Shown: in pieces, positions 1-64,000 of the stretch
How the letters are laid out: each line of letters starts with the position of its first letter
How positions within the stretch are numbered: position 1 is the first letter of the stretch
IMG/VR virus record: IMGVR_UViG_3300029267_004162
Coordinates: 62,001-126,000 of that record
DNA: 64,000 nt
Reading direction: 5' to 3' (one strand)
Position numbers and translations under genes: made by a program
Notes under the pieces: generated by a model
Seen by the model: the letters and a program-made list of their open reading frames with translations, nothing else
The model's database searches: none
What the model was told of the DNA's origin: nothing

Positions 1-570
1 GCTAGCAGCTTTTTCACTAGGTGATCCGCTGTTGTTAACTTCCATATACAACTTACTGGCCACACTATCGTACCAGGTAACAACGAAGTACCAAGTCGTA
101 GCATCTATCAATCCCCCAACATTGAGGTCACAACGAAGGGTACCGCCGCCATTCATCAGATACATACGGAGGGCGGCTTCACTGGGACCTTCCCCAATAG
201 CCCAGAAAAATTCATTATCTTTGAAGGCGAAAATTTGCCAATCTGTACTGGTGCCGCTAGTATGAAGAACATCAGCGTATATCCAGCAAGCCATGGTGAA
301 GCTGTCGCCACCACAGTGAATGTTATCAGCACTAGGGCAACTCAGATAAGATCCATCGCCCTCTGAGGTGTGAACGGCAAAATCTAGTTTACCGCTAGCT
401 CTAGTTGGGTTATTAGTAGGCGATAAATCGTTGCTACCATAACTGTCGGCTCTTGTACCGCTAGCTTCTTCGAACTTCCAATAGGAAGATAGACTATCAG
501 TGGGGAATAATGGGGGTGGGGTATCAACGAATAATTTGTTCAAATAGGGTGGTGGGTCTCCCCATGGCAT
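1..570 (-). CDS. LamG/concanavalin A-like domain virion protein (3' end runs off the window)
   Basis: Not in the ORF track; translated by hand from ATG at 570 with SD CAGGAG: MPWGDPPPY...SYWKFEEASGTRADSYGSNDL...SFTMACWIY...TWYFVVTWYD...KLYMEVN, a typical LamG-like jelly-roll pattern; open to position 1. Confidence 0.75.
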   Translation of the reverse strand, partial: MPWGDPPPYLNKLFVDTPPPLFPTDSLSSYWKFEEASGTRADSYGSNDLSPTNNPTRASGKLDFAVHTSEGDGSYLSCPSADNIHCGGDSFTMACWIYADVLHTSGTSTDWQIFAFKDNEFFWAIGEGPSEAALRMYLMNGGGTLRCDLNVGGLIDATTWYFVVTWYDSVASKLYMEVNNSGSPSEKAAS

Positions 571-584
571 ATCAAATCTCCTGT

Positions 585-759
585 CTAGTAGTCGAGGCCA
601 CTACCTTCGTTCCAAAGGGTAGTTCGTTCTGAAGTGGTAAGTGCTTTTTTTCCAAAAACTGAATCCGTCAACGAGACTTGTGTAATACTGATCAGTTCCT
701 GTCGCTGCTCCTATCAAGAAAGGACAAATTAGGCTTCCCCTGTCTTTATACGGCTGCAT
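585..759 (-). pseudogene. Frameshifted C-terminal fragment of a LamG-like domain
   Basis: Hand translation gives PFLIGAATGTDQYYTSLVDGFSFWKK, then a +1 shift at an A7 run (645-651) gives ALTTSERTTLWNEGSGLDY*, matching the usual LamG C-terminal motif. Confidence 0.6.
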
Positions 760-761
760 GG

Positions 762-1085
762 TTAATAAAGGCCCCTTTGATGGGTATCAAATTTCAGACT
801 AGCAAAAGTGCTGCTGACACCAGAGTGGGTGGTTTTTTTGAGGGCACGAAATTGAGACAAGGAATCAGCTACTGCCGCACAAAAACGAATTCCTTTCTTC
901 TCCATGTGTGCCTCCACACCGATGCACACTCCAGGTTTAGAAGCGTAAACCCCCACTAGTAGACCAATTTCTGGGGGTTCGGTGGAAGGATGAAAATGAT
1001 GCACATGAAAACACCCGCTTGTGGGAAGTTGAGCTAAAAACCGTCTGGTTAAATCTCTCGATAATTCCAAGATGAGTTTGTTCAT
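762..1085 (-). CDS. Hypothetical protein
   Basis: ORF track; 5' end lies inside the 79-bp direct repeat. Confidence 0.55.
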   Translation of the reverse strand: MNKLILELSRDLTRRFLAQLPTSGCFHVHHFHPSTEPPEIGLLVGVYASKPGVCIGVEAHMEKKGIRFCAAVADSLSQFRALKKTTHSGVSSTFASLKFDTHQRGLY

Positions 1086-1103
1086 AGCCTATTTCCATCC
1101 CGC
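1025..1103. repeat. 79-bp direct repeat, copy 1
   Basis: 77/79 identical to 2144-2222; both mismatches are synonymous in the MNKLILELSRDLTRRFLAQL frame. Confidence 0.95.
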
Positions 1104-1119
1104 GTTTTCATAGCCTCGT

Positions 1120-2121
1120 TTAGCCCCAGTACCAATCGACAAGTCCTTCAAAGGTCTTAGAGGCAGTTTTGATAGTCCCCCTCGACGGAAGATAGGGTTT
1201 TAAGGGTTTTACAGAGTTGTAAGTCCGTGCTGGGGTAGTACGAATGGTGACTCCACCTACTGCATCGATAGCAGAATCATGCAGCATTTTCTCTGCCTTC
1301 TTTTTGCTAATAGGACTCCGCGCTACCCTCTTTTTATACAAGGCCTCAATTTTCTTACCCTCAACCTTTATCTTGTTAGCTTCTTTTTTATCCCTAGCAA
1401 CGGCTACAAAAACAAGGCTGGTCCCTTTGGGCGTTCGCTTACGAATTTGCGGTCTTCCCGGACCACCCTGAGCATTACTCGTTTTTTTGCCGTCGAGCCT
1501 AACAAACCATTTAAGGGTCTTATTCAAAGCAGATATAAAAGGTCGGTCAAATTCATGAGGGTAACCACTCTGTATAAACATGGTAGTTACACTGGCCCCG
1601 GTAGATACAGAAAGGTCTTCCTCCACCCTCATCTTATTCACTATCGCCTTGGGTGCCCCTTTTCCTGGAGCCCAGTCTATATCTACACCTTCAACCAATG
1701 TCAGCAAAGTATCGAGAACATTATTGAAATTACCGGGACCCTTTGTTCCACTAAAGGTGTAAGTATCAAAATCTATTGATCCTACCTGGTCATCGGTAAC
1801 TGAATCATAGAAACCAGCAAAACGGCTTTTCATTGTTTTAACTTCAGTCTTCTTCTTACCACGAGCGAACAGAGGTAGAAGTTCCTTATAGGCCTCCTCC
1901 GTCAAACTAGCAGAGTGTTTAATTCTACCCTTTAGAATTAATATATATTCGCCAGAATAGGATATTGTACCACCGCTTTCATGCATCTCATCAACCGAGC
2001 TAGTCTCTGGAAAGACCTTTATTGTAAGTTCATCGGTAGATGCGGAACGGAGGGCTTCTGCCTTGCTAAATAAGTCAGCGGCCTTTTGTTCAAAAAAATC
2101 AGCTAAAAGTTCGATATTCAT
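1120..2121 (-). CDS. Hypothetical protein, candidate internal head protein, flanked by direct repeats
   Basis: 333-aa ORF with SD AGGAG; N-terminal LADFFEQKAADLFSKAEAL motif shared with two other ORFs; basic C-terminal half. Confidence 0.7.
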   Translation of the reverse strand: MNIELLADFFEQKAADLFSKAEALRSASTDELTIKVFPETSSVDEMHESGGTISYSGEYILILKGRIKHSASLTEEAYKELLPLFARGKKKTEVKTMKSRFAGFYDSVTDDQVGSIDFDTYTFSGTKGPGNFNNVLDTLLTLVEGVDIDWAPGKGAPKAIVNKMRVEEDLSVSTGASVTTMFIQSGYPHEFDRPFISALNKTLKWFVRLDGKKTSNAQGGPGRPQIRKRTPKGTSLVFVAVARDKKEANKIKVEGKKIEALYKKRVARSPISKKKAEKMLHDSAIDAVGGVTIRTTPARTYNSVKPLKPYLPSRGTIKTASKTFEGLVDWYWG

Positions 2122-2143
2122 GTTAACTCCTACTTTCTTTCAT

Positions 2144-2222
2144 GAAGTTGAGCTAAAAACCGTCTAGTTAAATCTCTTGATAATTCCAAGATGAGTTTGT
2201 TCATAGCCTATTTCCATCCCGC
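2144..2222. repeat. 79-bp direct repeat, copy 2
   Basis: 77/79 identical to 1025-1103; overlaps a 24-aa truncated ORF (2130-2204) whose TAG overlaps the SD of the 333-aa gene. Confidence 0.95.
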
Positions 2223-2459
2223 TTGTTGTAATGTTTGCATGGCCTTCTGCCGGGTCTTATTATTCTTCTGATGTTTGGGGTCGGTAAATTCGATATCAAC
2301 AACCCGTTTTCCTGGCTTGGAAAGCCCAGCACAGATCACGTCTTTCCCTCGGTATACTTTTACGTAGCCATCCTCTTCAACCACTTTCCAAATAGTAGAT
2401 TCGAGAGAATAGAGAAGTTCTGTCCAACTCTTCTTCATGGTAGCGAATCCTAACCCCAT
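2208..2459 (-). CDS. Hypothetical protein (start may be 2438)
   Basis: ORF track; packed in the minus-strand operon. Confidence 0.6.
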   Translation of the reverse strand: MGLGFATMKKSWTELLYSLESTIWKVVEEDGYVKVYRGKDVICAGLSKPGKRVVDIEFTDPKHQKNNKTRQKAMQTLQQAGWK

Positions 2460-3538
2460 CGAGGGATATGGGCCTTTCTGGTTCTAACAGCTACTACCGC
2501 TTGAATTCCCGTGTCATATCGGTATTGTTTCTTGGCTGCTGGTAGGGTGCCGGCGGCTCCACCTCCCCCACCATCGGCTCCAATGTCCCTCTCTAATCGA
2601 CCAAGCTCTTCACTGAGAAAACTCAGGTGATCATATTCGAGGGTGATGGTCTGACCACCATACGAAAATTGCATGTCACCTTCGAGTAGATACTGCGTTC
2701 TGAGAGTCCACCACGCAGCGGCTTCCACGAGAAAATGCTCGAACCATTGCCAGGGGAAATTGCTGAAAGTCCAAGTGCTAAAGGGGTGTACGCGATTTAC
2801 ATAATTGAGAGCCTTTACATAATTGTTGCATAGCTCTCCATCGCTATACGCTTGGATAATCCCAGCCTGTTTTTGGATTTTGTCTACGTAAACTCGCAGT
2901 TGTTTGATCAGACTGAACATAACGTGAGGTGCTGACCAGACGATATCGACTACCCGTTCAAAAGGCTTTCCGGTGAGTGGACGGTACTTCCAATAGATGA
3001 GGTATTCACCTCGCGTCAAACCAGGCAGTGAAAGCGTATAGCGGTACTGATCGGGTTCCTGTACTTCAATAACCTTGTTGCTGATTGCGTAGGTACCGAT
3101 TGAAGTAGGTGTTGGGAACTTGATGCCTTCCAAACTGCCGATGTATTCCACTTGAACAGATAAATCCACCACTGGAAAATCAGAGAACATTTCCCAGACG
3201 TCGGATTCGTTTTCCATCACGAAACCAACTTGCTTGTACTCTTCTGTTATGGGGTGGGCTACTACCACGAAAAAGCGAGAGATGGTATCCGTGTGGTCCC
3301 CACCACCGTATGTATAGGTCCACTCTATTTGGTGAGCCCCGAAAGTGGGATAACTGGGAACAGTCCAATCAAAAGCATACGCCTGAGGACCGGCCAAAGT
3401 GGCGGGGCCTTGCGTCAGGGTAGTGGTATTGGGATCCCGAATTACTACCTGCACCGCCCCATCTGGTACATGGGGAAGCGTTTCCCGAAAAGTAGTCTCC
3501 TTTTCGGGGAGTAGATTAGGTATGATTTGGTGAGCCAC
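2450..3538 (-). CDS. Putative neck / head-tail adaptor protein
   Basis: 362 aa, GTG start with GGAG SD; beta-rich N-terminus and helical C-terminus (LRVYVDK...YSDGEL...ALNYVN...QFSYGGQTITLEYD) resembling large-phage neck proteins. Confidence 0.5.
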   Translation of the reverse strand: MAHQIIPNLLPEKETTFRETLPHVPDGAVQVVIRDPNTTTLTQGPATLAGPQAYAFDWTVPSYPTFGAHQIEWTYTYGGGDHTDTISRFFVVVAHPITEEYKQVGFVMENESDVWEMFSDFPVVDLSVQVEYIGSLEGIKFPTPTSIGTYAISNKVIEVQEPDQYRYTLSLPGLTRGEYLIYWKYRPLTGKPFERVVDIVWSAPHVMFSLIKQLRVYVDKIQKQAGIIQAYSDGELCNNYVKALNYVNRVHPFSTWTFSNFPWQWFEHFLVEAAAWWTLRTQYLLEGDMQFSYGGQTITLEYDHLSFLSEELGRLERDIGADGGGGGAAGTLPAAKKQYRYDTGIQAVVAVRTRKAHIPRWG

Positions 3539-3553
3539 CTAAATCTCCTTGGG

Positions 3554-3736
3554 TTAGCGATCAAGACCGCCCCGACGACGTTTTCGTTTATTCTGCTTAA
3601 TAAATTTCCTCACCAGAGGATCCTTACTAAGTTTGCGCATCCGCCGTTCGGCTTCCTCCAAGACTTCCTCGGTGATTTCCCCACCCAATCCCATAGATAC
3701 ACTAACTTCTTCAGCAAAGCGCTTGATAGCACTCAT
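3554..3736 (-). CDS. Small basic hypothetical protein
   Basis: 60 aa, SD GGAG, KRKRRR tail. Confidence 0.55.
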   Translation of the reverse strand: MSAIKRFAEEVSVSMGLGGEITEEVLEEAERRMRKLSKDPLVRKFIKQNKRKRRRGGLDR

Positions 3737-3755
3737 CTTTTCTTCTCCGGTTGTG

Positions 3756-4574
3756 TCAGTCGTTCATCGTATCAAAAACTTCTTTGACCATTAGGGAAGC
3801 CTCAACATCAGAGACTACTTTACCTGTCGGTTTAGTCATTTGATACGCCTTATGAATAGTCCATTGCTCCCCGGTTGCGTGGGGTACTAGGCAAACTCCC
3901 CTTTTCTTGGGGAAAACTACCAAGATTTTGTTGTGATCGGATTGAATTTGAACTGGGCCTCCAAAGCGCTTTGTGCGATGGCGGTTGTCCCAAATAGCCT
4001 GAGCAACGGCAGTATCTGCTAATTGAGGCTTTTTGTTCGGGGGATCATCACCCCCACAAGAGGCTTCCCCTGAATTATACAAAGGGCTAGGTGATTGAAA
4101 CCGGCTATCACGACCTGTGCCCTGTGGTTGGGGGTTGGTTTGCCAATGAGGGGGATTGCCCCGGCCAGGACCAAATGGTAGAGGACTACGCCACCGCCAA
4201 GGAGCGGTTTGAGTATCATTATCGACGCGTGGACGGCGATACCAAGGTTTAGTGAAGTGCCAAGGCATCGCACCAGATGGATCCAAAATAGATTTGGCCA
4301 AGAGAGCAGCTAGACGCGATCTACATCGTTGCTTTCGTTGTTCTTGACGACTTTCTAGTGAAGCAGCCAGTTGTTTTGCAGTTTTGATCCATCGTGGAGC
4401 ATGAAGATCATCCATGGCCTCTTTGATTACTTTACAAATTCGCAAAGCAGCCTTACGCTTGGATGGACTTGTTGAGGGATTTCTAGCGAGTTTGTACAAA
4501 CCCTGAGAGGTTTGATACAGGATGGTTTGCGCCTCGACTAGATCTTTGATAATATTACTCATCAGCATTCTCAT
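3756..4574 (-). CDS. Hypothetical protein
   Basis: 272-aa ORF, Pro/Arg-rich middle segment. Confidence 0.65.
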   Translation of the reverse strand: MRMLMSNIIKDLVEAQTILYQTSQGLYKLARNPSTSPSKRKAALRICKVIKEAMDDLHAPRWIKTAKQLAASLESRQEQRKQRCRSRLAALLAKSILDPSGAMPWHFTKPWYRRPRVDNDTQTAPWRWRSPLPFGPGRGNPPHWQTNPQPQGTGRDSRFQSPSPLYNSGEASCGGDDPPNKKPQLADTAVAQAIWDNRHRTKRFGGPVQIQSDHNKILVVFPKKRGVCLVPHATGEQWTIHKAYQMTKPTGKVVSDVEASLMVKEVFDTMND

Positions 4575-5664
4575 CCAATTCAGTAACTTCAGGGTCCGGT
4601 GACGCTGCCGCCCTTTGCTTTTTGGTATTGGAAATGGCTTTGACTAAGCAACCATTAGCTACTGTGAAGAAGGGGTCTTCAGCCAGGCGGACTACCTTGG
4701 CTTGGAAAGGCAGACTAAATTGAGACAGTACCTCACGGAAACGCTCAATGAAACCAGGTACACAAGCCGTTCCCCCGGCTACTACAATTTCAAGCGGGCT
4801 ATCTATCTGAGTTTCCAATTTGTTGAATTCATTGGAGAGCTGTTTCAAAACCCCCTGGATCATCTCGGTATACGCATGGGTCAAGGCTAGTTTCTTGAGG
4901 TCTGTTGGATTCTTCTCTCGAAGATCAAGTTCTTTTTCTTTGAATCGCTGTAAAACCGAGACTTCCATGTCCAGCATGTTGGCTGCTTGCTGATCAATCC
5001 AATCACCAGATTGAGCAATCGAGAACATAATCAATGGCAGTTTTTTCCATGCCATACATATATTAACCATCCCAGCTCCGCACGAGATAGAAATCCCGGA
5101 GAAGGGGTGTTCACCCTCTTCATCCTCAGCCACGGGGCACTCACTAAAGATGATAGCCAGTGCTTCCGGAATGCACTCAACCTGGTAACCCAGGCTCATA
5201 AAGAACCCAGTCATGATAGCCTGGTGAAAAGTGACCGTGATATTGGGGTTATCAATGGGTTGGGCGGGAGCGCAATACACCAAGTGTTGGTTCTTGCAGG
5301 GCTGACCGAGCAAATTGCGGAGAATTTGCTGGATAATGGCGATACTGAGTTTTTCTCCACCTGTGTTCAGGATTCCATGACGCATAGGACGGCGAAGAGC
5401 ACCTACTCGGGTAGCAACGATATCAGTAGCATCACCCCCCAGGGACAGAGTGTTTTTCAGGCGAATAGCGTCCTCCCCTACCACATAGTAGTCGCCATCT
5501 TGTTGAACAAAGGACCAGTCGTTTTCACGCAGAAACTCCTCCGTGTCAACGGTAGACGCTGCCTGTAAAAAACAGTTGCGTTCTTGGGTGAATTCTGTAT
5601 CCCCTTCGTCAGACAATTTGCTTTTGACTAAAAAGGCGGTACCTACATCTAATCCAATGGCCAT
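4555..5664 (-). CDS. Actin-like ATPase (MreB/MamK/ParM/FtsA superfamily)
   Basis: All five actin-fold motifs in order: IGLDVGT (phosphate 1), IPEALA (connect 1), ISCGAGMVN (phosphate 2), VVAGGTA (adenosine), PFFTVANG (connect 2). Confidence 0.85.
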   Translation of the reverse strand: MAIGLDVGTAFLVKSKLSDEGDTEFTQERNCFLQAASTVDTEEFLRENDWSFVQQDGDYYVVGEDAIRLKNTLSLGGDATDIVATRVGALRRPMRHGILNTGGEKLSIAIIQQILRNLLGQPCKNQHLVYCAPAQPIDNPNITVTFHQAIMTGFFMSLGYQVECIPEALAIIFSECPVAEDEEGEHPFSGISISCGAGMVNICMAWKKLPLIMFSIAQSGDWIDQQAANMLDMEVSVLQRFKEKELDLREKNPTDLKKLALTHAYTEMIQGVLKQLSNEFNKLETQIDSPLEIVVAGGTACVPGFIERFREVLSQFSLPFQAKVVRLAEDPFFTVANGCLVKAISNTKKQRAAASPDPEVTELDENADE

Positions 5665-5673
5665 CTTAGCTCC

Positions 5674-6225
5674 TTATAGTTCGTCAGCCAAATCCGCTGC
5701 CCGGCTTTTCTTCTTTGTTTTTTTCTTCTTCTTTTTACCCTGACCCTTGAGGCCCGATTGATCAATGGACTTCTGGGTAATTTCAGCTAACAGATGTGGG
5801 TCAACGGAAGTACCACTTTCCAGAGCACCTTCTACTGATCCACTTGTTACCGTTGTTGTAGATTGACCGATTTGGTTTTTGATACCCAGCAAGAGGTCTT
5901 TCAACTCAGCTACTTGGGCATTAGCTTTTTCTTCGGCTCTTTTGTCGATTATTGTTGCCAACTTATCCAAATCAATTTCGGCTGAATGGTTATGTTGATG
6001 GGTTACTTTTCTTCCAACGACGGTTTTTGGTTTTTGATCTACTACCAGACGAAGTTTTTTCTCTCGGATCAAACGACGAAGTGTTTCGCTCGCACGAAGC
6101 TTCTTCCGAGAGATAAACTCTTCCAGATCTACGGTACGATTTTGGCCGATCTCTACATTCAATTCGGGAATGAAGACCGGACCAGGATTGGGATTGAAAA
6201 TGGTGTACAAGCCACTCGTCCTCAT
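5674..6225 (-). CDS. Hypothetical protein, candidate actin adaptor
   Basis: 183 aa, 9 bp upstream of the actin gene; small N-terminal domain resembling ORF 11151-11408, a helical segment and a poly-Lys tail. Confidence 0.65.
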   Translation of the reverse strand: MRTSGLYTIFNPNPGPVFIPELNVEIGQNRTVDLEEFISRKKLRASETLRRLIREKKLRLVVDQKPKTVVGRKVTHQHNHSAEIDLDKLATIIDKRAEEKANAQVAELKDLLLGIKNQIGQSTTTVTSGSVEGALESGTSVDPHLLAEITQKSIDQSGLKGQGKKKKKKTKKKSRAADLADEL

Positions 6226-6548
6226 TAGTATTCTTCAGTAGCCAGGTTGGATCGAATTCTAGTGACCAATTCGCCAATTTCCCGCAAAACACATTCTAGT
6301 CGATGAAAGGAATCTGCGTAACCATGTTCTGCTTCATATTCAGCGGCTTTCCGGATGATTTTCTCAGATTCATCCAATATGGACTTGGAATCGCACAATA
6401 ATTGTCTTGCACGTAAAAGACCAGAACGAACTGCTCTTTCTCCCACTAGTGTTCGGTTTCCCAAAGAAACCGATTTGGCCCATACCCTCTTTGCCTTCTG
6501 TAAAAGCAATCCCGCAGCAGACAGCAGAGACATTTCCGCTGGAGTCAT
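6225..6548 (-). CDS. Hypothetical helical protein
   Basis: ORF track; TAATG coupling to the next gene. Confidence 0.6.
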   Translation of the reverse strand: MTPAEMSLLSAAGLLLQKAKRVWAKSVSLGNRTLVGERAVRSGLLRARQLLCDSKSILDESEKIIRKAAEYEAEHGYADSFHRLECVLREIGELVTRIRSNLATEEY

Positions 6549-6603
6549 GGGGACACCATTTTCACCCCGGAGCGATAACGCTGGCTAGGGTTCCACAATC
6601 CTC

Positions 6604-7056
6604 TTATGGTAGGGGCCAGACTACGGTCCCGTCAACTAATTTGACCTCGTCAGTGGTCTCCCAATTGACATTGAAAAACACCTTCACTGGGTCTCCACCA
6701 TCTTCAACAACGTCCATATTACAATCTATCTTGTCCTCACCGCTAGGTTTATCAAAGGTGAGAGTTATTTCTGAGGCGGTTACGTCAACCTGACAGTCGG
6801 TTGCTGATGACTTAGCAATGTTATCAGCGGTCAGATTGGTTCCTGTGATGGTGATTATCTGCTGAGTGGCTATCCCATAGAAAGGGTCATGTATTAGAAA
6901 ATCGTTTGGTGATTTTTCAAACAAGACACCACACTTATCAAAGAAATCAAAGGCTTCTGCGAGAACAAATTCCTCCTCATCACTTATTGCCGGTACGTTA
7001 GGGTATTGATCATTTGTCTGCCGCATACTCGAAGCGGTTAAAGATTGAATATTCAT
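6604..7056 (-). CDS. Hypothetical virion-associated protein
   Basis: 150 aa acidic, beta-rich; SD AGGAG; follows a fibre gene. Confidence 0.6.
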   Translation of the reverse strand: MNIQSLTASSMRQTNDQYPNVPAISDEEEFVLAEAFDFFDKCGVLFEKSPNDFLIHDPFYGIATQQIITITGTNLTADNIAKSSATDCQVDVTASEITLTFDKPSGEDKIDCNMDVVEDGGDPVKVFFNVNWETTDEVKLVDGTVVWPLP

Positions 7057-7064
7057 AATTGCTC

Positions 7065-8669
7065 CTATGTCGCAAAATTGCCATGTGATACATTACCAGG
7101 AAAAGTCCCATCCGCAGGGGAGAAGTTAAAACTAGAATATGCACTAACGGTACTGTTGGATATCGTGATAGTACAGTTGGAACCTGCCGGTCCTTGGTAC
7201 CCTGTTCCTCCGGTTAGATAGATACTAGTACCACCTCGGGAGTGTCCAAACAGCGGAAGACTAGATGTACCGGATCCATTTTGAATTACCTGTCCACCCC
7301 AGGTTAGGGTGGATTGTTGAGCAACATGGGCAAAGCCATCGTATTGGTTGACTCGGAGACTACTGAATGAACAACTAGCTCGGTTGATGATATACAAGAA
7401 TATAGACGATAGCGTCCCAGGACCTTGCACACGACCACTAAAGGTAAAATTGCCTTGGCTAGAATCAAGCTGAATGAAGTAGCCTGAACTAGAAAAGGGG
7501 ATTGTGGCGGTACTTGAAATACCAACTTCAATACAACTCGCTGAGTAACCATAGAACATCTTCATAGAACCGGGTGTGGTAACTGTTAAAGAACCTAGTC
7601 CAGCTCGGTAATAAGAACCCATGGATACTTTGACCCCATATGCACCAATCGAGGTTAGTGACAGGTCACCACTCTGTTCCAGATAGGATCCGTATTGAAC
7701 ATCCAACGCGTTTGTGACATCGCTAATAGTAATGTCACACAGGAGGAAAGCTCGCGAACGTTTCACCACGAAGCCCACAGTGTTAGCAACACCAGGCCCG
7801 GTGAAATTTAAATCCTGTTGGATATTAGCAGAGGAAAACTCATTTACCCAAAATCCTACCCACCCGGTGATACCACCATTATGAGTAATGGTGATGGTAG
7901 TTGAATCATCTTCACCATAAAAACAACTACCGTTGATTACCTGAATACCTGTTTTGTCTGTGGGTACCCGGACTTGAAGATTGTCCTGAATAGTGAAAAC
8001 GGAGTTTTTATCAACTTGGATACCAAAAGTAGGAGATGAAGTCTGTCCTACTCGAAGTTCAGTGAGGGCTGTGTATCGACTGTTTTCACATAGTATGCCC
8101 ACTGCTGAAGTGTCAACCTCTACGATTCCATCACTTTGTACTACCGCACCATGATTGAGGACAAAAGCGTTGGCAGCACCGGTATTGGCGTAAAGATCCT
8201 TCAAAATCACGTTACAGTTTGCGAAGGTCGATTGAGAATTGAGAACAGTGCCACTGCCTCCAAAACTGGTGTAGTTACCTTCGATTGTAAGAGAGCCATT
8301 TGGTCCTACTGGAATACCCTGAAGATCAAATCCCGCAAAGGAAGCAGTTTCTTTGATATCAATGAGCACAGCAGCATCTATGCATCTGCCTTGTAGGTCT
8401 TGGATCGCCCTGTTGATGGTAGCATAGGCGGTTCCAGAAGTAGAGCCATCACCAGTGGTATCATTACCAGCCGCTCGGACATAAATGGTGAGAGCGGTAC
8501 TAATCGCACCTTCATTGGCCCACACTGATCCATCGTAAACGCGAAGACCAGCTACATTCTGGTTGAAGTACACCCTTCCTGCGGTTCCAACTGGATCAAC
8601 CGCCAAATTTTCGAATCGGGGGTTTATTAGATAACCCCCAGCTAATTGAAGATCACCATTCAAAAGCAT
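7065..8669 (-). CDS. Tail fibre / tailspike with pectin-lyase-like beta-helix
   Basis: N-terminal GRVYFNQ...LRVYDGSVW anchor motif, IYVRAAGNDTTGDGS...YATINRAI beta-helix cap, then repetitive G/S/V/I-rich strands. Confidence 0.7.
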   Translation of the reverse strand: MLLNGDLQLAGGYLINPRFENLAVDPVGTAGRVYFNQNVAGLRVYDGSVWANEGAISTALTIYVRAAGNDTTGDGSTSGTAYATINRAIQDLQGRCIDAAVLIDIKETASFAGFDLQGIPVGPNGSLTIEGNYTSFGGSGTVLNSQSTFANCNVILKDLYANTGAANAFVLNHGAVVQSDGIVEVDTSAVGILCENSRYTALTELRVGQTSSPTFGIQVDKNSVFTIQDNLQVRVPTDKTGIQVINGSCFYGEDDSTTITITHNGGITGWVGFWVNEFSSANIQQDLNFTGPGVANTVGFVVKRSRAFLLCDITISDVTNALDVQYGSYLEQSGDLSLTSIGAYGVKVSMGSYYRAGLGSLTVTTPGSMKMFYGYSASCIEVGISSTATIPFSSSGYFIQLDSSQGNFTFSGRVQGPGTLSSIFLYIINRASCSFSSLRVNQYDGFAHVAQQSTLTWGGQVIQNGSGTSSLPLFGHSRGGTSIYLTGGTGYQGPAGSNCTITISNSTVSAYSSFNFSPADGTFPGNVSHGNFAT

Positions 8670-8684
8670 ATTTTTCTCCTGGGT

Positions 8685-9251
8685 TCAATGACCGGAATTT
8701 TCAAGTCCATGGAAGTTCCTCTCAGGATCGGATCCGACAGGAAACAAGAAACTCTCTTCATGAAGAGAGGGAGCAGCGGATAAACCTGATTCACCACATG
8801 CTGAATTCAAACCTCTTGAAACAGCCCGAGCAATGGCCAACACTGCACGAGCTTCATCCTTTTCTATCAATCCTGAGTAGAAAGTATTGAAATAACCCAC
8901 GGTACTGGTCATAACCCCATCTACAACCACCACAACGACGGGCTGAATATTGGGTGTAAGAGGGAGTTTATCCAAAGCTTCCAGAGTTAGCTGACGGAGT
9001 TGTTCAAACGTAGCATTGGGATCATCCCAGTCTTCCAACGCCTCCGCCACATAACTCACCCCCATACAAATTTCTGGCTTATGATTGGCCACTTCCGGGG
9101 AAGTAAAGGCTATGCGAGCACCAGTTGCACTGACGTGTTCAATGATGGGGCTAACTACGGTCCAATTGGTGGAAGCACAGCCACCACTTAGACTAATCAG
9201 TCCGAGCAATAGAGCAGTTACAATAGCATGAGATACAGTAGGTATTACCAC
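8685..9251 (-). CDS. Putative lipoprotein
   Basis: Hydrophobic N-terminus ending LSGGC (lipobox-like). Confidence 0.55.
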   Translation of the reverse strand: MVIPTVSHAIVTALLLGLISLSGGCASTNWTVVSPIIEHVSATGARIAFTSPEVANHKPEICMGVSYVAEALEDWDDPNATFEQLRQLTLEALDKLPLTPNIQPVVVVVVDGVMTSTVGYFNTFYSGLIEKDEARAVLAIARAVSRGLNSACGESGLSAAPSLHEESFLFPVGSDPERNFHGLENSGH

Positions 9252-9262
9252 GATAAACTCCT

Positions 9263-9742
9263 TTAGACAACCAGTCCGGCATGTTTTAGTATCTGAGAAT
9301 CCCGAAACGTCAAACCTGTTAATTCACCTAGTATCAATGCCCCCTCGGTAGCATCCATCTCTTCCGTGTATTCAAACCCAAGAAAATACTGGGGTGCGTC
9401 TGGATTAATATCCACTGATCCTGGAATCTGAATGGACAGCATTTGTCCAGCAACGACTGAGAAGCTCTTGACAGTGCATGATATCCCCTCATCAGGAGTT
9501 TGAGAAGCAGCCTTCTTTTCTTTGTAGTGCCACACTAGTTTTCCTGGTACGGTCCCATTGCCGCCGGCATGAATCAGATTCAATCTAGGCTGGTGAATTG
9601 AAGTCAGCTTTCGTAGGCTAAGAGAGTCGGACAACGGAGCCCACTGTTCATTACCTAAGTTAATGTCCTTGTTAACCGGGAGTTTCATAATGAGTGATAC
9701 TGGTAGTAACTGTAGATCTGACAAACCATTTCCTCCTACCAC
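9263..9742 (-). CDS. Hypothetical protein
   Basis: ORF track; operon packing. Confidence 0.6.
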   Translation of the reverse strand: MVGGNGLSDLQLLPVSLIMKLPVNKDINLGNEQWAPLSDSLSLRKLTSIHQPRLNLIHAGGNGTVPGKLVWHYKEKKAASQTPDEGISCTVKSFSVVAGQMLSIQIPGSVDINPDAPQYFLGFEYTEEMDATEGALILGELTGLTFRDSQILKHAGLVV

Positions 9743-9744
9743 CG

Positions 9745-10119
9745 TTAGTTATTAACGTCGGGTTCCTCTAACACGAGGGATGCTCTTCCATCATGGGTCG
9801 CATCCTTGTATAATTCCCTATCTAAGACTTCGGGCTGTATGATCCCCGAATACTGCCCCGAATTAACATCAACAAAAATAGAAATGTCATCAAAGTTTTC
9901 TACCTTAAGACGATGGAAGTAAATCCGGAATACGTTATCACTATTAACTTGTTGGGGATAGAAGTACATCTCTGCTATGGGTAATTGACCCCGCCGAACC
10001 TGAACTAAGCCCAAAGTAACTAGAGAGGAGACGAAAGCACCATCTTCCATCAGGTAGGTGTAAACCGCCACTTCCTTACTTTGAGGGTGGATTTCAGCAG
10101 TACCATGCAGAGTGGCCAT
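9745..10119 (-). CDS. Hypothetical protein
   Basis: ORF track; TAATG coupling. Confidence 0.65.
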   Translation of the reverse strand: MATLHGTAEIHPQSKEVAVYTYLMEDGAFVSSLVTLGLVQVRRGQLPIAEMYFYPQQVNSDNVFRIYFHRLKVENFDDISIFVDVNSGQYSGIIQPEVLDRELYKDATHDGRASLVLEEPDVNN

Positions 10120-10385
10120 TACAAAATACTTCCATCGGGATTAGCTCGGGTGTATTCTACCCTCAGTGGTTGTAGGCGTTGTTCTATGTCCATTTTTACC
10201 ACGGCGGGAATGATTCCCCCAGAATACCTGACTTCAACCACCCTAGATGATTGGCCATGTACGATAGCCAATATATGATGACGGCCCACATATTGCTGGG
10301 CCAATAACACTAGTATGGTGTCATCTTCAGGAAATTCTTGACGTAGAGCCACATCAACCTCGACTAAGCATACTGTTTGAACCAC
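10119..10385 (-). CDS. Hypothetical protein
   Basis: ORF track; operon packing. Confidence 0.55.
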   Translation of the reverse strand: MVQTVCLVEVDVALRQEFPEDDTILVLLAQQYVGRHHILAIVHGQSSRVVEVRYSGGIIPAVVKMDIEQRLQPLRVEYTRANPDGSIL

Positions 10386-10726
10386 GCTAGGGCTTCACGA
10401 CAGGCCTCATTATGATGTTTAATTTCAAAATCTTGAACCACCATATCTTGAGGTGGCTTAAATCTCCCGATGGTTTCAACACCATTATAGACCCCAAAGA
10501 TCATCGTGACTATTTCATTCGCAAATTCTGTAGCTGATCGAAGGCCTTCGCCATGGAAAACTTCCATGTAGAAAGTCTTATCAACACCATCATGTGTTTT
10601 GGAAGCGGTCACATTGATGAAGGAGGAATCCACTTCTCTTTGGAGCCTGTATCCCCGACTCTTAAGGAGTTGTGAAACATCCCTTAGGAAAGTCCCAGCA
10701 AACTGGGTAACGATTTGAAGACTCAT
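10364..10726 (-). CDS. Hypothetical protein
   Basis: ORF track; ATGA coupling to the HNH gene. Confidence 0.65.
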   Translation of the reverse strand: MSLQIVTQFAGTFLRDVSQLLKSRGYRLQREVDSSFINVTASKTHDGVDKTFYMEVFHGEGLRSATEFANEIVTMIFGVYNGVETIGRFKPPQDMVVQDFEIKHHNEACREALAWFKQYA

Positions 10727-11151
10727 AATTTTCTTCCAATTTGAAGGTTAGCCTGTCGATCTAGGATAGCCTGGATAAACCGAACATAGCTGGTTTCTCC
10801 AGCCGCCCTGGATTGTTCCTTCAACTTGAGGATTGTTCCAGGAGATAGGTTCAAACGAACTTGTTTCGTCTCGACCTCATCTGGTTCAATTATCTTATCA
10901 GCGATCGTCCGGGCCAAACTGAAACACAGTTGATATTTGGGTGATCCTGGCATCCATTTGGTACTGACCAGGGAAGAAGCGGCTCCAGAATTGCTGATCA
11001 ATTTTAAAGCCACGGCATGAATCAACCGATGACAATTGGGGCAAATATCGGTTAGATTGTGTTGCTCATCGGATCCCCCAAAAGCCTGGGGGATCTTGTG
11101 ATGTTCTTCACCAACCGGACAAAGTTCGGTACAGAGACCGCACCGAATCAT
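10723..11151 (-). CDS. HNH endonuclease with C-terminal ribbon-helix-helix-like segment
   Basis: CGLC...HHKIPQAFGGSDEQHNLTDICPNCHRLIH; start moved to the ATG at 11151 (TGATG overlap). Confidence 0.85.
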   Translation of the reverse strand: MIRCGLCTELCPVGEEHHKIPQAFGGSDEQHNLTDICPNCHRLIHAVALKLISNSGAASSLVSTKWMPGSPKYQLCFSLARTIADKIIEPDEVETKQVRLNLSPGTILKLKEQSRAAGETSYVRFIQAILDRQANLQIGRKL

Positions 11152-11408
11152 CAGACGATAACTAGTTGACGCGACAGGATGGCGTCTTTTAGTTTCTTGT
11201 TGCCTTTGAGGACACCGCCTGGGGCTTTCTTGCACAAATCTACAGATTGACCGGATTGAATTATGATCCGGGTCTTCTTAAATTCACCACCTTTTTTATG
11301 GTCAATGAACTCAACCGGGATAGAAATCTCACCAGCTACGGTACTACGAACGGTGCAAGCACCAGCGTTCAACTTCTCAACTAATTTGCCAAACATTGAA
11401 GTTGCCAA
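11151..11408 (-). CDS. Small hypothetical protein downstream of tape measure
   Basis: 85 aa, TTG start with AGGAG SD; IQSGQSVDL...LKDAILSRQLVIV resembles the N-terminus of ORF 5674-6225. Confidence 0.6.
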   Translation of the reverse strand: MATSMFGKLVEKLNAGACTVRSTVAGEISIPVEFIDHKKGGEFKKTRIIIQSGQSVDLCKKAPGGVLKGNKKLKDAILSRQLVIV

Positions 11409-11419
11409 GGTACATCTCC

Positions 11420-14400
11420 TTATATACGAGTCTTCTTGGAATTCTGCTGAATAAAGTCGTTAGTTTTACTTAGAGTGTGTGGGAAATTCTTGACCTTAAT
11501 GACCAATTTTCCGTTCTCAAACGTGGCTTCTCCATCCACACCTTCTCCTCCTCTTTGTACTGATCCAGCGGAGGTTTCTTTAGGAGGTATGTACATTGTT
11601 GGAGGTTGATTATACGTGGTGGCTTCTCCGAATGGCCTGTCAGGCTTAATACTCGGATTAGGTGCCAAGGGTGACCCCGACAATGCTCTAGCTCGTAATA
11701 GATAAGCCTGGCTTTCCTCTCTGGCTTTTTCCAGATTCTCCTTGACTTTGCGAACCCATTCACTGTCCTTATTTTCATCCCCTTCCAATTCACCGAGAAG
11801 CTTTCTTTTTCTCTCGGCTATGGCTTCACGTTCTTTGGCATTGAGAGTATTGACATTCTCATCGGCCTTCATGTAACGTTCTTCCGCAGTCTGGGATTTT
11901 TCGGCTTGTTCTTGTAAACCTTGCAATCGATCAAACTGCTCAGAACGGAATTGCTGCTCATTAGCTAACAGCGATTGAGCCTTGTCCTCGCCAAACACGG
12001 TAGCAAAATATTTCTTGACTATCTCCGGATCAGCCCCTTCAGCCAACATCCCTAGGGCTTCATCGGTCATCCTAACCAATTCCTGCTGTTGCTTGAGTTC
12101 CTTTTCGGCTATCGCTTTCTTTTCCTTAGACTCAGTTATGCGAGTTGTTAATTCCTTAGCAGTAGCCACCCCAGCGTTTTTGAGCAGTTCCAATCGCTTT
12201 CTTTCGAAATCTCTCCTGATTCCGAAAGTAGCCTCATAGATCAAACTCTCTTCGGCTTCACCCAAGGCACGTTCACGCGTATCCTCTATTCGACGCTGTT
12301 CTCTATCTGCCTTCTTTTGAACCCCGGCTGCTTGACGACGACCCATTATGAGTTTCTGACCTTTTTCATACGCGGCTTTACGACCTAGAAGAGCATGCAC
12401 CTCTCCGGTTTCAGCTATTAACAGGGAACCCTTGGAGGTATACTCATTGATAGTCTGAATGGATTGCAATTTTTTCTGAAGTTCTTCATCGGTCAGTTCG
12501 GCTTCTTTCTTTCCTTTCAACGCCCCCAGTGTTCGGAAAGCAGTTTGTAGCATCAGCATTTTGTCATCAAGTTCGGTTACTTCTCTAAGGCCTTCATCAG
12601 TCCTAACCGTTTTAGAAAGGCCCCTTTGTTGTAACAGAATTCCAAATTGATCGGCTGACATCCGAGCGGATTCCTGTACCAAATCTTGGATGTCTTGATT
12701 ATATTTTTCGATTTCTCGCTTGGCTGTAGTTTTTCTACTACCATACGAATCCCCCTGCCAATCCTCCATAGCCGATTTACCCAATCCTGTGATAGATCCC
12801 TTATCCAGATACAAGTGTTCAAATTGGGCGGCTAATTCCAAACGTCGAGCGGCTGCTAGGGTTTCCTCTGCCAAAGCTGAATTACCAGCTTCTGCGGCTG
12901 CACGAAGTGAAGTGGAAAGGTCCATCAATTTCTGCTGAGTAATGGTAGTCTGTTCATTGGTTGCTATTTGAGCGGTAATTTTCTTTTGCTCATTTTCCAG
13001 ATATTGACGAGTTAGATCGTCGTTGTACCCGGCCAAACGTTGAGATACTTCGGCTTCTCTTATACGAAGCCGGGCCAAATCACGTTGGGCTTTTTTGGAT
13101 TTCTCTACGGCTTTGAGTTCAATCAAATCCGCTTCGGTTCGCATATTTTCTAGTTTAGCAGCTCGTTTGGGATCAGCCATGACATCCATAAATGCATCAG
13201 CGGCTGAGCCTCCCATTTTATGCCCCAATGCACCCCCACCAAAACCACCGATAATTCCACCGACCACACCACCAATAGCTGTTCCAATGATGGGGACCAC
13301 CGATCCTACAGCAGCCCCGGCCATAGCTCCAGTAGCCATTCCACCCATTCCGCCAATAACCCCACCTGCTGCACCCCCTACACCACGAGCAGCTCCACCA
13401 TATTGAGCGGTTGCTAATTCGGTCAACCCTGCGGTAGCCTCTTTCTTCTGATCTTGTAGAGTTCGCAAGAGTGCCAGATTACCATCGGCCTTGGCTTGTT
13501 CGATATCCAGATTGAGTTGAGAAACTTCTCTCTGCTTGATGGTGATTTGTTCGGTATCACTCAAAGCATCGATCACACCTTTAGTGGCTACGCCCATTTC
13601 CACTAGTCCCAATGCAAGTCCAATTGGTCCTAGAGCTTTACCGGCCCCTTTCAAGCCCACGGCGGCTCCACCTTGTAGTGCTCCAGCACCAGCTTTAGTC
13701 GCTTGTAAAGCTTTACCAGGTATCTGACCAGCGCCACGAATACGCGAGCCCCAACGAGCAGCAAAACCACCAGTTTTTGTTGCGGCTCCTGTTGCAGCGG
13801 CTCCCCCACCTCGACCACCAAGTTTACCTGCTAGACCCGGTATCCCACCGGCTTTTTGCAACAAAGCAGTCCCGGCCACAGTGGCAATTAGAGCATACAG
13901 TATACCCGTATGGCTCTTTAGTTCCTCCCAAATGGATTCCAGGTACATACCTGGTTTGGCTCGTCGGAGAATATCCGCGACTTCCTCCATAGGCTCAATA
14001 ACTTCTTCACGAGCCTCATCTCCCAGCAAACCCATGTCCTTGATGTGTTTTGTGAAATCCTCCCGGCCGTACTCAGCTACTTTGGCCAGCTCTAAAGCGG
14101 TTTCTTCAGTACCACCAATCATGGCTTTGATAGCCCGGACATTACTTTGCTGGGCGAATCCAAAGATTTCATCCAGCCACGTTCTATTTTCACCCATCAA
14201 TTGTTGTTGGGTCTTTTGATTCTTGCGAACTAGATCAAAATTAGCCTGACTGATCGTGTACATGTCTGCACGACCTTCCTTCATCAGGCCAGTTTGCATA
14301 GCCAACTGTTTAGCGACTATCAATTGCTGATTATATTCTTCAGTACCAGCCTTTAACCCAGCGGTAAGTTTGGTAACCAACACAGATTCAATTTCTGTAC

Positions 14401-15787
14401 GATCAGTCAAACCACTCGTAATCTGGTTAATTTCCCTTTGCATCTGTAAGGCATACCGAATGCCCATAGGCATTTCTTTAGCAGAATCTCCCAGTAACAT
14501 TTCGGTCAGATCACGAGCACGTTTAAGAGCTGTCTCCTGGCTATACCCGAATTCCTTTAGTTGACCAGTAAAACCAGTAAAGATACGAGAAACGGTCTGA
14601 GTGCTAGAACCAAAATCACCCATCGTTTGAACGAGATCAAACAATACCTTATTGACAGCATCGATCTCCATGCGTCTAACACCCGTCTCCTGTAGACGGT
14701 CGTTCATTTGAGTCACAGAGTTAGATATAGCAAATAGATTACGAGAAGCATCGGTAGCTGACATCCCAACAGTGTTTTTGAGATGCGCTAATAGATCCAC
14801 CATCGTATCTGTCTCGGTTTGGAACGTCCGAGACAGTAAGATTACGTCTTCAGTCAAGCTTCTCAGTTCTGATCGTGTTGCTGGAATGATCTTATCCCAC
14901 ACACTCTTTTGAATCTCGGAAACCTTATCGAACTCCATTCCCCAAGTTCGCGTTAGTTCAGCGGCATCAGCCCGGAGTTTATCGGTTCGACCAAACACTC
15001 CAGATGACATATCATAAAAATCAGCAGTGGCCTCTCGGAGGCGGGTGGCTGCTGCTTCAGGGTCACTAAATTCTTGACCGCTAATGCCGAACGCCATGGC
15101 TCCCCCAATTCCAAATTCGGCTGCCTTGCCACGGGTCTCCAGAGCGGTACTAATAGCTCCGGCTACAGTCATAACCTGCAACAGGGGTCCTGTTAGCTCT
15201 CGGAGGTAAGAACCAATTTCTTGGGAAGCGCGTCCACCACCCCCACCACCATATCCCCCACCACCACTGTCGTAATCATCTCCCCCGCCACCAGCACCCC
15301 CTGCACCTGCCCCAGCACCTATACCCTCAACAAATCGACCTTTAGTGTCACGACTCCGAGAAGACAGATCCTCACGTCGTAAACGTTTGCGAAGTTTGTG
15401 CTCATCCATCATAGTATTGATGATGGAACCACGGGCTCGAATTTCTTTCCCTGTTGAGTCTACTTGCCTCTGCTGAATTTTGATCCCGGCCTGATCCAGT
15501 CTCATAGACCGGAATCCTAATGCCAAGGCAGTACGCCCCATCATCAGACGGGTTTGATCTAGTTTTCTCCCAGCTTCTCCATATTGAGCCGCTGTAGCTG
15601 ACATTTGGTCAAAGGCAGCAGAGACCCCCATGGTTCGGCTAGAAAGGAGATCTAGATTATTCCATAGCTGATCAACCGCCGTTCCTGGGGCTCCTCCGGG
15701 ATCAACTGAATAACGAGTTGCACCGGGTACATCCCCACCACCAGACGGGGTATTCGGTAATTCAGGTTCTTTGGGGTGCATTGGCAA
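11420..15787 (-). CDS. Tail tape measure protein
   Basis: 1455 aa, long helical/coiled-coil sequence with Gly/Ala-rich hydrophobic block (GAAVGSVVPIIGTAIGGVVGGIIGG) in the tail module. Confidence 0.8.
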   Translation of the reverse strand: MPMHPKEPELPNTPSGGGDVPGATRYSVDPGGAPGTAVDQLWNNLDLLSSRTMGVSAAFDQMSATAAQYGEAGRKLDQTRLMMGRTALALGFRSMRLDQAGIKIQQRQVDSTGKEIRARGSIINTMMDEHKLRKRLRREDLSSRSRDTKGRFVEGIGAGAGAGGAGGGGDDYDSGGGGYGGGGGGRASQEIGSYLRELTGPLLQVMTVAGAISTALETRGKAAEFGIGGAMAFGISGQEFSDPEAAATRLREATADFYDMSSGVFGRTDKLRADAAELTRTWGMEFDKVSEIQKSVWDKIIPATRSELRSLTEDVILLSRTFQTETDTMVDLLAHLKNTVGMSATDASRNLFAISNSVTQMNDRLQETGVRRMEIDAVNKVLFDLVQTMGDFGSSTQTVSRIFTGFTGQLKEFGYSQETALKRARDLTEMLLGDSAKEMPMGIRYALQMQREINQITSGLTDRTEIESVLVTKLTAGLKAGTEEYNQQLIVAKQLAMQTGLMKEGRADMYTISQANFDLVRKNQKTQQQLMGENRTWLDEIFGFAQQSNVRAIKAMIGGTEETALELAKVAEYGREDFTKHIKDMGLLGDEAREEVIEPMEEVADILRRAKPGMYLESIWEELKSHTGILYALIATVAGTALLQKAGGIPGLAGKLGGRGGGAAATGAATKTGGFAARWGSRIRGAGQIPGKALQATKAGAGALQGGAAVGLKGAGKALGPIGLALGLVEMGVATKGVIDALSDTEQITIKQREVSQLNLDIEQAKADGNLALLRTLQDQKKEATAGLTELATAQYGGAARGVGGAAGGVIGGMGGMATGAMAGAAVGSVVPIIGTAIGGVVGGIIGGFGGGALGHKMGGSAADAFMDVMADPKRAAKLENMRTEADLIELKAVEKSKKAQRDLARLRIREAEVSQRLAGYNDDLTRQYLENEQKKITAQIATNEQTTITQQKLMDLSTSLRAAAEAGNSALAEETLAAARRLELAAQFEHLYLDKGSITGLGKSAMEDWQGDSYGSRKTTAKREIEKYNQDIQDLVQESARMSADQFGILLQQRGLSKTVRTDEGLREVTELDDKMLMLQTAFRTLGALKGKKEAELTDEELQKKLQSIQTINEYTSKGSLLIAETGEVHALLGRKAAYEKGQKLIMGRRQAAGVQKKADREQRRIEDTRERALGEAEESLIYEATFGIRRDFERKRLELLKNAGVATAKELTTRITESKEKKAIAEKELKQQQELVRMTDEALGMLAEGADPEIVKKYFATVFGEDKAQSLLANEQQFRSEQFDRLQGLQEQAEKSQTAEERYMKADENVNTLNAKEREAIAERKRKLLGELEGDENKDSEWVRKVKENLEKAREESQAYLLRARALSGSPLAPNPSIKPDRPFGEATTYNQPPTMYIPPKETSAGSVQRGGEGVDGEATFENGKLVIKVKNFPHTLSKTNDFIQQNSKKTRI

Positions 15788-16733
15788 TTAAATCCGCTTT
15801 ATTGGCTCGACCATCAGCATCAAAAGACTTTTGTGTGGTAGCCTGATCTTGTGGTGTCCCGACTGGAACCGATTGCATAATTTGCACGAAGGTGCGTTTA
15901 TCCAAGTTCCAGAGTTCTACCAAACCAGGCTTATCTGAACCACGGTACATTTGGTGTTCACTAACTGTGTGAGCTTGTTCAACTGTCAAGGTACGATCCT
16001 GAGTAGCCTTCACTACCTCGGCTTGTTCTCGAACTTCAGGATCTTGAGAAAGAGAGGCTTGTTTGACAGCTACTTGCTGATCTAACTGTCTTTGTTCTTT
16101 GGCTTCCGCGATCTTAGGAGCTAGTGAACGTTTGATTTCCTTCAGAATGCGGGGCTCAATAACTTGTGCCAGAGGAACTCTGATTTCACTAGTAGATTCA
16201 ACGATATTGGCTCCCTCACTAGCGGCTAGATCATCAGCACTCCACAATACTCCAAGAGATTTTTCTAACCGCTCCATTTGCTGAGCACTTTGATAACTCT
16301 GGAAGATAGAGCGAAGTCGGTTGGTTAGATAGTTGACTCGGACTGGATCTCCTAGACCAGCAAAACTTTTGCTGATCTTCCAAGCCGAATCCAGTATCTG
16401 TTCATAGTCAGGTAAAGGAAACACTTGGAGCAGAGCCAACGAAATGCCTGTTACCAATGCATAGGGAACCTGATAGTACGAATTAGCCAGGTCCAAAAAA
16501 CTTTGCGGACCGGTTACGATTTCTGGCCCAATGGAATAAGTTAGAGCGCTACAAACAGCACACTCTCTATCAGGGGCGGAGTAAAACAGATCAGAGTAGG
16601 TGGAAAACCGATCAAAAGTCCATTCCGTGAAAACTATGCCCTTCCAATTCCAACGACGGGGGTTAATGCCCCCAAATTCCAAGAGAACTTGTCGTTGGAG
16701 AGCCTCAGTAGTAGTGGTAGGGGCGGTGGTCAC
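15762..16733 (-). CDS. Putative tail assembly chaperone
   Basis: Position immediately upstream of tape measure; GTGA overlap with preceding ORF. Confidence 0.45.
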   Translation of the reverse strand: MTTAPTTTTEALQRQVLLEFGGINPRRWNWKGIVFTEWTFDRFSTYSDLFYSAPDRECAVCSALTYSIGPEIVTGPQSFLDLANSYYQVPYALVTGISLALLQVFPLPDYEQILDSAWKISKSFAGLGDPVRVNYLTNRLRSIFQSYQSAQQMERLEKSLGVLWSADDLAASEGANIVESTSEIRVPLAQVIEPRILKEIKRSLAPKIAEAKEQRQLDQQVAVKQASLSQDPEVREQAEVVKATQDRTLTVEQAHTVSEHQMYRGSDKPGLVELWNLDKRTFVQIMQSVPVGTPQDQATTQKSFDADGRANKADLIANAPQRT

Positions 16734-17374
16734 AGGTTACCACGTTGTAGAATTTCTTTCTGGCTAGCTACTTGAGCCGAGTGATCTTCAGGATGTTGGG
16801 ATGGTGGTGTTTGGTCACTCGCCTCGCTCAGTTGAGCCTTAACTTCCTCTCGTGTAGCATCCTCTTCTGTCGGTTGAGCGGGTGCTGCGGCGGCGGCTTC
16901 AGATTCTACTTTCGTTTGCAGAGAGTCTAAAAACTGCGTATCCATGAAGGTCTTATGACCATCCATCATCATGTTGTAGGCTGCAACTACTACATCGACG
17001 GGAAGTTGATCAACCACGTCCAGTAGATTATTAGCGATGACATGACGAAGGTTGGTATGCCAGACCCAAAAGTCCAGTTTGGTATAATCACCCGGATAGC
17101 CAAGTTCGACGGGATCGATATCCAATTCATCAAATATCAAAACCGGTTCTTCATCGCGAAGACGAACCTGATAAGTAGCCATGGCTAAAGTTCTACGGGC
17201 GGCTGATTGGATTTGACTCATCCGGCTGGTACCATCCACACCAGCAGCCACCCAACGAGCAGGCTCTCCACTGAGAGGGTAGCAGTTGAAGAAATACCCC
17301 GGTAAAATTTCTACCCATACGAAAGCTGCTTCACCGTTGAGTCGGTTTACTAGATCATCTAGTATGCGTGGCAC
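16730..17374 (-). CDS. Putative tail assembly chaperone
   Basis: Acidic 214-aa ORF two genes upstream of tape measure; SD GAGGAG. Confidence 0.45.
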   Translation of the reverse strand: MPRILDDLVNRLNGEAAFVWVEILPGYFFNCYPLSGEPARWVAAGVDGTSRMSQIQSAARRTLAMATYQVRLRDEEPVLIFDELDIDPVELGYPGDYTKLDFWVWHTNLRHVIANNLLDVVDQLPVDVVVAAYNMMMDGHKTFMDTQFLDSLQTKVESEAAAAAPAQPTEEDATREEVKAQLSEASDQTPPSQHPEDHSAQVASQKEILQRGNL

Positions 17375-17392
17375 AACCTTACTCCTCTGTGT

Positions 17393-17968
17393 TTACCGGT
17401 CTAAAGTTTTGTTGTACTGAGCGACTTCTTTTTTTAGTCTCTCATAATCCTTCCGCGTGTTTTTTACGATTACCTCATCATCAGCCGTCTTTTGAGATTT
17501 TTGCATCCTCCTCAATAGCTGACTCATTCCGTGGACCATCTGATTGATGTCTTCTAGCACCTCAGGAGATGGTCCCTTGGCCTTTTTCTTGGCCTTTTTA
17601 CCCTTCTTGGCTACCTGGGGCTTACTCTTGGTCTTCCTAGCCTTCCTGGGGGTTTTCTTGACCTTCTTTTTGACCTTTTTCTTGGCTGCTGCCAAAGCAA
17701 AAGATTCGACATCAGTGATAGCGGTGGCGCCCGGAGAGGGGCCGAAAAGCTGCCAAGGAGCCCGCTTTCGCTTCTTGGCGAAACGAACCACCTCAGCCAA
17801 AAACTGCTTCATGCGGTCACCGGATAGTTTCCGCGTAACCGGGTCACCCTCAGATCGTTGGAGGGTGACCCGGACAGAATGGGGATCGAGAGTCTGGATT
17901 AGACAGGAATTCTTTTGATCCCCAAATAAGACTCGTTGATTAGAACTTCTAACCCAGTAGTAACTCAT
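17393..17968 (-). CDS. Lys-rich (histone H1-like tract) hypothetical protein
   Basis: AAAKKKVKKKVKKTPRKARKTKSKPQVAKKGKKAKKKAK; start moved to MSYYW. Confidence 0.65.
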   Translation of the reverse strand: MSYYWVRSSNQRVLFGDQKNSCLIQTLDPHSVRVTLQRSEGDPVTRKLSGDRMKQFLAEVVRFAKKRKRAPWQLFGPSPGATAITDVESFALAAAKKKVKKKVKKTPRKARKTKSKPQVAKKGKKAKKKAKGPSPEVLEDINQMVHGMSQLLRRMQKSQKTADDEVIVKNTRKDYERLKKEVAQYNKTLDR

Positions 17969-18040
17969 AGCAATCTCTATCAAACATGTTCTTCTAGTCA
18001 GCGATAAGACCACCTAGTTTACTCACGGTTTTCTCCAATT

Positions 18041-18523
18041 TCAAAAGATGAAAGCGTACCCATCTTGGGCACCCGCAAAATCAATTTCCAGGGTGTCAGG
18101 ACCCATAACTCGTATGGCGTTGGGGAACAACAAAGTATCTGCGTTGTCATAGACCGCCACGTCTGCGAACTGCTGGCCCAGACCATGTGAAATTGTCCAG
18201 GTAGTAGCGGCTGCGCCTTGTATGTGATGATACGTAGGAACGGATGATCCAACGATGTCAATCACAAATACCGTTCCTGCCTGGGGCGAGGAGAAGGTAG
18301 CAACTGAATTGTTGACTGTTAGCACCAACGAATTGGGGTATAGCTCTTGGAATGCCGAATCAAAGAAACGGCAAACCACCTCTTTACCTAGATGGTGAAC
18401 GATATTCCATGTGGGCGATGGGGTAGTAAATTCGTATCGCTCCAGGAAGATACCTTCGGCCAGATGATGCTCACCTAATACTAGGTTGTATCCGGGATAA
18501 GTTGTATGAACGCGATTTAGCAC
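18041..18523 (-). CDS. Tail-fibre-associated protein with two TW-x-I-x-H-x-LG modules
   Basis: TWNIVHHLG...QAGTVFV and TWTISHGLG...QDGYAFI; a third copy (VWTITHGFG...QAGRATL) lies in the 1007-aa protein. Confidence 0.7.
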   Translation of the reverse strand: MLNRVHTTYPGYNLVLGEHHLAEGIFLERYEFTTPSPTWNIVHHLGKEVVCRFFDSAFQELYPNSLVLTVNNSVATFSSPQAGTVFVIDIVGSSVPTYHHIQGAAATTWTISHGLGQQFADVAVYDNADTLLFPNAIRVMGPDTLEIDFAGAQDGYAFIF

Positions 18524-18532
18524 GTTGATCTC

Positions 18533-19228
18533 CTAGTCGTAAGGGTCAAATGATACATCATAAGCGTAGAAGCACCAATCGACGTTTACCTTTTGGTATA
18601 GTAGGTTCTTAAAGGTAACCACAAAACCACAAACGTTGGGGTCGCAGTAAGGCACAACCTCTGATCTGGTTATGGAATCATCGTCGGTAATTATTACGAG
18701 GTCTGCCTCGGTGAAGTTTTGTGGGAACTCATATCCCTCAAACGCCACCCCATACACACCATTTTCTAATTGACCTACTACATAGCCATAACCATTGAAG
18801 GCGGTTCCGTCGTTATTGACACACCCTAGGGCTACAGCATAAAGGTCTTCGCCATCAGCGCCATCGGTACCATCAGCGCCATCTGTTCCATCAGCGCCAT
18901 CTGTTCCATCAGCGCCATCTGTTCCATCAGCGCCATCTGTTCCATCTGTTCCATCGGTACCATCTGTTCCATCAGCACCATCAGCACCATCAGCACCATC
19001 AGCACCATCAGCACCATCAGCACCAGTTTCACCCTGGGGTCCTGCTTCACCTTGAAGGCCGGGCAGGCCCTGAAGAAGAGGTGGTCTATTAGCCTCTTGG
19101 GCATTATCGATTACTTCACTAATGAATGCGGCAGTTCCGACTCCTAATAGGTCTACACCAGAGACGGGGCATCCCCCGCTAAGAACCGGAATAAGAACAA
19201 GTGCCAATACAATACAATAACGTTTCAT
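18533..19228 (-). CDS. Collagen-like lipoprotein
   Basis: Signal peptide MKRYCIVLALVLIPVLSGGC, 25 Gly-X-Y triplets, small C-terminal beta domain. Confidence 0.8.
   Translation of the reverse strand: MKRYCIVLALVLIPVLSGGCPVSGVDLLGVGTAAFISEVIDNAQEANRPPLLQGLPGLQGEAGPQGETGADGADGADGADGADGADGTDGTDGTDGTDGADGTDGADGTDGADGTDGADGTDGADGEDLYAVALGCVNNDGTAFNGYGYVVGQLENGVYGVAFEGYEFPQNFTEADLVIITDDDSITRSEVVPYCDPNVCGFVVTFKNLLYQKVNVDWCFYAYDVSFDPYD
18845..19069 (-). repeat. 9-bp-periodic collagen-coding repeat (mostly GAD/GTD)
   Basis: CCATCAGCA / CCATCTGTT / CCATCAGCG units on the plus strand; 225 bp = 25 triplets. Confidence 0.9.
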
Positions 19229-19239
19229 TGCGGATTCCT

Positions 19240-22200
19240 TTAGTAAACACCCTGTTCATCCGGGACCAAATAACGACCCAGGACCGGTGCGATGAACGCT
19301 TGAGCAGGAGTAATCTCTCCAAAACCAGACCGATTTACACCGGTAAACAATTTGAGGACACCTGCATCATTGACCAGGTTAACCAAGGCGACTAGACCCG
19401 AAGTAATAGGAGGTAGACCAGTGAGAGTAGCCCTACCAGCCTGCGGGGTAGACCAAGTAACACGAGTTACTGATTCGTCTATGTTTTCCACAGAGTTGGG
19501 GAATACATCGGTCCAGGTACCCATGACATCTTCATAGAACTTGGCAGTCACAACACGTGTGCCGAATCCATGTGTGATGGTCCATACGGTAGATGGAATG
19601 GTTTGATTATGAACCAATTGACTACCGGTGTCACTCTTAGGCTCAAGCAAGTCACCCTTGGGATAAGCAAGAGCGGTTACCTTATCGATCCACACCCCGG
19701 CTATAGGAATATCTGACACGAAGGGATAAGACTTCAAGTCCATGACTGCGGTATCACCACGCACATACAGGGATGGGTCAAGAGCAGCGTTGCGACCAGC
19801 ATCACCAATGATGTGTTTAACACCACCGAACTGAGGGAAGACCTGACCAATGGGGGTCAAGTAATTGGCACCCGGATTAGCTGTACCATCTGTTGTGGCT
19901 ATAAAGCGACCTTCAGATAAGAAGTAAAGCTGATCAGCGGTAGCTGTGGAGAGAAGCTGGAATTGTTCTTGTCTGGGCAACATGTTGTACCAGACTCGAA
20001 TTATATCTGATTGATCCAGGTGACGGCTTTGGATTACACCTAGGTAAGCACTAGGTGCCACACCTGTTACCAGACTACCGTTTCGTGTTCCCGTGGTGGT
20101 TTGATAAACAAAGCTGCCTACCTCCAAGTTGCCTCCGGCTGGAACCGGACCAACTCGATCACGGGTTAACATGCGAACGAAGCCACGCATTCCCGGACGC
20201 CAATCAAGATAAACCTGACCTGGTTCCATGGGATGAATGGTCAGGGTATCGCCCGGATTAATGGCTCCACTAAAAGCACTATCAACCTCGACTTCTTGCG
20301 TGGTGTGATCATAGGCAATGATGAGACGAAGCTCTCCAGCCGAACCGGTAGACGAGCCAATAACCTGTAACCATTCACCCACGTACGATCCAGCAACAGT
20401 AGAACCGCTGGTCAAGATGACATGCGTAGGAGCACCACCGGGTGTGGAGCTAGTGGCAACGCCATTGAAAGTAAAGTTATCCAGATTAACCAAGTCCCCA
20501 TCGATAAGGGGATAAGCAGTAGAACCATCTTCAGCTAGAAGGGGCAGGCCCTCGGTAACGTGGCGGAAACCACCGCCAGCGGGATAAAGAATTTGACACC
20601 AGATTACGCAAGTTTCACCGGAGTGAGCAGCGTGATCAGTTACATCGACCACACAAGCTGCTGAACTAGTGCCCAGGCCGCTCCAAGGAGTTGACAGAAC
20701 CACTGACGAAATGTTACCTGATGCGTCCACCCAATGCATAATTGGGGCTGTAGTATGGACATATGGGTCTCCGCTCAGAGAAGTTGTATTCAGAGTAACT
20801 GCTCGACTGGAGGGGTCATATGTCAGGAGATTAGCGGGATTTTCTGAGCCAGGTAGACCTTGAGTAAAGCGGCTCACCATATCCATGAGATTAGCTTTAT
20901 CTGACCAGTGATTTCGGCAGTTGTCTGGGAACATGGTCAGAGAAGCATCATTACCCTCATCCAGCCAAACACCGACTTGGTGTCCAGCACCGAAAGGATT
21001 GTTAGTCCCAATGCCCCCGCCTGTTAGCATGTTGGTACCTCGGATACCATTTCCAGAGATGGCACCAGAAGCAACACCAAACTCATCCTCTCCCCAATCC
21101 ACCACGTTTTGGCCAGACAGTAAAGCCTGCGACATGGATTCCATGATAGTTGAAAGGCCATTCAACAGCACTGTATGACGGAAGTCACAAATGTCCTGAG
21201 GATAGACCACATCAAAGAATTGGGCGTCTGGACGACCGTTCTGGCCACCACCACCGGCTAGACTGCCTTGGGTACCATCAGCGGTATTCAGGGCAGAACC
21301 ATTGCCATTGGTATGACTCCAAATGTCTTGGTTACGACGGTGGATACCACACAGAGGAATAGCGTAGACAAAACCATCGACAGTTTCTAGACCAGAACCA
21401 GTTTTGTCTCCAGCCCCACCAGTACCAGCCCGGAATAACATGGTATCACCCAACAGTTCATTCATCTGCTGGAAGATTTTACCAGAGACGGGTGCGCCAG
21501 TTGCGCCACGTGCCTCAACGGCTGCGTTATCGATACCGAATGGTGTAGCACCGGCTGGATCGAGCCAATCAGCACTGGCTGGACCATCAATTACACGAAC
21601 ACGATATCGGATTTGGAAATATTGGCCATTGGTTTGGTGGCCAATGGTACTTACTACGGCAGGATCCACAGGATCAGCAACTGAGCCACCAACGTAATCA
21701 ACGTTGCCATACGGGAAGAACGTTGGACTGGTAGTGCTGACTTCTTCCATCCAGACTTCTAGGAAGACCAAGTCCTGCCGATACCCAGTTCCAGGGGCGG
21801 CTGACAAAGTAATAGGGAATTCCCAACCGCTGGTATCGTCTTGAATCAACGACAGAAGAGTGCCATTGACCAGAGCCAATGGTGCTTCTCGGCCAATATC
21901 GTGGCGAGCGAGCAGGAATTGATTGGCGACGGTTAGATCACAATAGACACCAGGGAATGCGGGAGTAAGACCAGCAAAGGGTCTACGTGAACCCAAATTA
22001 GTGAAACCGCTCTTACCAAGTGCTTGGGCCAAACCGCGAAGACGACCCAAGGCGTTTTCACCACTAGCAAGTAAACTACTAGCAGAGGAAACAGGTTCCC
22101 AGGCGGAATTGCCACCCACATAGAAAACACCTGCACCAATGTCATACAGGAGCCTACCTAGATCGGCAGGATTACTGTAGGTAGGGAGAGAATTAGGTGG

Positions 22201-22263
22201 AACGGAAGTATCCACCCTCTGGACGATGATTGGCCCAGTTGCTTCAATTTTATGAAACTTCAT
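19240..22263 (-). CDS. Large tail fibre / baseplate-associated structural protein
   Basis: 1007 aa, G/S/T/P-rich; RQDLVFLEVW...YRVRVIDG and YAIPLCGIHRRN...RPDAQFFD motifs typical of myovirus fibre/baseplate proteins. Confidence 0.7.
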   Translation of the reverse strand: MKFHKIEATGPIIVQRVDTSVPPNSLPTYSNPADLGRLLYDIGAGVFYVGGNSAWEPVSSASSLLASGENALGRLRGLAQALGKSGFTNLGSRRPFAGLTPAFPGVYCDLTVANQFLLARHDIGREAPLALVNGTLLSLIQDDTSGWEFPITLSAAPGTGYRQDLVFLEVWMEEVSTTSPTFFPYGNVDYVGGSVADPVDPAVVSTIGHQTNGQYFQIRYRVRVIDGPASADWLDPAGATPFGIDNAAVEARGATGAPVSGKIFQQMNELLGDTMLFRAGTGGAGDKTGSGLETVDGFVYAIPLCGIHRRNQDIWSHTNGNGSALNTADGTQGSLAGGGGQNGRPDAQFFDVVYPQDICDFRHTVLLNGLSTIMESMSQALLSGQNVVDWGEDEFGVASGAISGNGIRGTNMLTGGGIGTNNPFGAGHQVGVWLDEGNDASLTMFPDNCRNHWSDKANLMDMVSRFTQGLPGSENPANLLTYDPSSRAVTLNTTSLSGDPYVHTTAPIMHWVDASGNISSVVLSTPWSGLGTSSAACVVDVTDHAAHSGETCVIWCQILYPAGGGFRHVTEGLPLLAEDGSTAYPLIDGDLVNLDNFTFNGVATSSTPGGAPTHVILTSGSTVAGSYVGEWLQVIGSSTGSAGELRLIIAYDHTTQEVEVDSAFSGAINPGDTLTIHPMEPGQVYLDWRPGMRGFVRMLTRDRVGPVPAGGNLEVGSFVYQTTTGTRNGSLVTGVAPSAYLGVIQSRHLDQSDIIRVWYNMLPRQEQFQLLSTATADQLYFLSEGRFIATTDGTANPGANYLTPIGQVFPQFGGVKHIIGDAGRNAALDPSLYVRGDTAVMDLKSYPFVSDIPIAGVWIDKVTALAYPKGDLLEPKSDTGSQLVHNQTIPSTVWTITHGFGTRVVTAKFYEDVMGTWTDVFPNSVENIDESVTRVTWSTPQAGRATLTGLPPITSGLVALVNLVNDAGVLKLFTGVNRSGFGEITPAQAFIAPVLGRYLVPDEQGVY

Positions 22264-22270
22264 CTAGTTT

Positions 22271-22321
22271 CTCCTTCGTGGTAACTTGTCCCGATTCAAC
22301 ACCATGTTGAATCGTCGAAGG
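22271..22321 (-). promoter_or_regulatory. Structured 5' leader occluding the SD, copy 1
   Basis: CCTTCG-A-[CGATTCAACA TGG TGTTGAATCG]-GGACAAGTTACCA-CGAAGG-AG, 7 nt before the ATG of the 1007-aa gene. Confidence 0.75.
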
Positions 22322-22330
22322 TACATAGAC

Positions 22331-23371
22331 CTAATGGACTGGTTTTTGTTGCCCCTTCCGACGAATAGCTTGATTCAAGGCTTTGTTCTGTGTGACGAGT
22401 TTACGAATTTCAGTTTGTCCGCTTGCTAGACCTTTGAGTATTTCCAGCATCCTATCGATAGATTTCTCCAATCTCTTGATGTCACCCTTACCCCGGAGAA
22501 AATCAAAGAGCCCCGATTGAATAGGAGTGCTTTCTACTATTTCTGATACCGTGGCTAGTTCAGCGTAGATTCGATCCCACGGATCTGGATGGCATTCGGC
22601 CAGCAACAAACATTGTGAGGCCAATACTGATTTGATAGGCCCGGACTGATTACCAATTACTTGAACTGGGCAATTTAGGGCCATGGCTACGTTTTGTGGA
22701 GCTTGTTGTTCAAATGGGCTACTGTGCCACTTCCAATACAAAGACCCCGACCCAGGCTGACTGAGCGTGTCCCTGATCTTCTGGCCATTATCTCGATAAG
22801 GGATTTTCTGGGAGCCAAACCAGAATTCGGCGATTTGGGATCCAGTTTGGCCTCGCCAAACATCAAACCCTTTCTTCCTGATTTCCTCTAGATCGGGGGT
22901 TTGATTGAGGAGGTGATAGGTAGCTTGGCTTGGGGACTCCATCACCTCTAGTACAATGGCATCCCCAGGTAAACCGGGGAATTCGACCAACAAACGATTT
23001 GGGAACCCTTTGGTTTTCTGTCCCAGAAACCTGGACTCCCGAAGTGGTTTCGGACCGATCATCTGTCTAACTGATTCAATAATCGGGGTTGCCCAGTTTT
23101 TTGGATTGGAAGAGACCACACGGCGCTGCTCACCAGCCAAAGTGATAACAGCCGAAAGGCTTTTATTTTTTTGTAATAGAACAACCAAATCACTAGGACG
23201 AAAATGGACACCAACTTCAAAAGGTTTCTTGCCCACAGCCGCTTTGTATAGCAGAGTGAGTATCCCTTTGTTTTGTTTAGCAGAATAAATCTCGGCTTGG
23301 TTAGTGACCAGCCTTATTTCGCGGAGCAAGGGCTTGACTAAATTGGTTTTGATTCGCTTTAAGACAGTCAT
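22331..23371 (-). CDS. Hypothetical protein
   Basis: 346-aa ORF, C-terminal coiled coil. Confidence 0.7.
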   Translation of the reverse strand: MTVLKRIKTNLVKPLLREIRLVTNQAEIYSAKQNKGILTLLYKAAVGKKPFEVGVHFRPSDLVVLLQKNKSLSAVITLAGEQRRVVSSNPKNWATPIIESVRQMIGPKPLRESRFLGQKTKGFPNRLLVEFPGLPGDAIVLEVMESPSQATYHLLNQTPDLEEIRKKGFDVWRGQTGSQIAEFWFGSQKIPYRDNGQKIRDTLSQPGSGSLYWKWHSSPFEQQAPQNVAMALNCPVQVIGNQSGPIKSVLASQCLLLAECHPDPWDRIYAELATVSEIVESTPIQSGLFDFLRGKGDIKRLEKSIDRMLEILKGLASGQTEIRKLVTQNKALNQAIRRKGQQKPVH

Positions 23372-23379
23372 TATAAGAC

Positions 23380-23961
23380 CTACTTATTGGGGGTACCGAT
23401 TGGACCCTCGGTCCGTTCCCTTGCCCATTTTCCACTATAACCTTTACCCCAGGTATTAGTGCCTTGGCGGAAAGTACGTCCACCCATTGTACGAACTTGC
23501 ATCCGACGATCACGAGCAGACATACCCGCCATGCCTTTGCCAAAACGACCCTGAGGACTGGTATTCCATCCGCGTCCCAAGTAGCTACGTTCGAATGGCT
23601 GGTGGGGCATGGTAGCTACGAATCCAATATAATGTAATTGGTTATCGAATAGCCCCTTTTCAATACCCACTCGAAGCTTGTCATACAACAGAGCAATTTT
23701 GTTGAGAGGATTCATGCCCACTTCGATCACAATAGGATCTGAAGCGAACTGGACTGCTGCTCTTGCTGGCCACGGCATAGTTCCGTGCTCAAATCGCATA
23801 GCAGACATCCAGTGGTGTGGAATGTCCTTGAATTGCGCACTGAGAGTATACTGCGGCATCATCAGATAGAAGATACCCCAGTCATTATGGAATCCCTCAA
23901 ATATGGGATTCGGAATATGCTGTAGTTGCAAATCAGGACGAATAGTGAGGGTCTGTGACAT
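23380..23961 (-). CDS. Hypothetical protein with Arg/Gly-rich tail
   Basis: Start moved to MSQTL (SD AAGGAG inside the structured leader). Confidence 0.7.
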   Translation of the reverse strand: MSQTLTIRPDLQLQHIPNPIFEGFHNDWGIFYLMMPQYTLSAQFKDIPHHWMSAMRFEHGTMPWPARAAVQFASDPIVIEVGMNPLNKIALLYDKLRVGIEKGLFDNQLHYIGFVATMPHQPFERSYLGRGWNTSPQGRFGKGMAGMSARDRRMQVRTMGGRTFRQGTNTWGKGYSGKWARERTEGPIGTPNK

Positions 23962-23969
23962 ACTAAAAA

Positions 23970-24015
23970 CTCCTTCGTGGTAACTTTGTCCCGGCACCAC
24001 TTAGCCGTCGAAGGA
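23970..24015 (-). promoter_or_regulatory. Structured 5' leader occluding the SD, copy 2
   Basis: TCCTTCG-A-[CGGC TAAGTGGT GCCG]-GGACAAAGTTACCA-CGAAGGA-G, 8 nt before the ATG at 23961. Confidence 0.75.
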
Positions 24016-24020
24016 AAGGG

Positions 24021-25289
24021 TTATTGTGATTGTTGTTCTATATAAGTCTTAATTCTGTTTACAAATTGCTTATAATTGGTCTTCCCCTCCGTAAAGACAA
24101 ACACTCTATAGCCTGCTTTTTTCAATTTCGACATTTTAGTTTTAATAGCCTGTTGTCTTTTCTTATCCCCATAGAGGAAATCGGACTGGTGCGCGGTTCC
24201 ATCATACTCCACCACCAGGTTTAATTTGTGATTAATGGCATCTACGACTGCCCGAAGATTATCTATGCCAGGGGATTTCCTTCGTTCAAAAAGAACACCT
24301 GTATCACGTTGCAAAGTGCTGATAAATGTTTCTTCGGCTCCACTACTAATCTTGGTCAGACCTAATCGCCGAATAAACTCTGACCAATTCCCAAAGACAT
24401 GTTCTGCATGGGCAGCAGTGTACCGTTTACTATGTTTGTTAAAGAGGGGACGAGTCAAGAACTCTCTTCCCGTGTCTTGCTTGATCAGTTTTACGATCCG
24501 GCGACCTTCCAACATCAAAGCCATATCTGGCTTCACCAAGGAACGGTCCATAATTTTGTGTGTTTTGACATCTTGAGTTTTGGTGATATAAGTGGTGTGT
24601 TGTTCCGGTACAAAAACATCTTCCCACCCCTTAGTGGTTTTACACCGAAAAATGTACCCCAACCGAGCGTGGCCATCTAGTAGAACAACTGAGTGTTTCT
24701 CATCAGCTTTCTTAGTTTTACGAAGTTTATGGCCTTTTCGTAAACTTAACTTGGTTTGAATCCGGTCACGACCCGTATTGAGGCCATAAGCGATAGCCTC
24801 TGGTACCCACACCTTAATTTTGTCGTCTACGAATTGAACTTGAACCAAACCACGTTTGGGATTAAAATCAATTGTCTTTGCCCAGAACCATGCTAATCCA
24901 CCTGTCTTAGCAGCTACGGGATTGTCATTTTTATCGAGCCAGATTTTGACCTTCTTATTTAAGGATCGTTTAAGAGTCCACTTACGGGCCTTGTCTTGAA
25001 CTACTCGATAAACTGTCATAGGACGAATAGTAGAGTATTCACCACCAGGACTAGCCATTCCTACTGCCATCGCTTGGAGATCATGGCGAGTATAAAATCC
25101 TGGAGCAGGACCAAGCCCAATCTTCTCTAAAGCCTCGACAAACCGAGAGAATTGACTCCGCTTGGGAAACCTATGCACATATTCTGGCCAAGTAGTAGAG
25201 GTGGTGGGTCGACCTTTTCCCGGCCAATCCAAAAACTCTTCTAGGTGAATACTGGTACCTATGCGTTGTAGTAGCTGAGTGAAAGTCAT
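24021..25289 (-). CDS. Protein with C-terminal Vsr/DUF559-like PD-(D/E)xK nuclease domain (homing-endonuclease-like)
   Basis: AEHVFGNWSEFIRRLGL repeat-like segment, then SSGAEE...VDAINHKLNLVVEYDGTAH...K...LKKAGYRVFVF. Confidence 0.65.
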   Translation of the reverse strand: MTFTQLLQRIGTSIHLEEFLDWPGKGRPTTSTTWPEYVHRFPKRSQFSRFVEALEKIGLGPAPGFYTRHDLQAMAVGMASPGGEYSTIRPMTVYRVVQDKARKWTLKRSLNKKVKIWLDKNDNPVAAKTGGLAWFWAKTIDFNPKRGLVQVQFVDDKIKVWVPEAIAYGLNTGRDRIQTKLSLRKGHKLRKTKKADEKHSVVLLDGHARLGYIFRCKTTKGWEDVFVPEQHTTYITKTQDVKTHKIMDRSLVKPDMALMLEGRRIVKLIKQDTGREFLTRPLFNKHSKRYTAAHAEHVFGNWSEFIRRLGLTKISSGAEETFISTLQRDTGVLFERRKSPGIDNLRAVVDAINHKLNLVVEYDGTAHQSDFLYGDKKRQQAIKTKMSKLKKAGYRVFVFTEGKTNYKQFVNRIKTYIEQQSQ

Positions 25290-26164
25290 TAGTACATCAC
25301 ATCAATAGGAACATCGAATTCGTCTTCCAGAGCGATTTTGAGACGACTGTCTCGATACCCGGAAATCCAGTAGAGATAGACGACTTCATTCTTTCTCTTC
25401 AACCATCGCTTGATTTGATCTAGTTTAACCAAGCGATGTTGGGATTTACCAAAGAAAATTATTGCACGAACTGCGTGCCCACCCGTACTAAGTTGAAGTT
25501 TTTCAATTCCCTCGTAATCTTCTATGATGGTTTGTGGATCGTAGTGATCACCCATCAAAGCATAGCTGTGTCCACCGGCTAAGCCCTTTTTGAAAGGGGG
25601 CGCACCTTTAATTTCAATCCAGTGAGAATCAATTGTCTTAGGAAGACGGGTGGCAAAAGCCCGAGGGACCCTAAAAGTCTGATAAGACCTACCGTCTTCG
25701 GCTTTGTTGCCCCTCCTCAGAGGCTTCTTAACGACCGCCGATGCCGTTGTATCTAGTTTTTTAGTTAAACTTTCTACCTCTCGAAAGAGGGTGGGGAGAA
25801 AAGCCCGTTTGTCTTTGGGTTTGATCACCCTCTTTTGAGTATTAATAGAAATTACAGCCTTAGTGATTTTAGGATCACCACGAGAAGGATGACGCATTTC
25901 TGCCCGTGACACGTGGATGTGAAATTCGATGAGTTGAATTCGCTTACGCCATTCTGCTTTTAAGTAAGCAGAAAACACCCTGCCATCGTATTCCAAAGGA
26001 TCCCGAATATCGATATCCTGAAACCCAAGTCTCTGTAATTCAATAACTAATGGTCGCAAATAGTCAAGAGTGTATTGTTCCAGTAAAGACTCAATAAGGT
26101 TTTCCACCGTTTGAGTCGTAGCGGTCAGATAAGCAACGGCTGTACTAAACATACTAAACCCCAA
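25289..26164 (-). CDS. Hypothetical protein (start may be 26152)
   Basis: 291-aa ORF; TAATG coupling. Confidence 0.65.
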   Translation of the reverse strand: MGFSMFSTAVAYLTATTQTVENLIESLLEQYTLDYLRPLVIELQRLGFQDIDIRDPLEYDGRVFSAYLKAEWRKRIQLIEFHIHVSRAEMRHPSRGDPKITKAVISINTQKRVIKPKDKRAFLPTLFREVESLTKKLDTTASAVVKKPLRRGNKAEDGRSYQTFRVPRAFATRLPKTIDSHWIEIKGAPPFKKGLAGGHSYALMGDHYDPQTIIEDYEGIEKLQLSTGGHAVRAIIFFGKSQHRLVKLDQIKRWLKRKNEVVYLYWISGYRDSRLKIALEDEFDVPIDVMY

Positions 26165-27497
26165 TTACGAATCCGGAGTCCGTGACCCCAATGTCAGAGT
26201 GTAAGTAGCCCTCATTAACATGTGGCCAATAAGGTTTCATGATAGGTGGCTCAAACAGAATGTCATAGTCCTGCCACAACCGATCATCATTAGCCACTAA
26301 CAGGACACTGAATTGCATATACCCGAGGGGTAAACTAGGTTGCAATCCCGAAATAGCAACTGGGGCTCCTGTTTCACTGCGAATAGTTACCCGAATTGAT
26401 TCAACGGGTTTCTCCAATAGGGAAGGCCCTAAAAACCGCAGAACCTCTTGCCCAGAAAAGGTTCTCTCTTGTATGGGATTGGGATAGAACTGTACCTGGA
26501 TACTAGCAGTCTGATTACAACGAACGCTGGCCAGGTAGTAATCTACCTGATGATTAGGCCAAACAGGATTACAAGTAGTTTCGATTGTACAAGAGTGATC
26601 TGTAGTGGTAGCGGGATGCATCCACAAGTTGCTACCATCAAAGTCCAGTTCACCCCGAAGTAAATCCCAAAGAAGCATGTTTCCTGCATCGATGGGTTGG
26701 TTTAAAACGACCAACTCTTGCTTGGTACCTGGCGGTGTTAATTCCTGCTCAAAGAACAGGGCTTTAGTGGGACTGTATAAGCGAACAGTCCAGTAGCAGG
26801 TATAGTCCAGTTTCAAGTGGGTAGCTATCGGCAATTCCAAAATGAAGGGACTCTGCGGCAGGTTATTCATCAACAGAAACTGTTCGCTCTCATAGTAAGG
26901 AGAGGCTAACAGATAAACCTCTTGGTCTAAATCCTTGTTGTGGATGATCTGCCGAACTATCAGTTCTGTTTCATCTTCCCCATAGTTGACCCGCTCGACT
27001 TCAAAAATTGAATCCCCGATTTGGACTCGGTCATGGCGAATGAAAGGATAACCACCATCAGACAGAGAAGGACGCACTCGAAAAGCGTGGTCCGAGATGA
27101 TGTCTACCAATTCTAGGGGGGCGGCTGCTAAGTTAGCCCAAAACTGGTTACTAACTTCCTCTCTTAAGCCTGGGGTAATCACACAAGCCCCGGTGGAATC
27201 AGTCCCCTCATAGGTGTGTTGATTACCGTTGATGTCCAAAATCGAGCCTGGGTCAGCCCCACAACTATTGAAAAAACGGACTGTGGAATTACCCACGGGA
27301 TACATGGCGTCAAAACGATTGCTAGTTCCTGGCCCCATCACGATAGGATTAGACCCCACCGTTTTCAGAAACCTCCCTCTTGTAAGAGAGAAATCCGAAA
27401 TACACAGTTGGTGGAAGTTACCCCGGTAAATGGGTAAAACTTCCACCAACGGTATAACGGATTGGTCTAATTCTTTCTTAAGAAAAGAAGAAGGCAA
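26154..27497 (-). CDS. Hypothetical, probably tail/baseplate structural protein
   Basis: 447-aa beta-rich ORF directly downstream of tail tube gene. Confidence 0.55.
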   Translation of the reverse strand: MPSSFLKKELDQSVIPLVEVLPIYRGNFHQLCISDFSLTRGRFLKTVGSNPIVMGPGTSNRFDAMYPVGNSTVRFFNSCGADPGSILDINGNQHTYEGTDSTGACVITPGLREEVSNQFWANLAAAPLELVDIISDHAFRVRPSLSDGGYPFIRHDRVQIGDSIFEVERVNYGEDETELIVRQIIHNKDLDQEVYLLASPYYESEQFLLMNNLPQSPFILELPIATHLKLDYTCYWTVRLYSPTKALFFEQELTPPGTKQELVVLNQPIDAGNMLLWDLLRGELDFDGSNLWMHPATTTDHSCTIETTCNPVWPNHQVDYYLASVRCNQTASIQVQFYPNPIQERTFSGQEVLRFLGPSLLEKPVESIRVTIRSETGAPVAISGLQPSLPLGYMQFSVLLVANDDRLWQDYDILFEPPIMKPYWPHVNEGYLHSDIGVTDSGFVIGV

Positions 27498-27505
27498 AAT
27501 GGATC

Positions 27506-28096
27506 CTATCCATTGGATGTGAGATGACGAACCACATAGTTAATAGTAACCGAAGCTCGAACGGCGGGGTCAGATTCTGCCCCAAATTCATCGAGGGTCT
27601 TTTCTGTAAACCAACAACCACGATAGGTCCAAACACGATGATTGCCGTTTCCGCGCATCCAGACTTCATTACACTGGAAAGCTTGGGTTTGATCGCAAAG
27701 GTCGGACCATTCGACTGTCGGGTTGTCACGACCTTGGCCAACTGGGGCAAACCCCTGATCAACCGAGGCACCAAAAATGGTTTCTACTTCAGACAACCAG
27801 GTTTCAACGCGAGTACAAGTAATCTGACGACCAGATTCTTTACCAGGAACATAATCGATTGGACGGCCCCACGTTTGACTATTCAGCTCGTAAATGTGTA
27901 TACCTTCACGAGAAGCAAACGTAGGATTCCACCCTTGAATCCGACCAATGATCTCACCAGCCGCACCATTGGCCCCAACTTGAATGGAGATGCCGTGGTA
28001 AGTTTTGGTCATGTCCAGAACAACAGTCTGGTCAGCGGCGCCAGTTTGGACACCAAAAGTATTGGCTGCTGGATGCGGTGTGGCTTGAGCTGCCAA
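27506..28096 (-). CDS. Tail tube protein
   Basis: 196 aa, SD AGGAGG; IGRIQGWNP...IYELNS...IDYVPG...ITCTRVETW...WTYRGCWF pattern of contractile tail tubes. Confidence 0.7.
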   Translation of the reverse strand: MAAQATPHPAANTFGVQTGAADQTVVLDMTKTYHGISIQVGANGAAGEIIGRIQGWNPTFASREGIHIYELNSQTWGRPIDYVPGKESGRQITCTRVETWLSEVETIFGASVDQGFAPVGQGRDNPTVEWSDLCDQTQAFQCNEVWMRGNGNHRVWTYRGCWFTEKTLDEFGAESDPAVRASVTINYVVRHLTSNG

Positions 28097-28126
28097 GGTA
28101 CACCTCCTTATTCTAGAGAACTAACC

Positions 28127-28342
28127 TTATTTCGTAGGCATCCCGGTTGTCGCGTGGGGCGAATATCCGGCTGCTAGAAGACGGCTAATAGAAATCGCTA
28201 CGTCAGCGGGAATTTCTGCGTAATTACTCTTTTGCAAAGTATCAGTCAAAACACAATTGGTAGGTGGAGTATATGGGCTACCGTCGTCATATACAACATG
28301 ACCAACCCATTCGATATTAACGGTATTGAAAATTAGTCGCAT
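28127..28342 (-). CDS. Small hypothetical protein
   Basis: 71 aa with AGGAG SD. Confidence 0.55.
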   Translation of the reverse strand: MRLIFNTVNIEWVGHVVYDDGSPYTPPTNCVLTDTLQKSNYAEIPADVAISISRLLAAGYSPHATTGMPTK

Positions 28343-28411
28343 CCATTTTCTCCTGTTATTGAATTAGCGACTGGAACTAGTAAATTTCCTAAATACGCTA
28401 CGACCGAACTC

Positions 28412-28996
28412 TCAACTGTTCGATGCCCTCAACTCATCTCGCAAAGCAGTGTCGCCGTATTCTTTTTCATCCTGAGCCAATGAGGCTTGGATTACCAACT
28501 GAGATGGACGACCCGTTTGCTTGAAGTGTTGCAGCTTAGTTAGGAAATTGGTAAACCGGGATACATCTAGAGTGGGCGATTTCTCGCCTAGTCCAAGAGC
28601 ATACCGCAAAATGGTCTCGGGAGTCACATCCATACGCTCTTGTGGGGAAGTATATGGTGCTGTTCGTTCTCCCTGTGATCGTAATTGATCGGCTTGGGAA
28701 AGCAATTTTGCTGCTTTCTTTTCCATCGCACTGGCGAGTTGCAATAATTTGCTGGACATTCGAATATTCTCCGATTTAATTTTAGGTTGTGACCAACCCT
28801 GGGGAAGTTCCCTATTTCTTGATACTTCAATTCGTTTGTAGATATCAGTAGCTAAGCCATAGGCGTTGGCCTTTTTTAAGACCTGCTTGGCTTCTTCATG
28901 GGAAAGAATCTTACGTTTAGCGATGGAAGAAGCAGCAGCCTTAACTGCTTTTTTCCAACTCTCCTCGTTTCTTTTTGTTTTGACAAATGCTGGCAT
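28412..28996 (-). CDS. Hypothetical two-part protein (ChaB-like N-terminus; internal start at 28759)
   Basis: MPAFVKTKRNEESWKKA...AYGLATDIYKRI, then in-frame ATG with GGAG SD starting MSSKLLQLASAMEKKAAKLLSQADQL. Confidence 0.6.
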   Translation of the reverse strand: MPAFVKTKRNEESWKKAVKAAASSIAKRKILSHEEAKQVLKKANAYGLATDIYKRIEVSRNRELPQGWSQPKIKSENIRMSSKLLQLASAMEKKAAKLLSQADQLRSQGERTAPYTSPQERMDVTPETILRYALGLGEKSPTLDVSRFTNFLTKLQHFKQTGRPSQLVIQASLAQDEKEYGDTALRDELRASNS

Positions 28997-29015
28997 ATAC
29001 TTTCAGATTTTAAAA

Positions 29016-29106
29016 GGGGGCGAAGAGAGATTCGAACTCCCACGGCCCGTTCAACTAACGGGGTGCTACCCAAGTCGCTTTTCAACACGATTACATCATT
29101 CGCCCC
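29016..29106 (-). tRNA. Atypical tRNA-like element (8-bp acceptor, 5-bp T stem, no canonical D/anticodon arms)
   Basis: GGGGCGAA/TTCGCCCC stem, GGGAG-TTCGAAT-CTCTC T arm, CCCGTT/AACGGG hairpin; intergenic; no encoded CCA; anticodon not assignable. Confidence 0.5.
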
Positions 29107-29108
29107 AG

Positions 29109-29768
29109 TTAGACGATTCCAGCACGCTTATTTAGGATATACAGGGCTGATCTAGCTTTTACCATGTTCTTAGTGCCTTCAACTAGTTTGCGAACGACAG
29201 CAATAAGCCATTTGACTGCAGCTTTTGCCATGTCTCGCAATCCGGATTCTACACTAACTTCCAATCTGGTAAATTCGGTTGTTTTTTCCAGACTAGCGTG
29301 CAGAGCATCCATGATTTGTCGTTGGGCAGCACTCAGTTTATTGAAGGCTTTTTCATAGAGAGACTTCCAAGAAACGGTGGTACGCGAGTTTGTTTTGATC
29401 GCGACCAATTGAGAATCAGTTTTGAAGGTTTCAACCTCTGCTTTATCAGCGGCTTTGAGAATTTTGGCCTCTACAGTATCTCGTCTCGCAATCGCTTCTT
29501 CTAGATCCGCTTTCATCTTCCGAATCTTCTCGTTAAAACTTAAAAACTCATCACACAGTTTTTCGACACCCTTCGCATTCTTAATCTTCGTAACTTTGGG
29601 AACTTTTGGTTTCGGAGCCTTGGTAATCTTTTTCTGCACACTTTCGATGTCCAGATCAGATTCCAATTCCTCATCGTCGGGTCGTATCCATTTTGCACGA
29701 TCCCCCTTCTTCTTGGGCTTAACGGCGGATTTGAGCAAAAAACCATTTGTGTCTGAGTATCGAATCAT
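29109..29768 (-). CDS. Basic coiled-coil hypothetical protein (candidate internal head protein)
   Basis: Lys-rich; start moved to MIRYSD. Confidence 0.65.
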   Translation of the reverse strand: MIRYSDTNGFLLKSAVKPKKKGDRAKWIRPDDEELESDLDIESVQKKITKAPKPKVPKVTKIKNAKGVEKLCDEFLSFNEKIRKMKADLEEAIARRDTVEAKILKAADKAEVETFKTDSQLVAIKTNSRTTVSWKSLYEKAFNKLSAAQRQIMDALHASLEKTTEFTRLEVSVESGLRDMAKAAVKWLIAVVRKLVEGTKNMVKARSALYILNKRAGIV

Positions 29769-29772
29769 TTGT

Positions 29773-30135
29773 TCACCTAATAGACCCAAATTCTTTTAGT
29801 TGAACAGCCGCATCAAGATGCTGCTGCATAATCTGAAGGTTACGCATCCCTCTTTCTGTGTAGCTATCTCGATCACGAGATGAAGCCAGCTTAAGTTGCT
29901 TTTCTACTAGCGTTTGTCGCCTTCGAATTTCTGGAAGGTCTAACTTCGCGAGCCAAGCGATCAGCTTTTTGTGCTGGCCCTGAGTGAGTTTCTGAAGATC
30001 ATGCGGATAGTTCCCCCGAGACCAGATCCCCTTGTAAGTCTTGACCGTAATGCCATCTTCAGTTAGCTTAGCGGCAGCACTGAGAAGCAGATGGGCCTTA
30101 GCTTCCAGTTTATCAGCGAGATTATGATGTCGCAT
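29773..30135 (-). CDS. Hypothetical protein with shared N-terminal motif
   Basis: Start moved to MRHHNLADKLEAKAHLLLSAAAKL (SD GAGGA). Confidence 0.65.
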   Translation of the reverse strand: MRHHNLADKLEAKAHLLLSAAAKLTEDGITVKTYKGIWSRGNYPHDLQKLTQGQHKKLIAWLAKLDLPEIRRRQTLVEKQLKLASSRDRDSYTERGMRNLQIMQQHLDAAVQLKEFGSIR

Positions 30136-31126
30136 AAACTTCCTCTCTACACATTCTTTCATCAGGGAAATTGTCGCAGTACCATCCAACATGGCCAGCC
30201 ATTTCTCCGCGACTTAACTCCTTGGGGAGGTTCACCTTGAATATCTTTTTGAAGATAAGCGGATAAATGGTAACTTCAGTTGGAAAAGCCGATCCCACCC
30301 ACGCCAAAGAGGGCATTCCTACTCCAATCATGATAGCGGGAATAACCGCGTTCTCTATGGTTTCAACAATGGCGATGGCCACCCCAATTTTCCAACCGTG
30401 AATCTTAACCATCTCTTTGACATATTTGTAGATGGTCTTGGGATTCATACCATGGATAACCCCTTTACCCACATGCATGATCGTTTCTTCTGTGATTTTG
30501 TGTTCGACTTGGTCGTGAACTCGTCGAATTAGGAGTTTACGTTCAAAGTTGGTTGGTTGTCGCCCCTTCTTCTCTGCAAACTTGTCCACGGCCTCTTGGA
30601 TCTCATTATTCATCACCGCCTTGATCACCTTGGGGGCAACGTGTTCGAGAACTTCATCCATAGCATCATCAATATCCTTGCGGAAGAACTTGACGAATTG
30701 CTTAAGGGCCAGAGGTAACGGTAAGGAAAGAGTCTTCCATAACCGTTTTACAGCTTTGTTATGCTGGAATTTCCTCCCCAGCGTACCTAATTTTCTCTTT
30801 CCTGTCCTAGCCCAATCCCGTAGACCAGCCTCCAGTTCAATCTCTTCTATTAAAGAAACCAATTCTGGAGTCATTTTTATCGACGCATCTACGTCGGCCG
30901 GTTTTTTGTCTAGAATGGCCCGGAGTTTCTTGGAGAGACCCTTCATAAAAGCCTTTAGAACTAGAGAACGGATCTGTTTTGAGTCTAAATCAGTCCCCTC
31001 CTTAAGAATCCTTGCCTGATCAGCAACAGCGTTAACCGCAGCTTGAACCACCTCTTTTTCAATCATATCCGCTGGTTTGTCAGTAGTCTCGGATGTGGCT
31101 TTGGTTTTAGCTTTGCTTTGTGACAT
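30122..31126 (-). CDS. Hypothetical protein with C-terminal hydrophobic hairpin
   Basis: Start moved to MSQSKAK (SD AGGA); IGVAIAIVETIENAVIPAIMIGVGMPSLAWVG; directly downstream of capsid gene. Confidence 0.7.
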   Translation of the reverse strand: MSQSKAKTKATSETTDKPADMIEKEVVQAAVNAVADQARILKEGTDLDSKQIRSLVLKAFMKGLSKKLRAILDKKPADVDASIKMTPELVSLIEEIELEAGLRDWARTGKRKLGTLGRKFQHNKAVKRLWKTLSLPLPLALKQFVKFFRKDIDDAMDEVLEHVAPKVIKAVMNNEIQEAVDKFAEKKGRQPTNFERKLLIRRVHDQVEHKITEETIMHVGKGVIHGMNPKTIYKYVKEMVKIHGWKIGVAIAIVETIENAVIPAIMIGVGMPSLAWVGSAFPTEVTIYPLIFKKIFKVNLPKELSRGEMAGHVGWYCDNFPDERMCREEVYATS

Positions 31127-31140
31127 GTGTGTTTCCTGAT

Positions 31141-31174
31141 AAAATAAAGACCGGTGGGGCCGAAGCCCCACCAG
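31141..31174 (-). terminator. Rho-independent terminator after major capsid gene
   Basis: GGTGGGGC-TTCG-GCCCCACC stem with cUUCGg tetraloop followed by TCTTTATTTT. Confidence 0.9.
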
Positions 31175-31199
31175 TCCAGGGGGAGGAGGAAGGTCTGGT

Positions 31200-32315
31200 C
31201 TAGATCTTCACCCCGCGAGCAATCGCATTGACATTAGGCAGACACGTCGCGTAGATTGACGAGAGGAACCAACCCTTGGCGGGACGACCAATATTGTACT
31301 GGTCAACGGGCTCACTCTTCAATGGCTGACGCACAAAGTGCTTGCCAAGTGACTTCGGTGTACTGAGGAAATAGGTTTCACCCGGACGCAAGACGCGGAG
31401 GTCATGATTGACGAACGCATCAGTAATCAGGGTAACACCCAAAATCGAACCCAAAACACCAGTCAGAACCAACTCATGCTTAGTCACTGGATCGAACCAG
31501 TTGGCGAAATCCGTTTGACCAATGATGTCATTCCAAAGGTCTGAAGCCAGCAGGGCTGTGCTGACAGGCAGACCACGAGACGCGATTAGGTTGCGCAACG
31601 TTTGGAAGAACGCCGGGGTAAAGGTGGAGAAGAAAATTTGGTTTCCACTAGCGCTAACCGCAACATTCAAGAGGCGACGCAATACCGCGTCTTCCTGAAC
31701 CTGCACACGCTCTTGGCCATCTTCCAGGCGCTCGGTGAGGAGATCACCAGCAACTTGGCTGATTTCCTTGTCTTCCACCAGTACATGACTGGTGATGTAA
31801 TACTCTGGCGGGTAGAAATACTGCTCACGAGGAGTGGTAACGAATGGCTTAAAGCCACCCTGACCCTCGACGTGGGCTACCGCCCAATTCTTCCGAATAC
31901 GAGCGCGAGGAAGCTGACCAGCCGCCAATTCAGATTCATCGATGACCCGACGCAGGAAACCCTGACGACGAACGTGATCATAGATCAAATCCGAAACTTC
32001 TTCACCCAAGAGACGCCACTTTTCCCCAGTCGTATCACTGAGTGCTTCAGAAAGCAACTCGATACGCTCTTCCGAAAGAGTTTGAGGGGTCTGTTCCATG
32101 ACTTCGCCGCGAGCGGCCATGTCAATTAGACCATTAATGGCAGAAAGGAGTTCAGTGCGATTACCGGCATTGAATTCGCCATTAGCACCCACCATCGCGG
32201 TGGCTGATTGGCGAACCTTGCCAGTCTTTGGATCCCTGAAGGTACCCTTCAGGGAAGTAACGGGTTCGCCCTTTTTGGTGACGAACTTACGACGATATGG
32301 ATTGTTCACTTTCAT
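31200..32315 (-). CDS. Major capsid protein (HK97-fold, large-phage type)
   Basis: 371 aa from MKVNNPY (SD GAGG); RRQGFLRRV...PPEYYIT...QVQEDAVLRRLL...LGSILGVTLITD pattern; follows scaffold/decoration genes and has its own terminator. Confidence 0.8.
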   Translation of the reverse strand: MKVNNPYRRKFVTKKGEPVTSLKGTFRDPKTGKVRQSATAMVGANGEFNAGNRTELLSAINGLIDMAARGEVMEQTPQTLSEERIELLSEALSDTTGEKWRLLGEEVSDLIYDHVRRQGFLRRVIDESELAAGQLPRARIRKNWAVAHVEGQGGFKPFVTTPREQYFYPPEYYITSHVLVEDKEISQVAGDLLTERLEDGQERVQVQEDAVLRRLLNVAVSASGNQIFFSTFTPAFFQTLRNLIASRGLPVSTALLASDLWNDIIGQTDFANWFDPVTKHELVLTGVLGSILGVTLITDAFVNHDLRVLRPGETYFLSTPKSLGKHFVRQPLKSEPVDQYNIGRPAKGWFLSSIYATCLPNVNAIARGVKI

Positions 32316-32398
32316 ATCCTCACAGTTGTTGGTTAATCGTTCACTAGGTACACGGGTGTGAATCAGTAACAACAGTGAAATTACAGCAGAGATAAATA

Positions 32399-32446
32399 GC
32401 GGGATGAGGATTCGAACCTACGAATAGACCCAGAACATCTTCCCGC
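32399..32446 (-). ncRNA. 48-nt mini tRNA-like element (acceptor + D-like hairpin + T loop, no anticodon arm)
   Basis: GCGGGA/TCCCGC stem enclosing AGAT-GTTCTGG-GTCT and AGG-TTCGAAT-CCT. Confidence 0.45.
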
Positions 32447-32451
32447 GATAC

Positions 32452-32477
32452 AGGTGGGGGCAAAATTGCCCCCACCT
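32452..32477. terminator. Strong GC-rich hairpin (terminator or processing stem)
   Basis: AGGTGGGGGCAA-AA-TTGCCCCCACCT perfect inverted repeat; U-tract weak. Confidence 0.6.
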
Positions 32478-32488
32478 TAAAGTCTTGA

Positions 32489-33040
32489 TTAGTCGTCTTT
32501 TTCCAGCAGCGCTTTCAAAGCCGCTGCAACAGGACGATATCGTTTACTATACTGCTTGATCTTGGCCTTGTTACGCTTGCGGCGTAATTTAGCCAAACGG
32601 TAAGCTTTGGGATCAGTGCGCTTCAGCCCACCACGAGCCGCAGTGCGCTTACGCTTTCTGGCGGCGGCTGCTTTTGCTTTGGCAGAACGTCGTTTGACGC
32701 TCTCCAGACCACTCAGCCAGGTAGCGACTTCCTGAGCGTCGTCTTCGCTACCATCGCTCAGAACATCCAGTACATCGGTAAGGCTGTAATTACTTTCCAA
32801 TTCATCATCACCAGGACTGTCCTGATCATCACCACTGGTAAGATACTCGATGAGATCATCCATCATCTCTTCGTCAGCCATATCGTCGTCGTCGTCTTCA
32901 TCACTGGTCTCTTCTTCATCACGGTTCAGAAGATCCTTGATGTCTTCCTCGTCTAGACCCTCGATGAGTTCATTAACCTCATCCGATGAATCATCCAGAT
33001 CCAGATCGCCGAGAAGTTCCTGCAACATTTCCATATCCAT
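32489..33040 (-). CDS. Acidic/basic bipartite protein (scaffold or internal head protein)
   Basis: Asp/Glu-rich N-terminal two thirds, Lys/Arg-rich tail after LES; SD AGGAG; directly upstream of capsid gene. Confidence 0.65.
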   Translation of the reverse strand: MDMEMLQELLGDLDLDDSSDEVNELIEGLDEEDIKDLLNRDEEETSDEDDDDDMADEEMMDDLIEYLTSGDDQDSPGDDELESNYSLTDVLDVLSDGSEDDAQEVATWLSGLESVKRRSAKAKAAAARKRKRTAARGGLKRTDPKAYRLAKLRRKRNKAKIKQYSKRYRPVAAALKALLEKDD

Positions 33041-33049
33041 GGTTATCTC

Positions 33050-33727
33050 CTATTCATCGTCTTCGTCGTCTTCGTCCTCTGCGTTGAGGAGATTTTGAAG
33101 AATCTCAAAGTCCTCTTCCGCAGAGTCATCATCCGACAAAGCAGCTATTAGGTCGTCTTCAACGGCTTCTAAGGCAATGGATTGACTGTTTTCAACAATT
33201 ACCTTAACTAAGGATTCTTCTCCATCGGCTGAAAGAACACTAGCAATAATGTAACCATCACCCGTAGCCGAATCCAAATTGATGAAGTGAGGATCAACTG
33301 ATTCAGTTAGATTGTCTGGGTTCTTTTCGTCCCAACTTGTCGAAATTAAACCAGCGATAAGGGGGTCTTCTTCAGAATGAGTCTCAAGATCCTCGGAAAT
33401 ACCAAGATCTTCATTAAACTTGAGACTAATTTCCTCGATTTGAGCAGTAATCGTTCCAACCTTGGTGAGTAGTTGCTCTAGTTGTTTAAAAGGAACCGCT
33501 TCAATTGCATTGGCGGCTCTACAAAGAGCACCAGCTTCAAGCTGAATGTCTTCGCTTTCCTTATCATCATTATCTAGAGTATCCCTAGCGGCCGTTAGGA
33601 AGGCGGCTATCGGATTCAAGGCTTCGGATTGCAACTCCTGTACCGCTTTGATAGAGCTTTTTACAACTTTATCGAGGCTGAGAAGAAGGTCCAACTTTGG
33701 TGCAACTCGTTTCATATCGTCGTTCAT
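33050..33727 (-). CDS. Acidic head-assembly/scaffold-like protein
   Basis: 225 aa, helical, acidic tail; SD AGGAGG. Confidence 0.6.
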   Translation of the reverse strand: MNDDMKRVAPKLDLLLSLDKVVKSSIKAVQELQSEALNPIAAFLTAARDTLDNDDKESEDIQLEAGALCRAANAIEAVPFKQLEQLLTKVGTITAQIEEISLKFNEDLGISEDLETHSEEDPLIAGLISTSWDEKNPDNLTESVDPHFINLDSATGDGYIIASVLSADGEESLVKVIVENSQSIALEAVEDDLIAALSDDDSAEEDFEILQNLLNAEDEDDEDDE

Positions 33728-33751
33728 ACTGACCTCCTTTTCTACTACTAA

Positions 33752-34498
33752 TTAGTAGTTGGTGTCGTAAGCAACGCCGAGGAAAGGGTCACCTGCGGTT
33801 GGAAGTTTGATGATCTGCGCATCTGCCCAAGTCCAACCAGTACCGGTTTGAGTTAGAATGGCACCAGCAGTGATCTTAACAGCGGTGTTAAGAGCCCACT
33901 CGGAAGCGGTGTCATACTGTAGTGTGTAAATTTCACACTTACCGGCAAGAATGGGTACCTGCTGGAAGATGTCAGAGGCGTTACGGAAGTCGAACGACTC
34001 GCCGAACAAACTGAGAACCTCAGCCATGGTGGGCTCGTAACGATAAGCAATAACTAGCTCATCATCGGCACTGAATCCACCAAGCAGAGTAATTACACCA
34101 GTTGCGGGGACAAAGGTGAAGTTACCTGGAGGAACCAGGTAAGCTGCAGTGGTCTTGTTGTAGATACTAACCGAACCCACAACAATGTTGGTGTAAGCCA
34201 ACTGAATTACAAACGGAGCAACCGAAGGAACCTGCGCCGTTTCACCAGCTACAGGAACATAAACGGCGGAGGGCTTGTCCACTTGGACCATGCCCAGAAC
34301 TTCTTTGCTGGAGTTGTCAAATGGCTCGACTAGACTACCACCATCTGGGGCGGCGGTACTGGAGCGTTGGGCAACGAGCAAGTCTTGAGTAAATGCGGCT
34401 GAAGAAGCTAGAGGCAATTCATACTTCGCACCAATACGTGAACGAACTGTGTCTAGCATGTATGGGGCGGTATTATACGGGGGCTGTCCACCTGCCAT
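33752..34498 (-). CDS. Head decoration / minor capsid protein
   Basis: 248 aa beta-rich; YTLQYDTASEW...PTAGDPFLGV ending; between scaffold and capsid genes. Confidence 0.6.
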   Translation of the reverse strand: MAGGQPPYNTAPYMLDTVRSRIGAKYELPLASSAAFTQDLLVAQRSSTAAPDGGSLVEPFDNSSKEVLGMVQVDKPSAVYVPVAGETAQVPSVAPFVIQLAYTNIVVGSVSIYNKTTAAYLVPPGNFTFVPATGVITLLGGFSADDELVIAYRYEPTMAEVLSLFGESFDFRNASDIFQQVPILAGKCEIYTLQYDTASEWALNTAVKITAGAILTQTGTGWTWADAQIIKLPTAGDPFLGVAYDTNY

Positions 34499-34508
34499 GT
34501 GTTATCTC

Positions 34509-35360
34509 CTAGTCTTGGGTACCACGAAGAGTTTGACGGAACCGATCACGCACATCTTGCGGTTGCCCGCCGTTTCCAGTTGTCAAACTAACAGAATTGT
34601 CCTCAAGTTGAGAAGCCAGACTCTGAGTATCTTCATTGCCCTCTTCGAGGACAGCAGCACTCATGTCTTTCTTCTCTAACATCCCAATTTGAGATTCCAA
34701 TTCACTCAATGCATCCTCGGACAAATTCATCCATTCTACGGCCTTAGAGACCAGAGTTTGGAGAGTTTCCTGACCACCTTCTTCAAATATACTTTCCACG
34801 ATGGTGTAGGGGTTAGCCACCCCATTGCTGGAAAGGACATCAAAGAAGTGGGCCTTGAGCGGATTGTCCACCAAGTTCTTGGCCATTGCTGAGTTGGCCA
34901 TCTCGGCCGCTCGCGTAAACCGCTTGATGAAGGTGTCCCTAATTTGGCCTTCGTCAACGCCAGATTTTTCAATCTGAACTACATGGCCATTACTGATGAT
35001 ATTCGCCTTAACTGATTCTAAAGCATTCTTCCAAGTGTTCTGAGTCTTGACGGCTTCCAATACCGCCGATTTGTACTCAGAACTGGAAAAATACGAAGCG
35101 ATCGCATCTGAATTGTCCTGATCAGATAGACAGATAGTGGCAACTGGATCAACACCTTCGCAGATGACCCAGGAGACATTTCCATCCTGTGAACGGACCA
35201 TAAACATATCGGTCGATTCGCTGGTATCCAACCGCTTTACTACTTCCGAAAGCAGATTAGTGTCATCGCCTAGTGGGGGTGATCCCACTGGTTCTGCGTC
35301 TGCCTTGATAGCACTAAGACGGCCTTCTACCTCTTCCCGAAGGGCAGAAATATTCGGCAT
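34509..35360 (-). CDS. Putative prohead scaffold/core protein
   Basis: 283 aa acidic helical protein, first gene of the head operon; SD AGGAG. Confidence 0.55.
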   Translation of the reverse strand: MPNISALREEVEGRLSAIKADAEPVGSPPLGDDTNLLSEVVKRLDTSESTDMFMVRSQDGNVSWVICEGVDPVATICLSDQDNSDAIASYFSSSEYKSAVLEAVKTQNTWKNALESVKANIISNGHVVQIEKSGVDEGQIRDTFIKRFTRAAEMANSAMAKNLVDNPLKAHFFDVLSSNGVANPYTIVESIFEEGGQETLQTLVSKAVEWMNLSEDALSELESQIGMLEKKDMSAAVLEEGNEDTQSLASQLEDNSVSLTTGNGGQPQDVRDRFRQTLRGTQD

Positions 35361-35708
35361 TTCAACGCTCCTAACATGGTAACAATTTTTGATGTATGCT
35401 TATATCGCCAAAGAAAATTGGCAGCTAATATCGCCAAAGGAAATTGGCAAGCTGTTACCAGCTCGTGGTAACAAACACTAAAGTTGTATCATCAGGAGAT
35501 GATCTGCGTCGTCTGAGTCGGTCTATCTGACCTCCCAACGATGCAGAAATGGGGAGGGATCACTAAAATTACACCTCTAAAAGAGGCTCACTTCTATTTA
35601 CGAGTGTGTTACAGGAAGGAAATTTGAGGCTAATTGGTAGGCTAAAAACCTACTTGGTACACCGCCGCCTCTTCTTTTCGGGAGAGATTAAGTGGAGCAC
35701 GTTTCTTC
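35361..35708 (-). promoter_or_regulatory. Hairpin-rich non-coding region upstream of the head operon
   Basis: Longest intergenic gap; 22-bp tandem repeat (35402-35423, 35428-35449), TGTTACCA-N5-TGGTAACA palindrome (35453-35473), further short stems. Confidence 0.65.
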
Positions 35709-36407
35709 TTAGCCATTAACCGACTCAATCAAGATATGTAGGTCATTGAGATCGGTGAATTCATGATCTGGCCTGTGGGTGCCAATATCATAAATGCGGT
35801 TGGCTCTATTTACCCACCCACTACAAATACCCGCCCGAATTGCGCCCCCTACGTCACTATATAGTGAATCACCAACATGAATGACGTGTTCACGTCGCCA
35901 GCCAGTAAATTCAAGTGCATCCTCGAAAATGCGTGGATTGGGCTTGTAAGAACGAGAGTCCTCGGATGTTACCACCCCAGTTACTTGAATATCATGCAGT
36001 GCCAACGCCTGATCCACATCGGCTCGGTCAGTATTTGATACTATGCAAATAGGCGTGCAAAAATTCGCCAGAAAAGACCTCACTTCTGGCTGCAACGGTG
36101 GATTCTTACAAGACACGACTAAGGTTTTGACGTATGGAACTGGATCAAGATCAACGATACCTATCGCTGCCATCGTTTCCCGTAACGTTTGCACCTCGAT
36201 CTCGAATAGCGTCAGGAAGTTGCCATCGTTATGATAGTCTACGGCCCTCAAAAACTTTTCACCCCAGGCAACACTAAGCTTGGATGGTGACAATTCGATG
36301 CCCGTATCTCTAATGATGGTGGCACATACCATCTCAACAGCGGCGCGATCACCAGCCGTGAGCGTCCCATACATATCCATGAATACGCCATCAAATCTCG
36401 TCATCAT
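35709..36407 (-). CDS. HAD-superfamily (subfamily IA) hydrolase
   Basis: DMYGTL, VSN, YKPNPRIF, HVGDSLYSDVGGA motifs. Confidence 0.9.
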   Translation of the reverse strand: MMTRFDGVFMDMYGTLTAGDRAAVEMVCATIIRDTGIELSPSKLSVAWGEKFLRAVDYHNDGNFLTLFEIEVQTLRETMAAIGIVDLDPVPYVKTLVVSCKNPPLQPEVRSFLANFCTPICIVSNTDRADVDQALALHDIQVTGVVTSEDSRSYKPNPRIFEDALEFTGWRREHVIHVGDSLYSDVGGAIRAGICSGWVNRANRIYDIGTHRPDHEFTDLNDLHILIESVNG

Positions 36408-36427
36408 CTCGTCATCATCTCGTCATC
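36395..36427. repeat. Three exact 11-bp tandem copies (ATCTCGTCATC) across the HAD start codon
   Basis: Read directly: 36395-36405, 36406-36416, 36417-36427. Confidence 0.9.
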
Positions 36428-36437
36428 GAGTAACAGT

Positions 36438-36812
36438 TTATGGTCTGGATTCATCAATTGCCTTTTGTTCTACCACTTGCGGACCTTTGTTGACTAGACG
36501 AATGCAACACTTTTTAAATTTCTTTCCGCTACCACAGGGACACGGGCGATTACGCAAACAATTCTTAACCTGTCTTATCTCGGTTACATCTTTATTCTGA
36601 CAAGCCTTGTCATATGCTTTCTGTAAACGAGGCTTTAAAGCCCCCTCGTCTTCTTCCCCTATAAACTCTCTCGTTACCCTTTTGGCTTCTGTTATATTTC
36701 CGGCGACTTCACTTTCAGAGGTGGTACCGCCCGGACTGGTTCTGTCAACGCTGGTTTCTTCATGCATTTTTGTTGTTCCTTTATTCGTTGTTTTTCTGCT
36801 TGTTTTAACCAA
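36438..36812 (-). CDS. SEC-C motif protein (start uncertain; overlaps TGT 3' end)
   Basis: RNRPCPCGSGKKFKKCC. Confidence 0.75.
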   Translation of the reverse strand: MVKTSRKTTNKGTTKMHEETSVDRTSPGGTTSESEVAGNITEAKRVTREFIGEEDEGALKPRLQKAYDKACQNKDVTEIRQVKNCLRNRPCPCGSGKKFKKCCIRLVNKGPQVVEQKAIDESRP

Positions 36813-38560
36813 ATTTTCTTGGCTTTTTGCTGCAGAGTCTTCTGTACCTTGGCATTCCCTTTTCCTCTACCGGTTCGTCCCCTCTTTTTCTCCACTTCTC
36901 TTTTAGAGAATTTGTGTTTAGTGGATAATTTACCAGTTGCAGTGGCCCGCAAATCCTGGATGTATGCCAAATAGCCCTTGTTATTTTTAACCTCTTTCCA
37001 CCAATTTTGGACTAACGGAGGAAACTGACCTAAAACTGCCGGGTCATCCATATTCATATAGAGAGGCATCAATTCTAAATTACTTCCCTCCCTAACCCCC
37101 GTCATCACTGGGTCTCCATCTTCATCCATTAAGTCCCGATCTTCACTAAACACGATATCAGGTTTTAAACTAGACTTCTTTCGAGTTTCAGCGTAATACA
37201 AACTACGAAATTCCTGAAAACCCGCATCCACCCCATATTCGATGGTGTGTTCTACATAAGCCACTAATTTGGCTGAACTAGTCCCGAAAGTCTTTTTGAC
37301 CCATTGATAATAATCTTCATAATCACTTTTTTTGGCCGTCTCATGAAGTAAGTTAGTGAAATTATTTAATGCCCAGATGTTATGAATAGCTAAATACGGA
37401 CCAATTTTAGTATTCTCGCTCCAGAAGGGGTCCATAAATCCAAGAGAGGAACAAACAGGACAAGCACATGTGGTTGGCAACCGACCCATGTGAGCAAAAT
37501 CATTCAGCGGAACTCCGTGGTTGTTTTTCTTGGTTTTTCCGTCTAGATGAAATTCAGTTCCAATCCGATCCGTTGAAATATATCCAGAGGGGTGTTGGAT
37601 GAGTATTTTACGGTGACCTACCCCTAGAAACTGACTGCTGGAATCGCAAGTAACCCGAATTTCCATTCGTTTAGCGAACCACGCCATAGCAGGCATAATC
37701 TTGATTCCCGATACTCCCAGGACATGGACCCATTTGGCCTCTCTTTCTGTTGCTACCAAAAGGGCTCCTCTTAGGGCGGAAGCAAAATCTTGAGAATCCC
37801 CAGAACCTGCACTAGCCCACCCAAAGAATTGTGGGCGATCAACCACATCAATCCATCGCCTTTGATCATCTGGGGTACAACTATGCACGATGTTAAAGAC
37901 CTTTAGATCAGGTCTCATGTTAGCAGTGTAACAATCAGCGAATTGCGATTGTAAATGAGAGAGGGTAGAAAAAATATCTTTTTGTCCAAAATCAGTTCCC
38001 TCTCGGGGAGGCGCGTCCAAAATCAAAGCATAGTCAGAGGTTTGGTTTTGCCATTCAATAACTGCCTTCGGATCAAGATAATCAACTGTTCTAACTCGAA
38101 GTTGATACCCTCCGGAATCCGTCATATGCACCAGGCCTGATGTCTTAGCCCAGTTGGTTCTCTGGTTTTTTCTAATTCCATATGCAGCAGAACTAAGAAT
38201 GATCCCGACTTGCCTGTTAATAGATCCTTCTTCACAGAAAGGGTCTAATTCATGAACTACGTCAAAATCCCGTGGGTCAAACGGAGCCATGGAAGGGTAA
38301 GAAACAGAACTCCGACCAAAATTGTTTAAGAACACGGTGCGATCGGGAAGATCGTATATTTGAATTTGGTTGTTTAGTTTATGATAACCCACTCCGAACC
38401 GAGAAACATGATCTATTTGTTTCTTAAACCGTACTCCAATAGACGGGTGAAAGGAAACTTCCGCTCCAGCCATGATCCAAGTAAGTCCACCCGGATCGGC
38501 GTCAGTGCCAAAAGTCCCTAGGATTTCGTCTCGTCGAGAAGTCAAAATTACTGCCTGCAT
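36692..38560 (-). CDS. TGT/DpdA-like 7-deazaguanine transglycosylase
   Basis: HMTDSGGYQ, ILDAPP, WVHVLGVSG, VTCDSSS and zinc site CACPVC...HN; N- and C-terminal extensions. Confidence 0.85.
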   Translation of the reverse strand: MQAVILTSRRDEILGTFGTDADPGGLTWIMAGAEVSFHPSIGVRFKKQIDHVSRFGVGYHKLNNQIQIYDLPDRTVFLNNFGRSSVSYPSMAPFDPRDFDVVHELDPFCEEGSINRQVGIILSSAAYGIRKNQRTNWAKTSGLVHMTDSGGYQLRVRTVDYLDPKAVIEWQNQTSDYALILDAPPREGTDFGQKDIFSTLSHLQSQFADCYTANMRPDLKVFNIVHSCTPDDQRRWIDVVDRPQFFGWASAGSGDSQDFASALRGALLVATEREAKWVHVLGVSGIKIMPAMAWFAKRMEIRVTCDSSSQFLGVGHRKILIQHPSGYISTDRIGTEFHLDGKTKKNNHGVPLNDFAHMGRLPTTCACPVCSSLGFMDPFWSENTKIGPYLAIHNIWALNNFTNLLHETAKKSDYEDYYQWVKKTFGTSSAKLVAYVEHTIEYGVDAGFQEFRSLYYAETRKKSSLKPDIVFSEDRDLMDEDGDPVMTGVREGSNLELMPLYMNMDDPAVLGQFPPLVQNWWKEVKNNKGYLAYIQDLRATATGKLSTKHKFSKREVEKKRGRTGRGKGNAKVQKTLQQKAKKIWLKQAEKQRIKEQQKCMKKPALTEPVRAVPPLKVKSPEI

Positions 38561-38571
38561 TGGTTCTTGCT

Positions 38572-39189
38572 TCAGCGACCAGAGTTAACCAGATCAATTC
38601 TAGATGATCCGGCCAGAGCACCGGTCTCCACAAGCGTAAATTCCCGAGCGGCCCTCGGTATACAAAGATTGTGTGCCGCATTACCATCGCGATCCAAGAC
38701 CGCGTGGCAATTGGGGCACGTCCATTTCCTCATACATAACGATAAAGAATCAACTTTAAACCCACAGTGATGACAAATCTTACTGGAGGGGTAAAACCGA
38801 TCCCGAACTACGAGAGATGATCCAGAGGCTTCGCATTTGTAAATTAATTGCCTGCGGAATTCACTCCAAGAGGCATCACTGATATGGCGGGCTAGAGCGT
38901 GGTTTTTGATCATGCCGGCCACGTTTAGGTCCTCGATGCAAATCTCTTGGAACATGTTGGACAACTGAGTAATCAGTTTGTGCAGGAAGTCTTGGCGGTG
39001 ATTGGTGATTCGCCAGTGATGACGAGCCAGTGTCGCTGCTGATTTCCTTCTGTTGTTAGAACCTTTTTGTTTACGGCTATGACGGCGAGACAACTTACGA
39101 AGTTTAGTCAAACCCTTGCCTAAAGCTTTGATGGGTTTCTTCTTGATGAACCTCCGAAAAGATGGGGTCGGAAAGTCTCTCGTTTACAT
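38572..39189 (-). mobile_element. tnpB: Truncated TnpB (IS200/IS605/IS607 OrfB) remnant
   Basis: SRKQKGSNNRRK, ICIEDLNVAGM, FYPSSKICHHCG, WTCPNCHAVLDRDGNAA; RuvC-I and N-terminal domains missing; in-frame ATG-TAA at 39189-39184. Confidence 0.85.
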
Positions 39190-39222
39190 TTGAACCCTCC
39201 TCGGCTAATTCTGGCACCCCAT

Positions 39223-40485
39223 TTACGCAACCACGCCTTGGCACATTACTGATTTGATTGGATTCCAGTCAGCCCCAACATCCGTCAGGTAGTACACTCC
39301 CGCTCCTTCAATCTTTGTTGTACATTCATACAAATTTTTAACGGATTCAGGGATGTCCTGACCAAAAGCTGTTACAAGGCAAATATCTTCGGAGGCTTCG
39401 GATGCCAAGAAATGGCCGTTTTTTGTTATCCCGGCGGTATTGGAAATTGCCCATTTATTTGTATCTTGGGGTGGAGTGCTCACTAAATATTGTAAGGCTG
39501 GGATACCATTTTTGATCAAAACCGAAGCAAAATACTTCGAGCGAACCGGGAATTCCTTCATGCCCTCCCATAACCCAAAGAGCAATTCAGTATAACTAAA
39601 AGCGCAAGCCGCCACCTGGGCTTCAGTAGGATGTGGCATACGGGTAGTGTATTCTAAGAAATACATTTCCCCATCCGGAGTAACCATACAGTTGATATCG
39701 AAAAACCCTACGTGTCCTCTTATTTTGACCTCATGTGCTCGCATGAGATCGCCAATCGGAAAGGACAGTTGATCCAATTCCGTCCAGGTCATAAATTGAC
39801 CACAAGATCCTGATTCCCCAGTCATCTCAGTGGACCTGATCTGTTTAGGGTACCGTCGCTTGTATTCTTGAATCATGGTAAAAGGTTGTAGGAATTTGCC
39901 CTCTGCCCCCATGAACCCACCGAATCCAACTTCTTCACCTTCTATAAACTCTTGGTATACGGCACCCTGAAAATTAGTGGTCTTCAAAAACAAATCGCGT
40001 TTGTACAGCACCATTGTTCGGATAGAATTGCCCGGAAATCGTTGCTTAACCACATACTGATTTTCATCGAACTTAACCACTACTTTATCACCAGGAAACA
40101 TTTGTGCTTTATCTGGATCAGTAGTCGTCCGAGGAATTTTTATCCAGGGAGCCAACTTTTTGATAAACATAGCAGCAAACCCACGATCTAGTTCTAGTCT
40201 AGCACCAAGATCAACTGCTCGAATTTGCTGAGCTTCCCCCAGATTTGAAAAATGGTCTACGTAAAAAATCAAATCCGAAGGTCGGGAAATCTCTTTTACG
40301 CCCTCCCCCAACTGCCGCCAAGTCGAATACCACCGGATAGACATTCCAGGAGGTAAAACTTTTTCTTCGTCTGGGGGTTCGGGGGCCACTACATGAAAAA
40401 ACACCTCCACCGTGTCTTTAATCAAAGCAATAGCCAAAGCAAAGGGACACCAGTCCCCCACGAAATGAACTCTCCGAGTAGTCAT
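39223..40485 (-). CDS. PurD-like ATP-grasp amine ligase
   Basis: LELDRGFA, VVVKFD, QEFIEGEEVG, QEYKR, TGESG, GFFDINCM, YFLEYTTRMPHPT: divergent GAR-synthetase pattern. Confidence 0.8.
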   Translation of the reverse strand: MTTRRVHFVGDWCPFALAIALIKDTVEVFFHVVAPEPPDEEKVLPPGMSIRWYSTWRQLGEGVKEISRPSDLIFYVDHFSNLGEAQQIRAVDLGARLELDRGFAAMFIKKLAPWIKIPRTTTDPDKAQMFPGDKVVVKFDENQYVVKQRFPGNSIRTMVLYKRDLFLKTTNFQGAVYQEFIEGEEVGFGGFMGAEGKFLQPFTMIQEYKRRYPKQIRSTEMTGESGSCGQFMTWTELDQLSFPIGDLMRAHEVKIRGHVGFFDINCMVTPDGEMYFLEYTTRMPHPTEAQVAACAFSYTELLFGLWEGMKEFPVRSKYFASVLIKNGIPALQYLVSTPPQDTNKWAISNTAGITKNGHFLASEASEDICLVTAFGQDIPESVKNLYECTTKIEGAGVYYLTDVGADWNPIKSVMCQGVVA

Positions 40486-41216
40486 ACCAATTCCTTTGGT
40501 TTAACATCATACTCAGTTGAATCCTGGCCTTCAGCAGTCATAAAAGCCCAGTGCCTACCTCGACAAGCAAAACAACCACCACAATGATCTGATTTGCTAT
40601 TTTGAAAACAAGACACCGTCGTTTCCAATGGAGCCCCCAATGCTCTACCCAAACGAACAACTGCGGCTTTGTCTAGCCCAGCTAACGCATCGATCATTCC
40701 AAAATGGACTGCTGTTCCAGGGTGATTTTCGTGATAAGGTGTAAAATCGTTGTACAAAGAGCCGATTTCTCCACGGAATTCACTAGAATCCATAGTATCA
40801 AACACACCCCCAAGAAATTCATTCGTAAAATCTTTAGTGGCCGGGTCATTCATTCCAGAACCCCCAGTATCAGCATCCATCTCGCCAGTGTATACTTTTT
40901 CCACACCTATCTTTTCAGCCATCGCCAAAGCAAGGGAGTATTGAAATAACTTGAACCCAGGAATGTAATTACTTCCTGGAATTTGCAACTTGTCCAAAAC
41001 ATCCCGCATATCCACACGAGTCAATTTAAGACCAAGAAGACATGCAATTCTATTCTGCGATTCAACGACCTTTTCTTGTCCCCATAAATTCAGCGATAAC
41101 AATAGGGGGTAGGCCCCGGCTTTCTGGAGCATAGCAGCTACCACAGTGGAATCCAAACCGCCGCTAAAAAGTACCAGAGATTTGTAAACTTGCGTATGTG
41201 TATGCGTGTGGGTCAA
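40482..41216 (-). CDS. Divergent QueC paralogue (PP-loop ATPase)
   Basis: SGGLDS and SCF...HCGGCFAC retained; canonical VPxRN replaced by IPGFK and YPDCR absent. Confidence 0.8.
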   Translation of the reverse strand: MTHTHTHTQVYKSLVLFSGGLDSTVVAAMLQKAGAYPLLLSLNLWGQEKVVESQNRIACLLGLKLTRVDMRDVLDKLQIPGSNYIPGFKLFQYSLALAMAEKIGVEKVYTGEMDADTGGSGMNDPATKDFTNEFLGGVFDTMDSSEFRGEIGSLYNDFTPYHENHPGTAVHFGMIDALAGLDKAAVVRLGRALGAPLETTVSCFQNSKSDHCGGCFACRGRHWAFMTAEGQDSTEYDVKPKELV

Positions 41217-41932
41217 ACGAGAGCCTCCGGAGTATCTTTACTCTTCTTAACCATAGCGATGAAATGCAAACAGCATTCTATTTGATTACGGGGAAACCCC
41301 AAGTGTTCAACACAATACCGAATTACTTGATCGGAATCTAAAGATTTAGTGTGCGTCCCAGCGCGACCCATGATGGTAAGTTTACCTCCACGAGTACCAG
41401 CCACCAACTGCTCCATGGATTCCTTCACAAGTCTCCTGGTGAAAATAAACCGGGAAGTGATGTGTTCTTGGGTTAGACAATAGGCCAGTTGTTTTCCATA
41501 CACTTCAGCATCAAAAGAATCGGCGTGAAATTTGTACAGGGTTTGGGGTGTAGTCGCAACACCCTGACGAATAACAGCACCATTGCATAGGGAAGCCCTC
41601 CCCGGAATAGAATAATCTTGTTCGACGCCCCAAAGATCAAAAGCAAGGAACATAAAAGAGGGGTCGATAATCCAGCGGTGGTCCACCAGCAAAATTGAGT
41701 GGGTCAATTGCCCCTTCACTTCCACAACTACTAGTTGGCCTTGTCCCAACAGTTGTTGTGCCTGTCGGGCTAAGTGAAAGCAGTTTCCTGATTTGGCCCC
41801 GTAGGCCAAATCTTTTTGAGGATAATCCGGGGTGCCTCTTCCCTTGGCAAGAGCCGTGATCTTAGAGATGGTCTCAAATAACCAGGTTTGAGGATTCAGT
41901 TTTTCTACGGCCTGTTGCAAAAAAGAAGTCAT
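41213..41932 (-). CDS. Arylamine N-acetyltransferase / transglutaminase-like Cys-His-Asp protein
   Basis: SGNCFHL...THSILLVD...WIIDPSF triad spacing like the NAT family. Confidence 0.6.
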   Translation of the reverse strand: MTSFLQQAVEKLNPQTWLFETISKITALAKGRGTPDYPQKDLAYGAKSGNCFHLARQAQQLLGQGQLVVVEVKGQLTHSILLVDHRWIIDPSFMFLAFDLWGVEQDYSIPGRASLCNGAVIRQGVATTPQTLYKFHADSFDAEVYGKQLAYCLTQEHITSRFIFTRRLVKESMEQLVAGTRGGKLTIMGRAGTHTKSLDSDQVIRYCVEHLGFPRNQIECCLHFIAMVKKSKDTPEALV

Positions 41933-41936
41933 GGTA

Positions 41937-42398
41937 TCACCTCAAATGAGGTTCGAGGGTGGGGAAAGTACCAAATCTATCTGATGCCCATTGTGCCCAC
42001 TCCTCACTGTGTCTCTGTGCGAATGGTTGGATGGCTATGCCCCCACGAGAATTAAAACACCCAATTACTTCAACATACTTGGGGGTCAACAAACTCATCA
42101 AATCTTCGACTATGACGTTGACAACTGCTTCGTGGAAAGCTCCATGATTTCTAAAACTGCCCAGGTAAAGCTTCAGAGCTTTGCTCTCGACTAAACGCTC
42201 CTGAGGAACATAATTGATGTAGATCGTACCCCAATCAGGTTGACTGGTGACGGGACAAATACTGGAGAATTCTGAACAGATCAAGCGAATCCAAAATACC
42301 GACTCCCGTGATGGGCTGGGTACATGTTCTAGAAGTTCAGGATTGTACTGTTGAGTCTGGGAACCAAATCCGGAATTACCTGAGCCTAAATGATTCAT
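41937..42398 (-). CDS. queF: NADPH-dependent preQ0 reductase (type I QueF)
   Basis: EFSSICPVTSQPD, QueF motif ESKALKLY, FHE, FNSRGGI. Confidence 0.93.
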   Translation of the reverse strand: MNHLGSGNSGFGSQTQQYNPELLEHVPSPSRESVFWIRLICSEFSSICPVTSQPDWGTIYINYVPQERLVESKALKLYLGSFRNHGAFHEAVVNVIVEDLMSLLTPKYVEVIGCFNSRGGIAIQPFAQRHSEEWAQWASDRFGTFPTLEPHLR

Positions 42399-42717
42399 TA
42401 TCTTCTGCCAACCTTTCCACTAAACTAGCGACTCGTTTGCAAATCCATTGAATATCATGATCAGTTAACTGCGATGGATCAGCTCGACCCAGTAAAAGCA
42501 GTTTTTGAAGTCGCTGCCATATAGCTTTATGAACAGCGGACTCAACGTGTTCTGAAAGCAGACGGATACTACCGGCTTCCCCCGGAACCATGTCATTACA
42601 GGTGAATAGGCAGTCCTTGTACAGACACCCGTAGTATTCACCACGTGGATTCCATGCGAAATGATCCCGGTTACAAATTGGACAACTAACAGCGGTCATT
42701 TCAGTCCTGATTGACAA
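42376..42717 (-). CDS. Small zinc-ribbon protein
   Basis: CPIC...YYGCLYKDC. Confidence 0.55.
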   Translation of the reverse strand: MSIRTEMTAVSCPICNRDHFAWNPRGEYYGCLYKDCLFTCNDMVPGEAGSIRLLSEHVESAVHKAIWQRLQKLLLLGRADPSQLTDHDIQWICKRVASLVERLAEDNESFRLR

Positions 42718-42750
42718 GAGGGATTGTTGTGATACATCAACTTCCTTTTA

Positions 42751-43539
42751 CTAACGATTAGGACACAAAATCAGACCACTGCGAATCTCCAGTTCTTCCA
42801 GCGTAACAGTGTAGTTCTGAAAGTTGGCCTTGCGAGGTGTATCCTGGGGCAAAAGATAAGCTGTCGGAGTTTCCCCTCTGATCATCACGATTTTCCAAAA
42901 AGCGGAGGGAACACAGTGGGGTTCATCTGCTCCAGGTAATTGAGGCATGCTATCGTCTTCGAATAGTGGGCCGGTGAGAATCCAGGTTTCCCCATGTTCC
43001 CATGTCAGTTCTCGCACGTAGATTTCCAATCCTAGCCAAGTTCCCTGATTGAGACCAGGATACTGAGGTGCGATGTTGCTCAGATAGTTTACTTGAGAAG
43101 CATCTTTGGACCCCCGGAAAGAAGCCAATGGAGCTAGGTGACCCCGATCAAAATCACTGGCTCCCTTGTAGTCGGCTGGTTCCAAAGTTTCAGCCGGATC
43201 CAATAGAGGATCACTTCTCCACACCCGAGCTAAATCCAGTGTTCCTCTTGTTTTACTGGGGGTTAAGTGATAAGCCACCCAGTCTGCTAGCTTGGTTTCG
43301 ATGTTAGCACTAAGGGCGTAAGATTCACGCACAACAATGACATTGGTTTCGGGGGTGCCGATTGGACAACCAAAAAGGAAATGTTCACATCGAATCTGAC
43401 CGGTGGGGAAGGGGATGGGAGCAACAGCCATTAAAGGCTTGGGGGTAGAAACGGTGAGCGTCAAGAATGCCCGGATGAGGATGATGAGACAAATCGAGCA
43501 CACAATCCACGTACAAGTCCGACGGGGTTTAGTCGACAT
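42751..43539 (-). CDS. DNA/RNA non-specific endonuclease (NucA/EndA family) with N-terminal membrane anchor
   Basis: ADWVAY, FDRGHLAP, NYLSNIAPQ..LNQGTW..LE, VPSAFWK; start moved to MSTKPRR. Confidence 0.9.
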   Translation of the reverse strand: MSTKPRRTCTWIVCSICLIILIRAFLTLTVSTPKPLMAVAPIPFPTGQIRCEHFLFGCPIGTPETNVIVVRESYALSANIETKLADWVAYHLTPSKTRGTLDLARVWRSDPLLDPAETLEPADYKGASDFDRGHLAPLASFRGSKDASQVNYLSNIAPQYPGLNQGTWLGLEIYVRELTWEHGETWILTGPLFEDDSMPQLPGADEPHCVPSAFWKIVMIRGETPTAYLLPQDTPRKANFQNYTVTLEELEIRSGLILCPNR

Positions 43540-44068
43540 GAAGTTTCTCCCAACCGGTTTCTGGATAGTACACGCGATTGCCATCAAAAATGTAAATTAG
43601 CATATAGTCGTCCCCCAAGTTGCTATTGGTGAAACATCTGTGTCCGCCTTCATAAATCAACAGGTAATTCCCACCGCCAATCCACATCCAGCTATCAGTC
43701 ACGAAATTCCACAGATACAGTTCTTTGCTAAACCACGTGTAATAGCTGTATTTCTTGCATTTTTTATAACCCGGCGGTATTACATATACTGAATCATCCC
43801 TGGTCACTTCTAAAACTGGAGTCGTTTCTATCTTTTGACACTTCCTCATTTTCAGACACTGTTTACAGGTAACGCGCTGCCAATGGGGGCTGGTACGACT
43901 CTCACTTGCCCAAAACTCCAACCCACATACCGCAAAATCATACGAGCCATAATTAACTACCCTCCCGCCTTGATATCCTCGGTCTCTACGTTTCCGCTTA
44001 TGTATAATCTTTCGCTTCTCTAAAGGCTGCGGGCTACTTACCGTCATCTCATTTCCTAACCGGGCCAT
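43529..44068 (-). CDS. Hypothetical protein
   Basis: ORF track; VTCKQC. Confidence 0.5.
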   Translation of the reverse strand: MARLGNEMTVSSPQPLEKRKIIHKRKRRDRGYQGGRVVNYGSYDFAVCGLEFWASESRTSPHWQRVTCKQCLKMRKCQKIETTPVLEVTRDDSVYVIPPGYKKCKKYSYYTWFSKELYLWNFVTDSWMWIGGGNYLLIYEGGHRCFTNSNLGDDYMLIYIFDGNRVYYPETGWEKLHVD

Positions 44069-44717
44069 AGACGGTAGGATCGGTTACCTCGGCTAACCGA
44101 AATGCCTCTCGTCGTTCCACACAGGTTCCACATTTACCGCAATGAGTGACTTGTCCTTTGTAGCATGACCATGTCTCCCCGAAGGGCACGTGTAATTCAT
44201 GACCGAGACGGCATATCCTGGTTTTATCATACCGAAGAAAGGGAGTCCAAATAGGTACCGGATAATAATGACACACATCAGCGATCTGAGACAAGGCTAT
44301 CACAAAGGCTGGTCTACAGTCTGGGTAGATGGAGTGATCCCCAGCGTGAGCAGCATAAGCCACGGCGTCATATTTCTCATTGATGCAACACCCAATAGCG
44401 ATCGATAACATGATCATATTACGATTGGGAACTACCGTGGTCTGCATATTCTTGTCAGCATAATGCCCCTCCGGCACCACCGTTGCTGAATCCATCAAAG
44501 CGTTATCGCCCAAGAGTTGACCCACGGAACGTAAGTCTAAGATATGATGGGGACACTTATACTCGATTGCCAAAGCGGCTGCGGCTTCGATCTCCCGTCG
44601 TCCGTGTTTCTGACCGTAATTGAAGGTCAAACACTGACAAGTATGGCCTTGTGCCAATAAACTGGCCAGAAGTACAGTAGAATCCATCCCACCGGATAGG
44701 GATACAATCACTTTCAC
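44049..44717 (-). CDS. queC: 7-cyano-7-deazaguanine (preQ0) synthase
   Basis: SGGMDS, YGQKH, VVPNRN, YPDCR, TWSCY...HCGKCGTC; GTG start at 44717 with GGAGG SD. Confidence 0.95.
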   Translation of the reverse strand: MKVIVSLSGGMDSTVLLASLLAQGHTCQCLTFNYGQKHGRREIEAAAALAIEYKCPHHILDLRSVGQLLGDNALMDSATVVPEGHYADKNMQTTVVPNRNMIMLSIAIGCCINEKYDAVAYAAHAGDHSIYPDCRPAFVIALSQIADVCHYYPVPIWTPFLRYDKTRICRLGHELHVPFGETWSCYKGQVTHCGKCGTCVERREAFRLAEVTDPTVYGPVRK

Positions 44718-45658
44718 TGGGGTGCCTCCGCCAACATCGGAATTTCCGAGGACACGGCTCGAAGAATATCGCGTTTGTATTCCCCTGCCACATCGGGAGT
44801 CCCCAGGGACAAAGATTTGCACTGCTTTTCATAAGCGGTTTGCATCAGAAACAGGATCATCAACGTTATGGGATCAAACTTCTTAAATCCAGGTAGGGAC
44901 CATACTTCTACCAGACGTAGTTGGTCCGTCTCCTGGAAATATAAGATCAACCCCAGTGGTTTGCCCTCGAATTCGAGTACCAGAGCCTCTGCGTGAATTC
45001 CGGCCAGAATCAAATAGTCCCAACGTGATTTGTTGGTCGTCGCCCATTTGGTAAGAGGGGTCTCTTTTAGAGGCGAAGTAAGATGTTGCAATTCCCCAAA
45101 CCAAAAATCTGGGGTCTTTGGCTGACTTACCACCTTGGGGCTAAACTTTCGCCAGGTCGTTCGAGTATAACGACAATCAGTACCTTTCAAGTGGCTCTCA
45201 AAATCAGAAGCGGCAAGAGGTAAAATCAATTCTGTCTGAGTCGGAATCCCCTCCCCATACAGCAGCTTGATCAGAGATTCAAAATCGGGGCCACTTAAAG
45301 CCAGGAGGTTTCTAGTCAAGCCGAGGTTGTTCAAAGGAAAGACTAGCAGTGGAGTGTAGCCATCATCCTTCATCTCTGATACACGAACAATGCCACTCTG
45401 CTCCCGTTTAGCAATTAGATGAAGGATACCGGGTGGAACATCCAAATTAATAGGGTTTAGGCCCTGAATTCCCCTCATTAAAACATCAGACCATTCTTGG
45501 TGGTGTTCAACCAAAAAACACCGGCCATCACGTTCTACTCGTGTACCTAGCTGGGGACGAGGGGGTTTATCCCGTTTAACAACCAATCGTTTAGATCGTG
45601 TTTTCTTCTTAACGGCTGGTTTTGATGGTAATGACGACGACGTCATGTTATCTCTCAA
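44714..45658 (-). CDS. GNAT/Fem-like acyltransferase-domain protein
   Basis: C-terminal LVLEFEGKPLGLILY...LMILFLMQTAYEKQCKSLSLG...EYKR; GTGA-coupled to queC. Confidence 0.55.
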   Translation of the reverse strand: MRDNMTSSSLPSKPAVKKKTRSKRLVVKRDKPPRPQLGTRVERDGRCFLVEHHQEWSDVLMRGIQGLNPINLDVPPGILHLIAKREQSGIVRVSEMKDDGYTPLLVFPLNNLGLTRNLLALSGPDFESLIKLLYGEGIPTQTELILPLAASDFESHLKGTDCRYTRTTWRKFSPKVVSQPKTPDFWFGELQHLTSPLKETPLTKWATTNKSRWDYLILAGIHAEALVLEFEGKPLGLILYFQETDQLRLVEVWSLPGFKKFDPITLMILFLMQTAYEKQCKSLSLGTPDVAGEYKRDILRAVSSEIPMLAEAPQ

Positions 45659-45718
45659 TATGGAGGTGTGGAGCAGAGCAGAGATAAGGGATTTCCCTAC
45701 CCTGCCCCACGGAGCGGG

Positions 45719-46012
45719 TCACGTTGTAGGAGACGACTGGTGTTGAAGTTCCCTATCCCAGAGTAAAATCTCAGACAACCATTGCCATTGTTGTTTCGGA
45801 TCGAGACGATCTAAAACCGATTGCGTTATTTCGGAACAAACAACAGTAATACCGAAGGCGAGGAATTCCTTACCATCCTGGTTCTTCACAAGTGGAACCC
45901 CCTTTCTTCCACCAGCTTTTCCATACATCTCAACGAAGGTTCCAATCACATATCCCTCAGTGAAATCATTTGAGCGGACGATTACTTTTGAACCAACGAG
46001 TAGTTCCATCAT
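45719..46012 (-). CDS. Hypothetical protein
   Basis: ORF track; TAATG coupling. Confidence 0.6.
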   Translation of the reverse strand: MMELLVGSKVIVRSNDFTEGYVIGTFVEMYGKAGGRKGVPLVKNQDGKEFLAFGITVVCSEITQSVLDRLDPKQQWQWLSEILLWDRELQHQSSPTT

Positions 46013-48237
46013 TACTTCCCTGAAATTGGAATAACGCGATGGACATGTTTACCCCTCAACATCTGCTTGTCCATCTCTATCGGAGTGTGCAACCCATCTT
46101 TTTGGACCAAATAGTTCTCTGCCGGGGCAAGAACGTCCAAGCGGAATCTCCTGAACTTCCAGGTATCAATAATCTTGGGATCATCCCCATCCTGTACCGT
46201 GTTGATAATTGATTTTGAAGCCTTGACTTCTGAAGTACCAGAAAACATCTTCCATCCCTGCGGGACTACAGTTACGTCTTTAATGGGATTTTTCCTGCCA
46301 TTCAATTGATGGCTCCACCCGCGAAATAGTCCCTCAGAGAACCGGTGTTTCCTCAACCACTCGTAGGTCATCATGGTGGTTGAACCATCTTTATACCGGA
46401 TGACTACCAATGCCTTTGGTCTAATACCAACTGCGAAAGTAATTGTCTTATTCTTAGGATACACCTTTTCAAAATAATTACTCTCAACATGGGGGTAACA
46501 GACCAGGTAATTGTCCTCGGAAATCAATAATACCAAATCATCTGCATCGGATATCAGATTCACCGGACACATGGCTTCGTGAGTGGAAAAACCAGGACAC
46601 TCAAAACTGAAGTGTTGTTCCTGGTACCCATCCGAGTGTATAATGCTGAAGAACCTAGCGGCTCGAATTATATGATAATCATTCACTTTCTTCTTGGTCT
46701 TGAAGGAAGTAAACTCATCAGTCGTAGACCTCAATTTCCCATCGACTAAAACAATTCCATAGCTAATCATCCGGGTGTCTAGACCAGTTTCTTCGTTTCC
46801 ATCAAAATCCACCCCCAGAATTTTAGTTCGCCTTTCATCTCCAAATTTCTTAGTGAATTCCTTAAGTTCACGAATGATAACACCAGGAATATCTTGTAAA
46901 TCAATTTGGTAGGATTTTAGTTCCTGCAAAAACCCATCCCGTTTGTCGGTTAAAGATTGTTTGTTCCCTTTTAGGATAGAACGAATTTGACAAGTTAAGA
47001 TGTACTCAGCCTGACGCAGGTTCAATCCAATAGACTTAAGCCACTCAATGGCCGTCTTTTCTGTCCCCTGAGTAAGCTTATCCAATTCAGTTCTATTGGC
47101 GATGACAGCTAAAACTGCTTCTACCTTTTCGATTTCCCACTGAATCTTTGTAATCCAGTCCTCAAGCCGGGTTCGAACTACCCGTCGCCGGAACCGATAC
47201 CAATCTTTTAACAGCCCCTGCAGACCAGCGTACCGGATGCGAGCAGTTTTTCCATTGGCTTGGGACCGATCAAACACTGTAAATTCATAGTGTTCTTTAT
47301 ACCCTCGAAGCATGGGTTCTATTTTAGTGGACAGAACCTGGGGATCATCGGCCATAATGATCAGTTTGATAGTGGTAGTGCTTTGATCCAAGACTGAGAT
47401 AATCCCCTGCTCAGCCATTTCTTTAATTTCGGAGTTATCAATCCATTTATTAAGATTGGTACCCGGTGGGAATCCAGTAATTACTAACGCTTGGGTACCA
47501 TCATTCATGTCCTCGTAATGATAGTTAGCGTTATAATAACACGTTCCTTTGCCCTTCTTGTACAAGGCGGGTAGGATTTCTGGATTGGTAAGCACTCCAC
47601 CCGTCGATTGGTCTGGCCCCCGAAGAACTCTTAGTAAGGATTTGGTCTTAGCCTTAGGGTTCTTAACAAATAAAATGCAAGTACGACAAACATCGCGCAA
47701 GTTGTGAGAAGGAATCGACCCTGCCACCCCCACGGCTATACCAGTGTAACCGTTCAACAACAACAGAGGAACAGGAGCAGGGAGGACAGTTGGCTCTTTG
47801 TCGGTTTGATCATAGTTGTTTGCCATACGCACATACTGGATGTCTCGAAATAGTTCCCACCCAAACTCGGAGAGCTTAGCTTCTATGTACCTAAACGCTC
47901 CATGAGGTTCCCCATGAGGACTACCCCAATTCCCCTGCCCTTCGAACAGAGGGTATCTGGTTTTCCAGTGCTGTGTTAATACAGCGAGAGCTTCCCCGAT
48001 TGACAAATCCCCATGGGGGTGGTAATTACCCATGGTTTCACCGATAATCTTGGCCGATTTCCGGAAATAACCAGAGGGTCTCAAACCCAGTTTAAAAGCG
48101 GCATAAGCTACTCTACGTTGAACGGGTTTCAATCCATCTCTTACATCAGGAATAGCCCGTTCTTCGGCCACATACAAAGCGTAATCTCTTAACCCGGTTT
48201 CCACAACAGCGGTCAAGGGTTTTTGTTGGGTTTTCAA
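46012..48237 (-). CDS. gyrA: Type IIA topoisomerase subunit A (GyrA/ParC)
   Basis: RAIPDVRDGLKPVQRR, KSA..IGETMGNYHPHGD, GQGNWGS, catalytic RY; divergent C-terminal domain. Confidence 0.92.
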   Translation of the reverse strand: MKTQQKPLTAVVETGLRDYALYVAEERAIPDVRDGLKPVQRRVAYAAFKLGLRPSGYFRKSAKIIGETMGNYHPHGDLSIGEALAVLTQHWKTRYPLFEGQGNWGSPHGEPHGAFRYIEAKLSEFGWELFRDIQYVRMANNYDQTDKEPTVLPAPVPLLLLNGYTGIAVGVAGSIPSHNLRDVCRTCILFVKNPKAKTKSLLRVLRGPDQSTGGVLTNPEILPALYKKGKGTCYYNANYHYEDMNDGTQALVITGFPPGTNLNKWIDNSEIKEMAEQGIISVLDQSTTTIKLIIMADDPQVLSTKIEPMLRGYKEHYEFTVFDRSQANGKTARIRYAGLQGLLKDWYRFRRRVVRTRLEDWITKIQWEIEKVEAVLAVIANRTELDKLTQGTEKTAIEWLKSIGLNLRQAEYILTCQIRSILKGNKQSLTDKRDGFLQELKSYQIDLQDIPGVIIRELKEFTKKFGDERRTKILGVDFDGNEETGLDTRMISYGIVLVDGKLRSTTDEFTSFKTKKKVNDYHIIRAARFFSIIHSDGYQEQHFSFECPGFSTHEAMCPVNLISDADDLVLLISEDNYLVCYPHVESNYFEKVYPKNKTITFAVGIRPKALVVIRYKDGSTTMMTYEWLRKHRFSEGLFRGWSHQLNGRKNPIKDVTVVPQGWKMFSGTSEVKASKSIINTVQDGDDPKIIDTWKFRRFRLDVLAPAENYLVQKDGLHTPIEMDKQMLRGKHVHRVIPISGK

Positions 48238-48291
48238 TTTCTCTGCCTTACCTGTGTTGTTGTTTTTCTCTCTCTTTTAATAACGAAATTC

Positions 48292-48975
48292 CTAGCCCGC
48301 ACGCCAAAGGGAGCCGTGTTTGAAAGGTCGTTTCAAAAACTCCGGAAAAAGACCTTGACCGAATAATATCCGATGGAAACACTCTGCTTCCATCTTAGCC
48401 CCGGTCAAAGCATTGTGGGGACGCGGTTCTGGACTCAAACCACACCAGGTAATTGTATCGTTGGAGTTGATATCGCTTCGATCTCCACGAAGAGGAATTC
48501 TTTGACCCAACCCTCTTCGAATTACATAGGAAGTGGAATGCAGATCAACTGATCTATAACCCGTGTGAAAACGCAGCCCACAACGAGTCATGGCATTCAT
48601 CATGAATTCAATATCGAACATAGGGTTTTCACCCGCGATAGTACGATCTTTTATAGGTTGAACCCATTCTATGAAGTGTTCGAGAACATCCTGTAGGAGA
48701 GGCAACTGAGGACTTCTGATCTGCTTTATTGTGAATCCGTTGATTTTCATCGCCTCTTTTGTAATCTCAACCGGACCCGAATACAAGTGGGGTGATTTGT
48801 ATTTTTGTACTATTCCTGGAATGGGCTCAGGCTTTGGAACGGGTTCCCACACTTCAGGAACCCGAACCTCTGCGTAGAAGAGACGGGAGGGGTTTTCAAA
48901 ATCTACCGCACCTATTGAGACCATGGCGCATTTTTGCCGATCTACTCCAGTCGTCTCCACATCAAGCACAATCAT
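48292..48975 (-). CDS. DEDDh 3'-5' exonuclease (DnaQ-like)
   Basis: LDVETTG, GENPMFD, HNALTGA; start moved to MIVLD. Confidence 0.85.
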   Translation of the reverse strand: MIVLDVETTGVDRQKCAMVSIGAVDFENPSRLFYAEVRVPEVWEPVPKPEPIPGIVQKYKSPHLYSGPVEITKEAMKINGFTIKQIRSPQLPLLQDVLEHFIEWVQPIKDRTIAGENPMFDIEFMMNAMTRCGLRFHTGYRSVDLHSTSYVIRRGLGQRIPLRGDRSDINSNDTITWCGLSPEPRPHNALTGAKMEAECFHRILFGQGLFPEFLKRPFKHGSLWRAG

Positions 48976-48976
48976 G

Positions 48977-49333
48977 TTATAGCTTCCACCAAAGACCTTC
49001 CCCGTCAATGCGCATCACAGTCGCCGTTCCTTCCAACCCAGAGACAGTGCTTAATTCAAAAGTGTCTCCTGAGTTAAGACCTTCCATTGCAAAATTAGGT
49101 TTAGTGAGGACTCCACGAGTTACTAAAGACGTGGGATAACGAAGCGATCCACAATTCAAACAACGATTCTCTATGATAGCGACATGTTCACAACCTCTGG
49201 CTGGCGCTCCCGCCACTTGCCCAGGACATTTAATCCATTTGTAAAGAAGATATGACCAGTAACGACCTTGCGGAAATGTGCCTGTTGCTACAATCATGTT
49301 GCACCTCTCATCGTATGAGTAGTTAGGATGCAA
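48977..49333 (-). CDS. Hypothetical protein with Cys cluster
   Basis: ORF track. Confidence 0.5.
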   Translation of the reverse strand: MHPNYSYDERCNMIVATGTFPQGRYWSYLLYKWIKCPGQVAGAPARGCEHVAIIENRCLNCGSLRYPTSLVTRGVLTKPNFAMEGLNSGDTFELSTVSGLEGTATVMRIDGEGLWWKL

Positions 49334-49652
49334 TTTTCTCTAAGGTCGCATCCATAGAACCCTGACATCCCAAAACACGATCATCAGCCCCATAGGAAGT
49401 GATTTGATCTTTCTTCCACTCGGCTTTTTCAAAGTGACTACGATAGACAGCCGCTTTACCGGTCTCATCCACTAGCTTCGCTAGTTGAAAAGCTTCTTCC
49501 CTACTGTGACCACAGGTTTCAGCCAGCATCCGAACCACATACTCATACGTGTGGTAGTCATCGTTCCACAGGATAACGGTCCATTCGGGAGATAACTGGG
49601 TTTCAACAACGGGAACGGGAGCGAGAGTGGGGGTGGCGGCTGATGAAGTCAT
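49323..49652 (-). CDS. clpS: ClpS N-end-rule adaptor
   Basis: VILWNDDYHTYEYVVRML...EEAFQLA..VDETGKAAV. Confidence 0.9.
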   Translation of the reverse strand: MTSSAATPTLAPVPVVETQLSPEWTVILWNDDYHTYEYVVRMLAETCGHSREEAFQLAKLVDETGKAAVYRSHFEKAEWKKDQITSYGADDRVLGCQGSMDATLEKIAS

Positions 49653-50737
49653 TTGATTCTCTCCAACATTGACATAGGCTTATCTTGAGCCCACACCTCC
49701 AGGAAATAGGTCAACACGAAGATGCTGAAACCATTTCTCTCGAAGTGATAATGAGCGGCGTGAAACAGACTGTTTAGCTCAATCAGAGTACCCACCCCAG
49801 CTTTGGGGAAATAGGCCTTTTCTTTGTCTTTCTTGGTGCCATGACACTGGCGGTTAATTTCTGCTCGTAGGATTATCAAGATAGTTCGAATCACCCGAAC
49901 CGGATCTTCCAGGATGCCTTTACATACGTCGTAGAGTTCTTGATTGCTCTTAGTCAAGAAAGCAACAATTACTGCCCGCGATTTGGCTTGATCGTAATAC
50001 CCTGAACTATCCAGGATTGCTTTGGTCTTGACTGTCTTCCCACCCGAATACAACCAGCAAGTCTCCAACAACTGCAAGGCGTCCCTGCAGTGACCGCGAG
50101 ACAGGGTAACGATCATCCTGACCGCTTCCTTAGTTATCTTGATCTTCTCTTTAGCGGCGATCTTAGAAATGTGAGCCATCAAGTCTTCTTCATTCAGAGT
50201 ATTGATCTGAATGGGGATAGCCCGAGATTTGATGGTGTCTAGAACTTGGTGGGCTTCCGTGGTACATAGTACGAAAACATCACTGGTTTTTCTTCCACCA
50301 CGTTCTTCTTCAAAGACCTTTAGTAGTGCAGCAGCCCCATCTTTGGTCAAGGCATGACATTCATCCAAAACGACGATTCTTTTGGGCCACCGGCATTTAA
50401 AATTCAACTTGGCCTTGAGGTCCCGAACATCATCGATACCTCGATTAGAAGCGGCGTCTATTTCGAGCAGCCCATCTGAAGCATCTCGATCTACTGCCTT
50501 ACAATGATCACACTTTCCACAAGCAACCAGTGGACCCTTATCGCAATTCAAATAGCGAGCCAACAGACGAGCACTGGTAGTCTTTCCGCTTCCGTGACTA
50601 CCATAGAACAAGAACATTCTAGGTAAATCGTCGAACTCAGCATACCTGCTGAGGACACCCTTTAGGATTTTCTGTACATGTGGTTGCCCGGCCAGATCAT
50701 CTATTGTTTTTGGTCTGTAATCAAGTGCTAATGGCAT
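49649..50737 (-). CDS. dnaX: DNA polymerase III gamma/tau clamp-loader subunit
   Basis: YRP, GSHGSGKTT, CGKCDHC, EIDAASNRGIDDVR, LDECH, TIKSR, GHCRDA. Confidence 0.92.
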   Translation of the reverse strand: MPLALDYRPKTIDDLAGQPHVQKILKGVLSRYAEFDDLPRMFLFYGSHGSGKTTSARLLARYLNCDKGPLVACGKCDHCKAVDRDASDGLLEIDAASNRGIDDVRDLKAKLNFKCRWPKRIVVLDECHALTKDGAAALLKVFEEERGGRKTSDVFVLCTTEAHQVLDTIKSRAIPIQINTLNEEDLMAHISKIAAKEKIKITKEAVRMIVTLSRGHCRDALQLLETCWLYSGGKTVKTKAILDSSGYYDQAKSRAVIVAFLTKSNQELYDVCKGILEDPVRVIRTILIILRAEINRQCHGTKKDKEKAYFPKAGVGTLIELNSLFHAAHYHFERNGFSIFVLTYFLEVWAQDKPMSMLERIK

Positions 50738-50762
50738 CGCTCCTCCTCCTCAGTCTATCCGA

Positions 50763-51173
50763 TTATGTTTGAAGCTCGGGGAAGATACAGAATCCTGCTT
50801 TGAGAAGGTCATTCTGTGTAGCAGAGACCCCCGACTCTATAATTGCGTGATCTAAATGCACGTGGATTTCATGTTGTGAATCTTGCCAAGTTACGGAAGA
50901 TATTTCACAAAACACAACTACCCCAAGCGATTCAAAGGCGATTAACGTTTCTTCGTTTGGAAATCCAGGTAACGTCCCTTCTTTAGCCAATAGTATTCCA
51001 CCGGATTCAACGAGATACAAACATTTTACCACTGGTTGCTGCTTTTCAATTTGTCGGGTTTGCACCATAGGTGTCTTTTGAATTAGCGGCAAGAATGTCA
51101 AAAACAGTATGACGATGATGCCGACTACGATTAGAACTTCAACAAAGGACATTCCCTTTACCATTACTTTCAT
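50763..51173 (-). CDS. Prepilin-type N-terminal cleavage/methylation protein
   Basis: KG|MSFVEVLIVVGIIVILF: Gly-1, Glu+5 and hydrophobic helix. Confidence 0.65.
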   Translation of the reverse strand: MKVMVKGMSFVEVLIVVGIIVILFLTFLPLIQKTPMVQTRQIEKQQPVVKCLYLVESGGILLAKEGTLPGFPNEETLIAFESLGVVVFCEISSVTWQDSQHEIHVHLDHAIIESGVSATQNDLLKAGFCIFPELQT

Positions 51174-52216
51174 CTATTCTCCTTGCAATCCGCCACGCAA
51201 GACACGTCTACTTCCAGGGCCGTGCATAGCCTGTCCTTTAGCGTAGCTAAGTTTACACCATAGTGGGCGGCTAACTCTTGTATCGAGTCCTGCCTTCCAC
51301 CAGTGTGTTCTAGGGGAAATGCCAGCCGCCCGTTGATCACATCACACAAGAATTTATTCTCTGGGGAATTGGCTCCAAATTGACCACGAAGTTCATCGAT
51401 CATATCGACTATTCTAAAACCTTCTTCAGCGGTAGAAGGGAGAATCTGACTATGGGTACACTGTTCTTGTGGTGAGTGAGTGGCATCGATTGATTGAGTT
51501 CGAACGCGGAATCCATTTGATCTACTATAGGTATGGTAAGACCGTTTAACAGCACTGTAATAACGCGCCCGATCACACATATGAGAGTTAGCTACAAAAG
51601 TGATGATTTTTTGACCTTCGGTCATTCCCGCCCAGTGCCGCCAAAACAAATTAACGACTGCTTTATACCGAATTTCTCCTATGAAATCATCGGCACAACA
51701 ATACATATCAATCAAATATTTGTATTTATGACCCCGACAAAGGGACATGGTGATCTGAGTTATATATGGGTCATACCGGGTAACCAAATCATGATAAGTG
51801 GGAGCCGGTTGAATCATCATCTCAGGATCGGGGTAGTAGAGAATCTTGGGACAACCCTGCTTTACCCACCAGTGGGCAAGGATATCGAAATCTTGAGGTT
51901 TGGCTTGGAAAAACCGTACGGCCCGCGAAGGGGTCATGGATTCATAATAGAAGACAGCAAAAAAAGCCATACTGGCCCGGAGAGATGACTCAGAAGTGGT
52001 GATACCCCTCTTAAAATCACTGGTAGATTCCCAGACCACCCCATTCTTACCAAGAAATTTGCTCCTTAGGTTAGCAAAGCGGACCCCAGTTTGTCCTAGT
52101 CCACACGCCTCGCAAAACATTAGATTGACAAATTTTTGGATCTCACCCCTAGGGGCCGCCCCCACCACTTCTGCCCTAAATTTCCGCAACGCCTGGACGA
52201 TCAAGGTAACCCTCAC
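51170..52216 (-). CDS. Putative phage sigma-factor-like protein
   Basis: YDPYITQI...ADDFIGE...DRARYY..VKR (region 2-like) and SIQELAAHYGVNLATLKDRL (region 4 HTH); preceded by a consensus promoter. Confidence 0.45.
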   Translation of the reverse strand: MRVTLIVQALRKFRAEVVGAAPRGEIQKFVNLMFCEACGLGQTGVRFANLRSKFLGKNGVVWESTSDFKRGITTSESSLRASMAFFAVFYYESMTPSRAVRFFQAKPQDFDILAHWWVKQGCPKILYYPDPEMMIQPAPTYHDLVTRYDPYITQITMSLCRGHKYKYLIDMYCCADDFIGEIRYKAVVNLFWRHWAGMTEGQKIITFVANSHMCDRARYYSAVKRSYHTYSRSNGFRVRTQSIDATHSPQEQCTHSQILPSTAEEGFRIVDMIDELRGQFGANSPENKFLCDVINGRLAFPLEHTGGRQDSIQELAAHYGVNLATLKDRLCTALEVDVSCVADCKENR

Positions 52217-52254
52217 TTTCGCCTTGGCTCTGATTTATCCCTTACTCCATCCCC

Positions 52255-52283
52255 ATTATATCAGATGGGAACCCTTTTGTCAA
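52255..52283 (-). promoter_or_regulatory. Consensus sigma70 promoter with extended -10
   Basis: TTGACA-AAAGGGTTCCCATCTGA(17)-TATAAT. Confidence 0.9.
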
Positions 52284-53205
52284 GTAGTCTAGACAACTTC
52301 TTTGAGACTTCTTGTAGGATTTCTTGGGTACCCTCAGTTGGCTCATTTCCTAGGAGGATTTCTTCCCACAATGGGCTGGAAAGAGCGTCCAAAACACCTC
52401 CGGGGAGCTGCCTCCCTGGACGACCACTAAACATCCGGGGAGTGCCTTCCACAGTCGAGGCGCCGCAGAATACTAACACTTCGCCGTACATCTTCATGTC
52501 TAAACCCAAAGAAGTGGCTTGGTCTTGAAAAGTTTGGTGTAATTTTTTAACCCCCTGTACTAAATCCCGAATTGGAATTAAGAATTTCCGCTCTAACATG
52601 ATACAGGGTGAAGGCTGATCCGTGGTGATTGATTCTGGTATAAGGGTGGGTTCTATCCCTAAGATAGATTGGATCAATCCAGATTCAGCAGACCCAAGGA
52701 ATTGAATGGCTTCTTCATAGTGGTGTCTGGCTTCCCCAGCGGTTATGTTTAAAGCAGTAGCTATGGATTCAATGGACCGATGTTCATCAATATCACAATG
52801 TGATGCTTTGTATTTGGTATAGCCCGGACATTCCGTTTTCTGACATGGGGTTATCATGATAATTTCCCCAAGGGGAGGACAAAAAAACCATTCTTCTCTT
52901 GGTAAAATACTCTGCCCGATTTTTACCAAGTATTTGCATAATCTAGGATAGTATTCGTAAAGAGAAGACACTGTCTCTGCAACACTTGGAGTCAATTCAT
53001 CTAGAAAATCAAAGAATTCATCCGAGAATAAAGCCCAGAAATCATATTTGTACAATTTACTTTTGGGGATAGTCAGAGAGGGTAAATCATATGTTTTTGC
53101 GATCTGATTGAAAGCTCGCATGTCCAAGTTGATCAGACACATGAAGACAAGAATATCTAGACGATTTCCAGGTACGTCATACTTTTTATACAGATCATCA
53201 AACAC
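52261..53205 (-). CDS. Hypothetical protein with sigma region 4-like HTH
   Basis: SIESIATALNITAGEARHHYEEAIQFL preceded by a Cys cluster. Confidence 0.6.
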   Translation of the reverse strand: MFDDLYKKYDVPGNRLDILVFMCLINLDMRAFNQIAKTYDLPSLTIPKSKLYKYDFWALFSDEFFDFLDELTPSVAETVSSLYEYYPRLCKYLVKIGQSILPREEWFFCPPLGEIIMITPCQKTECPGYTKYKASHCDIDEHRSIESIATALNITAGEARHHYEEAIQFLGSAESGLIQSILGIEPTLIPESITTDQPSPCIMLERKFLIPIRDLVQGVKKLHQTFQDQATSLGLDMKMYGEVLVFCGASTVEGTPRMFSGRPGRQLPGGVLDALSSPLWEEILLGNEPTEGTQEILQEVSKKLSRLLDKRVPI

Positions 53206-53208
53206 CGA

Positions 53209-54012
53209 TCACCTCGTACTGGTTGTTCCACTTTTCAGAATACGAAATGGAGGGGTTGTTATGCCCTTTGGATAATACCGCGAGAGAATAGAATAGAATT
53301 GATCTTCATCAGCGTCCCCCTCAATTCTTTCCCCGCCCTTAGAGGTAGTCATTGTGAATGTACCCACATCGGGGTGTTGTATCTCGATTATGCCATCGAA
53401 GAAAACGATGGTTGTGTTTTCTATGGCCATGTCGGCGATATGAATGGCCAGGGGTACCATATCATCAGGGAAGAGTCCAATGATACGGTAGATTCCAAGA
53501 GAGAGCGTTTCAATCCCTGAGCCTAGTTGCTTTTCTCCCTGCGGTCCAACCACCTGAGAGTGAGAAGCAAATGCACGGGTAAACCGGCGGGAAGGAAAAG
53601 TGGTGCCATCCTCTCGAATAGGCTCCACCAGTTTAAAGCTCTCTTCCAACTCGGCATCCGTAATATCTGGCTCGTAAAACCGGGCTCTGAGTTCTTCACT
53701 ATCAGTGGAGTAAAGATCATACTGAATCGTCACTTCAGGAATTTCTTGATCAGGTTCAAGTGGAACTCGATCAAGTGTACAACGATAAATCTGCACCCCC
53801 TTATCGTCGGTGGTTCTTCCAACTGATACACGATAGGTCGGCACCAAGCAATACTCAATTATCTTCTTGAGTAAATGAGCGGGGTTATCCTCCACCACCC
53901 TTGCTTCTGAACGGCTCAGAATCATTCCAGAATCCGTCAACAACCATGGAACTAAAATCATTGCATTTCCTACCCTATAGAGAGATAAACCCGACAGATT
54001 TATACCATTCAA
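53209..54012 (-). CDS. Hypothetical protein (start uncertain)
   Basis: 267-aa ORF. Confidence 0.6.
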   Translation of the reverse strand: MNGINLSGLSLYRVGNAMILVPWLLTDSGMILSRSEARVVEDNPAHLLKKIIEYCLVPTYRVSVGRTTDDKGVQIYRCTLDRVPLEPDQEIPEVTIQYDLYSTDSEELRARFYEPDITDAELEESFKLVEPIREDGTTFPSRRFTRAFASHSQVVGPQGEKQLGSGIETLSLGIYRIIGLFPDDMVPLAIHIADMAIENTTIVFFDGIIEIQHPDVGTFTMTTSKGGERIEGDADEDQFYSILSRYYPKGITTPPFRILKSGTTSTR

Positions 54013-54976
54013 CAGTAGAGATAACTCCTGCTGAGAGGGGCGTCTTTGGTTGATACCCCAATTGAAGTTTAGCTTTACTAATGTCGGCTATGTAATAAGT
54101 TACTTCACCACGAAGAGGATCAGTGAACGTAACGACTGGTTCTTTACCAATGGAGAGACTAAGTAAATTCACCAGATCCCACAAGGTACTACCCCGCCCA
54201 TAGGCAAGGTTGAACGTAGCACCAACTACAGTGCCATGTCTTTTATGATTGGCCAGAAGTGCTCGCATTGCTCTGGTCAACCCATCAATGGCGTCATCGA
54301 TGTAAGTAAAGTCCAAAGTCTTGTTTTTTCCAAAGACTTCGATTGGTTCTCCCTTACTAATTCTCTTAGCAAAGAGGGGGATAACTCGTTCCATTCGTTC
54401 TAAGTCATTGTCATATCGACCATAGACGTTACTGAAACGAACGATAACAAAAGGCAGATCGTAACTCTTATGACAAGCATGGAGCATAGCCTCTCCAGCT
54501 AGTTTGGTAGCCGAGTAGGGACTTTCCTGAGCTTGAATATGAGCGTCGTCTTCCCGAACAGACCTCACTTCAAATTCTGGCTTATTTCCATACACCTCCC
54601 GGGAACTAGCAAAGACAACCGGCGTGTTATGACGACGACACGCCTCGGCCACCCGATAAATAGACATGAAATTAGACACTGCTCTATCAGGATATTCTAC
54701 TAATTCGTGAACTTTGGCATACGCGGCTAAATGAATCACCACGTCAGCCCATTCCATTAGGGGGCTGAGATCAAAAGAGGACTCAGCAATATCGCCTCTG
54801 TAAAAATCTTTTACGACAGCGGATTGGGATAAATCCCACCAAGGAAAACTGTTTTTATCGATACCAATAGCCTGGTATTTCTCCGGACCTTGTTGTTCCA
54901 ACCACCGAATAAGGTTACTACCAATTTGCCCGCTAGCCCCGGTTATCACTACTTTAGTTGGTTCCACTACATTCAC
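53975..54976 (-). CDS. NAD-dependent nucleotide-sugar epimerase/dehydratase (extended SDR)
   Basis: ITGASGQIG, SSREVYG, PYSATK (YxxxK), RFSNVYG, DFTYIDD; start approximate. Confidence 0.9.
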   Translation of the reverse strand: MNVVEPTKVVITGASGQIGSNLIRWLEQQGPEKYQAIGIDKNSFPWWDLSQSAVVKDFYRGDIAESSFDLSPLMEWADVVIHLAAYAKVHELVEYPDRAVSNFMSIYRVAEACRRHNTPVVFASSREVYGNKPEFEVRSVREDDAHIQAQESPYSATKLAGEAMLHACHKSYDLPFVIVRFSNVYGRYDNDLERMERVIPLFAKRISKGEPIEVFGKNKTLDFTYIDDAIDGLTRAMRALLANHKRHGTVVGATFNLAYGRGSTLWDLVNLLSLSIGKEPVVTFTDPLRGEVTYYIADISKAKLQLGYQPKTPLSAGVISTVEWYKSVGFISL

Positions 54977-54978
54977 CC

Positions 54979-55644
54979 TTAAATAGCGCCCCATTTTTGT
55001 AAGCGAACAAACGCATATAAAGCAATGCAACCGGCATCAGCTTCGTGATCCGTTTGGGCTTCAGGAAAGTAATCTCTACTAGTCATTTCATATTGATTTA
55101 GGATCACTGTCTTCCACATAGCGGCTGTGAAGACATCGACAGGTCTTTTAGAAGTGGCTACTATCGCACCAATTAACAGATTAATTGGTTCAATGTCCCC
55201 CGTTGCTTTACCCCGCTTAGAATATCGTTCGATAGCCAATAACTGCGGATTTTGAGCAGTGTGTTTAACACACTTTTTTAACTCTTCCTGGACAACCCGA
55301 AAACCATCATGACAAATGCTTTTCTTAAATTTTTTAGTGGTCTTTAATAAGCCAGAAGCCAAACTCCGGTATTGGTCACTTTCGAAATCCGTGACCTCAA
55401 CCATGTGCCAACCAAAATGTTTAGTACCAGGATCCAATCCCAGAATAATCGTAGGCACCAAAAATTCAACACCTTCCCATAAACCGCGAGAAGGTTGTTC
55501 AGAAGGGGCTGGAAGGTTTAACTCTGATTGCGACTTCGTTTTCTTCTTTACCTTCCCCATGTTACCTTTCTTTTTGGCGAGTTTTTTTGCAGTAAGTTTC
55601 TTTCTTGGTTTGTCTAATTTGTCCTTCGCACCCTGTGGTGGCAC
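54979..55644 (-). CDS. RuvC-like Holliday junction resolvase
   Basis: ILGLDPGTKHFG, LAIE, DHEADA; Lys-rich N-terminal extension. Confidence 0.8.
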   Translation of the reverse strand: MPPQGAKDKLDKPRKKLTAKKLAKKKGNMGKVKKKTKSQSELNLPAPSEQPSRGLWEGVEFLVPTIILGLDPGTKHFGWHMVEVTDFESDQYRSLASGLLKTTKKFKKSICHDGFRVVQEELKKCVKHTAQNPQLLAIERYSKRGKATGDIEPINLLIGAIVATSKRPVDVFTAAMWKTVILNQYEMTSRDYFPEAQTDHEADAGCIALYAFVRLQKWGAI

Positions 55645-55665
55645 TCTACACCTCGATTACCCAGA

Positions 55666-56652
55666 CTATTTCACTCGGGCAAGGGGTTCGTCGGTTTGAA
55701 TCATTCTGACTTGTACATCATCGAATATTCGCCCACCATCAGTGGTTCTATCTCCCCATTGCGATTCGAGAGGATGCAAAGGCATTCCTCCGGTCAACAA
55801 TGGTTGCAGAGGCTCGTGTGATACGATTTTGAAGCGATAGTCGGTTCCACCGTTGGCATCGATGTGTTCAAAGAAATCATTTAGTCTGACATCTGGAGTC
55901 TCAGAATAGTTGATAGCCAGATTGTATGTCTCTAAAATTGGTACGATTCCTAGATCATCTCGTTCTCGGGAGAAGTTAAACTTGGGTATGTCTCCCCGAA
56001 TAGCTGGGAATTCAACATTCTGATACCGGAATTTCAAACCTGAGATTTCAGGTCTTGGATGAGTGGCATCACTGCGAGCCATAGTAACCATGAACTTGAC
56101 TCGAGTAGCCTGCCGGAATGCATCGACAAAAGTATCATCTAAAACATCCAGCCAAGTAACCCCATCGAATGTAGCCTCAACCGTGACTCCCCCCGAGGTC
56201 AACACATCCACCAAGTCCAAACCCCAGTTGTTAACCAGCGGAACCCAATCAGATTGAACCGTCGTCAAAACGGCAGTGGAATCCATACGGAATGATGGAT
56301 GGTGCTTCCCTTGACTATAATCCCATTTCCCATTAACCGAATAAGTGGTCGTGTTGGGTTGAATAGGTAGGATGGTTTTGAATCCTCGTTTAGAATACCC
56401 TGGAAGTATCCCTACCCCATGACATAGTTGACAAGTATCGGGGGTATCAAATTCAGCCTCCTTACACGGACAAGGTTCCTGTTGTTGAATAGTCCAAACG
56501 TAAAACCATTCAGGAAGCACACGAGCTGCCTCATCCAGATTGGCTCGAATTCGCTCCATCAAAAATTTGCTGGTATTGGTTACATGGACTCTCTTTTGCT
56601 GAGTCCCATGGTGGTGCTCGTTGTGTCGTTGACGACTAGTTCGTGCGGGCAT
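55666..56652 (-). CDS. Putative neck/head-closure structural protein with zinc finger
   Basis: PCPC...CQLCHGVG..PGY then beta-rich body; coupled to the hub gene. Confidence 0.45.
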   Translation of the reverse strand: MPARTSRQRHNEHHHGTQQKRVHVTNTSKFLMERIRANLDEAARVLPEWFYVWTIQQQEPCPCKEAEFDTPDTCQLCHGVGILPGYSKRGFKTILPIQPNTTTYSVNGKWDYSQGKHHPSFRMDSTAVLTTVQSDWVPLVNNWGLDLVDVLTSGGVTVEATFDGVTWLDVLDDTFVDAFRQATRVKFMVTMARSDATHPRPEISGLKFRYQNVEFPAIRGDIPKFNFSRERDDLGIVPILETYNLAINYSETPDVRLNDFFEHIDANGGTDYRFKIVSHEPLQPLLTGGMPLHPLESQWGDRTTDGGRIFDDVQVRMIQTDEPLARVK

Positions 56653-59294
56653 TAGTATCTGCTCCCTATTGCGGAGATCATATCTTTATCCTGCCGACTC
56701 AAATTCTCCAGCAACAGTTTGACAGCAGCCATTATGCGAGATCGCCAGACAGAAGTAGAAGTAACATCGTCTGGGCCATGCCCATATTGATCCATGATCT
56801 GGGCCATTGACTCAGTGGGAACATACCCATTTAGAGCGTATAGGAGTTCATCTATTTCTTCACTAGCGATACCTGATTGCTCCAGCAATTGGGTGGTTTT
56901 AGCCGTAGCCAATTGGATTGCTGAATCAACCATTGCTCTGGGGTCTCCCAATTCTCTGGCTCGATCCATCGTCTGGTTCATCAATTCGACCCCCAATTCG
57001 GGGGTGTAAGAACCAGCTACTTTAGCCTCATCAATGAGACCAGTCAGCACATCAACAGTGTCTCCCACAACCGTTGATCCTGCAAATGAATCAGGATATG
57101 CATCCACGAGAGATTGGGCTGTTTGATTGTCCATGGCCGTCAAACCCATGCGATCGTTACCCACAGTACCAGAATCAGGAGACAAAGCGGTCCAATTGGG
57201 GTTCCCGCCACTAGTAGCTTGTATTACTTTTTTCAGGGGATCAGTCGCCTTTTGGGGTAATCCTGCGTTCTCTACAGATTTTGCAGTATCTGATGATAGG
57301 GGTGTGTCAAAATTAGAACTAGGACCACCCCCGGTGTACCCAGGAAAAGAAGCTACTGCATCGGCGGGGTTTAAGGAGCGTGCTGCCCCCAGTTCCCCCG
57401 GAGAAACCAGTCCTACTTTTTGGAGGTCTTTAGAAGCAGACCACAAAATCCCCGGCGTGGGGTCGGCGCATAAACCATTTTCAGTGTTTTGGCCGATCTC
57501 GAAATCTTTGAAGCTGAAAATTTCAGTAAATCCAAAGGGGGAGCCGTCCGTATCCATCCCAATCAATGTGTGCATCTTTTCTCTGGGATTGTAGGTGCGG
57601 AGATTACTGATGGACAGCCCACTAGTCAAGGTTCCACTAGTCATGTCAATCGAATCTTCTACGGAAGTGATGATCCCATAAGTGTTCACCCATTCCAAGA
57701 AAACAGGCTTGTTGGGCAAGAACAATCGCCAAGGTAAGGTACCAACATCATAGGTAAAAGCGTTGGAAATGGATTCGGATAACCGCAACATTCCCACCCG
57801 GCGTAAAATGTCACAGTCAAAAACGTAGGGGAATGAATAAGTGTCCTGGTTAACTCCATACCTCAAAATCAAAGAAGGAATATGAATGATGACCCGCTTA
57901 AACTGAGTAGCCTCTTGTCCACTCTCATCGGTCAGATAATTCAGCATTCCTCCAGTGACAATAACTGACGTGCGCACATTGTCTGGAGTCTCGGTGTATT
58001 TGATCGCATCTTCTTGATCAGGTCTTCCAATTATGAGGGTATCTTGATAACCTGCATACAACTGCGGATAAATGTCCCACTGAGGATATTCAAATACTGG
58101 ATCTCCTAGAGGACTGATCCAAAACCGATACATCAAACGTTCGATGTACCCCTCGATTATATCCAAACGAGTCGCCCAATCAACCTCTTCTCTGTTAACT
58201 CCAGAAACATCCCCAATATTCCGGAACCCAAAGGAGTTCTTGGGGTAGAGCACTCTAGGACGAATGTTCTCACCATGAGGGCTCCAACTCCCACCATAGT
58301 AAGAATTTTCCCCGATTTCTTTAACCTCGGATAGCGTTAAGGCTTGAGATTGATCTCCAGTCAAAAGGCGGTCATACCAAGGAGTCCAATCTGAGCTTAG
58401 ATCGGGGGTAAAAACGTCAACCTTTTCCCCATCGGCGTATGCTTGAGCAATCCGGCCAACCCCATCTAGGATGATTTCCCCTGCCCCCGTTTCTTCAGCG
58501 GCTTTTCTCCCCTGAGTTACCTTACCTAGCAGGATTAACTCTACCACCCCGAGTAAGGTGAGAGTGGTAACAATGCTAGAAAAGCTATGGCCCTCCTGTA
58601 CAAAACGAGTATCACTGAACAAAGACTCGGTTAAGAACTCTGCCGCCGGCCCCTCGTCCATCACCTTTTGGAAAGAGACTGCACTCCCCGGTGCAAAAAC
58701 AGGACTTCCCCCTCGGACCTCCTCAGCAGTGAGAACTGGATTTTGGGCCACTCTTTGTTTTTGTAAGATACCACGAAGGTCAATACAAGTCAGTGTCAGG
58801 GGTTCTGCTTTCTCGGAGATTTCCCCAGAGACCTCATTGACATAACCGCAGAAAAAAGGAATCCAGACACGATCTGATTCAGATTTGAACCTATCCCCTA
58901 CCCAGGGCAATCTCATGAAAACCCTAACCGTGTCGTTCTTGTGGAGAATGAAATTCCACTCGTTTAAGGACCAACGACTAGTCCGGTATTTGGGATCATA
59001 GAAATTGTTGATGGTCTTGTACTGATAGAGACGATATTTGGTGGACTCATCTACTTGAGGGTCAGTGTGATTACGGAACTTTCCCTGTAAATTATCCGGT
59101 GTTAAAACCCACCCGTAATTAGCATTGGCAATCGAAATGGAACAACTACCAATGTCCCCATCAGACATGGTTCGAGATACAGTTTGGATGTAGGGTGTGA
59201 TGTCAATTCCTTGAACATACACCCGAACATCCAATAACTGTACGATGGAACCTAGTTCTTGTTCAGCAAGAACTGTCCGCTGAGGTATGGCCAC
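56652..59294 (-). CDS. Putative baseplate hub protein with degenerate lytic-transglycosylase-like C-terminus
   Basis: VRVYVQGIDIT...FFCGYVNEV...LTCIDLRGIL...TRLDII...FWISPLGDPVFEYP...RYGV hub pattern; VIQATSGGNP...MGL. Confidence 0.6.
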   Translation of the reverse strand: MAIPQRTVLAEQELGSIVQLLDVRVYVQGIDITPYIQTVSRTMSDGDIGSCSISIANANYGWVLTPDNLQGKFRNHTDPQVDESTKYRLYQYKTINNFYDPKYRTSRWSLNEWNFILHKNDTVRVFMRLPWVGDRFKSESDRVWIPFFCGYVNEVSGEISEKAEPLTLTCIDLRGILQKQRVAQNPVLTAEEVRGGSPVFAPGSAVSFQKVMDEGPAAEFLTESLFSDTRFVQEGHSFSSIVTTLTLLGVVELILLGKVTQGRKAAEETGAGEIILDGVGRIAQAYADGEKVDVFTPDLSSDWTPWYDRLLTGDQSQALTLSEVKEIGENSYYGGSWSPHGENIRPRVLYPKNSFGFRNIGDVSGVNREEVDWATRLDIIEGYIERLMYRFWISPLGDPVFEYPQWDIYPQLYAGYQDTLIIGRPDQEDAIKYTETPDNVRTSVIVTGGMLNYLTDESGQEATQFKRVIIHIPSLILRYGVNQDTYSFPYVFDCDILRRVGMLRLSESISNAFTYDVGTLPWRLFLPNKPVFLEWVNTYGIITSVEDSIDMTSGTLTSGLSISNLRTYNPREKMHTLIGMDTDGSPFGFTEIFSFKDFEIGQNTENGLCADPTPGILWSASKDLQKVGLVSPGELGAARSLNPADAVASFPGYTGGGPSSNFDTPLSSDTAKSVENAGLPQKATDPLKKVIQATSGGNPNWTALSPDSGTVGNDRMGLTAMDNQTAQSLVDAYPDSFAGSTVVGDTVDVLTGLIDEAKVAGSYTPELGVELMNQTMDRARELGDPRAMVDSAIQLATAKTTQLLEQSGIASEEIDELLYALNGYVPTESMAQIMDQYGHGPDDVTSTSVWRSRIMAAVKLLLENLSRQDKDMISAIGSRY

Positions 59295-59306
59295 CTCTAT
59301 CTCCGG

Positions 59307-60380
59307 TTAATCGTCATCATCTTCTAGACCTGGGAGCACGCCGCCAGGGGTTGCAGGTGCCAAAGAGGTCTTCTTTTTCTTTTTCTTCTTATCACTTTTC
59401 TTGGTGATTTTCTTACCACTCTTGCTGCTTTTCTTACTACTCTTACTGCTTTTCTTTTTTCTCTTGGGCGGAGTCTCTTCTGTTTCCTCGGAGTCTTCGT
59501 CTTCGTCGCCCACGAAATGATAATCGGGTTTCTTGTGAATGGTATGAACTGCCTTTAAGGTGGGATCAACTTGATCCTTAGTCATGAGATTCGCGGCAGT
59601 TGCCCAATCCACAATCTCTGGCACAAGTTTGAACGGAACATACCCATTTGCAAACATGGAGATAAGGGTATCTCTGTAATCCCCGGTAGTGGTCTTAGCA
59701 TTGTGGGTACCAGGAATCAGGGCAGCATACACCTTACCCAAATCGATCAGTTCATATTCACATTCTTCTTCAGTAAGAGCACAATTGGGATCAGGTTCAG
59801 AACCGGCCGGACACAACGCGATAGACACATTCTTACGCGATGTTTGGTCCAGGCCAACCGTCAATTCCAGATCATAACCCTTCTTCTTACCAGTGGGCTT
59901 ACGCCCCTTGATACGATTCATGGCCTTGTTCAACTCTTTGACATTGTACCAGTTAAGCCACAAGAGTTGAATTGGGTCTGCCGCCCCCGAGTCTTGTAAT
60001 TCTCGGTTGATCATGTTGATAACATCAGCAACCGATGGCTTAGACCTCTTAGCAGGAAGAAAAGCACACGCCAGGCAATGCCATTCGTGTGTCTCATCAT
60101 CCATCCGTTCAGCTTCAGGATCCCAACGAGAACAAATGAGTGGGAATACTTTGTTGTTTTTGGTGGTAATCCAATGCCGCCGAAGCGGTAGGATATTCCC
60201 CAGCAGTCTGATACGAATGACCGTATCTACAGCGTGATCGTGAAGATTGAAAACTCTCCCACCATCCCGAAGCTCATCCATGTAAGTGGGCTGACGATTC
60301 TCGTCCTGAGTCCCTTCCTTGGTTTTGGACACATCTTTCCCAGCGTAGGCACCTGATGATGCCGAAGTCTTAAATGCCAT
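59307..60380 (-). CDS. Single-stranded DNA-binding protein (gp32-like)
   Basis: IRIRLL...RRHWI...PLIC...CLAC...GYDLEL; acidic DDDD terminus. Confidence 0.65.
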   Translation of the reverse strand: MAFKTSASSGAYAGKDVSKTKEGTQDENRQPTYMDELRDGGRVFNLHDHAVDTVIRIRLLGNILPLRRHWITTKNNKVFPLICSRWDPEAERMDDETHEWHCLACAFLPAKRSKPSVADVINMINRELQDSGAADPIQLLWLNWYNVKELNKAMNRIKGRKPTGKKKGYDLELTVGLDQTSRKNVSIALCPAGSEPDPNCALTEEECEYELIDLGKVYAALIPGTHNAKTTTGDYRDTLISMFANGYVPFKLVPEIVDWATAANLMTKDQVDPTLKAVHTIHKKPDYHFVGDEDEDSEETEETPPKRKKKSSKSSKKSSKSGKKITKKSDKKKKKKKTSLAPATPGGVLPGLEDDDD

Positions 60381-60446
60381 CAGATCTTCTCCTATTGGCC
60401 TCTACACGTCCATATCAGGACTCTAAACGGCCATAGATGGCGTAAT

Positions 60447-60893
60447 TCACTCTGATATTGTCTTAATTCTTTGTACTAGTTTGCGGTTGGTCTGGGCTTG
60501 AAGGATAAACTCCCTCAGTTTTTTAGAATTAGCAGCTTTCCTAATTTTAGGAACGAACCCACAAAGCATAGCAAGTCTAAGCAGTTCCTGAGGGTGAAAA
60601 CGCGATAACTGAGCACGCTTGTAAGGAAACCCCTTACGGCGGTGTAAGTCCAAAACCTCATTATAGCATTCGGTTTGTTGAGCGATTGCGCACAATTGAC
60701 AAAAGGTGTCCTTAAGAGTGTTTAGACATTTAGAAGCACGCAGTGTTTCCCGGAATGGCTTGTTTCTCCTAGCCTCTTGTTTGATAATCTCTTTCAATTC
60801 AAAGATGGCTACTGGAGGATCGGGGGATTTCCCCAATAATCTGGCTTTGATCCCTTTTACATCGGCCTCTAGCGACTTGAGTCTTGATTCCAC
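60447..60893 (-). CDS. Hypothetical basic protein
   Basis: 148 aa with Cys cluster; directly downstream of consensus promoter. Confidence 0.6.
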   Translation of the reverse strand: MESRLKSLEADVKGIKARLLGKSPDPPVAIFELKEIIKQEARRNKPFRETLRASKCLNTLKDTFCQLCAIAQQTECYNEVLDLHRRKGFPYKRAQLSRFHPQELLRLAMLCGFVPKIRKAANSKKLREFILQAQTNRKLVQRIKTISE

Positions 60894-60932
60894 AGCAGTG
60901 TCCCCAAAAAAGCCACGTTACCAAAAAACCCC

Positions 60933-60961
60933 ATTATACCACAAAAGAGTCCCTTTGTCAA
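60933..60961 (-). promoter_or_regulatory. Consensus sigma70 promoter with extended -10
   Basis: TTGACA-AAGGGACTCTTTTGTGG(17)-TATAAT. Confidence 0.9.
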
Positions 60962-61407
60962 GTATTTCTCTTGGGTATTAGCATCCAGCCAAGAATGAGA
61001 GGGGCCAAACAGATTAGTAACATGCCACGATTCACGATGAGAGTCCAGATAACAAGCTCATGCATAGCTTTCCACGTCTGAATCACGTTGTTATCGTCGC
61101 GGATTTTAACTTGGTGGATTCTCTGCCAAATTTCTCGTTCAATACAAGTGAATTCTTGCTCAGTCCAAATTTGCGTCGGAGACGGGGTATTGGCGCATAA
61201 CGCAATCGCAGCGTTAATGGAATCCTCTATAATCGCAAACGTTTTATCGTCTATGGATTCCGGAAATTCAATTTTTGCATTACGGATCTCATCCCGTTGT
61301 TCAAACATCTTAAAACGGATGCGGTATCGCAGGAATGGAGCCAGTACGCTTTCGTACAAATAACACACCAACATGTACACACCGATGAAGGCGATAACAA
61401 TGGTCAT
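60958..61407 (-). CDS. Membrane protein
   Basis: Hydrophobic helices at both termini; ATGA coupling. Confidence 0.65.
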   Translation of the reverse strand: MTIVIAFIGVYMLVCYLYESVLAPFLRYRIRFKMFEQRDEIRNAKIEFPESIDDKTFAIIEDSINAAIALCANTPSPTQIWTEQEFTCIEREIWQRIHQVKIRDDNNVIQTWKAMHELVIWTLIVNRGMLLICLAPLILGWMLIPKRNT

Positions 61408-62510
61408 TGCCGCCCCTCCTCGTTTGCAACTCCAAGTAAGGTTGCAATGCGAGTCGCGGCCTTACCATCCCCAAAAGTAGTAACAGGGGTGGTGTATTGT
61501 TGCCGGTCTCCTAAGATGCTCTCAAAAACACTTACTATCTCATCCTTGCCCAAGGCCGGATCAACTAATTTCCCGCATTGCAAAGCGGCCGGTCGTTCAG
61601 TGGCCGCTCGAAGCACGACAAAGGGTACACCCAAACACGCGCATTCTTCTTGTATTCCCCCGCTGTCGGTTAAGACCACATAACTTGCTAACATGCTTTG
61701 AACAGTTTCGCGATACGACAAGGGTTCAGTTAGTGTGACCCCATATCGAGCACGATCTGCGGGAGAGATTATGGCCTTAACTTCTTGTCTAATTGCGGGG
61801 TTGGGATGAAGAGGCCACACGAATTCTACATCATGGTATTTTTGGGCCAACTGTTTCACTGATTCGGCAATGGTCCTCATGAACGGCCAGTTTTCCCTAC
61901 GATGGGCAGTTATAAGAGCTTGGTTTAGTTCTGGTTCCTCAGTGATTTCGCTCCGCATCAAAAAGAGTGCGTCAACGACTGTGTTCCCCACTACTTCGAT
62001 TTTACCCTTTACGCCTTCTCTGATTAACTGCGTTTTCTCAACTTCACTAGGACAAAAATGGTGGGTGGCTATATCTGCCATCAGAACCCGGTTCAGTTCT
62101 TCAGGAAAGGGATTGTGCTGATAAGTTCGTAAACCAGCTTCAACGTGTCCAACAACTTCGATCCCGGCCAACTTAGCAGCAAGCCCCATTGCTAGTACAG
62201 TTAGTGTGTCACCTTGAACCAGAACCGCATCGATGGTGCCAATGAGTGAAGCTAAGAAATTGGAGCACAAGCGAAGCATTTCACCAAACTGGTGAGCAAG
62301 AGTCGGGCTATTCTGATATTGTCTATTCGCTCGGGCATTCAGATAAAAACTTTTAGGTGACTGAATACTGAATTCCTTCAGGAAACTATCCAAATCATCA
62401 TGCTGGCCAGTATTCACAAAAGCAACATCGGCACCCCGTTCTTGCAAGGCCAAGTAAACCGGAATCATCTTGATTGCTTCTGGTCTTGTCCCAATAGTAA
62501 CTAGAATCAT
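61404..62510 (-). CDS. wecB: UDP-N-acetylglucosamine 2-epimerase (non-hydrolysing)
   Basis: GTRPEAIKM, TGQH, VQGDT, HVEAGLRT, PFPEELNR, GNTVVDAL, TAHRREN, TDSGGIQEE, TERP, FGDGKA. Confidence 0.93.
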   Translation of the reverse strand: MILVTIGTRPEAIKMIPVYLALQERGADVAFVNTGQHDDLDSFLKEFSIQSPKSFYLNARANRQYQNSPTLAHQFGEMLRLCSNFLASLIGTIDAVLVQGDTLTVLAMGLAAKLAGIEVVGHVEAGLRTYQHNPFPEELNRVLMADIATHHFCPSEVEKTQLIREGVKGKIEVVGNTVVDALFLMRSEITEEPELNQALITAHRRENWPFMRTIAESVKQLAQKYHDVEFVWPLHPNPAIRQEVKAIISPADRARYGVTLTEPLSYRETVQSMLASYVVLTDSGGIQEECACLGVPFVVLRAATERPAALQCGKLVDPALGKDEIVSVFESILGDRQQYTTPVTTFGDGKAATRIATLLGVANEEGRQ

Positions 62511-62519
62511 CGAACTTCC

Positions 62520-62822
62520 TCAATACACACATACCGTTTTGGGGGAATGGATGGGAACAAGGATAGATGTAGCTCGTTCAGCCGAAGTCAAGGCAGTCTC
62601 TTGATGCTGAACCAGTTTCTCGGGGTCTCTCGATGCCACAATTTGGATTTTTTGGCCATTCCAATAAGCTAAGGCGGCACCACCAGGAACTCGTTTTTCC
62701 AACTCATCCCGTTGAAACTCAATTACCTCAAGTCCGTAATTGGCATATTCTAAATCATTCATACAACACCTATTGATGCCATTTAATGGCTTGCAATACG
62801 GCTTCAGATAAATCCTGATCAA
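62520..62822 (-). CDS. Hypothetical protein
   Basis: ORF track; start uncertain. Confidence 0.45.
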   Translation of the reverse strand: MIRIYLKPYCKPLNGINRCCMNDLEYANYGLEVIEFQRDELEKRVPGGAALAYWNGQKIQIVASRDPEKLVQHQETALTSAERATSILVPIHSPKTVCVY

Positions 62823-64000
62823 AGGTGGGGTTCAAGTCCACCGATTCTCGGACGGTCATATGCATGTTAGTATGACATCGTTCCATAGCCTCAGCAATCG
62901 ATTCCACTGACACAACAACTTCGGGAAAGATAATACCATCTTCACGAGTAACCAGTTTGTCCACTTTGATCAACTCCCCATACTTGGGGGTGATGAATTC
63001 GTTCATAGGAGGATGGTCTGTTGTCACCGTAGGAATACCGGCGAATATAGCTTCAGGTAAACACAGTCCCAAACCATCTAATTTAGAGGGGTATACGTGA
63101 ATAGCACCTAAGTTATATGGAAGCAAAAGGTCATCTTCCGTACTCTCTTCTATCCAGGTGATGGAGGAATCGCGTTCGTTCAATACTCGTTGACACTCCA
63201 AAGGTAGTTTGTCTCTGCTGGTCTGACACCAAATTCCCAATGTCCATTCGGGGTGTTCCTGGAGCAGTTTATCAAAAGCTAAGATCAGTTTATCTGTTCC
63301 CTTGCGGTAATTGATTCCTAACCAACCAGCATTGTGAACAAAAGTAAACCTCCTATTACGAGTCACACGTTCGAGGGGTGTGTAATAGCCCTCAAGGCCC
63401 TGGGCATCAAACCGCCAGTCCAGTTTGACATAATTGCACAGTCCTTTGATTTGAGCGGAAGCCCATTCAGTGGAGGTCAACACCAGATCATAGATGTTGA
63501 GAGCGGGCTTCCAATCCTCCTTGAAATAATCCAAGTAGGTCATAACCAAACAGTGGCCACGAAGCACAAACGGCAAGGAGAAATCATACTCCTCGTTGAA
63601 TATGACCACATCGAGGTTGTTTGCTTTCACCCAATTCAACAAATCCGTTGGCTTGATCTGATACTGGGGATAAGACGTAATCCTGGGATGTGCCCATTTA
63701 CCTGTGGTTATCGGTGGTTTGTCCTCACCATGCACACCTCCGGTTCTGGCCAAGATGTAGGTTTCAATCTGAGGGTGTCTCTCCAAAGCGCCCGCCATCA
63801 TCCTAGCTACATAAGATTGGCCACGTTCAAACCAGATGTTCACAAACCCTACACGATAAGGAGTGTTTCGACGCGATAAAAGAGGCTTGCGTCTCTTGTA
63901 TGAGGATACGACACGACCAGCATGAGCTAACTTGGTAATATTAGAACCCATTACCGCAGCTTGAACGATGTTCTCTACTTCAGCAGGACTCTCCGTAAAT
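62770..64000 (-). CDS. GT-B (GT4-like) glycosyltransferase, 5' end beyond the window
   Basis: RKGTD...YPSKLDGLGLCLPEAIFAGIPTVTTD..PMNE; frame stays open upstream of 63951 (FTESPAEVENIVQAAV) to the window edge. Confidence 0.85.
   Translation of the reverse strand, partial: FTESPAEVENIVQAAVMGSNITKLAHAGRVVSSYKRRKPLLSRRNTPYRVGFVNIWFERGQSYVARMMAGALERHPQIETYILARTGGVHGEDKPPITTGKWAHPRITSYPQYQIKPTDLLNWVKANNLDVVIFNEEYDFSLPFVLRGHCLVMTYLDYFKEDWKPALNIYDLVLTSTEWASAQIKGLCNYVKLDWRFDAQGLEGYYTPLERVTRNRRFTFVHNAGWLGINYRKGTDKLILAFDKLLQEHPEWTLGIWCQTSRDKLPLECQRVLNERDSSITWIEESTEDDLLLPYNLGAIHVYPSKLDGLGLCLPEAIFAGIPTVTTDHPPMNEFITPKYGELIKVDKLVTREDGIIFPEVVVSVESIAEAMERCHTNMHMTVRESVDLNPTFDQDLSEAVLQAIKWHQ

What the first reader, a model, noticed from the sequence alone, without database searches (positions are those of the whole stretch)
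1120..30135. Shared N-terminal signal on three otherwise unrelated proteins (candidate capsid-targeting sequence)
Seen: LADFFEQKAADLFSKAEAL (ORF starting at 2121), LADKLEAKAHLLLSAAAKL (30135) and LASAMEKKAAKLLSQADQL (internal start 28759) fit LAxxxExKAxxL[LF]SxAxxL at the extreme N-terminus, after which the sequences largely diverge. Established: T4 internal proteins share a short N-terminal capsid-targeting sequence. Inference: a portable packaging tag for proteins injected with the DNA, such as anti-defence cargo.
Basis: partly seen in the sequence, partly recalled or inferred. Interest (0 to 1): 0.65.

Follow-up and report, generated by a model that had tools for sequence, protein, structure and literature searches.

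The report
Portable docking helix on four phage proteins
An uncultivated 262-kb jumbo phage carries the same roughly 20-residue amphipathic helix on four otherwise dissimilar basic proteins encoded among its virion genes, most likely as a shared docking module for virion assembly, but it is not a strictly N-terminal signal and nothing shows that the proteins are packaged or injected.

Summary
The motif is real. In an HMM scan of the proteome the four copies score 34.6-43.6 bits and the next hit scores 4.1. Each copy's best non-self hit is another copy. Codons differ, so selection acts on the peptide.

The motif is not an N-terminal signal:
- It is N-terminal in two carriers (P0001, P0003).
- It is internal in the 194-aa P0002. 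The 80 codons upstream are coding and conserved in a relative.
- It is C-terminal in the fourth carrier.

All carriers are basic and sit in late/virion gene neighbourhoods. P0001 also holds a Big_2-like Ig domain, which usually marks surface-exposed virion proteins.

No homologues of the motif exist elsewhere. However, metagenomic relatives (MCP 41-55% identical) each carry their own short motif on several proteins near the MCP gene, in some cases including scaffold-like proteins and a ferritin-like protein.

Best reading (0.45): a lineage-specific portable docking helix that attaches several virion-module proteins to one common partner. A T4-type cleaved capsid-targeting sequence, injection and an anti-defence role are all unsupported. 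This is a new variant of a known kind, of moderate interest.

The parts
1120..2121 (-). P0001, 333 aa, pI 9.5. Carries the motif at its N-terminus.
   Evidence: Translation. Strong SD (AGGAG) before the ATG at 2121. Codon score 0.35. No family hit. Only one remote hit among 1.84 billion representatives.
2050..2106 (-). Motif copy 1 (aa 6-24 of P0001)
   Evidence: Regex and HMM hits; 35.5 bits.
1357..1623 (-). Big_2-like Ig domain of P0001 (about aa 167-255)
   Evidence: phmmer hit to P0077, a 1280-aa protein with 8 Big_2 repeats. All 8 repeats align to aa 197-255, summed E 3.4e-14. Pfam on P0001 itself gave no hit at E 0.01.
29773..30135 (-). P0003, 120 aa from the SD-supported ATG (the longest ORF runs to 30192), pI 10.0. 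Motif at its N-terminus.
   Evidence: The single-sequence AF2 model is all-helical and the motif is helix 6-23 at low confidence. No fold match.
30064..30120 (-). Motif copy 2 (aa 5-23 of the 120-aa form)
   Evidence: 39.6 bits.
28412..28996 (-). P0002, 194 aa, pI 9.9. Motif is internal.
   Evidence: The region upstream of the motif is coding. The N-terminal 60 aa are conserved in L003:3494-4123. The public protein collection also holds the 194-aa form.
28682..28738 (-). Motif copy 3 (aa 87-105 of P0002). The internal ATG at 28759 would place it at aa 8-26 of a possible short isoform.
   Evidence: 34.6 bits.
31200..32315 (-). Major capsid protein (context)
   Evidence: phrog_2522, E 1.9e-56. 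33% identical to the MCPs of Alexandravirus and Erwinia jumbo phages. 73 metagenomic homologues. A strong terminator at 31148-31177 follows it.
32489..33727 (-). Two very acidic proteins just upstream of the MCP gene: 183 aa (pI 4.4, with a basic tail) and 225 aa (pI 4.1). These are scaffold candidates and possible partners.
   Evidence: Composition. Both have orthologues in L003. No family hits. Neither carries the motif.

Best explanation
The motif is a portable amphipathic alpha-helix of about 20-25 residues, specific to this lineage. It has a stripe of alanines (positions 2, 9, 16) and leucines (5, 12, 19) on one face, flanked by an invariant Glu6 and Lys8. An invariant Ser14 lies on the opposite face. 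The helix is grafted at the N-terminus, the middle or the C-terminus of four basic proteins encoded in late/virion gene neighbourhoods.

It most likely acts as a common docking element. All four carriers would use it to bind the same site on one partner of the assembling virion. The partner could be a scaffold/core protein, the capsid protein or the portal/neck, so that dissimilar accessory proteins are recruited by one interface.

SHOWN:
- four copies;
- non-random similarity;
- selection at the protein level;
- variable position within the carriers;
- virion-module context;
- absence of the motif from every relative found.

INFERRED:
- helicity;
- binding to a common partner;
- a role in assembly.

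UNRESOLVED: whether the carriers end up inside the head or on the virion surface.
For: - Four copies and no more. They score 34.6-43.6 bits against 4.1 for the next protein. They are mutually best hits. The fourth was found independently at E 2.6e-5.
- Eight invariant columns out of 19, and the hydrophobic-moment direction is the same in all four (22-49 degrees).
- Identical residues are mostly encoded by different codons, and Ser14 uses both codon families. This indicates long-term selection on the peptide rather than recent DNA exchange.
- The position differs between carriers (N-terminal twice, internal, C-terminal), as expected of a self-contained module.
- Context. P0003 and P0002 lie 1-3.5 kb downstream of the MCP gene. 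P0001 lies downstream of a connector-like gene (phrog_17327, E 1.9e-9). The fourth carrier lies in an operon that includes a gene with a virion-structural PHROG hit and a protein whose sequence looks spike-like to my eye (not tested by any tool). A portal and a prohead protease are present.
- All carriers have pI 9.5-12, and two highly acidic scaffold-like proteins precede the MCP gene.
- Relatives show the same logic with other peptides.
  - L003: FCPxCGxxL on four proteins, including the orthologues of the two acidic proteins.
  - L004, L006, L007 and L008: a motif of the form LDxVAExLExRGxxxLAxxVD, about 15 copies at N-terminal, internal and C-terminal positions.
  - L006-L008: IAxLLxAGRxDLAxxV on several proteins, one of them ferritin-like. 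This motif weakly resembles the C-terminus of the acidic scaffold-like protein that follows the MCP gene in those phages.
- Shuffled controls of those loci gave 0-0.3 pairs.
Against: - No partner is identified. The one complex prediction (MCP with P0003) scored 0.00 and gives no verdict.
- The putative scaffold proteins of this phage do not carry the motif, unlike the situation in L003, L006-L008 and L004.
- No virion proteomics exist. The phage is known only from sediment and seawater metagenomes.
- P0001's Ig-like domain points to surface display, while the 66-aa pI 12 carrier looks like a DNA-binding internal protein. One location for all four carriers is therefore not obvious.
- Three more distant relatives (L011-L013) show no motif sharing.
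- Structure models are of low confidence.
Confidence: 0.45

Rival explanations
1. Zipper model. The helices bind each other rather than a separate receptor. They would form a hetero-oligomeric Ala/Leu coiled coil or helical bundle that ties the four carriers into one complex, with P0002 (internal copy) as a possible hub.
For: - The heptad register has Ala at a and Leu at d over three heptads, with charged residues at the flanking e and g positions. This is typical of tightly packed coiled coils (general knowledge).
- In the nearest relative L003 the shared motif is a single CxxC knuckle. A single knuckle cannot bind zinc alone and so would need a second motif-bearing chain.
- The L003 orthologue of P0002 has a seven-Cys cluster about 20 residues after the conserved N-terminal domain, which is where P0002 has the helix.
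Against: - The invariant Ser14 lies on the face opposite the hydrophobic stripe. This is easier to explain if a receptor wraps the helix.
- The positional correspondence with the L003 Cys cluster rests on a weak global alignment. Only the N-terminal 63 aa are significantly similar.
- No oligomer prediction was run.
Confidence: 0.2
2. Strict T4-type capsid-targeting sequence. An N-terminal propeptide binds the scaffolding core, gets the protein into the prohead, and is then cut off by the prohead protease. The matured proteins are ejected with the DNA.
For: - T4 internal proteins and Alt use a 10-20-residue N-terminal CTS that associates with the core and is removed by gp21 (PMC5694885).
- This phage has a prohead protease homologue (phrog_18299, E 3.6e-34).
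- Two copies are N-terminal. A third could be N-terminal in a short isoform starting at the internal ATG, which has an SD.
- The carriers are basic, like the T4 internal proteins.
- The 334-aa protein encoded between the MCP gene and P0003 has a hydrophobic C-terminal region, reminiscent of ejection proteins.
Against: - One copy is C-terminal, and one is internal in the form supported by coding potential and conservation.
- No conserved protease site follows the motif. The invariant Glu6 lies inside it, preceded by FF, AM, KL or AL, so the P3 residue fits neither L/I-x-E nor A-x-E consistently.
- P0001 has an Ig-like domain.
- There is no evidence for injection or an anti-defence function.
Confidence: 0.12
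3. Residual paralogy. The carriers descend from one duplicated gene, and the helix is simply the slowest-evolving structural element of a common fold. There would be no shared partner and no targeting role.
For: P0001 aa 167-246 and P0003 aa 26-90 share borderline extra similarity (BLAST E 3e-4; local-alignment shuffle p about 5e-4). This includes short shared strings such as YPH[DE] and P[EQ]IR[RK]R.
Against: - The helix sits at three different positions relative to the rest of the protein.
- The 66-aa carrier consists of little more than a basic tail plus the helix.
- P0002 shows no significant similarity beyond the motif, and its orthologue lacks the motif.
- The P0001 segment concerned is Ig-like beta structure, while the P0003 segment is predicted helical at pLDDT 80-88. 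The extra similarity may therefore be spurious.
Confidence: 0.1
4. Amphipathic membrane- or filament-binding helix. The motif would target the carriers to the host membrane, or to the phage-encoded actin-like (volactin) filament, rather than to the capsid.
For: - All copies are strongly amphipathic (muH 1.0-1.3).
- A volactin-family actin homologue is encoded three genes upstream of P0001 (PF25216, E 6e-60).
- Adaptors of bacterial actins typically bind through a terminal helix (general knowledge).
Against: - Membrane-targeting helices tolerate sequence drift, whereas here 8 of 19 positions are invariant, including polar ones.
- No test of actin binding was possible.
- The gene contexts are virion modules.
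Confidence: 0.06
5. Chance resemblance of Ala/Leu/Lys-rich helices.
For: The pairwise BLAST E-values are modest (7e-4 for a single comparison).
Against: - The four copies are reciprocal best hits.
- There is a 30-bit gap to the next proteome hit.
- The fourth copy was recovered independently.
Confidence: 0.02

Closest known systems
T4 capsid-targeting sequence (CTS) of the internal proteins IPI-III and Alt
   Same: A short conserved peptide shared by otherwise different basic proteins of a large myophage. It is proposed to give access to the assembling head, and a prohead protease exists in both phages.
   Different: The T4 CTS is always the N-terminal 10-20 residues and is cleaved off after a Glu (PMC5694885). 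Here the module is about 20-25 residues. It is N-terminal in only 2 of 4 carriers, has no consistent cleavage context, and one carrier has an Ig-like domain.
Encapsulin cargo-loading peptides
   Same: Short terminal peptides on unrelated cargo bind one site on an HK97-fold shell. In a relative of this phage (L008) a ferritin-like protein carries that lineage's shared motif, recalling ferritin-like encapsulin cargo.
   Different: Encapsulin peptides are extended Gly/Ser-rich C-terminal tails (general knowledge), not Ala/Leu helices. No binding to the MCP is shown here (one search gave no verdict).
C-terminal helix-turn-helix coat-binding domain of the P22 scaffolding protein
   Same: It is a small helical element that is necessary for coat binding (bioRxiv 10.1101/2022.12.13.520362, abstract). 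Cargo fused to it is encapsidated in P22 VLPs (PMC9962691). In relatives L004 and L006-L008 the scaffold-like protein after the MCP gene ends in a G-containing two-helix segment that weakly resembles motif A on other proteins.
   Different: The motif of this phage is one continuous helix without the Gly turn. It is absent from the phage's own scaffold candidates. Its relation to the relatives' motif B is only P = 0.045 by profile-profile alignment.
Modular capsid decoration proteins (a small anchor plus an Ig-like domain, such as T5 pb10 or T4 Hoc)
   Same: P0001 combines a short terminal element with a Big_2-like Ig domain. Decoration proteins are reviewed in PMC7602432.
   Different: The anchors of known decoration proteins are folded domains rather than a 20-residue helix, and they are not shared with three other proteins.

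Membership tests
T4-type capsid-targeting sequence | Located at the extreme N-terminus of every carrier | tested here: not met
   N-terminal in P0001 and P0003 only. Internal in the 194-aa P0002. C-terminal in the 66-aa carrier.
T4-type capsid-targeting sequence | Ends at a prohead-protease cleavage site (L/I-x-E in T4, A/S/G-x-E in giant phages) and is removed | tested here: inconclusive
   The invariant Glu6 lies within the motif. The P3 residue is F, A, K or A, so only 2 of 4 fit A-x-E. The specificity of this phage's protease is unknown, and cleavage cannot be tested in silico.
T4-type capsid-targeting sequence | The phage has a prohead maturation protease | tested here: met
   Genome 13687-14436(+) hits phrog_18299 'head maturation protease' at E 3.6e-34, next to the portal (phrog_16240, E 1.2e-67). 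It is a homologue of the AD1 protease.
T4-type capsid-targeting sequence | Carriers are present in proheads or heads and are ejected | not testable with these tools
   This is an uncultivated phage known only from sediment and seawater metagenomes, and no RNA or proteome data exist.
Encapsulin-like cargo-loading peptide | The peptide binds the interior of the HK97-fold shell protein | tested here: inconclusive
   MCP (49-row alignment) with P0003 gave ipSAE 0.00, no verdict.
P22-like scaffold coat-binding helix-turn-helix | Two helices joined by a turn at the C-terminus of the scaffolding protein | tested here: not met
   The motif is a single predicted helix with Ala at the position where the relatives' motif B has Gly. 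It is absent from the acidic scaffold candidates.
Relatives' motif B (LDxVAExLExRGxxxLAxxVD) | Detectable profile similarity | tested here: inconclusive
   The motif B HMM finds nothing in this genome above 4.6 bits. hhalign places the two motifs in the same register, but with P = 0.045 and probability 1.2%.
Big_2 bacterial Ig-like domain (P0001 aa 167-255) | Sequence match to Big_2 repeats | tested here: inconclusive
   phmmer matches all 8 Big_2 repeats of P0077 (summed E 3.4e-14; BLAST 4e-7 to 4e-4 per repeat). The Pfam Big_2 model itself gave no hit on P0001 at E 0.01.
Coiled coil with an Ala/Leu core | Heptad pattern with small and Leu residues at a and d over at least 3 heptads | tested here: met
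   A2, A9 and A16, and h5, L12 and L19, are invariant or conservative in all four copies. Oligomerisation itself was not tested.

The most novel reading that the evidence does not exclude
A clade of uncultivated jumbo phages may use exchangeable, lineage-specific 'address peptides' to load a varied set of accessory proteins into or onto one capsid. The peptides seen are this Ala/Leu helix, a CxxC knuckle in the nearest relative, and two helix-Gly-helix motifs in others. The candidate cargo includes Ig-like, ferritin-like, DNA-binding-like and scaffold-like proteins. The peptide would co-evolve with its receptor on the scaffold or MCP. This would be a phage counterpart of encapsulin cargo loading, more general than the T4 CTS because the address works at either terminus or internally.
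Probability: 0.2. Interest if true: 0.75.

Novelty: new variant of a known kind. Interest (0 to 1): 0.5.

Why it matters
If the helix is a true address label, it would give a rule for how large phage heads or virions recruit many different minor proteins. That question remains open for jumbo phages, where long propeptides are only presumed to play the role of the T4 CTS (PMC5694885).

The rule would also be usable. A 20-residue tag that works at either end of a protein could load foreign proteins into a large capsid.

The comparative pattern also gives a handle for finding virion-associated proteins in uncultivated phages from sequence alone. Different motifs play the same genomic role in related phages, sometimes shared with scaffold-like proteins.

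If the helix is only an oligomerisation zipper of a few neck or decoration proteins, the finding is ordinary.

Tried and rejected
- Megablast of the window against GenBank phages found no match. tblastn of P0001-P0003 against phages found no match.
- The word-index protein search found only the query itself for P0001 and P0002.
- The exhaustive HMMER search with P0001 gave only a Big_2 repeat protein.
- IMG/VR scans with the MCP and with the tube-like protein found nothing.
- The metagenome scan returned the same phage (L010, 1 mismatch in 20.6 kb), so it gave no microdiversity information.
- PHROGs and Pfam on the carriers gave no families.
- ESM Atlas look-alikes of P0001 were unusable (pLDDT 0.32).
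- AF2 of P0003 (pLDDT 64) gave no Foldseek PDB match better than E 0.7.
- AF2 of P0002 had pLDDT 45 and was used only as a helix prediction.
- Complex prediction of MCP with P0003 gave no verdict (score 0.00). It is not evidence either way.
- Searching the motif profile in Dickeya phage AD1 found no hit. The 257-kb relative behind L004 is not held and could not be searched whole.
- I tested whether the motif is homologous to the N-terminal helix of the relatives' scaffold-like protein. There was no reciprocal HMM detection, so I dropped the idea.
- I tested whether the 321-aa DUF5661 protein is a scaffold paralogue. The similarity lies only in Lys/Arg-rich low-complexity tails, so I dropped the idea.
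- I tested for extended homology between P0002 and P0001 or P0003 beyond the motif. It was not significant.
Both analyses were redone from files and coordinates.

Full report
WHAT THE WINDOW IS

The window is bases 62,001-126,000 of a single 262,650-bp contig. Nearly all of its genes are on the minus strand.

- No GenBank phage matches it at the DNA level.
- The major capsid protein (MCP, 31200-32315, phrog_2522 at E 1.9e-56) is only about 33% identical to those of Alexandravirus and other Erwinia, Dickeya and Pseudomonas jumbo phages.
- The same genome occurs in sediment and seawater metagenomes. It is therefore an uncultivated jumbo myophage of a poorly sampled lineage.
- The portal and the prohead protease lie about 80 kb away, at genome 12-14.4 kb.

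CHECKING THE OBSERVATION

The strict pattern occurs three times in six frames of the whole genome and nowhere else.

It lies 7 kb beyond the window, at genome 133052-133252(-), which is L002:7052-7252(-). It scores E 2.6e-5 among 6,055 six-frame peptides.
- In single-seed and leave-one-out searches the four copies are each other's best non-self hits.
- Against the called proteome they score 34.6-43.6 bits, while the next protein scores 4.1.
- Eight of 19 columns are invariant: A2, E6, K8, A9, L12, S14, A16 and L19.
- Identical residues are mostly encoded by different codons, and the invariant serine uses both AGY and TCN codons.

The similarity is therefore real, it is maintained at the protein level, and it does not result from recent DNA exchange.

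WHERE THE MOTIF SITS

- P0001 starts at 2121 behind a strong Shine-Dalgarno site, with the motif at aa 6-24.
- P0003 most probably starts at 30135. That start has the better Shine-Dalgarno site and a 14-nt overlap with the upstream gene. The motif is then at aa 5-23 of 120.
- P0002 is different.
  - The first ~60 residues of the long form are conserved in the nearest relative, L003 (38% identity, E 8e-6).
  - The motif is therefore internal, at aa 87-105 of 194.
  - The internal ATG does have a GGAG 9 nt upstream, so a shorter co-product is conceivable but unproven.
- The fourth carrier is a 66-aa protein with pI 12. It is little more than a Lys/Arg-rich tail followed by the motif at its C-terminus (aa 43-61).

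'Extreme N-terminus' therefore holds for two of the four copies.

WHAT THE CARRIERS ARE

All four carriers are basic, with pI 9.5-12. All four are orphans: no PHROG or Pfam family matches them, and the phage and protein collections hold no homologues.

- The exhaustive search with P0001 found one protein, a 1280-aa protein with eight Big_2 repeats. All eight repeats align to P0001 aa 197-255.
- P0001 therefore contains a Big_2-like Ig domain at about aa 167-255. By general knowledge, this domain class in phages is typical of externally displayed structural proteins.
- P0003 is predicted to be all-helical, with the motif as the first helix at low confidence. It matches no known fold.
- P0001 and P0003 share borderline extra similarity outside the motif. 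However, one segment is Ig-like and the other is predicted helical, so I do not rely on this.
- P0002 shares nothing significant with the others beyond the motif.

GENOMIC CONTEXT

In transcription order the region downstream of the MCP gene reads:
1. MCP;
2. a strong terminator (31148-31177);
3. a 334-aa basic protein with a hydrophobic C-terminal region;
4. P0003;
5. a 219-aa basic protein;
6. a tRNA-like element;
7. P0002;
8. a 71-aa ORF;
9. a 196-aa protein that is 68% identical to its L003 counterpart and weakly tube-like.

Upstream of the MCP gene lie two very acidic proteins, of 183 aa (pI 4.4) and 225 aa (pI 4.1). These are scaffold candidates, and both are conserved in L003.

P0001 lies downstream of a connector-like gene (phrog_17327) and of a volactin-type actin homologue.

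The 66-aa carrier lies in an operon with these other genes:
- a 109-aa protein with a virion-structural PHROG hit;
- a papain-family peptidase;
- a DUF5661 protein;
- a 639-aa protein whose sequence looks spike-like to my eye, which I did not test with any tool.

All four carriers therefore sit in late/virion neighbourhoods.

RELATIVES

Metagenomic MCP homologues gave loci from nine further phages. None contains the motif of this phage. Several of them, however, have a short motif of their own that is shared by different proteins around the MCP gene.

- **L003 (MCP 55% identical).** FCPxCGxxL sits at the N-terminus of three proteins and the C-terminus of a fourth. Two of these four are the orthologues of our two acidic proteins. 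The L003 orthologue of P0002 has a Cys-rich stretch roughly where P0002 has the helix.
- **L004, L006, L007 and L008 (about 40% identical).** A motif of the form LDxVAExLExRGxxxLAxxVD occurs about 15 times, at N-terminal, internal and C-terminal positions.
- **L006-L008.** A second motif, IAxLLxAGRxDLAxxV, occurs on several proteins.
  - One carrier has a ferritin-like domain (Pfam 28.9 bits).
  - This motif weakly resembles the C-terminus of the acidic scaffold-like protein that follows the MCP gene in those phages. These carriers were the top two non-self hits, at E 0.4-0.5.
- **Controls.** Shuffled controls gave 0-0.3 pairs per locus.
- **Not universal.** Three more distant relatives (L011-L013) and most 20-kb windows of this genome show no such sharing.
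- **Possible link.** A profile-profile alignment puts our motif and the LDxVAE motif in the same register (hAxxLExKA against VAExLExRG). The score is only P = 0.045, so a common origin is possible but not shown.

INTERPRETATION

The module behaves like a self-contained, position-independent interaction helix.
- It has a consistent hydrophobic face made of an Ala stripe and a Leu stripe.
- It has flanking Glu and Lys residues.
- It has an invariant Ser on the far side. This Ser argues for recognition by a partner that contacts more than one face.

My best-supported reading is a common docking element for virion assembly (confidence 0.45). It rests on three things: the motif occurs on four basic proteins in virion modules, acidic scaffold candidates lie next to the MCP gene, and related phages show the same pattern with other peptides.

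- It fails the N-terminal criterion for two carriers.
- It has no consistent cleavage context.
- It is at odds with P0001's Ig-like domain.
- Nothing supports injection or an anti-defence function.
- I give it 0.12. T4 CTS properties are taken from PMC5694885.

A zipper model, in which the helices bind each other, is a serious rival at 0.2. The Ala/Leu heptads and the half-site nature of the CxxC motif in L003 favour it. Residual paralogy (0.1), membrane or actin binding (0.06) and chance (0.02) are less likely.

WHAT COULD NOT BE SETTLED

- The partner is unknown. The only complex prediction allowed (MCP with P0003) gave no verdict.
- It is unknown whether the carriers are in particles at all, and whether the tag is cleaved.
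- The phage has no cultured host and no RNA or proteome data.

VERDICT

The motif is real and there are four copies, but it is not a strictly N-terminal signal.
A portable module with a plausible role in assembly targeting is supported. A T4-style CTS and injected cargo are not.
- I rate it a new variant of a known kind of device (short targeting or docking peptides), of moderate interest (0.5).
- The interest comes mainly from the clade-wide pattern of interchangeable motifs.

Noticed in passing
window 29013-29106 (-): A tRNA-like element lies between the 219-aa ORF and P0002. It has an 8-bp acceptor stem, a canonical T arm (GGGAG-UUCGAAU-CUCUC) and a long variable arm, but no recognisable D or anticodon arms. 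ARAGORN at default settings and Rfam do not call it. Only relaxed ARAGORN settings give inconsistent calls.
   Followed up: partly
window 4555-5664 (-): A 369-aa actin-fold protein matches the Pfam family Volactin over its full length (PF25216, E 6e-60). This is an archaeal-type actin homologue in a jumbo phage structural region.
   Followed up: no
L002:7262-8089 (-) and L002:6077-7042 (-) (genome 133262-134089 and 132077-133042): A papain-family cysteine peptidase (PF00112, E 2.4e-20) and a DUF5661 protein with a long Lys/Arg-rich tail flank the 66-aa fourth motif carrier. A DUF5661 protein also occurs near the MCP gene in relative L006.
   Followed up: partly
L004, L006, L007, L008 (loci around the MCP genes of relatives): Two apparently undescribed short helix-Gly-helix motifs, LDxVAExLExRGxxxLAxxVD and IAxLLxAGRxDLAxxV, recur on many different proteins per genome. 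None of the carriers scanned hit a Pfam family covering the motif. One carrier (L008:11342-12724) has a ferritin-like domain.
   Followed up: partly
L003:105-803, 835-1413, 4163-4918, 5615-6199: In the nearest relative, four proteins share a terminal FCPxCGxxL half zinc knuckle. The orthologue of P0002 (L003:3494-4123) has a seven-Cys cluster.
   Followed up: partly
window 31148-31177 (-): A 13-bp GC-rich hairpin followed by a T run lies directly after the MCP stop codon. It is a strong terminator or attenuator. The GTG 'start' of the next ORF at 31171 lies inside it, so that gene more likely starts at the ATG at 31126.
   Followed up: yes
window 7065-8669 and 6604-7056 (-); genome 4408-5892 and 5905-6369 (+): A 534-aa and 150-aa gene pair has a paralogous pair elsewhere in the genome (30% and 37% identity). 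This may be a duplicated structural module; no family hit identifies it.
   Followed up: no
window 24021-25289 (-), 10723-11235 (-), 19240-22263 (-): HNH or homing-endonuclease-like segments are embedded in, or lie between, structural genes. The hits are weak matches to PHROGs and to DUF559.
   Followed up: no
window 1-570 and 601-759 (-): Two adjacent ORFs of 244 aa and 52 aa share a 27-residue segment (59% identity, E 1e-5). This may be a small duplication or a split gene.
   Followed up: no
window 30122-31126 (-): The 334-aa basic protein encoded between the MCP gene and P0003 has a long hydrophobic, membrane-like C-terminal region. It overlaps the start of P0003 by 14 nt, which suggests translational coupling.
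   Followed up: no

What the first reader, a model, noticed from the sequence alone, without database searches (positions are those of the whole stretch)
4555..6225. Phage-encoded actin homologue with an adjacent candidate adaptor inside the virion gene block
Seen: complete actin-fold motifs, with the phosphate-2 Asp replaced by Ser (ISCGAG), and an upstream 183-aa protein with helical segment and poly-Lys tail. Established: some jumbo phages use tubulin (PhuZ) for positioning, and actin/adaptor pairs (ParM/ParR, AlpC/AlpA) move DNA. Inference: an actin-based filament that positions phage DNA or traffics capsids.
Basis: partly seen in the sequence, partly recalled or inferred. Interest (0 to 1): 0.65.

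Follow-up and report, generated by a model that had tools for sequence, protein, structure and literature searches.

The report
Huge-phage actin with docking partner
A 262-kb bacteriophage from sediment and seawater carries a volactin-family actin gene and, just upstream, a small partner protein whose tail is predicted to dock into the actin; the pair recurs in many other huge phages, so it looks like an undescribed viral cytoskeleton module.

Summary
Window 4555-5664(-) encodes a 369-aa actin-fold protein. It matches Pfam Volactin over its full length (E 6e-60), and its model (pLDDT 94) is closest to MamK, BeeR, MreB and F-actin (Z 26-30). The phosphate-2 Ser is real, but it is a trait of the whole volactin family, not a defect in this copy.

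The genome is a complete, circularly assembled 262,650-bp phage with bacterial-type genes and no tubulin.

The upstream 183-aa gene (5674-6225) is the only other gene in window 1-20000 that is shared with the phage loci carrying related actins. Its family lies upstream of the actin in 11 of 11 such loci. Its invariant C-terminal helix is predicted to dock in the actin's IA/IIA cleft (ipSAE 0.75, best control 0.00; the mark was reached by 58 of 80 solved complexes and 2 of 110 mismatched pairs), as ParR docks on ParM.

Of the 14 metagenomic or uncultured contexts I checked across the family, 13 are phage. One of these is a 557-kb contig labelled Promethearchaeota.

Polymerisation, the cargo and the biological role are not shown. 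My best reading is a late-expressed filament-plus-adaptor system that positions a phage cargo. I found no centromere repeats and no DNA-binding domain, which argues against a ParMRC-type partition system. I found no paper describing this module.

The parts
4555..5664 (-). Volactin-family actin-like ATPase, 369 aa (P0001)
   Evidence: Pfam PF25216 E 6.1e-60, full length. AF2 model pLDDT 94.1, pTM 0.92. VIA Z 29.5 to the MamK filament, 27.9 BeeR, 26.9 Mbl, 26.5 F-actin, 26.3 crenactin. 270 relatives in the word search, the best 120 listed all carrying PF25216.
5062..5097 (-). Phosphate-2 motif GISISCGAGMVN (aa 190-201), with Ser194 where actin, MreB and ParM have Asp
   Evidence: Read from the sequence. 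S194, G196, G198 and N201 are invariant or nearly so across the family. In relatives an intein is inserted directly after this motif.
5629..5655 (-). Phosphate-1 motif (aa 4-12, GLDVGTAFL)
   Evidence: D6, G8 and T9 are nearly invariant in A1 and A3.
4750..4788 (-). Adenosine-binding motif (aa 293-305, IVVAGGTACVPGF)
   Evidence: G297 is invariant family-wide; G298, G304 and F305 are nearly invariant.
5674..6225 (-). Candidate adaptor, 183 aa (P0002), founding a new family with no Pfam, PHROG or NCBIfam name
   Evidence: No significant named family. Besides the actin, it is the only ORF of window 1-20000 with homologues in the related phage loci. A family HMM finds a member upstream of the actin in 11 of 11 loci. 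Alignments A2 and A4.
5677..5727 (-). C-terminal docking segment of the adaptor (aa 167-183: end of the poly-Lys run plus the helix RAADLADEL)
   Evidence: A180 is invariant, and the motif N-L-x-D-L-A-D-E-L sits at the extreme C-terminus in the family. It is predicted to contact actin residues 15-28, 173-176, 187-188 and 337-348, with ipSAE 0.75 against 0.00 in controls.
6040..6210 (-). N-terminal globular domain of the adaptor (aa 6-62), the presumed cargo-binding end
   Evidence: Model pLDDT about 90 over this part. Conserved motif in A4. A paralogous copy lies at the N-terminus of genome ORF 48140-49123 (E 2.7e-4). The only structural look-alikes are unnamed phage proteins.
5670..5675 (-). 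Shine-Dalgarno AAGGAG, overlapping the adaptor's stop codon, 5 nt before the actin ATG
   Evidence: Read from the sequence. The 9-nt gap indicates co-transcription and probably coupled translation.
6225..6548 (-). 107-aa helical ORF whose stop overlaps the adaptor's start (TAATG). Operon neighbour, not shown to belong to the module.
   Evidence: No homologue in the related loci.
3756..4574 (-). 268-272-aa Pro/Arg/Trp-rich ORF overlapping the end of the actin gene. Operon neighbour, not shown to belong to the module.
   Evidence: No homologue in the related loci.

Best explanation
This is a two-gene cytoskeletal cassette of a jumbo bacteriophage. P0001 is a volactin-family actin-like ATPase that most likely polymerises into filaments when bound to nucleotide. 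P0002 is its adaptor. Its extreme C-terminal helix (RAADLADEL) inserts into the cleft between actin subdomains IA and IIA, formed by the hinge helix (aa 167-175) and the C-terminal helix (aa 334-354). This is the same site where ParR docks on ParM and where WH2-type proteins dock on actin. The long central helix of P0002 may oligomerise it, and its N-terminal domain binds a cargo. The cassette is co-transcribed with virion genes, so it acts late in infection. I think the most likely role is to position or move a phage-made cargo, with virion particles or capsids more likely than DNA, in the large cells or crowded cytoplasm that huge phages face. That would make it an actin-based counterpart of the tubulin PhuZ. 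Shown here: family membership, fold, conserved gene linkage, and a predicted interface that passed its controls. Inferred: polymerisation, ATPase activity, timing, cargo and purpose.
For: Family and fold: Pfam Volactin E 6e-60. The confident model has only filament-forming actins among its top 50 neighbours in both Foldseek and VIA, with MamK filament at Z 29.5, rmsd 2.7, 294 aligned. The founding family member forms dynamic filaments in vivo (PMC10869688). Linkage: in a blastp comparison of all ORFs in window 1-20000 against 10 related loci, only the actin and P0002 have homologues. The P0002-family HMM hits an ORF upstream of the actin in 11 of 11 phage loci whose actins are 35-57% identical. 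Interface: ipSAE 0.75, best of 3 controls 0.00. The mark was reached by 58 of 80 solved complexes and 2 of 110 mismatched pairs. The runs agree in at least 76% of contacts, and partner pLDDT is 53. The contacting adaptor residues (A176, A177, L179, A180, L183) include the family's invariant A180. Operon: a 9-nt gap, an SD sequence, and overlapping neighbours. Setting: connector-like, tail and major-head genes lie on the same strand. Phage identity: circular 262,650-bp assembly recovered independently in several samples. Bacterial-type NAD ligase, GyrB, PolA and a sigma-70-type factor. No tubulin in the genome. Inteins split the gene at the phosphate-2 site in several relatives, which is typical of conserved, important genes.
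Against: There is no experiment and no expression data: no RNA run holds the locus. The complex score used my own alignments, and it could partly reflect the model's memory of solved actin-peptide complexes. Partner pLDDT is only 53. The cargo is unknown: the N-domain matches only unnamed phage proteins. The P0002 family was not detected next to the more distant phage actins in L023, L024 and L034. The host is unknown.
Confidence: 0.5

Rival explanations
1. A ParMRC/AlpAC-type genome segregation system. The adaptor binds a centromere on the phage DNA, and the filament pushes replicated or plasmid-prophage genomes apart or to a replication site.
For: It is an actin plus a small adaptor whose C-terminal helix is predicted to use the ParR-type cleft. 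The genome assembles as a circle. Volactin's relative salactin aids DNA partitioning, and volactin dynamics resemble ParM (PMC10869688). There is a weak PHROG 'partition protein' hit at E 1e-4. AlpC/AlpA of prophage CGP3 is a precedent (PMC4446434).
Against: There are no iteron or centromere-like repeat arrays near the cassette or anywhere in the window. The intergenic gaps are 0-9 nt. The adaptor has no hit to any DNA-binding family, and its model shows no recognised RHH or HTH. The gene order is adaptor then actin, inside a late virion operon. In the main clade the pair sits between the prohead protease and head-tail adaptor genes. P0001 has no Pfam match to ParM/StbA at E up to 1.
Confidence: 0.15
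2. A head-assembly factor. The actin-fold protein and its helical partner act as a chaperone or scaffold, or as an internal core of the very large capsid, rather than as a cytoplasmic track.
For: In the main clade the pair occupies the slot between the prohead protease (phrog_20754, E 6e-69) and a head-tail adaptor-like gene, where scaffold and head genes usually lie. In L034 a ClpP-type protease and a coiled-coil ORF precede the actin. P0002 is scaffold-like in size and helicity.
Against: In this phage the major head protein lies 26 kb away, and the cassette sits next to connector and tail genes. The nearest structures are all filament formers, not Hsp70-type chaperones. No actin-fold capsid component is known (my own knowledge).
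Confidence: 0.15
3. Host take-over. The viral actin interferes with or replaces the host's own actin-like cytoskeleton (MreB or FtsA) to change cell shape or block division during infection.
For: Volactin itself is a cell-shape determinant (PMC10869688). MreB is among the nearest folds.
Against: Identity to MreB is only 14-17%, so copolymerisation is unlikely. A dedicated, co-inherited viral adaptor argues for a self-contained system. Late-operon placement fits poorly with early take-over.
Confidence: 0.08
4. A non-polymerising ASKHA-fold enzyme or ATPase that only resembles actin, with the neighbour unrelated in function.
For: The phosphate-2 Asp is Ser, and no polymerisation data exist for this protein.
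Against: The Ser is shared with the wider volactin family, whose founding member polymerises in vivo. No kinase or Hsp70 appears among the top 50 structural matches. Linkage with P0002 holds in 11 of 11 loci, and the complex prediction passed its controls.
Confidence: 0.05

Closest known systems
Volactin (VolA, HVO_2015) of Haloferax volcanii; Pfam PF25216
   Same: Same Pfam family over its full length (204 bits against a cut-off of 35). About 33% identity to haloarchaeal homologues. Same Ser-containing phosphate-2 motif, GISFGAGM-like. Volactin forms dynamic filaments anchored by their tips (PMC10869688).
   Different: It is encoded by a bacteriophage, not a haloarchaeon. It scores much lower on the family model than a Haloarcula copy does (204 against 447 bits). 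It lies in a separate, well-supported clade (SH-aLRT 99). It has its own upstream adaptor family, which is absent from the haloarchaeal loci. A role in cell shape is not expected.
ParM/ParR/parC plasmid partition (R1) and related Alp systems
   Same: An actin-like ATPase plus a small adaptor. The adaptor's C-terminal helix is predicted to bind the cleft between subdomains IA and IIA. The ParR-ParM analogy is from my own knowledge of the published complex.
   Different: P0001 has no Pfam match to the ParM family. ParM ranks below MreB, MamK and actin structurally. There are no centromere repeats. The adaptor is upstream, not downstream, with no RHH domain detected, and the setting is a late virion operon.
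AlpC/AlpA of Corynebacterium glutamicum prophage CGP3 (PMC4446434)
   Same: A phage-borne actin-like protein with an adaptor, used for viral purposes.
   Different: AlpC/AlpA serves viral DNA replication and positioning in a temperate prophage. The present pair is conserved in huge phages inside structural gene blocks.
PhuZ tubulin spindle of nucleus-forming jumbo phages (Chimalliviridae)
   Same: A jumbo-phage-encoded cytoskeletal polymer. PhuZ positions the phage nucleus and delivers capsids (PMC8314001, PMC9067925).
   Different: A different protein superfamily: no tubulin gene is present in this genome. No dedicated adaptor comparable to P0002 is part of the PhuZ system as far as I know. 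The resemblance is functional and hypothetical only.
MamK (magnetosome actin), the nearest solved structure
   Same: Best structural match: 5ljv filament form, Z 29.5, rmsd 2.7 A over 294 residues. MamK positions protein- or membrane-bounded particles along a filament.
   Different: 18% identity. The NCBIfam MamK model gives 23.5 bits against a cut-off of 400, so P0001 is not a member.

Membership tests
Volactin family (Pfam PF25216) | Full-length match to the family HMM above the curated cut-off | tested here: met
   203.8 bits against 35, E 6.1e-60, model positions 1-321 of 321; confirmed on the genome.
Volactin family (Pfam PF25216) | Family-typical nucleotide-binding motifs, including the Ser-containing phosphate-2 motif (S-x-G-x-G-M-x-N) | tested here: met
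   S194, G196, G198 and N201 are invariant or nearly invariant in 109 family members and present in Haloarcula.
Volactin family (Pfam PF25216) | Groups with the haloarchaeal volactins in a family tree (orthology with VolA) | tested here: not met
   P0001 lies in a clade of 25 rows (SH-aLRT 99) in which all 9 context-checked members are phage. The three haloarchaeal sequences form their own clade elsewhere. It is therefore a family member but not a VolA orthologue.
Volactin family (Pfam PF25216) | Dynamic polymerisation in vivo | not testable with these tools
   Shown only for H. volcanii VolA (PMC10869688).
Filament-forming actin superfamily, as opposed to ASKHA kinases or Hsp70 | Four-subdomain actin fold whose nearest neighbours are polymerising actins | tested here: met
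   The top 50 Foldseek and VIA matches are MreB, MamK, BeeR, actin, crenactin, FtsA and ParM.
ParMRC-type partition system | ParM/StbA-family ATPase | tested here: not met
   No Pfam ParM/StbA hit at E up to 1. Only a weak PHROG 'partition protein' hit with no significant stretch.
ParMRC-type partition system | Centromere: an array of direct repeats next to the operon | tested here: not met
   Only chance-level two-copy repeats in 3000-9500. No tandem array near the cassette. Gene junctions leave no room for one.
ParMRC-type partition system | Adaptor with a DNA-binding (ribbon-helix-helix) N-terminus | tested here: inconclusive
   No family hit. The N-domain model (4 short strands plus 3 helices) has no PDB match. 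The domain could not be folded and searched on its own.
ParMRC-type partition system | The adaptor's C-terminal peptide binds the IA/IIA cleft of the actin | tested here: met
   In silico only: ipSAE 0.75 against 0.00 in controls, with the interface at aa 173-176 and 337-348 of the actin and 167-183 of the adaptor.
MreB (PF06723) / MamK (NF040964) | Match above the family cut-off | tested here: not met
   No MreB_Mbl hit for P0001. MamK 23.5 bits against 400.
PhuZ-type phage spindle | Phage-encoded tubulin | tested here: not met
   No PF00091 match in the complete genome.

The most novel reading that the evidence does not exclude
The volactin family may be mainly a cytoskeleton of huge bacteriophages. 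Phage-context members lie on both sides of the small haloarchaeal clade in the tree. Each lineage pairs the actin with an upstream-encoded adaptor that ends in a docking helix: P0002 in this clade, a coiled-coil ORF in L034, and a membrane protein in haloarchaea. In phages the filament would carry or organise capsids or virions late in infection, or build an internal core for giant heads. That would be the first actin-based counterpart of the PhuZ spindle, and it would raise the possibility that haloarchaeal volactin was exchanged with viruses.
Probability: 0.2. Interest if true: 0.85.

Novelty: new variant of a known kind. Interest (0 to 1): 0.7.

Why it matters
Intracellular organisation by phages is so far known almost only from the tubulin PhuZ and the phage nucleus of one family. 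Here a different polymer family, with its own conserved adaptor, is spread over many uncultured huge phages on contigs of 170-580 kb. That suggests cytoskeleton-assisted infection is more general than thought. It also offers a compact pair (369 aa plus 183 aa) that can be tested directly in vitro. The finding changes how 'volactin' annotations in metagenome bins should be read, because at least one 'Promethearchaeota' volactin sits on what looks like a huge phage. It also gives the orphan volactin family its first candidate binding partner and binding site.

Tried and rejected
**DNA and protein look-ups**
- Megablast of the locus against GenBank phages found nothing.
- Single-protein pattern scans of viral and genome collections found nothing.
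- The profile scan of 185,579 species genomes found nothing. That scan only reaches close relatives.
- The genome search cannot draw relatives for a virus record or from plasmid loci, so I could not survey the cellular spread of the family.
- NCBIfam gave no volactin-model match, even for a Haloarcula copy.
- Names for 20 family representatives were almost all blank.

**The adaptor family**
- The word search for the P0002 family found only 5 members.
- Fold searches with the P0002 model matched only its long helix or unnamed phage proteins.
- The P0002 family was not detected next to the distant phage actins in L023, L024 and L034. There was only a weak hhalign hint in L024, E 0.058.
- The downstream ORF P0003 is not related to the approximately 245-aa ORF that follows the actin in the main clade.

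**Checks that ruled things out**
- The centromere search was negative.
- Promoter and terminator scans were at chance level.
- I considered an archaeal (Asgard) virus because of the 'Promethearchaeota' label. I rejected it because of the sigma-70-type factor, NAD ligase, GyrB, PolA and a canonical SD sequence.
- I considered that the actin occupies the major-capsid slot. For this phage I rejected that, because the major head protein is at 31200-32372.

**Not done**
- No RNA run holds the locus, so I did not use read laying.
- I could not test homo-oligomer prediction of the actin, the complex with full-length P0002, or the complex with virion proteins, because only one complex job is allowed.
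- I could not narrow the host phylum.
- I used the large representative search once, because placing the phage clade depended on knowing its more distant relatives.
Full report
**What is there**

One is a 369-aa protein at 4555-5664 (P0001); the other is a 183-aa protein at 5674-6225 (P0002).

The genes are tightly packed:
- The stop codon of the preceding 107-aa ORF overlaps the P0002 start.
- P0002 ends 9 nt before the P0001 start.
- An AAGGAG Shine-Dalgarno sequence lies 5 nt before the P0001 ATG.
- The following 268-272-aa ORF overlaps the end of P0001.

All neighbouring genes are on the same strand. They include a head-tail connector-like gene (2450-3538), a 1455-aa tail lysin/tape-measure-like gene (11420-15787), and the major head protein at 31200-32372.

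**The replicon**

The window is bases 62001-126000 of a 262,650-bp IMG/VR virus record that CheckV rates as complete.
- Its two ends repeat 144 bp, which is the signature of a circular assembly.
- The same genome, at 262.5-262.6 kb and with different start points, was recovered in several samples.
- Runs that hold it are sediment and seawater metagenomes from three studies.
- It encodes an NAD-dependent ligase, GyrB, a family-A polymerase and ribonucleotide reductase, with a sigma-70-type factor just outside the window. Together with the SD sequence, this marks it as a bacteriophage, not an archaeal virus.
- It has no tubulin.

**The actin**

P0001 matches Pfam Volactin (PF25216) over the full model at E 6e-60. 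It has only marginal hits to Salactin and Actin, and none to MreB or ParM. No solved structure is detectable by sequence.

A model built on 109 family sequences is confident (pLDDT 94.1, pTM 0.92). Its structural neighbours are all polymerising actins:
- MamK filament: Z 29.5, rmsd 2.7, 294 residues aligned
- BeeR: Z 27.9
- Mbl/MreB: about Z 26-27
- F-actin: Z 26.5
- crenactin: Z 26.3 (the Foldseek list adds FtsA and ParM)

The Ser in place of the phosphate-2 Asp is real, but it is nearly invariant across the family. It is also present in a Haloarcula volactin homologue. Volactin of Haloferax volcanii forms dynamic filaments in vivo (PMC10869688). The Ser is therefore a family trait that is compatible with polymerisation.

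**Relatives are phage genes**
- The word search found 270 relatives. The best 120 are 50-57% identical and all carry PF25216, many on contigs of 170-580 kb.
- Every context I examined in this clade is phage-like and shares the same gene order: PhoH, a prohead-type protease (phrog_20754, E 6e-69), a 75-aa zinc-ribbon-like ORF, an approximately 190-aa ORF, the actin, a head-tail-adaptor-like ORF, and a Phage_tube_2 protein. In one locus a sigma-70 r4 protein and an RNA polymerase alpha-CTD protein lie nearby.
- This includes the NCBI contig of 557 kb labelled 'Promethearchaeota archaeon', whose protein is named volactin. I read that label as a binning error. This is an inference.
- The exhaustive search found 789 family clusters at 50% identity. 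Outside the close clade the best hit is only 40% identical.
- More distant members are again on phage contigs: L029, L030 and L034, and two uncultured huge phages of 485 and 595 kb in GenBank.
- Haloarchaeal megaplasmid copies are about 33% identical.
- In a maximum-likelihood tree, P0001 falls in a clade of 25 (SH-aLRT 99) with the phage sequences. The three haloarchaeal sequences form a small separate clade, and phage-context sequences lie on both sides of it. The tree is unrooted, and most of its rows have unknown context.
- Of the 14 metagenomic or uncultured contexts I checked, 13 are phage. The exception lies in a gas-vesicle gene cluster.

**The partner**

This is the main new evidence. 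I compared all ORFs of window 1-20000 with ten related loci by blastp. Only two had any homologue: the actin, and P0002 at 23-30% identity with E down to 3e-10.

An HMM of the P0002 family finds a member upstream of the actin in all 11 phage loci whose actins are at least 35% identical. In eight loci the member is directly adjacent. In three it is separated by one or two genes, and one of those intervening genes is a homing endonuclease. The pair has therefore stayed together while everything around it changed.

The family has no Pfam, PHROG or NCBIfam name. Its parts are:
- a conserved N-terminal domain of about 57 residues (pLDDT about 90)
- a long helix (aa 86-123) and a second helix (aa 143-159)
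- a basic stretch, which is poly-Lys in this phage
- an extreme C-terminal motif N-L-x-D-L-A-D-E-L, with A180 invariant

**Predicted complex**

I folded the last 54 residues of P0002 with P0001 residues 1-350.
- Score: ipSAE 0.75, best of three controls 0.00.
- The mark was reached by 58 of 80 solved complexes and by 2 of 110 mismatched pairs.
- The runs agree in at least 76% of contacts, and partner pLDDT is 53.
- The counts hold only roughly, because I used my own alignments.
- A pass may partly reflect the model's memory of known actin-peptide complexes.

The contacts are adaptor residues 167-183 against actin residues 15-28, 173-176, 187-188 and 337-348. If E167 is aligned with actin Q137, residues 173-176 correspond to actin 143-146. 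The site is then the hinge helix plus the C-terminal helix, meaning the cleft between subdomains IA and IIA. This is the cleft used by ParR on ParM and by WH2-type proteins on actin. That comparison is from my own knowledge and is an inference.

**What the cargo might be**

This is unresolved.
- The N-domain has a paralogue at the N-terminus of another protein of this phage (genome 48146-48307, E 2.7e-4). There is also a weak trace in the neighbouring Laminin_G_3 protein.
- Its structural look-alikes are small unnamed phage proteins and the N-termini of larger phage proteins, including viral glycosyltransferases and proteins of jumbo phages.
- This suggests a phage-specific docking domain rather than a DNA-binding one, but it is only a lead.
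- There are no centromere-like repeats.

**Interpretation**

I commit to a late-expressed filament-plus-adaptor module that positions a phage cargo (confidence 0.5). I consider particles more likely than DNA as that cargo. The rivals, in order, are:
- a ParMRC-like genome segregation system (0.15)
- a head-assembly scaffold, chaperone or core (0.15), which is suggested by the protease-adjacent position in the main clade
- subversion of the host cytoskeleton (0.08)
- a non-polymerising ATPase (0.05)

**Novelty**

Actin-plus-adaptor systems and phage cytoskeletons are known kinds. What is new here is a volactin-family actin conserved across huge phages, with a new adaptor family and a predicted docking site. 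The full-text searches I ran found no paper describing it. That library lacks most subscription journals.

**Limits**
- There are no expression or biochemical data.
- The host phylum is unknown.
- Polymerisation was not modelled.
- I did not use read laying, because only DNA contigs hold the locus.

Noticed in passing
L008 (NCBI GCA_054390495.1, contig JBSWQT010000001.1, 557,248 bp): A contig labelled 'Promethearchaeota archaeon', whose protein NCBI names 'disk-shape morphogenesis protein volactin', has the same phage gene order (PhoH, adaptor, actin, Phage_tube_2) as the other huge-phage loci. It is probably a huge phage binned with an Asgard genome. Other NCBI or ENA contigs of 400-580 kb carry the same gene.
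   Followed up: partly
P0124, P0125, P0126, P0121, P0073; L010:10001-12220: Several phage copies of the actin are split by an intein. In P0124 it is inserted directly after the phosphate-2 motif (…GAGMxNI | C…). Pfam shows Intein_splicing and Hint-type domains.
   Followed up: partly
L035:4569-5669 (JGI 3300028028 contig, also an NCBI 'Patescibacteria group bacterium' MAG): A volactin-family gene sits inside a gas-vesicle gene cluster (GvpA, F/L, G, O and K, an AAA ATPase, a ParA/ArsA-like ATPase and a bactofilin). This is a possible cellular case of the same actin family serving a protein-shelled particle.
   Followed up: no
L025:4926-5834, L032:1800-2699, L033:1980-2903 (haloarchaeal megaplasmids): Haloarchaeal volactin genes are preceded by a conserved approximately 300-aa membrane protein. 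It ends in an acidic linker and a conserved amphipathic C-terminal helix (…GLL-x-R-x-RSL…). By analogy with P0002 it could be the unknown factor that anchors volactin filament tips to the membrane. The coiled-coil ORF before the actin in L034 ends similarly (…KLRNLLGDLKT).
   Followed up: no
G000 genome 48146-48307 (L037) and 46740-48110: The adaptor's N-terminal domain recurs at the N-terminus of a 327-aa protein, and weakly in the adjacent 456-aa Laminin_G_3 protein of the same phage. This hints at a shared docking module.
   Followed up: partly
L026:9131-9358, L027:9190-9417, L007:7191-7415, L005:6146-6373: The main phage clade has a conserved 75-aa ORF with two CxxC pairs (zinc-ribbon-like) between the protease and the adaptor. 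It is absent from this window, where a 107-aa helical ORF (6225-6548) takes that place.
   Followed up: no
window 18852-19025: An 18-nt unit is repeated 9.7 times (92% matches) inside ORF 18533-19228, so this protein has a 6-residue repeat.
   Followed up: no
G000 ends (genome 1-144 and 262507-262650): The record's ends repeat 144 bp, so the assembly is circular or permuted, although IMG/VR lists it as linear. Independent assemblies start at different points.
   Followed up: yes
G000 genome 20421-20513 and five other sites: ARAGORN finds six tRNA genes outside the window (Met, Leu, Asn, Lys, Gln). It also finds one 93-nt call with a four-base anticodon (cata), which may be an artefact or an intron-bearing or frameshift-suppressor-like tRNA.
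   Followed up: no
window 4555-4620 (P0001 C-terminus) and 5695-5740 (P0002 poly-Lys): This phage's actin ends in an acidic tail (net charge -4 over the last 22 residues). Many clade members instead end in a basic K-R-V-K-L-K-like tail. Conversely, its adaptor has an unusually long poly-Lys run. This may be a compensating charge swap between the partners.
   Followed up: no
window 3756-4574: The ORF after the actin is rich in Pro, Arg and Trp. It has no family match and no homologue in the related loci. It overlaps the actin stop, so it is probably co-translated.
   Followed up: partly

What the first reader, a model, noticed from the sequence alone, without database searches (positions are those of the whole stretch)
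22271..24015. Twice-repeated, covarying RNA leader that hides the Shine-Dalgarno sequence (riboswitch- or operator-like motif)
Seen: two short intergenic gaps (22271-22321, 23970-24015) share the layout CCUUCG-A-[P2 hairpin]-GGACAA(A)GUUACCA-CGAAGG-AG-N7/8-AUG. P1 pairs with the AAGGAG SD. P2 differs in length and sequence (9-10 bp versus 4 bp) yet pairs in both. Both P2 tips carry UGGU, complementary to ACCA in the conserved joining strand, a possible pseudoknot. Conserved structure with variable stem sequence indicates selection at the RNA level. I do not recognise it as a known riboswitch or ribozyme. Inference: a ligand- or protein-controlled translational switch for virion genes.
Basis: partly seen in the sequence, partly recalled or inferred. 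Interest (0 to 1): 0.8.

Follow-up and report, generated by a model that had tools for sequence, protein, structure and literature searches.

The report
Duplicated ribosome-site-hiding leader in jumbo phage
Two genes in the virion-gene block of an uncultured 262-kb phage are preceded by the same roughly 50-base RNA leader, whose outer stem pairs with the ribosome-binding site; it is real, but it occurs only in this phage and nothing shows that it senses a ligand.

Summary
Two copies (window 22321..22271 and 24014..23970) share CCUUCG-A-[hairpin]-GGGACAA(A)GUUACCA-CGAAGG-AG-N7/8-AUG. They sit just upstream of a 1007-aa and a 193-aa ORF in the late block of a 262-kb metagenomic phage.

- **Similarity:** the flanks are 32/33 identical, the centre is 8/19, and similarity stops exactly at the motif edges.
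- **Structure:** both copies fold as P1 + P2. P1 covers AAGG(AG) of the Shine-Dalgarno sequence and adds only about -5 kcal/mol.
- **Covariation:** this is thin, with two sequences, six invariant P1 pairs and two compensatory P2 pairs.
- **Pseudoknot:** the UGGU/ACCA match exists but is weak (-2.5 kcal/mol). By helix geometry (inference) it cannot coexist with P1.
- **Distribution:** there is no Rfam match. Scans of 2.9 M viral contigs, 241 M metagenome records and 185,579 genomes found no other true copy. A covariance model found no third copy in 74 kb. The only homologue of the 193-aa gene lacks the leader.

The most likely reading is a lineage-specific, duplicated translation-start leader that partly occludes the ribosome site. 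It would be opened by the ribosome terminating 6-9 nt upstream or by a phage factor. A duplication scar left by cassette insertion is a serious rival. A riboswitch is unlikely.

The parts
22271..22321 (-). Leader copy 1, 51 nt. P1 5' strand is 22321-22316; linker A is 22315; P2 hairpin is 22314-22292 (9 bp, loop AUGGU at 22305-22301); conserved joining strand GGACAAGUUACCA is 22291-22279; P1 3' strand CGAAGG is 22278-22273; AG is 22272-22271.
23970..24016 (-). Leader copy 2, 45 nt plus 2 nt. Optional extra pairs are UU at 24016-24015 with AG at 23971-23970. P1 5' strand is 24014-24009; linker A is 24008; P2 hairpin is 24007-23992 (4 bp, loop UAAGUGGU at 24003-23996); joining strand GGACAAAGUUACCA is 23991-23978; P1 3' strand CGAAGG is 23977-23972.
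19240..22263 (-). 1007-aa ORF that starts 7 nt after copy 1. It is an orphan with partial weak matches to large phage proteins and is followed by a collagen-like tail fibre gene (18533-19228).
23380..23961 (-). 193-aa ORF that starts 8 nt after copy 2. It is an orphan with a Gly/Arg-rich basic C-terminal third. One remote homologue exists (P0044, 38% identity).
22331..23371 (-). 346-aa orphan ORF whose TAG stop (22333-22331) lies 9 nt 5' of P1 of copy 1. Together with the 193-aa ORF it forms the two-gene block bracketed by the two leader copies.
24021..25289 (-). 422-aa ORF whose TAA stop (24023-24021) lies 6 nt 5' of P1 of copy 2. It gives borderline Pfam matches to DUF559 (Vsr-like nuclease) and HNH_repeat, has low G+C (0.43), and is a lead for a homing-endonuclease-like gene.

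Best explanation
The element is a phage-specific, duplicated translation-start leader that acts in cis on the late polycistronic mRNA.

An anti-SD-like CCUUCG pairs with CGAAGG of the AAGGAG ribosome-binding site (P1). P1 encloses a hairpin of free length (P2) and a 13-14-nt unpaired strand that is identical in both copies. With P1 closed, the ribosome site of the 193-aa and 1007-aa genes is partly occluded, so free 30S subunits start there poorly.

Opening most likely comes from the ribosome that terminates on the upstream ORF. Its stop codon lies 9 nt (copy 1) or 6 nt (copy 2) from P1, within reach of the ribosome's mRNA channel, and this would couple the downstream gene to the upstream one. 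A phage- or host-encoded factor that binds the conserved strand may contribute as well.

Shown: two sharply bounded copies, the predicted fold, SD overlap, the stop-codon spacing, and absence elsewhere. Inferred: that P1 forms in vivo, that it lowers initiation, and what opens it.
For: - There are two exact-framework copies on the coding strand, with none expected by chance. Each fills an otherwise unusually long gap (59 and 67 nt), where most gaps in this operon are about 10 nt.
- P1 + P2 is the minimum-energy fold of both copies.
- P1 adds -4.7 kcal/mol, or -6.1 with the 8-bp form in copy 2.
- The cost of opening the SD is 6.3 kcal/mol for copy 2 (rank 3 of 46 leaders in the window) and 4.3 kcal/mol for copy 1 (rank 15 of 46).
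- Divergence is strongly uneven: flanks 32/33 identical, centre 8/19 (p = 1.2e-5). The centre still pairs in both copies, with two compensatory pairs.
- The stop codons of the upstream ORFs lie 9 and 6 nt from P1.
- No promoter-like or terminator-like site was found at either place.
- The pair is the top-scoring one among 2,628 leader pairs in the window.
- Precedent in kind exists: conserved sequences with an embedded SD, plus inverted repeats, upstream of a subset of genes in Cluster K mycobacteriophages (PMC3203893).
Against: - There are only two copies, both in one genome, and no natural variants. Four assemblies are identical here, so selection on structure cannot be demonstrated.
- P1 has no covariation.
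- The occlusion is modest. By predicted opening energy, copy 1 is not an outlier among leaders of the window.
- The fold z-score of copy 2 is only -1.44.
- The one homologue of the 193-aa gene, in a related phage, has no such leader.
- No RNA data could be found.
- Coupling a virion-block gene to a nuclease-like upstream gene is not an obvious design.
Confidence: 0.45

Rival explanations
1. The pair is a duplication scar with no regulatory meaning beyond carrying an ordinary ribosome-binding site. A gene cassette (193 aa + 346 aa, or part of it) entered at a leader by recombination and the leader was duplicated, so that the two copies now bracket the cassette. The central palindrome later changed through hairpin-templated (quasi-palindrome) mutation, which keeps pairing without selection.
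For: - The two copies are direct repeats that bracket exactly two orphan genes.
- The same genome has a clear precedent. The 333-aa gene at 1120-2121 sits inside an 84-nt, 95%-identical direct duplication. That duplication repeats the leader and the first 20 codons of the 107-aa gene at 762-1085.
- A second duplicated start region exists at 11400-11423 and 28088-28111.
- Nuclease-like, probably mobile genes lie in this operon: the 422-aa gene next to copy 2, and an HNH gene at 10723-11235.
- The motif is absent from every other sequence searched.
Against: - Zero substitutions in 32 flank positions sit beside a centre that differs at 11 of 19 aligned positions. That is hard to obtain by neutral drift and would need a hairpin-specific mutation process.
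- The similarity ends exactly at the outer edge of P1 and at GGAG. It does not run into coding sequence, as it does in the 84-nt duplication.
- A 23-nt perfect direct repeat 1.7 kb apart invites deletion, yet it is kept in all four assemblies.
Confidence: 0.28
2. The element is a small riboswitch. A ligand binds the junction formed by P1, P2 and the conserved strand, or stabilises the loop-strand pairing, and shifts the balance between an SD-closed and an SD-open state. This would resemble the SAM-III (SMK box) design, in which an SD:anti-SD helix is stabilised by the ligand.
For: - It has a compact architecture with an invariant unpaired strand between two helices.
- Both loops carry UGGU, complementary to ACCA. 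The chance is 0.16% if the loops are independent.
- No known family matches, so it would be new.
Against: - No occurrence was found in 2.9 M viral contigs, 241 M metagenome records or 185,579 prokaryotic genomes. All other core matches lack P1, P2 and a start codon.
- The controlled genes are orphans in a virion block and have no link to any metabolite.
- If TGGTG is shared by descent, the chance of the loop match rises to about 7-16%.
- The bare duplex is only -2.5 kcal/mol.
- The pairing is geometrically incompatible with P1 (inference).
Confidence: 0.06
3. The element is a DNA-level site. The conserved 23-bp block would be a recognition or cleavage site, or a recombination hotspot, for the adjacent DUF559/HNH_repeat nuclease-like protein or another phage enzyme. 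The RNA fold would then be incidental.
For: - Copy 2 directly abuts the 3' end of the nuclease-like gene.
- Free-standing homing endonuclease genes usually sit next to their target (established knowledge).
- The copy beside the nuclease gene differs by a 1-nt insertion within the block. That could be an immunity change (speculation).
Against: - The nuclease assignment is borderline: 20.5 bits against a cut-off of 20.6, and atlas scores below 0.9.
- The element is strictly oriented with the genes and placed at a fixed distance from start codons.
- It includes the SD and its complement, which a DNA site would not require.
- The outer inverted repeat has variable spacing (31 vs 37 nt), which is unsuited to a dimeric DNA binder.
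Confidence: 0.08
4. The element is an RNA processing or stability element. An endoribonuclease (RNase III- or RNase E-type, or a phage enzyme that cuts at GGAG as T4 RegB does) cleaves at the structure. This would separate the messages and either free or destroy the ribosome site.
For: - It has an intergenic position within a long polycistronic unit and conserved structure plus sequence.
- Phage T7 uses repeated intergenic hairpins with asymmetric internal loops as RNase III sites (established knowledge).
Against: - The stacked helices total only about 12 bp in copy 2, below the roughly 20 bp that RNase III needs (established knowledge).
- No transcript data are available.
- Only two junctions of about 70 in the window carry it.
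Confidence: 0.06

Closest known systems
Start-associated sequences (SAS) and extended SAS of Cluster K mycobacteriophages (Pope et al. 2011, PMC3203893)
   Same: These are phage-specific, asymmetric conserved sequences that contain the Shine-Dalgarno core. They lie a few nucleotides upstream of the start codons of a subset of genes, in one orientation. About half are accompanied by upstream inverted repeats with a variable spacer, and they are absent from the host. A role in translation initiation has been proposed but not demonstrated.
   Different: - The sequence is different (the SAS consensus is GGGATAGGAGCCC).
- There are many SAS sites: 93 were identified across the Cluster K genomes examined, against two copies here.
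- SAS lie in the non-structural half of those genomes, whereas this element is in the virion block.
- The authors found little support for RNA hairpins in ESAS. Here both copies pair perfectly, and the outer helix pairs with the SD itself.
SD-sequestering leader hairpins that enforce translational coupling or act as protein operators (MS2 coat/replicase operator, T4 gp32, gp43 and RegA operators, Mu Com-mom); from established knowledge
   Same: In these, a short helix includes the ribosome-binding site of a phage gene. It is opened by an upstream translating ribosome, or closed or opened by a phage protein. A stop codon within ribosome reach of the helix is the classical layout for coupling.
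   Different: None of those operators shares this sequence or its three-part layout of anti-SD, free hairpin and 13-14-nt invariant strand followed by the SD. No cognate protein is identified here and nothing has been tested.
SAM-III (SMK box) riboswitch, RF01767; from established knowledge
   Same: The anti-SD at the 5' end pairs with the SD at the 3' end, enclosing a hairpin and a joining strand. It is a translational switch of about 50 nt.
   Different: It gives no score even at E <= 10 in the Rfam scans. There is no metK-type gene context, and the element occurs in one phage only.
freshwater-2 RNA, RF02980
   Same: This is the best, though non-significant, Rfam alignment: a hairpin followed by AAGGAGAAA..AUG upstream of a gene in environmental sequence.
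   Different: The score is 18.4 bits against a gathering score of 49.9 (E = 0.57). Thirty-six model positions are missing, and copy 2 gives no hit at all.

Membership tests
Any Rfam 15 family (4227 models, including the preQ1-I/II/III, SAM-II/III/V, guanidine and fluoride riboswitches and the small ribozymes) | Covariance-model score at or above the family's gathering score | tested here: not met
   There were 0 matches in the whole window at gathering thresholds. At E <= 10 on each gap only noise appeared, the best being 18.4 bits against 49.9.
Riboswitch (as a class) | The aptamer recurs, with covariation, across several genes and taxa | tested here: not met
   Exact-core scans of viral, metagenome and genome collections returned only this phage plus chance matches lacking P1, P2 and a start codon. 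These scans require an exact core, so diverged members could be missed.
Riboswitch (as a class) | Controlled genes make, import or use the ligand | tested here: not met
   The downstream genes are orphans in a head/tail block, with no metabolic or transport domain.
Riboswitch (as a class) | Direct, specific ligand binding that changes the fold | not testable with these tools
   This needs in-line probing, SHAPE or ITC.
SD-occluding translational leader / operator | A helix on the mRNA strand includes Shine-Dalgarno bases at a functional distance from the start codon | tested here: met
   P1 pairs CGAAGG of AAGGAG, 7-8 nt before the AUG. It is the minimum-energy structure in both copies. P1 contributes -4.7 to -6.1 kcal/mol.
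SD-occluding translational leader / operator | Occlusion stronger than in ordinary leaders of the same genome | tested here: inconclusive
   The SD opening cost is 6.3 kcal/mol (rank 3 of 46) for copy 2, but 4.3 kcal/mol (rank 15 of 46) for copy 1.
SD-occluding translational leader / operator | Disrupting the helix raises translation and compensatory change restores control | not testable with these tools
   This needs reporter fusions or toeprinting.
Translational coupling through helix unwinding | The upstream ORF stops within ribosome reach (about 10-15 nt) of the occluding helix, on the same strand | tested here: met
   TAG lies 9 nt before P1 in copy 1. TAA lies 6 nt before P1 in copy 2, or 4 nt before the 8-bp form.
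H-type pseudoknot (UGGU loop with ACCA strand) | Loop-to-strand complementarity present in every copy | tested here: met
   UGGU is in both loops and ACCA is in both joining strands. The chance is 0.16% if the loops are independent and about 7-16% if TGGTG is shared by descent.
H-type pseudoknot (UGGU loop with ACCA strand) | Pairing supported by covariation, with enough stability and a geometry compatible with the rest of the fold | tested here: not met
   Both partners are invariant, so there is no covariation. The bare duplex is -2.5 kcal/mol. ACCA is contiguous with the P1 3' strand, while the P1 5' strand joins the base of a 9-bp P2 through one A. P1 and this pairing therefore cannot coexist in copy 1 (inference from A-form geometry).
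Cluster K mycobacteriophage SAS/ESAS | 13-bp consensus GGGATAGGAGCCC 3-7 bp before the start codons of many genes in a genome | tested here: not met
   The sequence is different and there are only two copies. It is the same kind of element, not a member of that family.
Intrinsic terminator / sigma-70 promoter | A G+C-rich hairpin followed by a U-run, or -35/-10 hexamers at a fixed spacing | tested here: not met
   No site is listed at either gap. No T-run follows P2 or P1. The spacing of the conserved blocks differs by 6 nt between the copies.

The most novel reading that the evidence does not exclude
The leader is a new two-state translational switch. The invariant strand ends in ACCA, directly abutting the SD strand of P1. 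This ACCA can pair with the UGGU of the P2 loop only when P1 is open. A phage protein, a host factor or a small ligand that stabilises the loop-strand pairing would then pull the SD out of P1 and switch on two late genes together. The 193-aa product itself is a candidate autoregulator, because its C-terminal third is rich in Gly and Arg.
Probability: 0.1. Interest if true: 0.6.

Novelty: new member of a known kind. Interest (0 to 1): 0.3.

Why it matters
If the leader is functional, it would be a compact, sequence-defined handle by which an uncultured jumbo phage sets the translation of two late genes in step. That would add a structured counterpart to the still unexplained start-associated sequences of mycobacteriophages.

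As it stands, the value is modest. The element is one more candidate cis-regulatory RNA, confined to one phage lineage and without comparative or experimental support.

The finding is also a useful caution. Two copies in one genome with a replaced hairpin look like covariation. The same genome shows that gene insertion duplicates start regions, which can produce the same picture.

Tried and rejected
**RNA family and further-copy searches**
- Rfam gave nothing at gathering thresholds and only noise in E-value mode on both gaps.
- No tRNA or tmRNA gene was found in the window.
- A covariance model of the two copies, run with filters off, found no third copy. The sequences searched were the window, 10 kb beyond its start (L030) and the loci of relatives.

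**Database scans for the motif core**
- The scans covered viral contigs, metagenome contigs and prokaryotic genomes. Every hit outside this phage lacked P1, P2 and a start codon.

**Search for relatives**
- blastn against 50,697 phage records gave no match.
- Protein-based locus searches with the 193-aa, 1007-aa and head proteins returned only the source contig.
- Word-indexed protein searches found no close relatives of the 193-aa or 1007-aa proteins.
- The exhaustive HMMER search found one homologue of the 193-aa protein. Its contig has no motif and no synteny.
- The closest head-protein relatives sit on contigs that are too short or not syntenic.

**Variation and expression**
- Near-identical assemblies show no variation in the motif.
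- No RNA run was listed.

**Function of the neighbouring proteins**
- PHROGs, Pfam, NCBIfam, PDB sequence search, the atlas and a single-sequence AlphaFold model (pLDDT 32) gave nothing usable. The exception is the nuclease-like lead for the 422-aa protein.

**Ideas rejected**
- *Conserved upstream ORF through the motif.* Copy 1 has a 20-codon ORF ending TAG-ATG, but copy 2 has no start codon in that frame.
- *Paralogy of the two upstream genes.* They show no similarity.
- *Promoter or terminator.* No site is present at either gap.
- *Stop-codon readthrough or frameshift stimulator.* The frames do not join the downstream ORF (read).
Full report
**What is there**

All long ORFs of the window lie on the minus strand and are tightly packed. 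Most gaps are about 10 nt.

- Copy 1 (window 22321..22271): CCUUCG-A-[CGAUUCAAC-AUGGU-GUUGAAUCG]-GGACAAGUUACCA-CGAAGG-AG, then 7 nt and the AUG (22263) of a 1007-aa ORF.
- Copy 2 (window 24014..23970): CCUUCG-A-[CGGC-UAAGUGGU-GCCG]-GGACAAAGUUACCA-CGAAGG-AG, then 8 nt and the AUG (23961) of a 193-aa ORF.

A descriptor of the shared frame matches only these two places and matched none of 100 shuffles. The 15-mer GTTACCACGAAGGAG occurs exactly twice.

The homology is sharply bounded. The flanks have 32 identical positions and one 1-nt indel. The centre has 8 identical and 11 different positions (Fisher p = 1.2e-5). Identity is at random level (8/30 and 6/30) just outside the motif.

**Fold**

Both copies fold to P1 + P2 as the minimum-energy structure.

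- The z-score against shuffles is -3.85 for copy 1 but only -1.44 for copy 2.
- P1 contributes -4.7 kcal/mol in both copies. The contribution is -6.1 kcal/mol in copy 2 if two further pairs (UU with AG) are counted.
- P1 covers AAGG of the AAGGAG ribosome site in copy 1 and all six bases in copy 2.
- Against 46 leaders of the window with a recognisable SD, the cost of opening the SD is 6.3 kcal/mol (rank 3) for copy 2 and 4.3 kcal/mol (rank 15) for copy 1.

The site is therefore hidden, but only moderately.

**How strong is the covariation?**

On the two-row alignment, the six P1 pairs never vary. Of the four P2 pairs that both copies share, two are changed on both sides (A-U to G-C and U-A to C-G). 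The shuffle control cannot discriminate with two sequences (122/500). Copy 1 has five further pairs.

This is compatible with selection for a hairpin. It is also compatible with hairpin-templated mutation of a palindrome, which preserves pairing without selection (established knowledge).

The UGGU/ACCA match is real as sequence. If the two loops are independent, a match of both to one site of the joining strand has a chance of 0.16%. Both loops share TGGTG, however, and if that is common descent the chance is about 7-16%. The bare duplex is worth only -2.5 kcal/mol.

Geometry also argues against the pseudoknot as drawn (my inference):

- ACCA is covalently contiguous with the 3' strand of P1.
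- The 5' strand of P1 is joined to the base of P2 by a single A.
- A helix formed at the tip of a 9-bp P2 would place the two strands of P1 about 13 bp apart.
- P1 and the loop pairing therefore cannot coexist in copy 1, and could coexist only with fraying in copy 2.

If the pairing is real, it is an alternative, P1-open state.

**Where it comes from, and whether it exists elsewhere**

The window is part of IMGVR_UViG_3300029267_004162, a 262,650-bp metagenomic phage contig. Near-identical contigs are seen in sediment and seawater metagenomes. The motif and its surroundings are identical in all of them.

Evidence that this is a late or virion block:
- a major head protein gene at 31200-32372;
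- a collagen-like tail fibre gene at 18533-19228, directly after the 1007-aa ORF;
- a 1455-aa protein with a tail-lysin-like segment.

The 193-aa, 346-aa and 1007-aa proteins are orphans.

Search results for the element itself:
- Rfam 15 gives no match at gathering thresholds and only noise at E <= 10.
- Exact-core scans of 2.9 M viral contigs, 241 M metagenome records and one genome each of 185,579 prokaryotic species return only this phage as a true instance. All other hits lack P1, P2 and a start codon.
- A covariance model of the two copies, run without filters, finds no third copy. It covered the 64-kb window, 10 further kb of the genome and the loci of the nearest relatives.
- An exhaustive HMMER search of 1.84 billion representatives finds one homologue of the 193-aa protein, P0044 (38% identity, E = 1.5e-19). 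It comes from the same sample as the closest head-protein relative (55% identity). Its leader has no trace of the motif and the neighbourhood is not syntenic.
- No RNA-seq run could be listed.

**Context that bears on origin**

The two copies are direct repeats that bracket exactly two genes, the 193-aa and 346-aa ORFs.

The gene just upstream of copy 2 (422 aa, G+C 0.43) gives borderline matches to DUF559 (20.5 bits against a cut-off of 20.6) and HNH_repeat. Its nearest atlas clusters are phage proteins with those same families, all below the 0.9 lead threshold. I treat it as a lead for a homing-endonuclease-like gene. A clear HNH gene lies elsewhere in the same operon, at 10723-11235.

The genome also shows that insertion duplicates start regions:
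- The 333-aa gene at 1120-2121 sits inside an 84-nt, 95%-identical direct duplication. That duplication repeats the leader and the first 20 codons of the 107-aa gene at 762-1085.
- A 24-nt SD-plus-start block is repeated at 11400-11423 and 28088-28111.

Duplication by cassette insertion is therefore a realistic origin for the leader pair.

**What it most likely does**

Several facts point to translation initiation:
- The element is strictly on the mRNA strand.
- It ends at the SD and contains the SD's complement.
- It sits at a fixed distance from two start codons.
- It shows no promoter or terminator signature.
- The spacing of its conserved blocks differs by 6 nt between the copies, which speaks against a fixed-geometry DNA site.

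I therefore read it as a cis-acting leader that partly occludes the ribosome site. The upstream stop codons lie 9 and 6 nt from P1. That is within the stretch of mRNA held by a terminating ribosome (established knowledge of the mRNA channel and helicase position). Translational coupling by unwinding is thus the simplest way to open it.

The perfectly conserved 13-14-nt unpaired strand is not explained by coupling. It suggests a sequence-specific partner, such as a protein, or the alternative loop pairing. That part is inference. Confidence in the overall reading is 0.45.

The main rival (0.28) is that the pair is a duplication scar whose only function is an ordinary ribosome site. A riboswitch (0.06), a DNA target of the neighbouring nuclease-like protein (0.08) and an RNA processing site (0.06) are less likely, for the reasons given under each rival.

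**Comparison with known systems**

In kind, the element is closest to the start-associated sequences and extended SAS of Cluster K mycobacteriophages. Those are phage-private conserved blocks with an embedded SD, just upstream of the starts of some genes. About half have upstream inverted repeats with a variable spacer, and their function is unknown (PMC3203893). This element is not a member: the sequence differs, there are two copies rather than many, and it lies in the virion block. Unlike ESAS, its repeats pair perfectly as RNA.

In mechanism, it resembles classical SD-occluding operators and coupling hairpins of phages. In layout, it resembles the SAM-III (SMK box) design, in which an anti-SD:SD helix encloses a hairpin. 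It fails the Rfam membership test for every family.

**Verdict**

A translational leader is plausible. 'Covarying' and 'pseudoknot' are over-read, and 'riboswitch' is unlikely. I rate it a new member of a known kind, with an interest score of 0.3.

Noticed in passing
window 1025-1108 and 2144-2227 (minus-strand genes 762-1085 and 1120-2121): An 84-nt direct repeat, 95% identical, brackets the 333-aa gene. The upstream copy encodes a 24-codon stub whose first 20 residues (MNKLILELSRDLTRRFLAQL) equal the N-terminus of the 107-aa gene that begins in the downstream copy. The 333-aa gene was therefore inserted with duplication of the recipient's leader and start.
   Followed up: partly
window 11400-11423 and 28088-28111 (minus strand): A second duplicated translation-start block, ATAAGGAG(A/G)TGTACCTTGGCA(A/G)CT, is 22/24 identical. 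It lies at the TTG starts of an 85-aa gene and the 196-aa gene. Here AAGG of the SD can pair with the CCUU that follows it. Similarity stops a few nucleotides into the ORFs.
   Followed up: partly
window 32399-32446 (minus strand), in the 179-nt gap before the major head protein gene: A tRNA-like minihelix is present: a 6-bp acceptor-like stem (GCGGGA/UCCCGC) encloses a GGTTCGAATCC T-loop-like arm. It follows a strong 11-bp G+C-rich hairpin at 32453-32476. Neither ARAGORN nor Rfam calls it. It may be a tRNA remnant or mimic.
   Followed up: partly
window 24021-25289 and 10723-11235 (minus strand): Two nuclease-like, probably selfish genes lie inside the virion operon. One is a 422-aa protein with borderline DUF559 and HNH_repeat matches. 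The other is a 170-aa protein with a clear HNH domain.
   Followed up: partly
window 52251-52286 and 60929-60964 (minus strand): Two near-consensus sigma-70-type promoters (TTGACA, 17 nt, TATAAT, then GGGG) share a 35-nt frame upstream of the genes that start at 52216 and 60893. They suggest host-RNA-polymerase promoters of a bacterial host.
   Followed up: no
window 22264-22326 (minus strand): A 20-codon ORF (ATG at 22326) runs through the whole of copy 1 and ends with a TAG directly abutting the ATG of the 1007-aa gene. Copy 2 keeps the same-frame TAG 1 nt before its ATG but has no start codon in that frame, so the ORF is not conserved.
   Followed up: yes
L030 13527-14648 (about 4.5 kb beyond the window start, opposite strand): A 373-aa gene with a Sigma70_r3 domain is a candidate phage-encoded sigma factor. 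It lies just past the end of the virion operon, next to a 955-aa glycosyltransferase/methyltransferase fusion.
   Followed up: no
window 18816-19061 (minus-strand gene 18533-19228): A long run of 9-nt periodic repeats encodes the collagen-like Gly-X-Y tract of the putative tail fibre protein.
   Followed up: no
L029 576-655 (relative phage from SRR12983609): In the related phage, the homologue of the 193-aa gene is preceded by a 334-nt gap instead of the leader. Read by eye, the opposite strand of that gap carries what looks like a tRNA gene, but no tRNA scan was run on this locus. The two upstream genes are divergently oriented.
   Followed up: no
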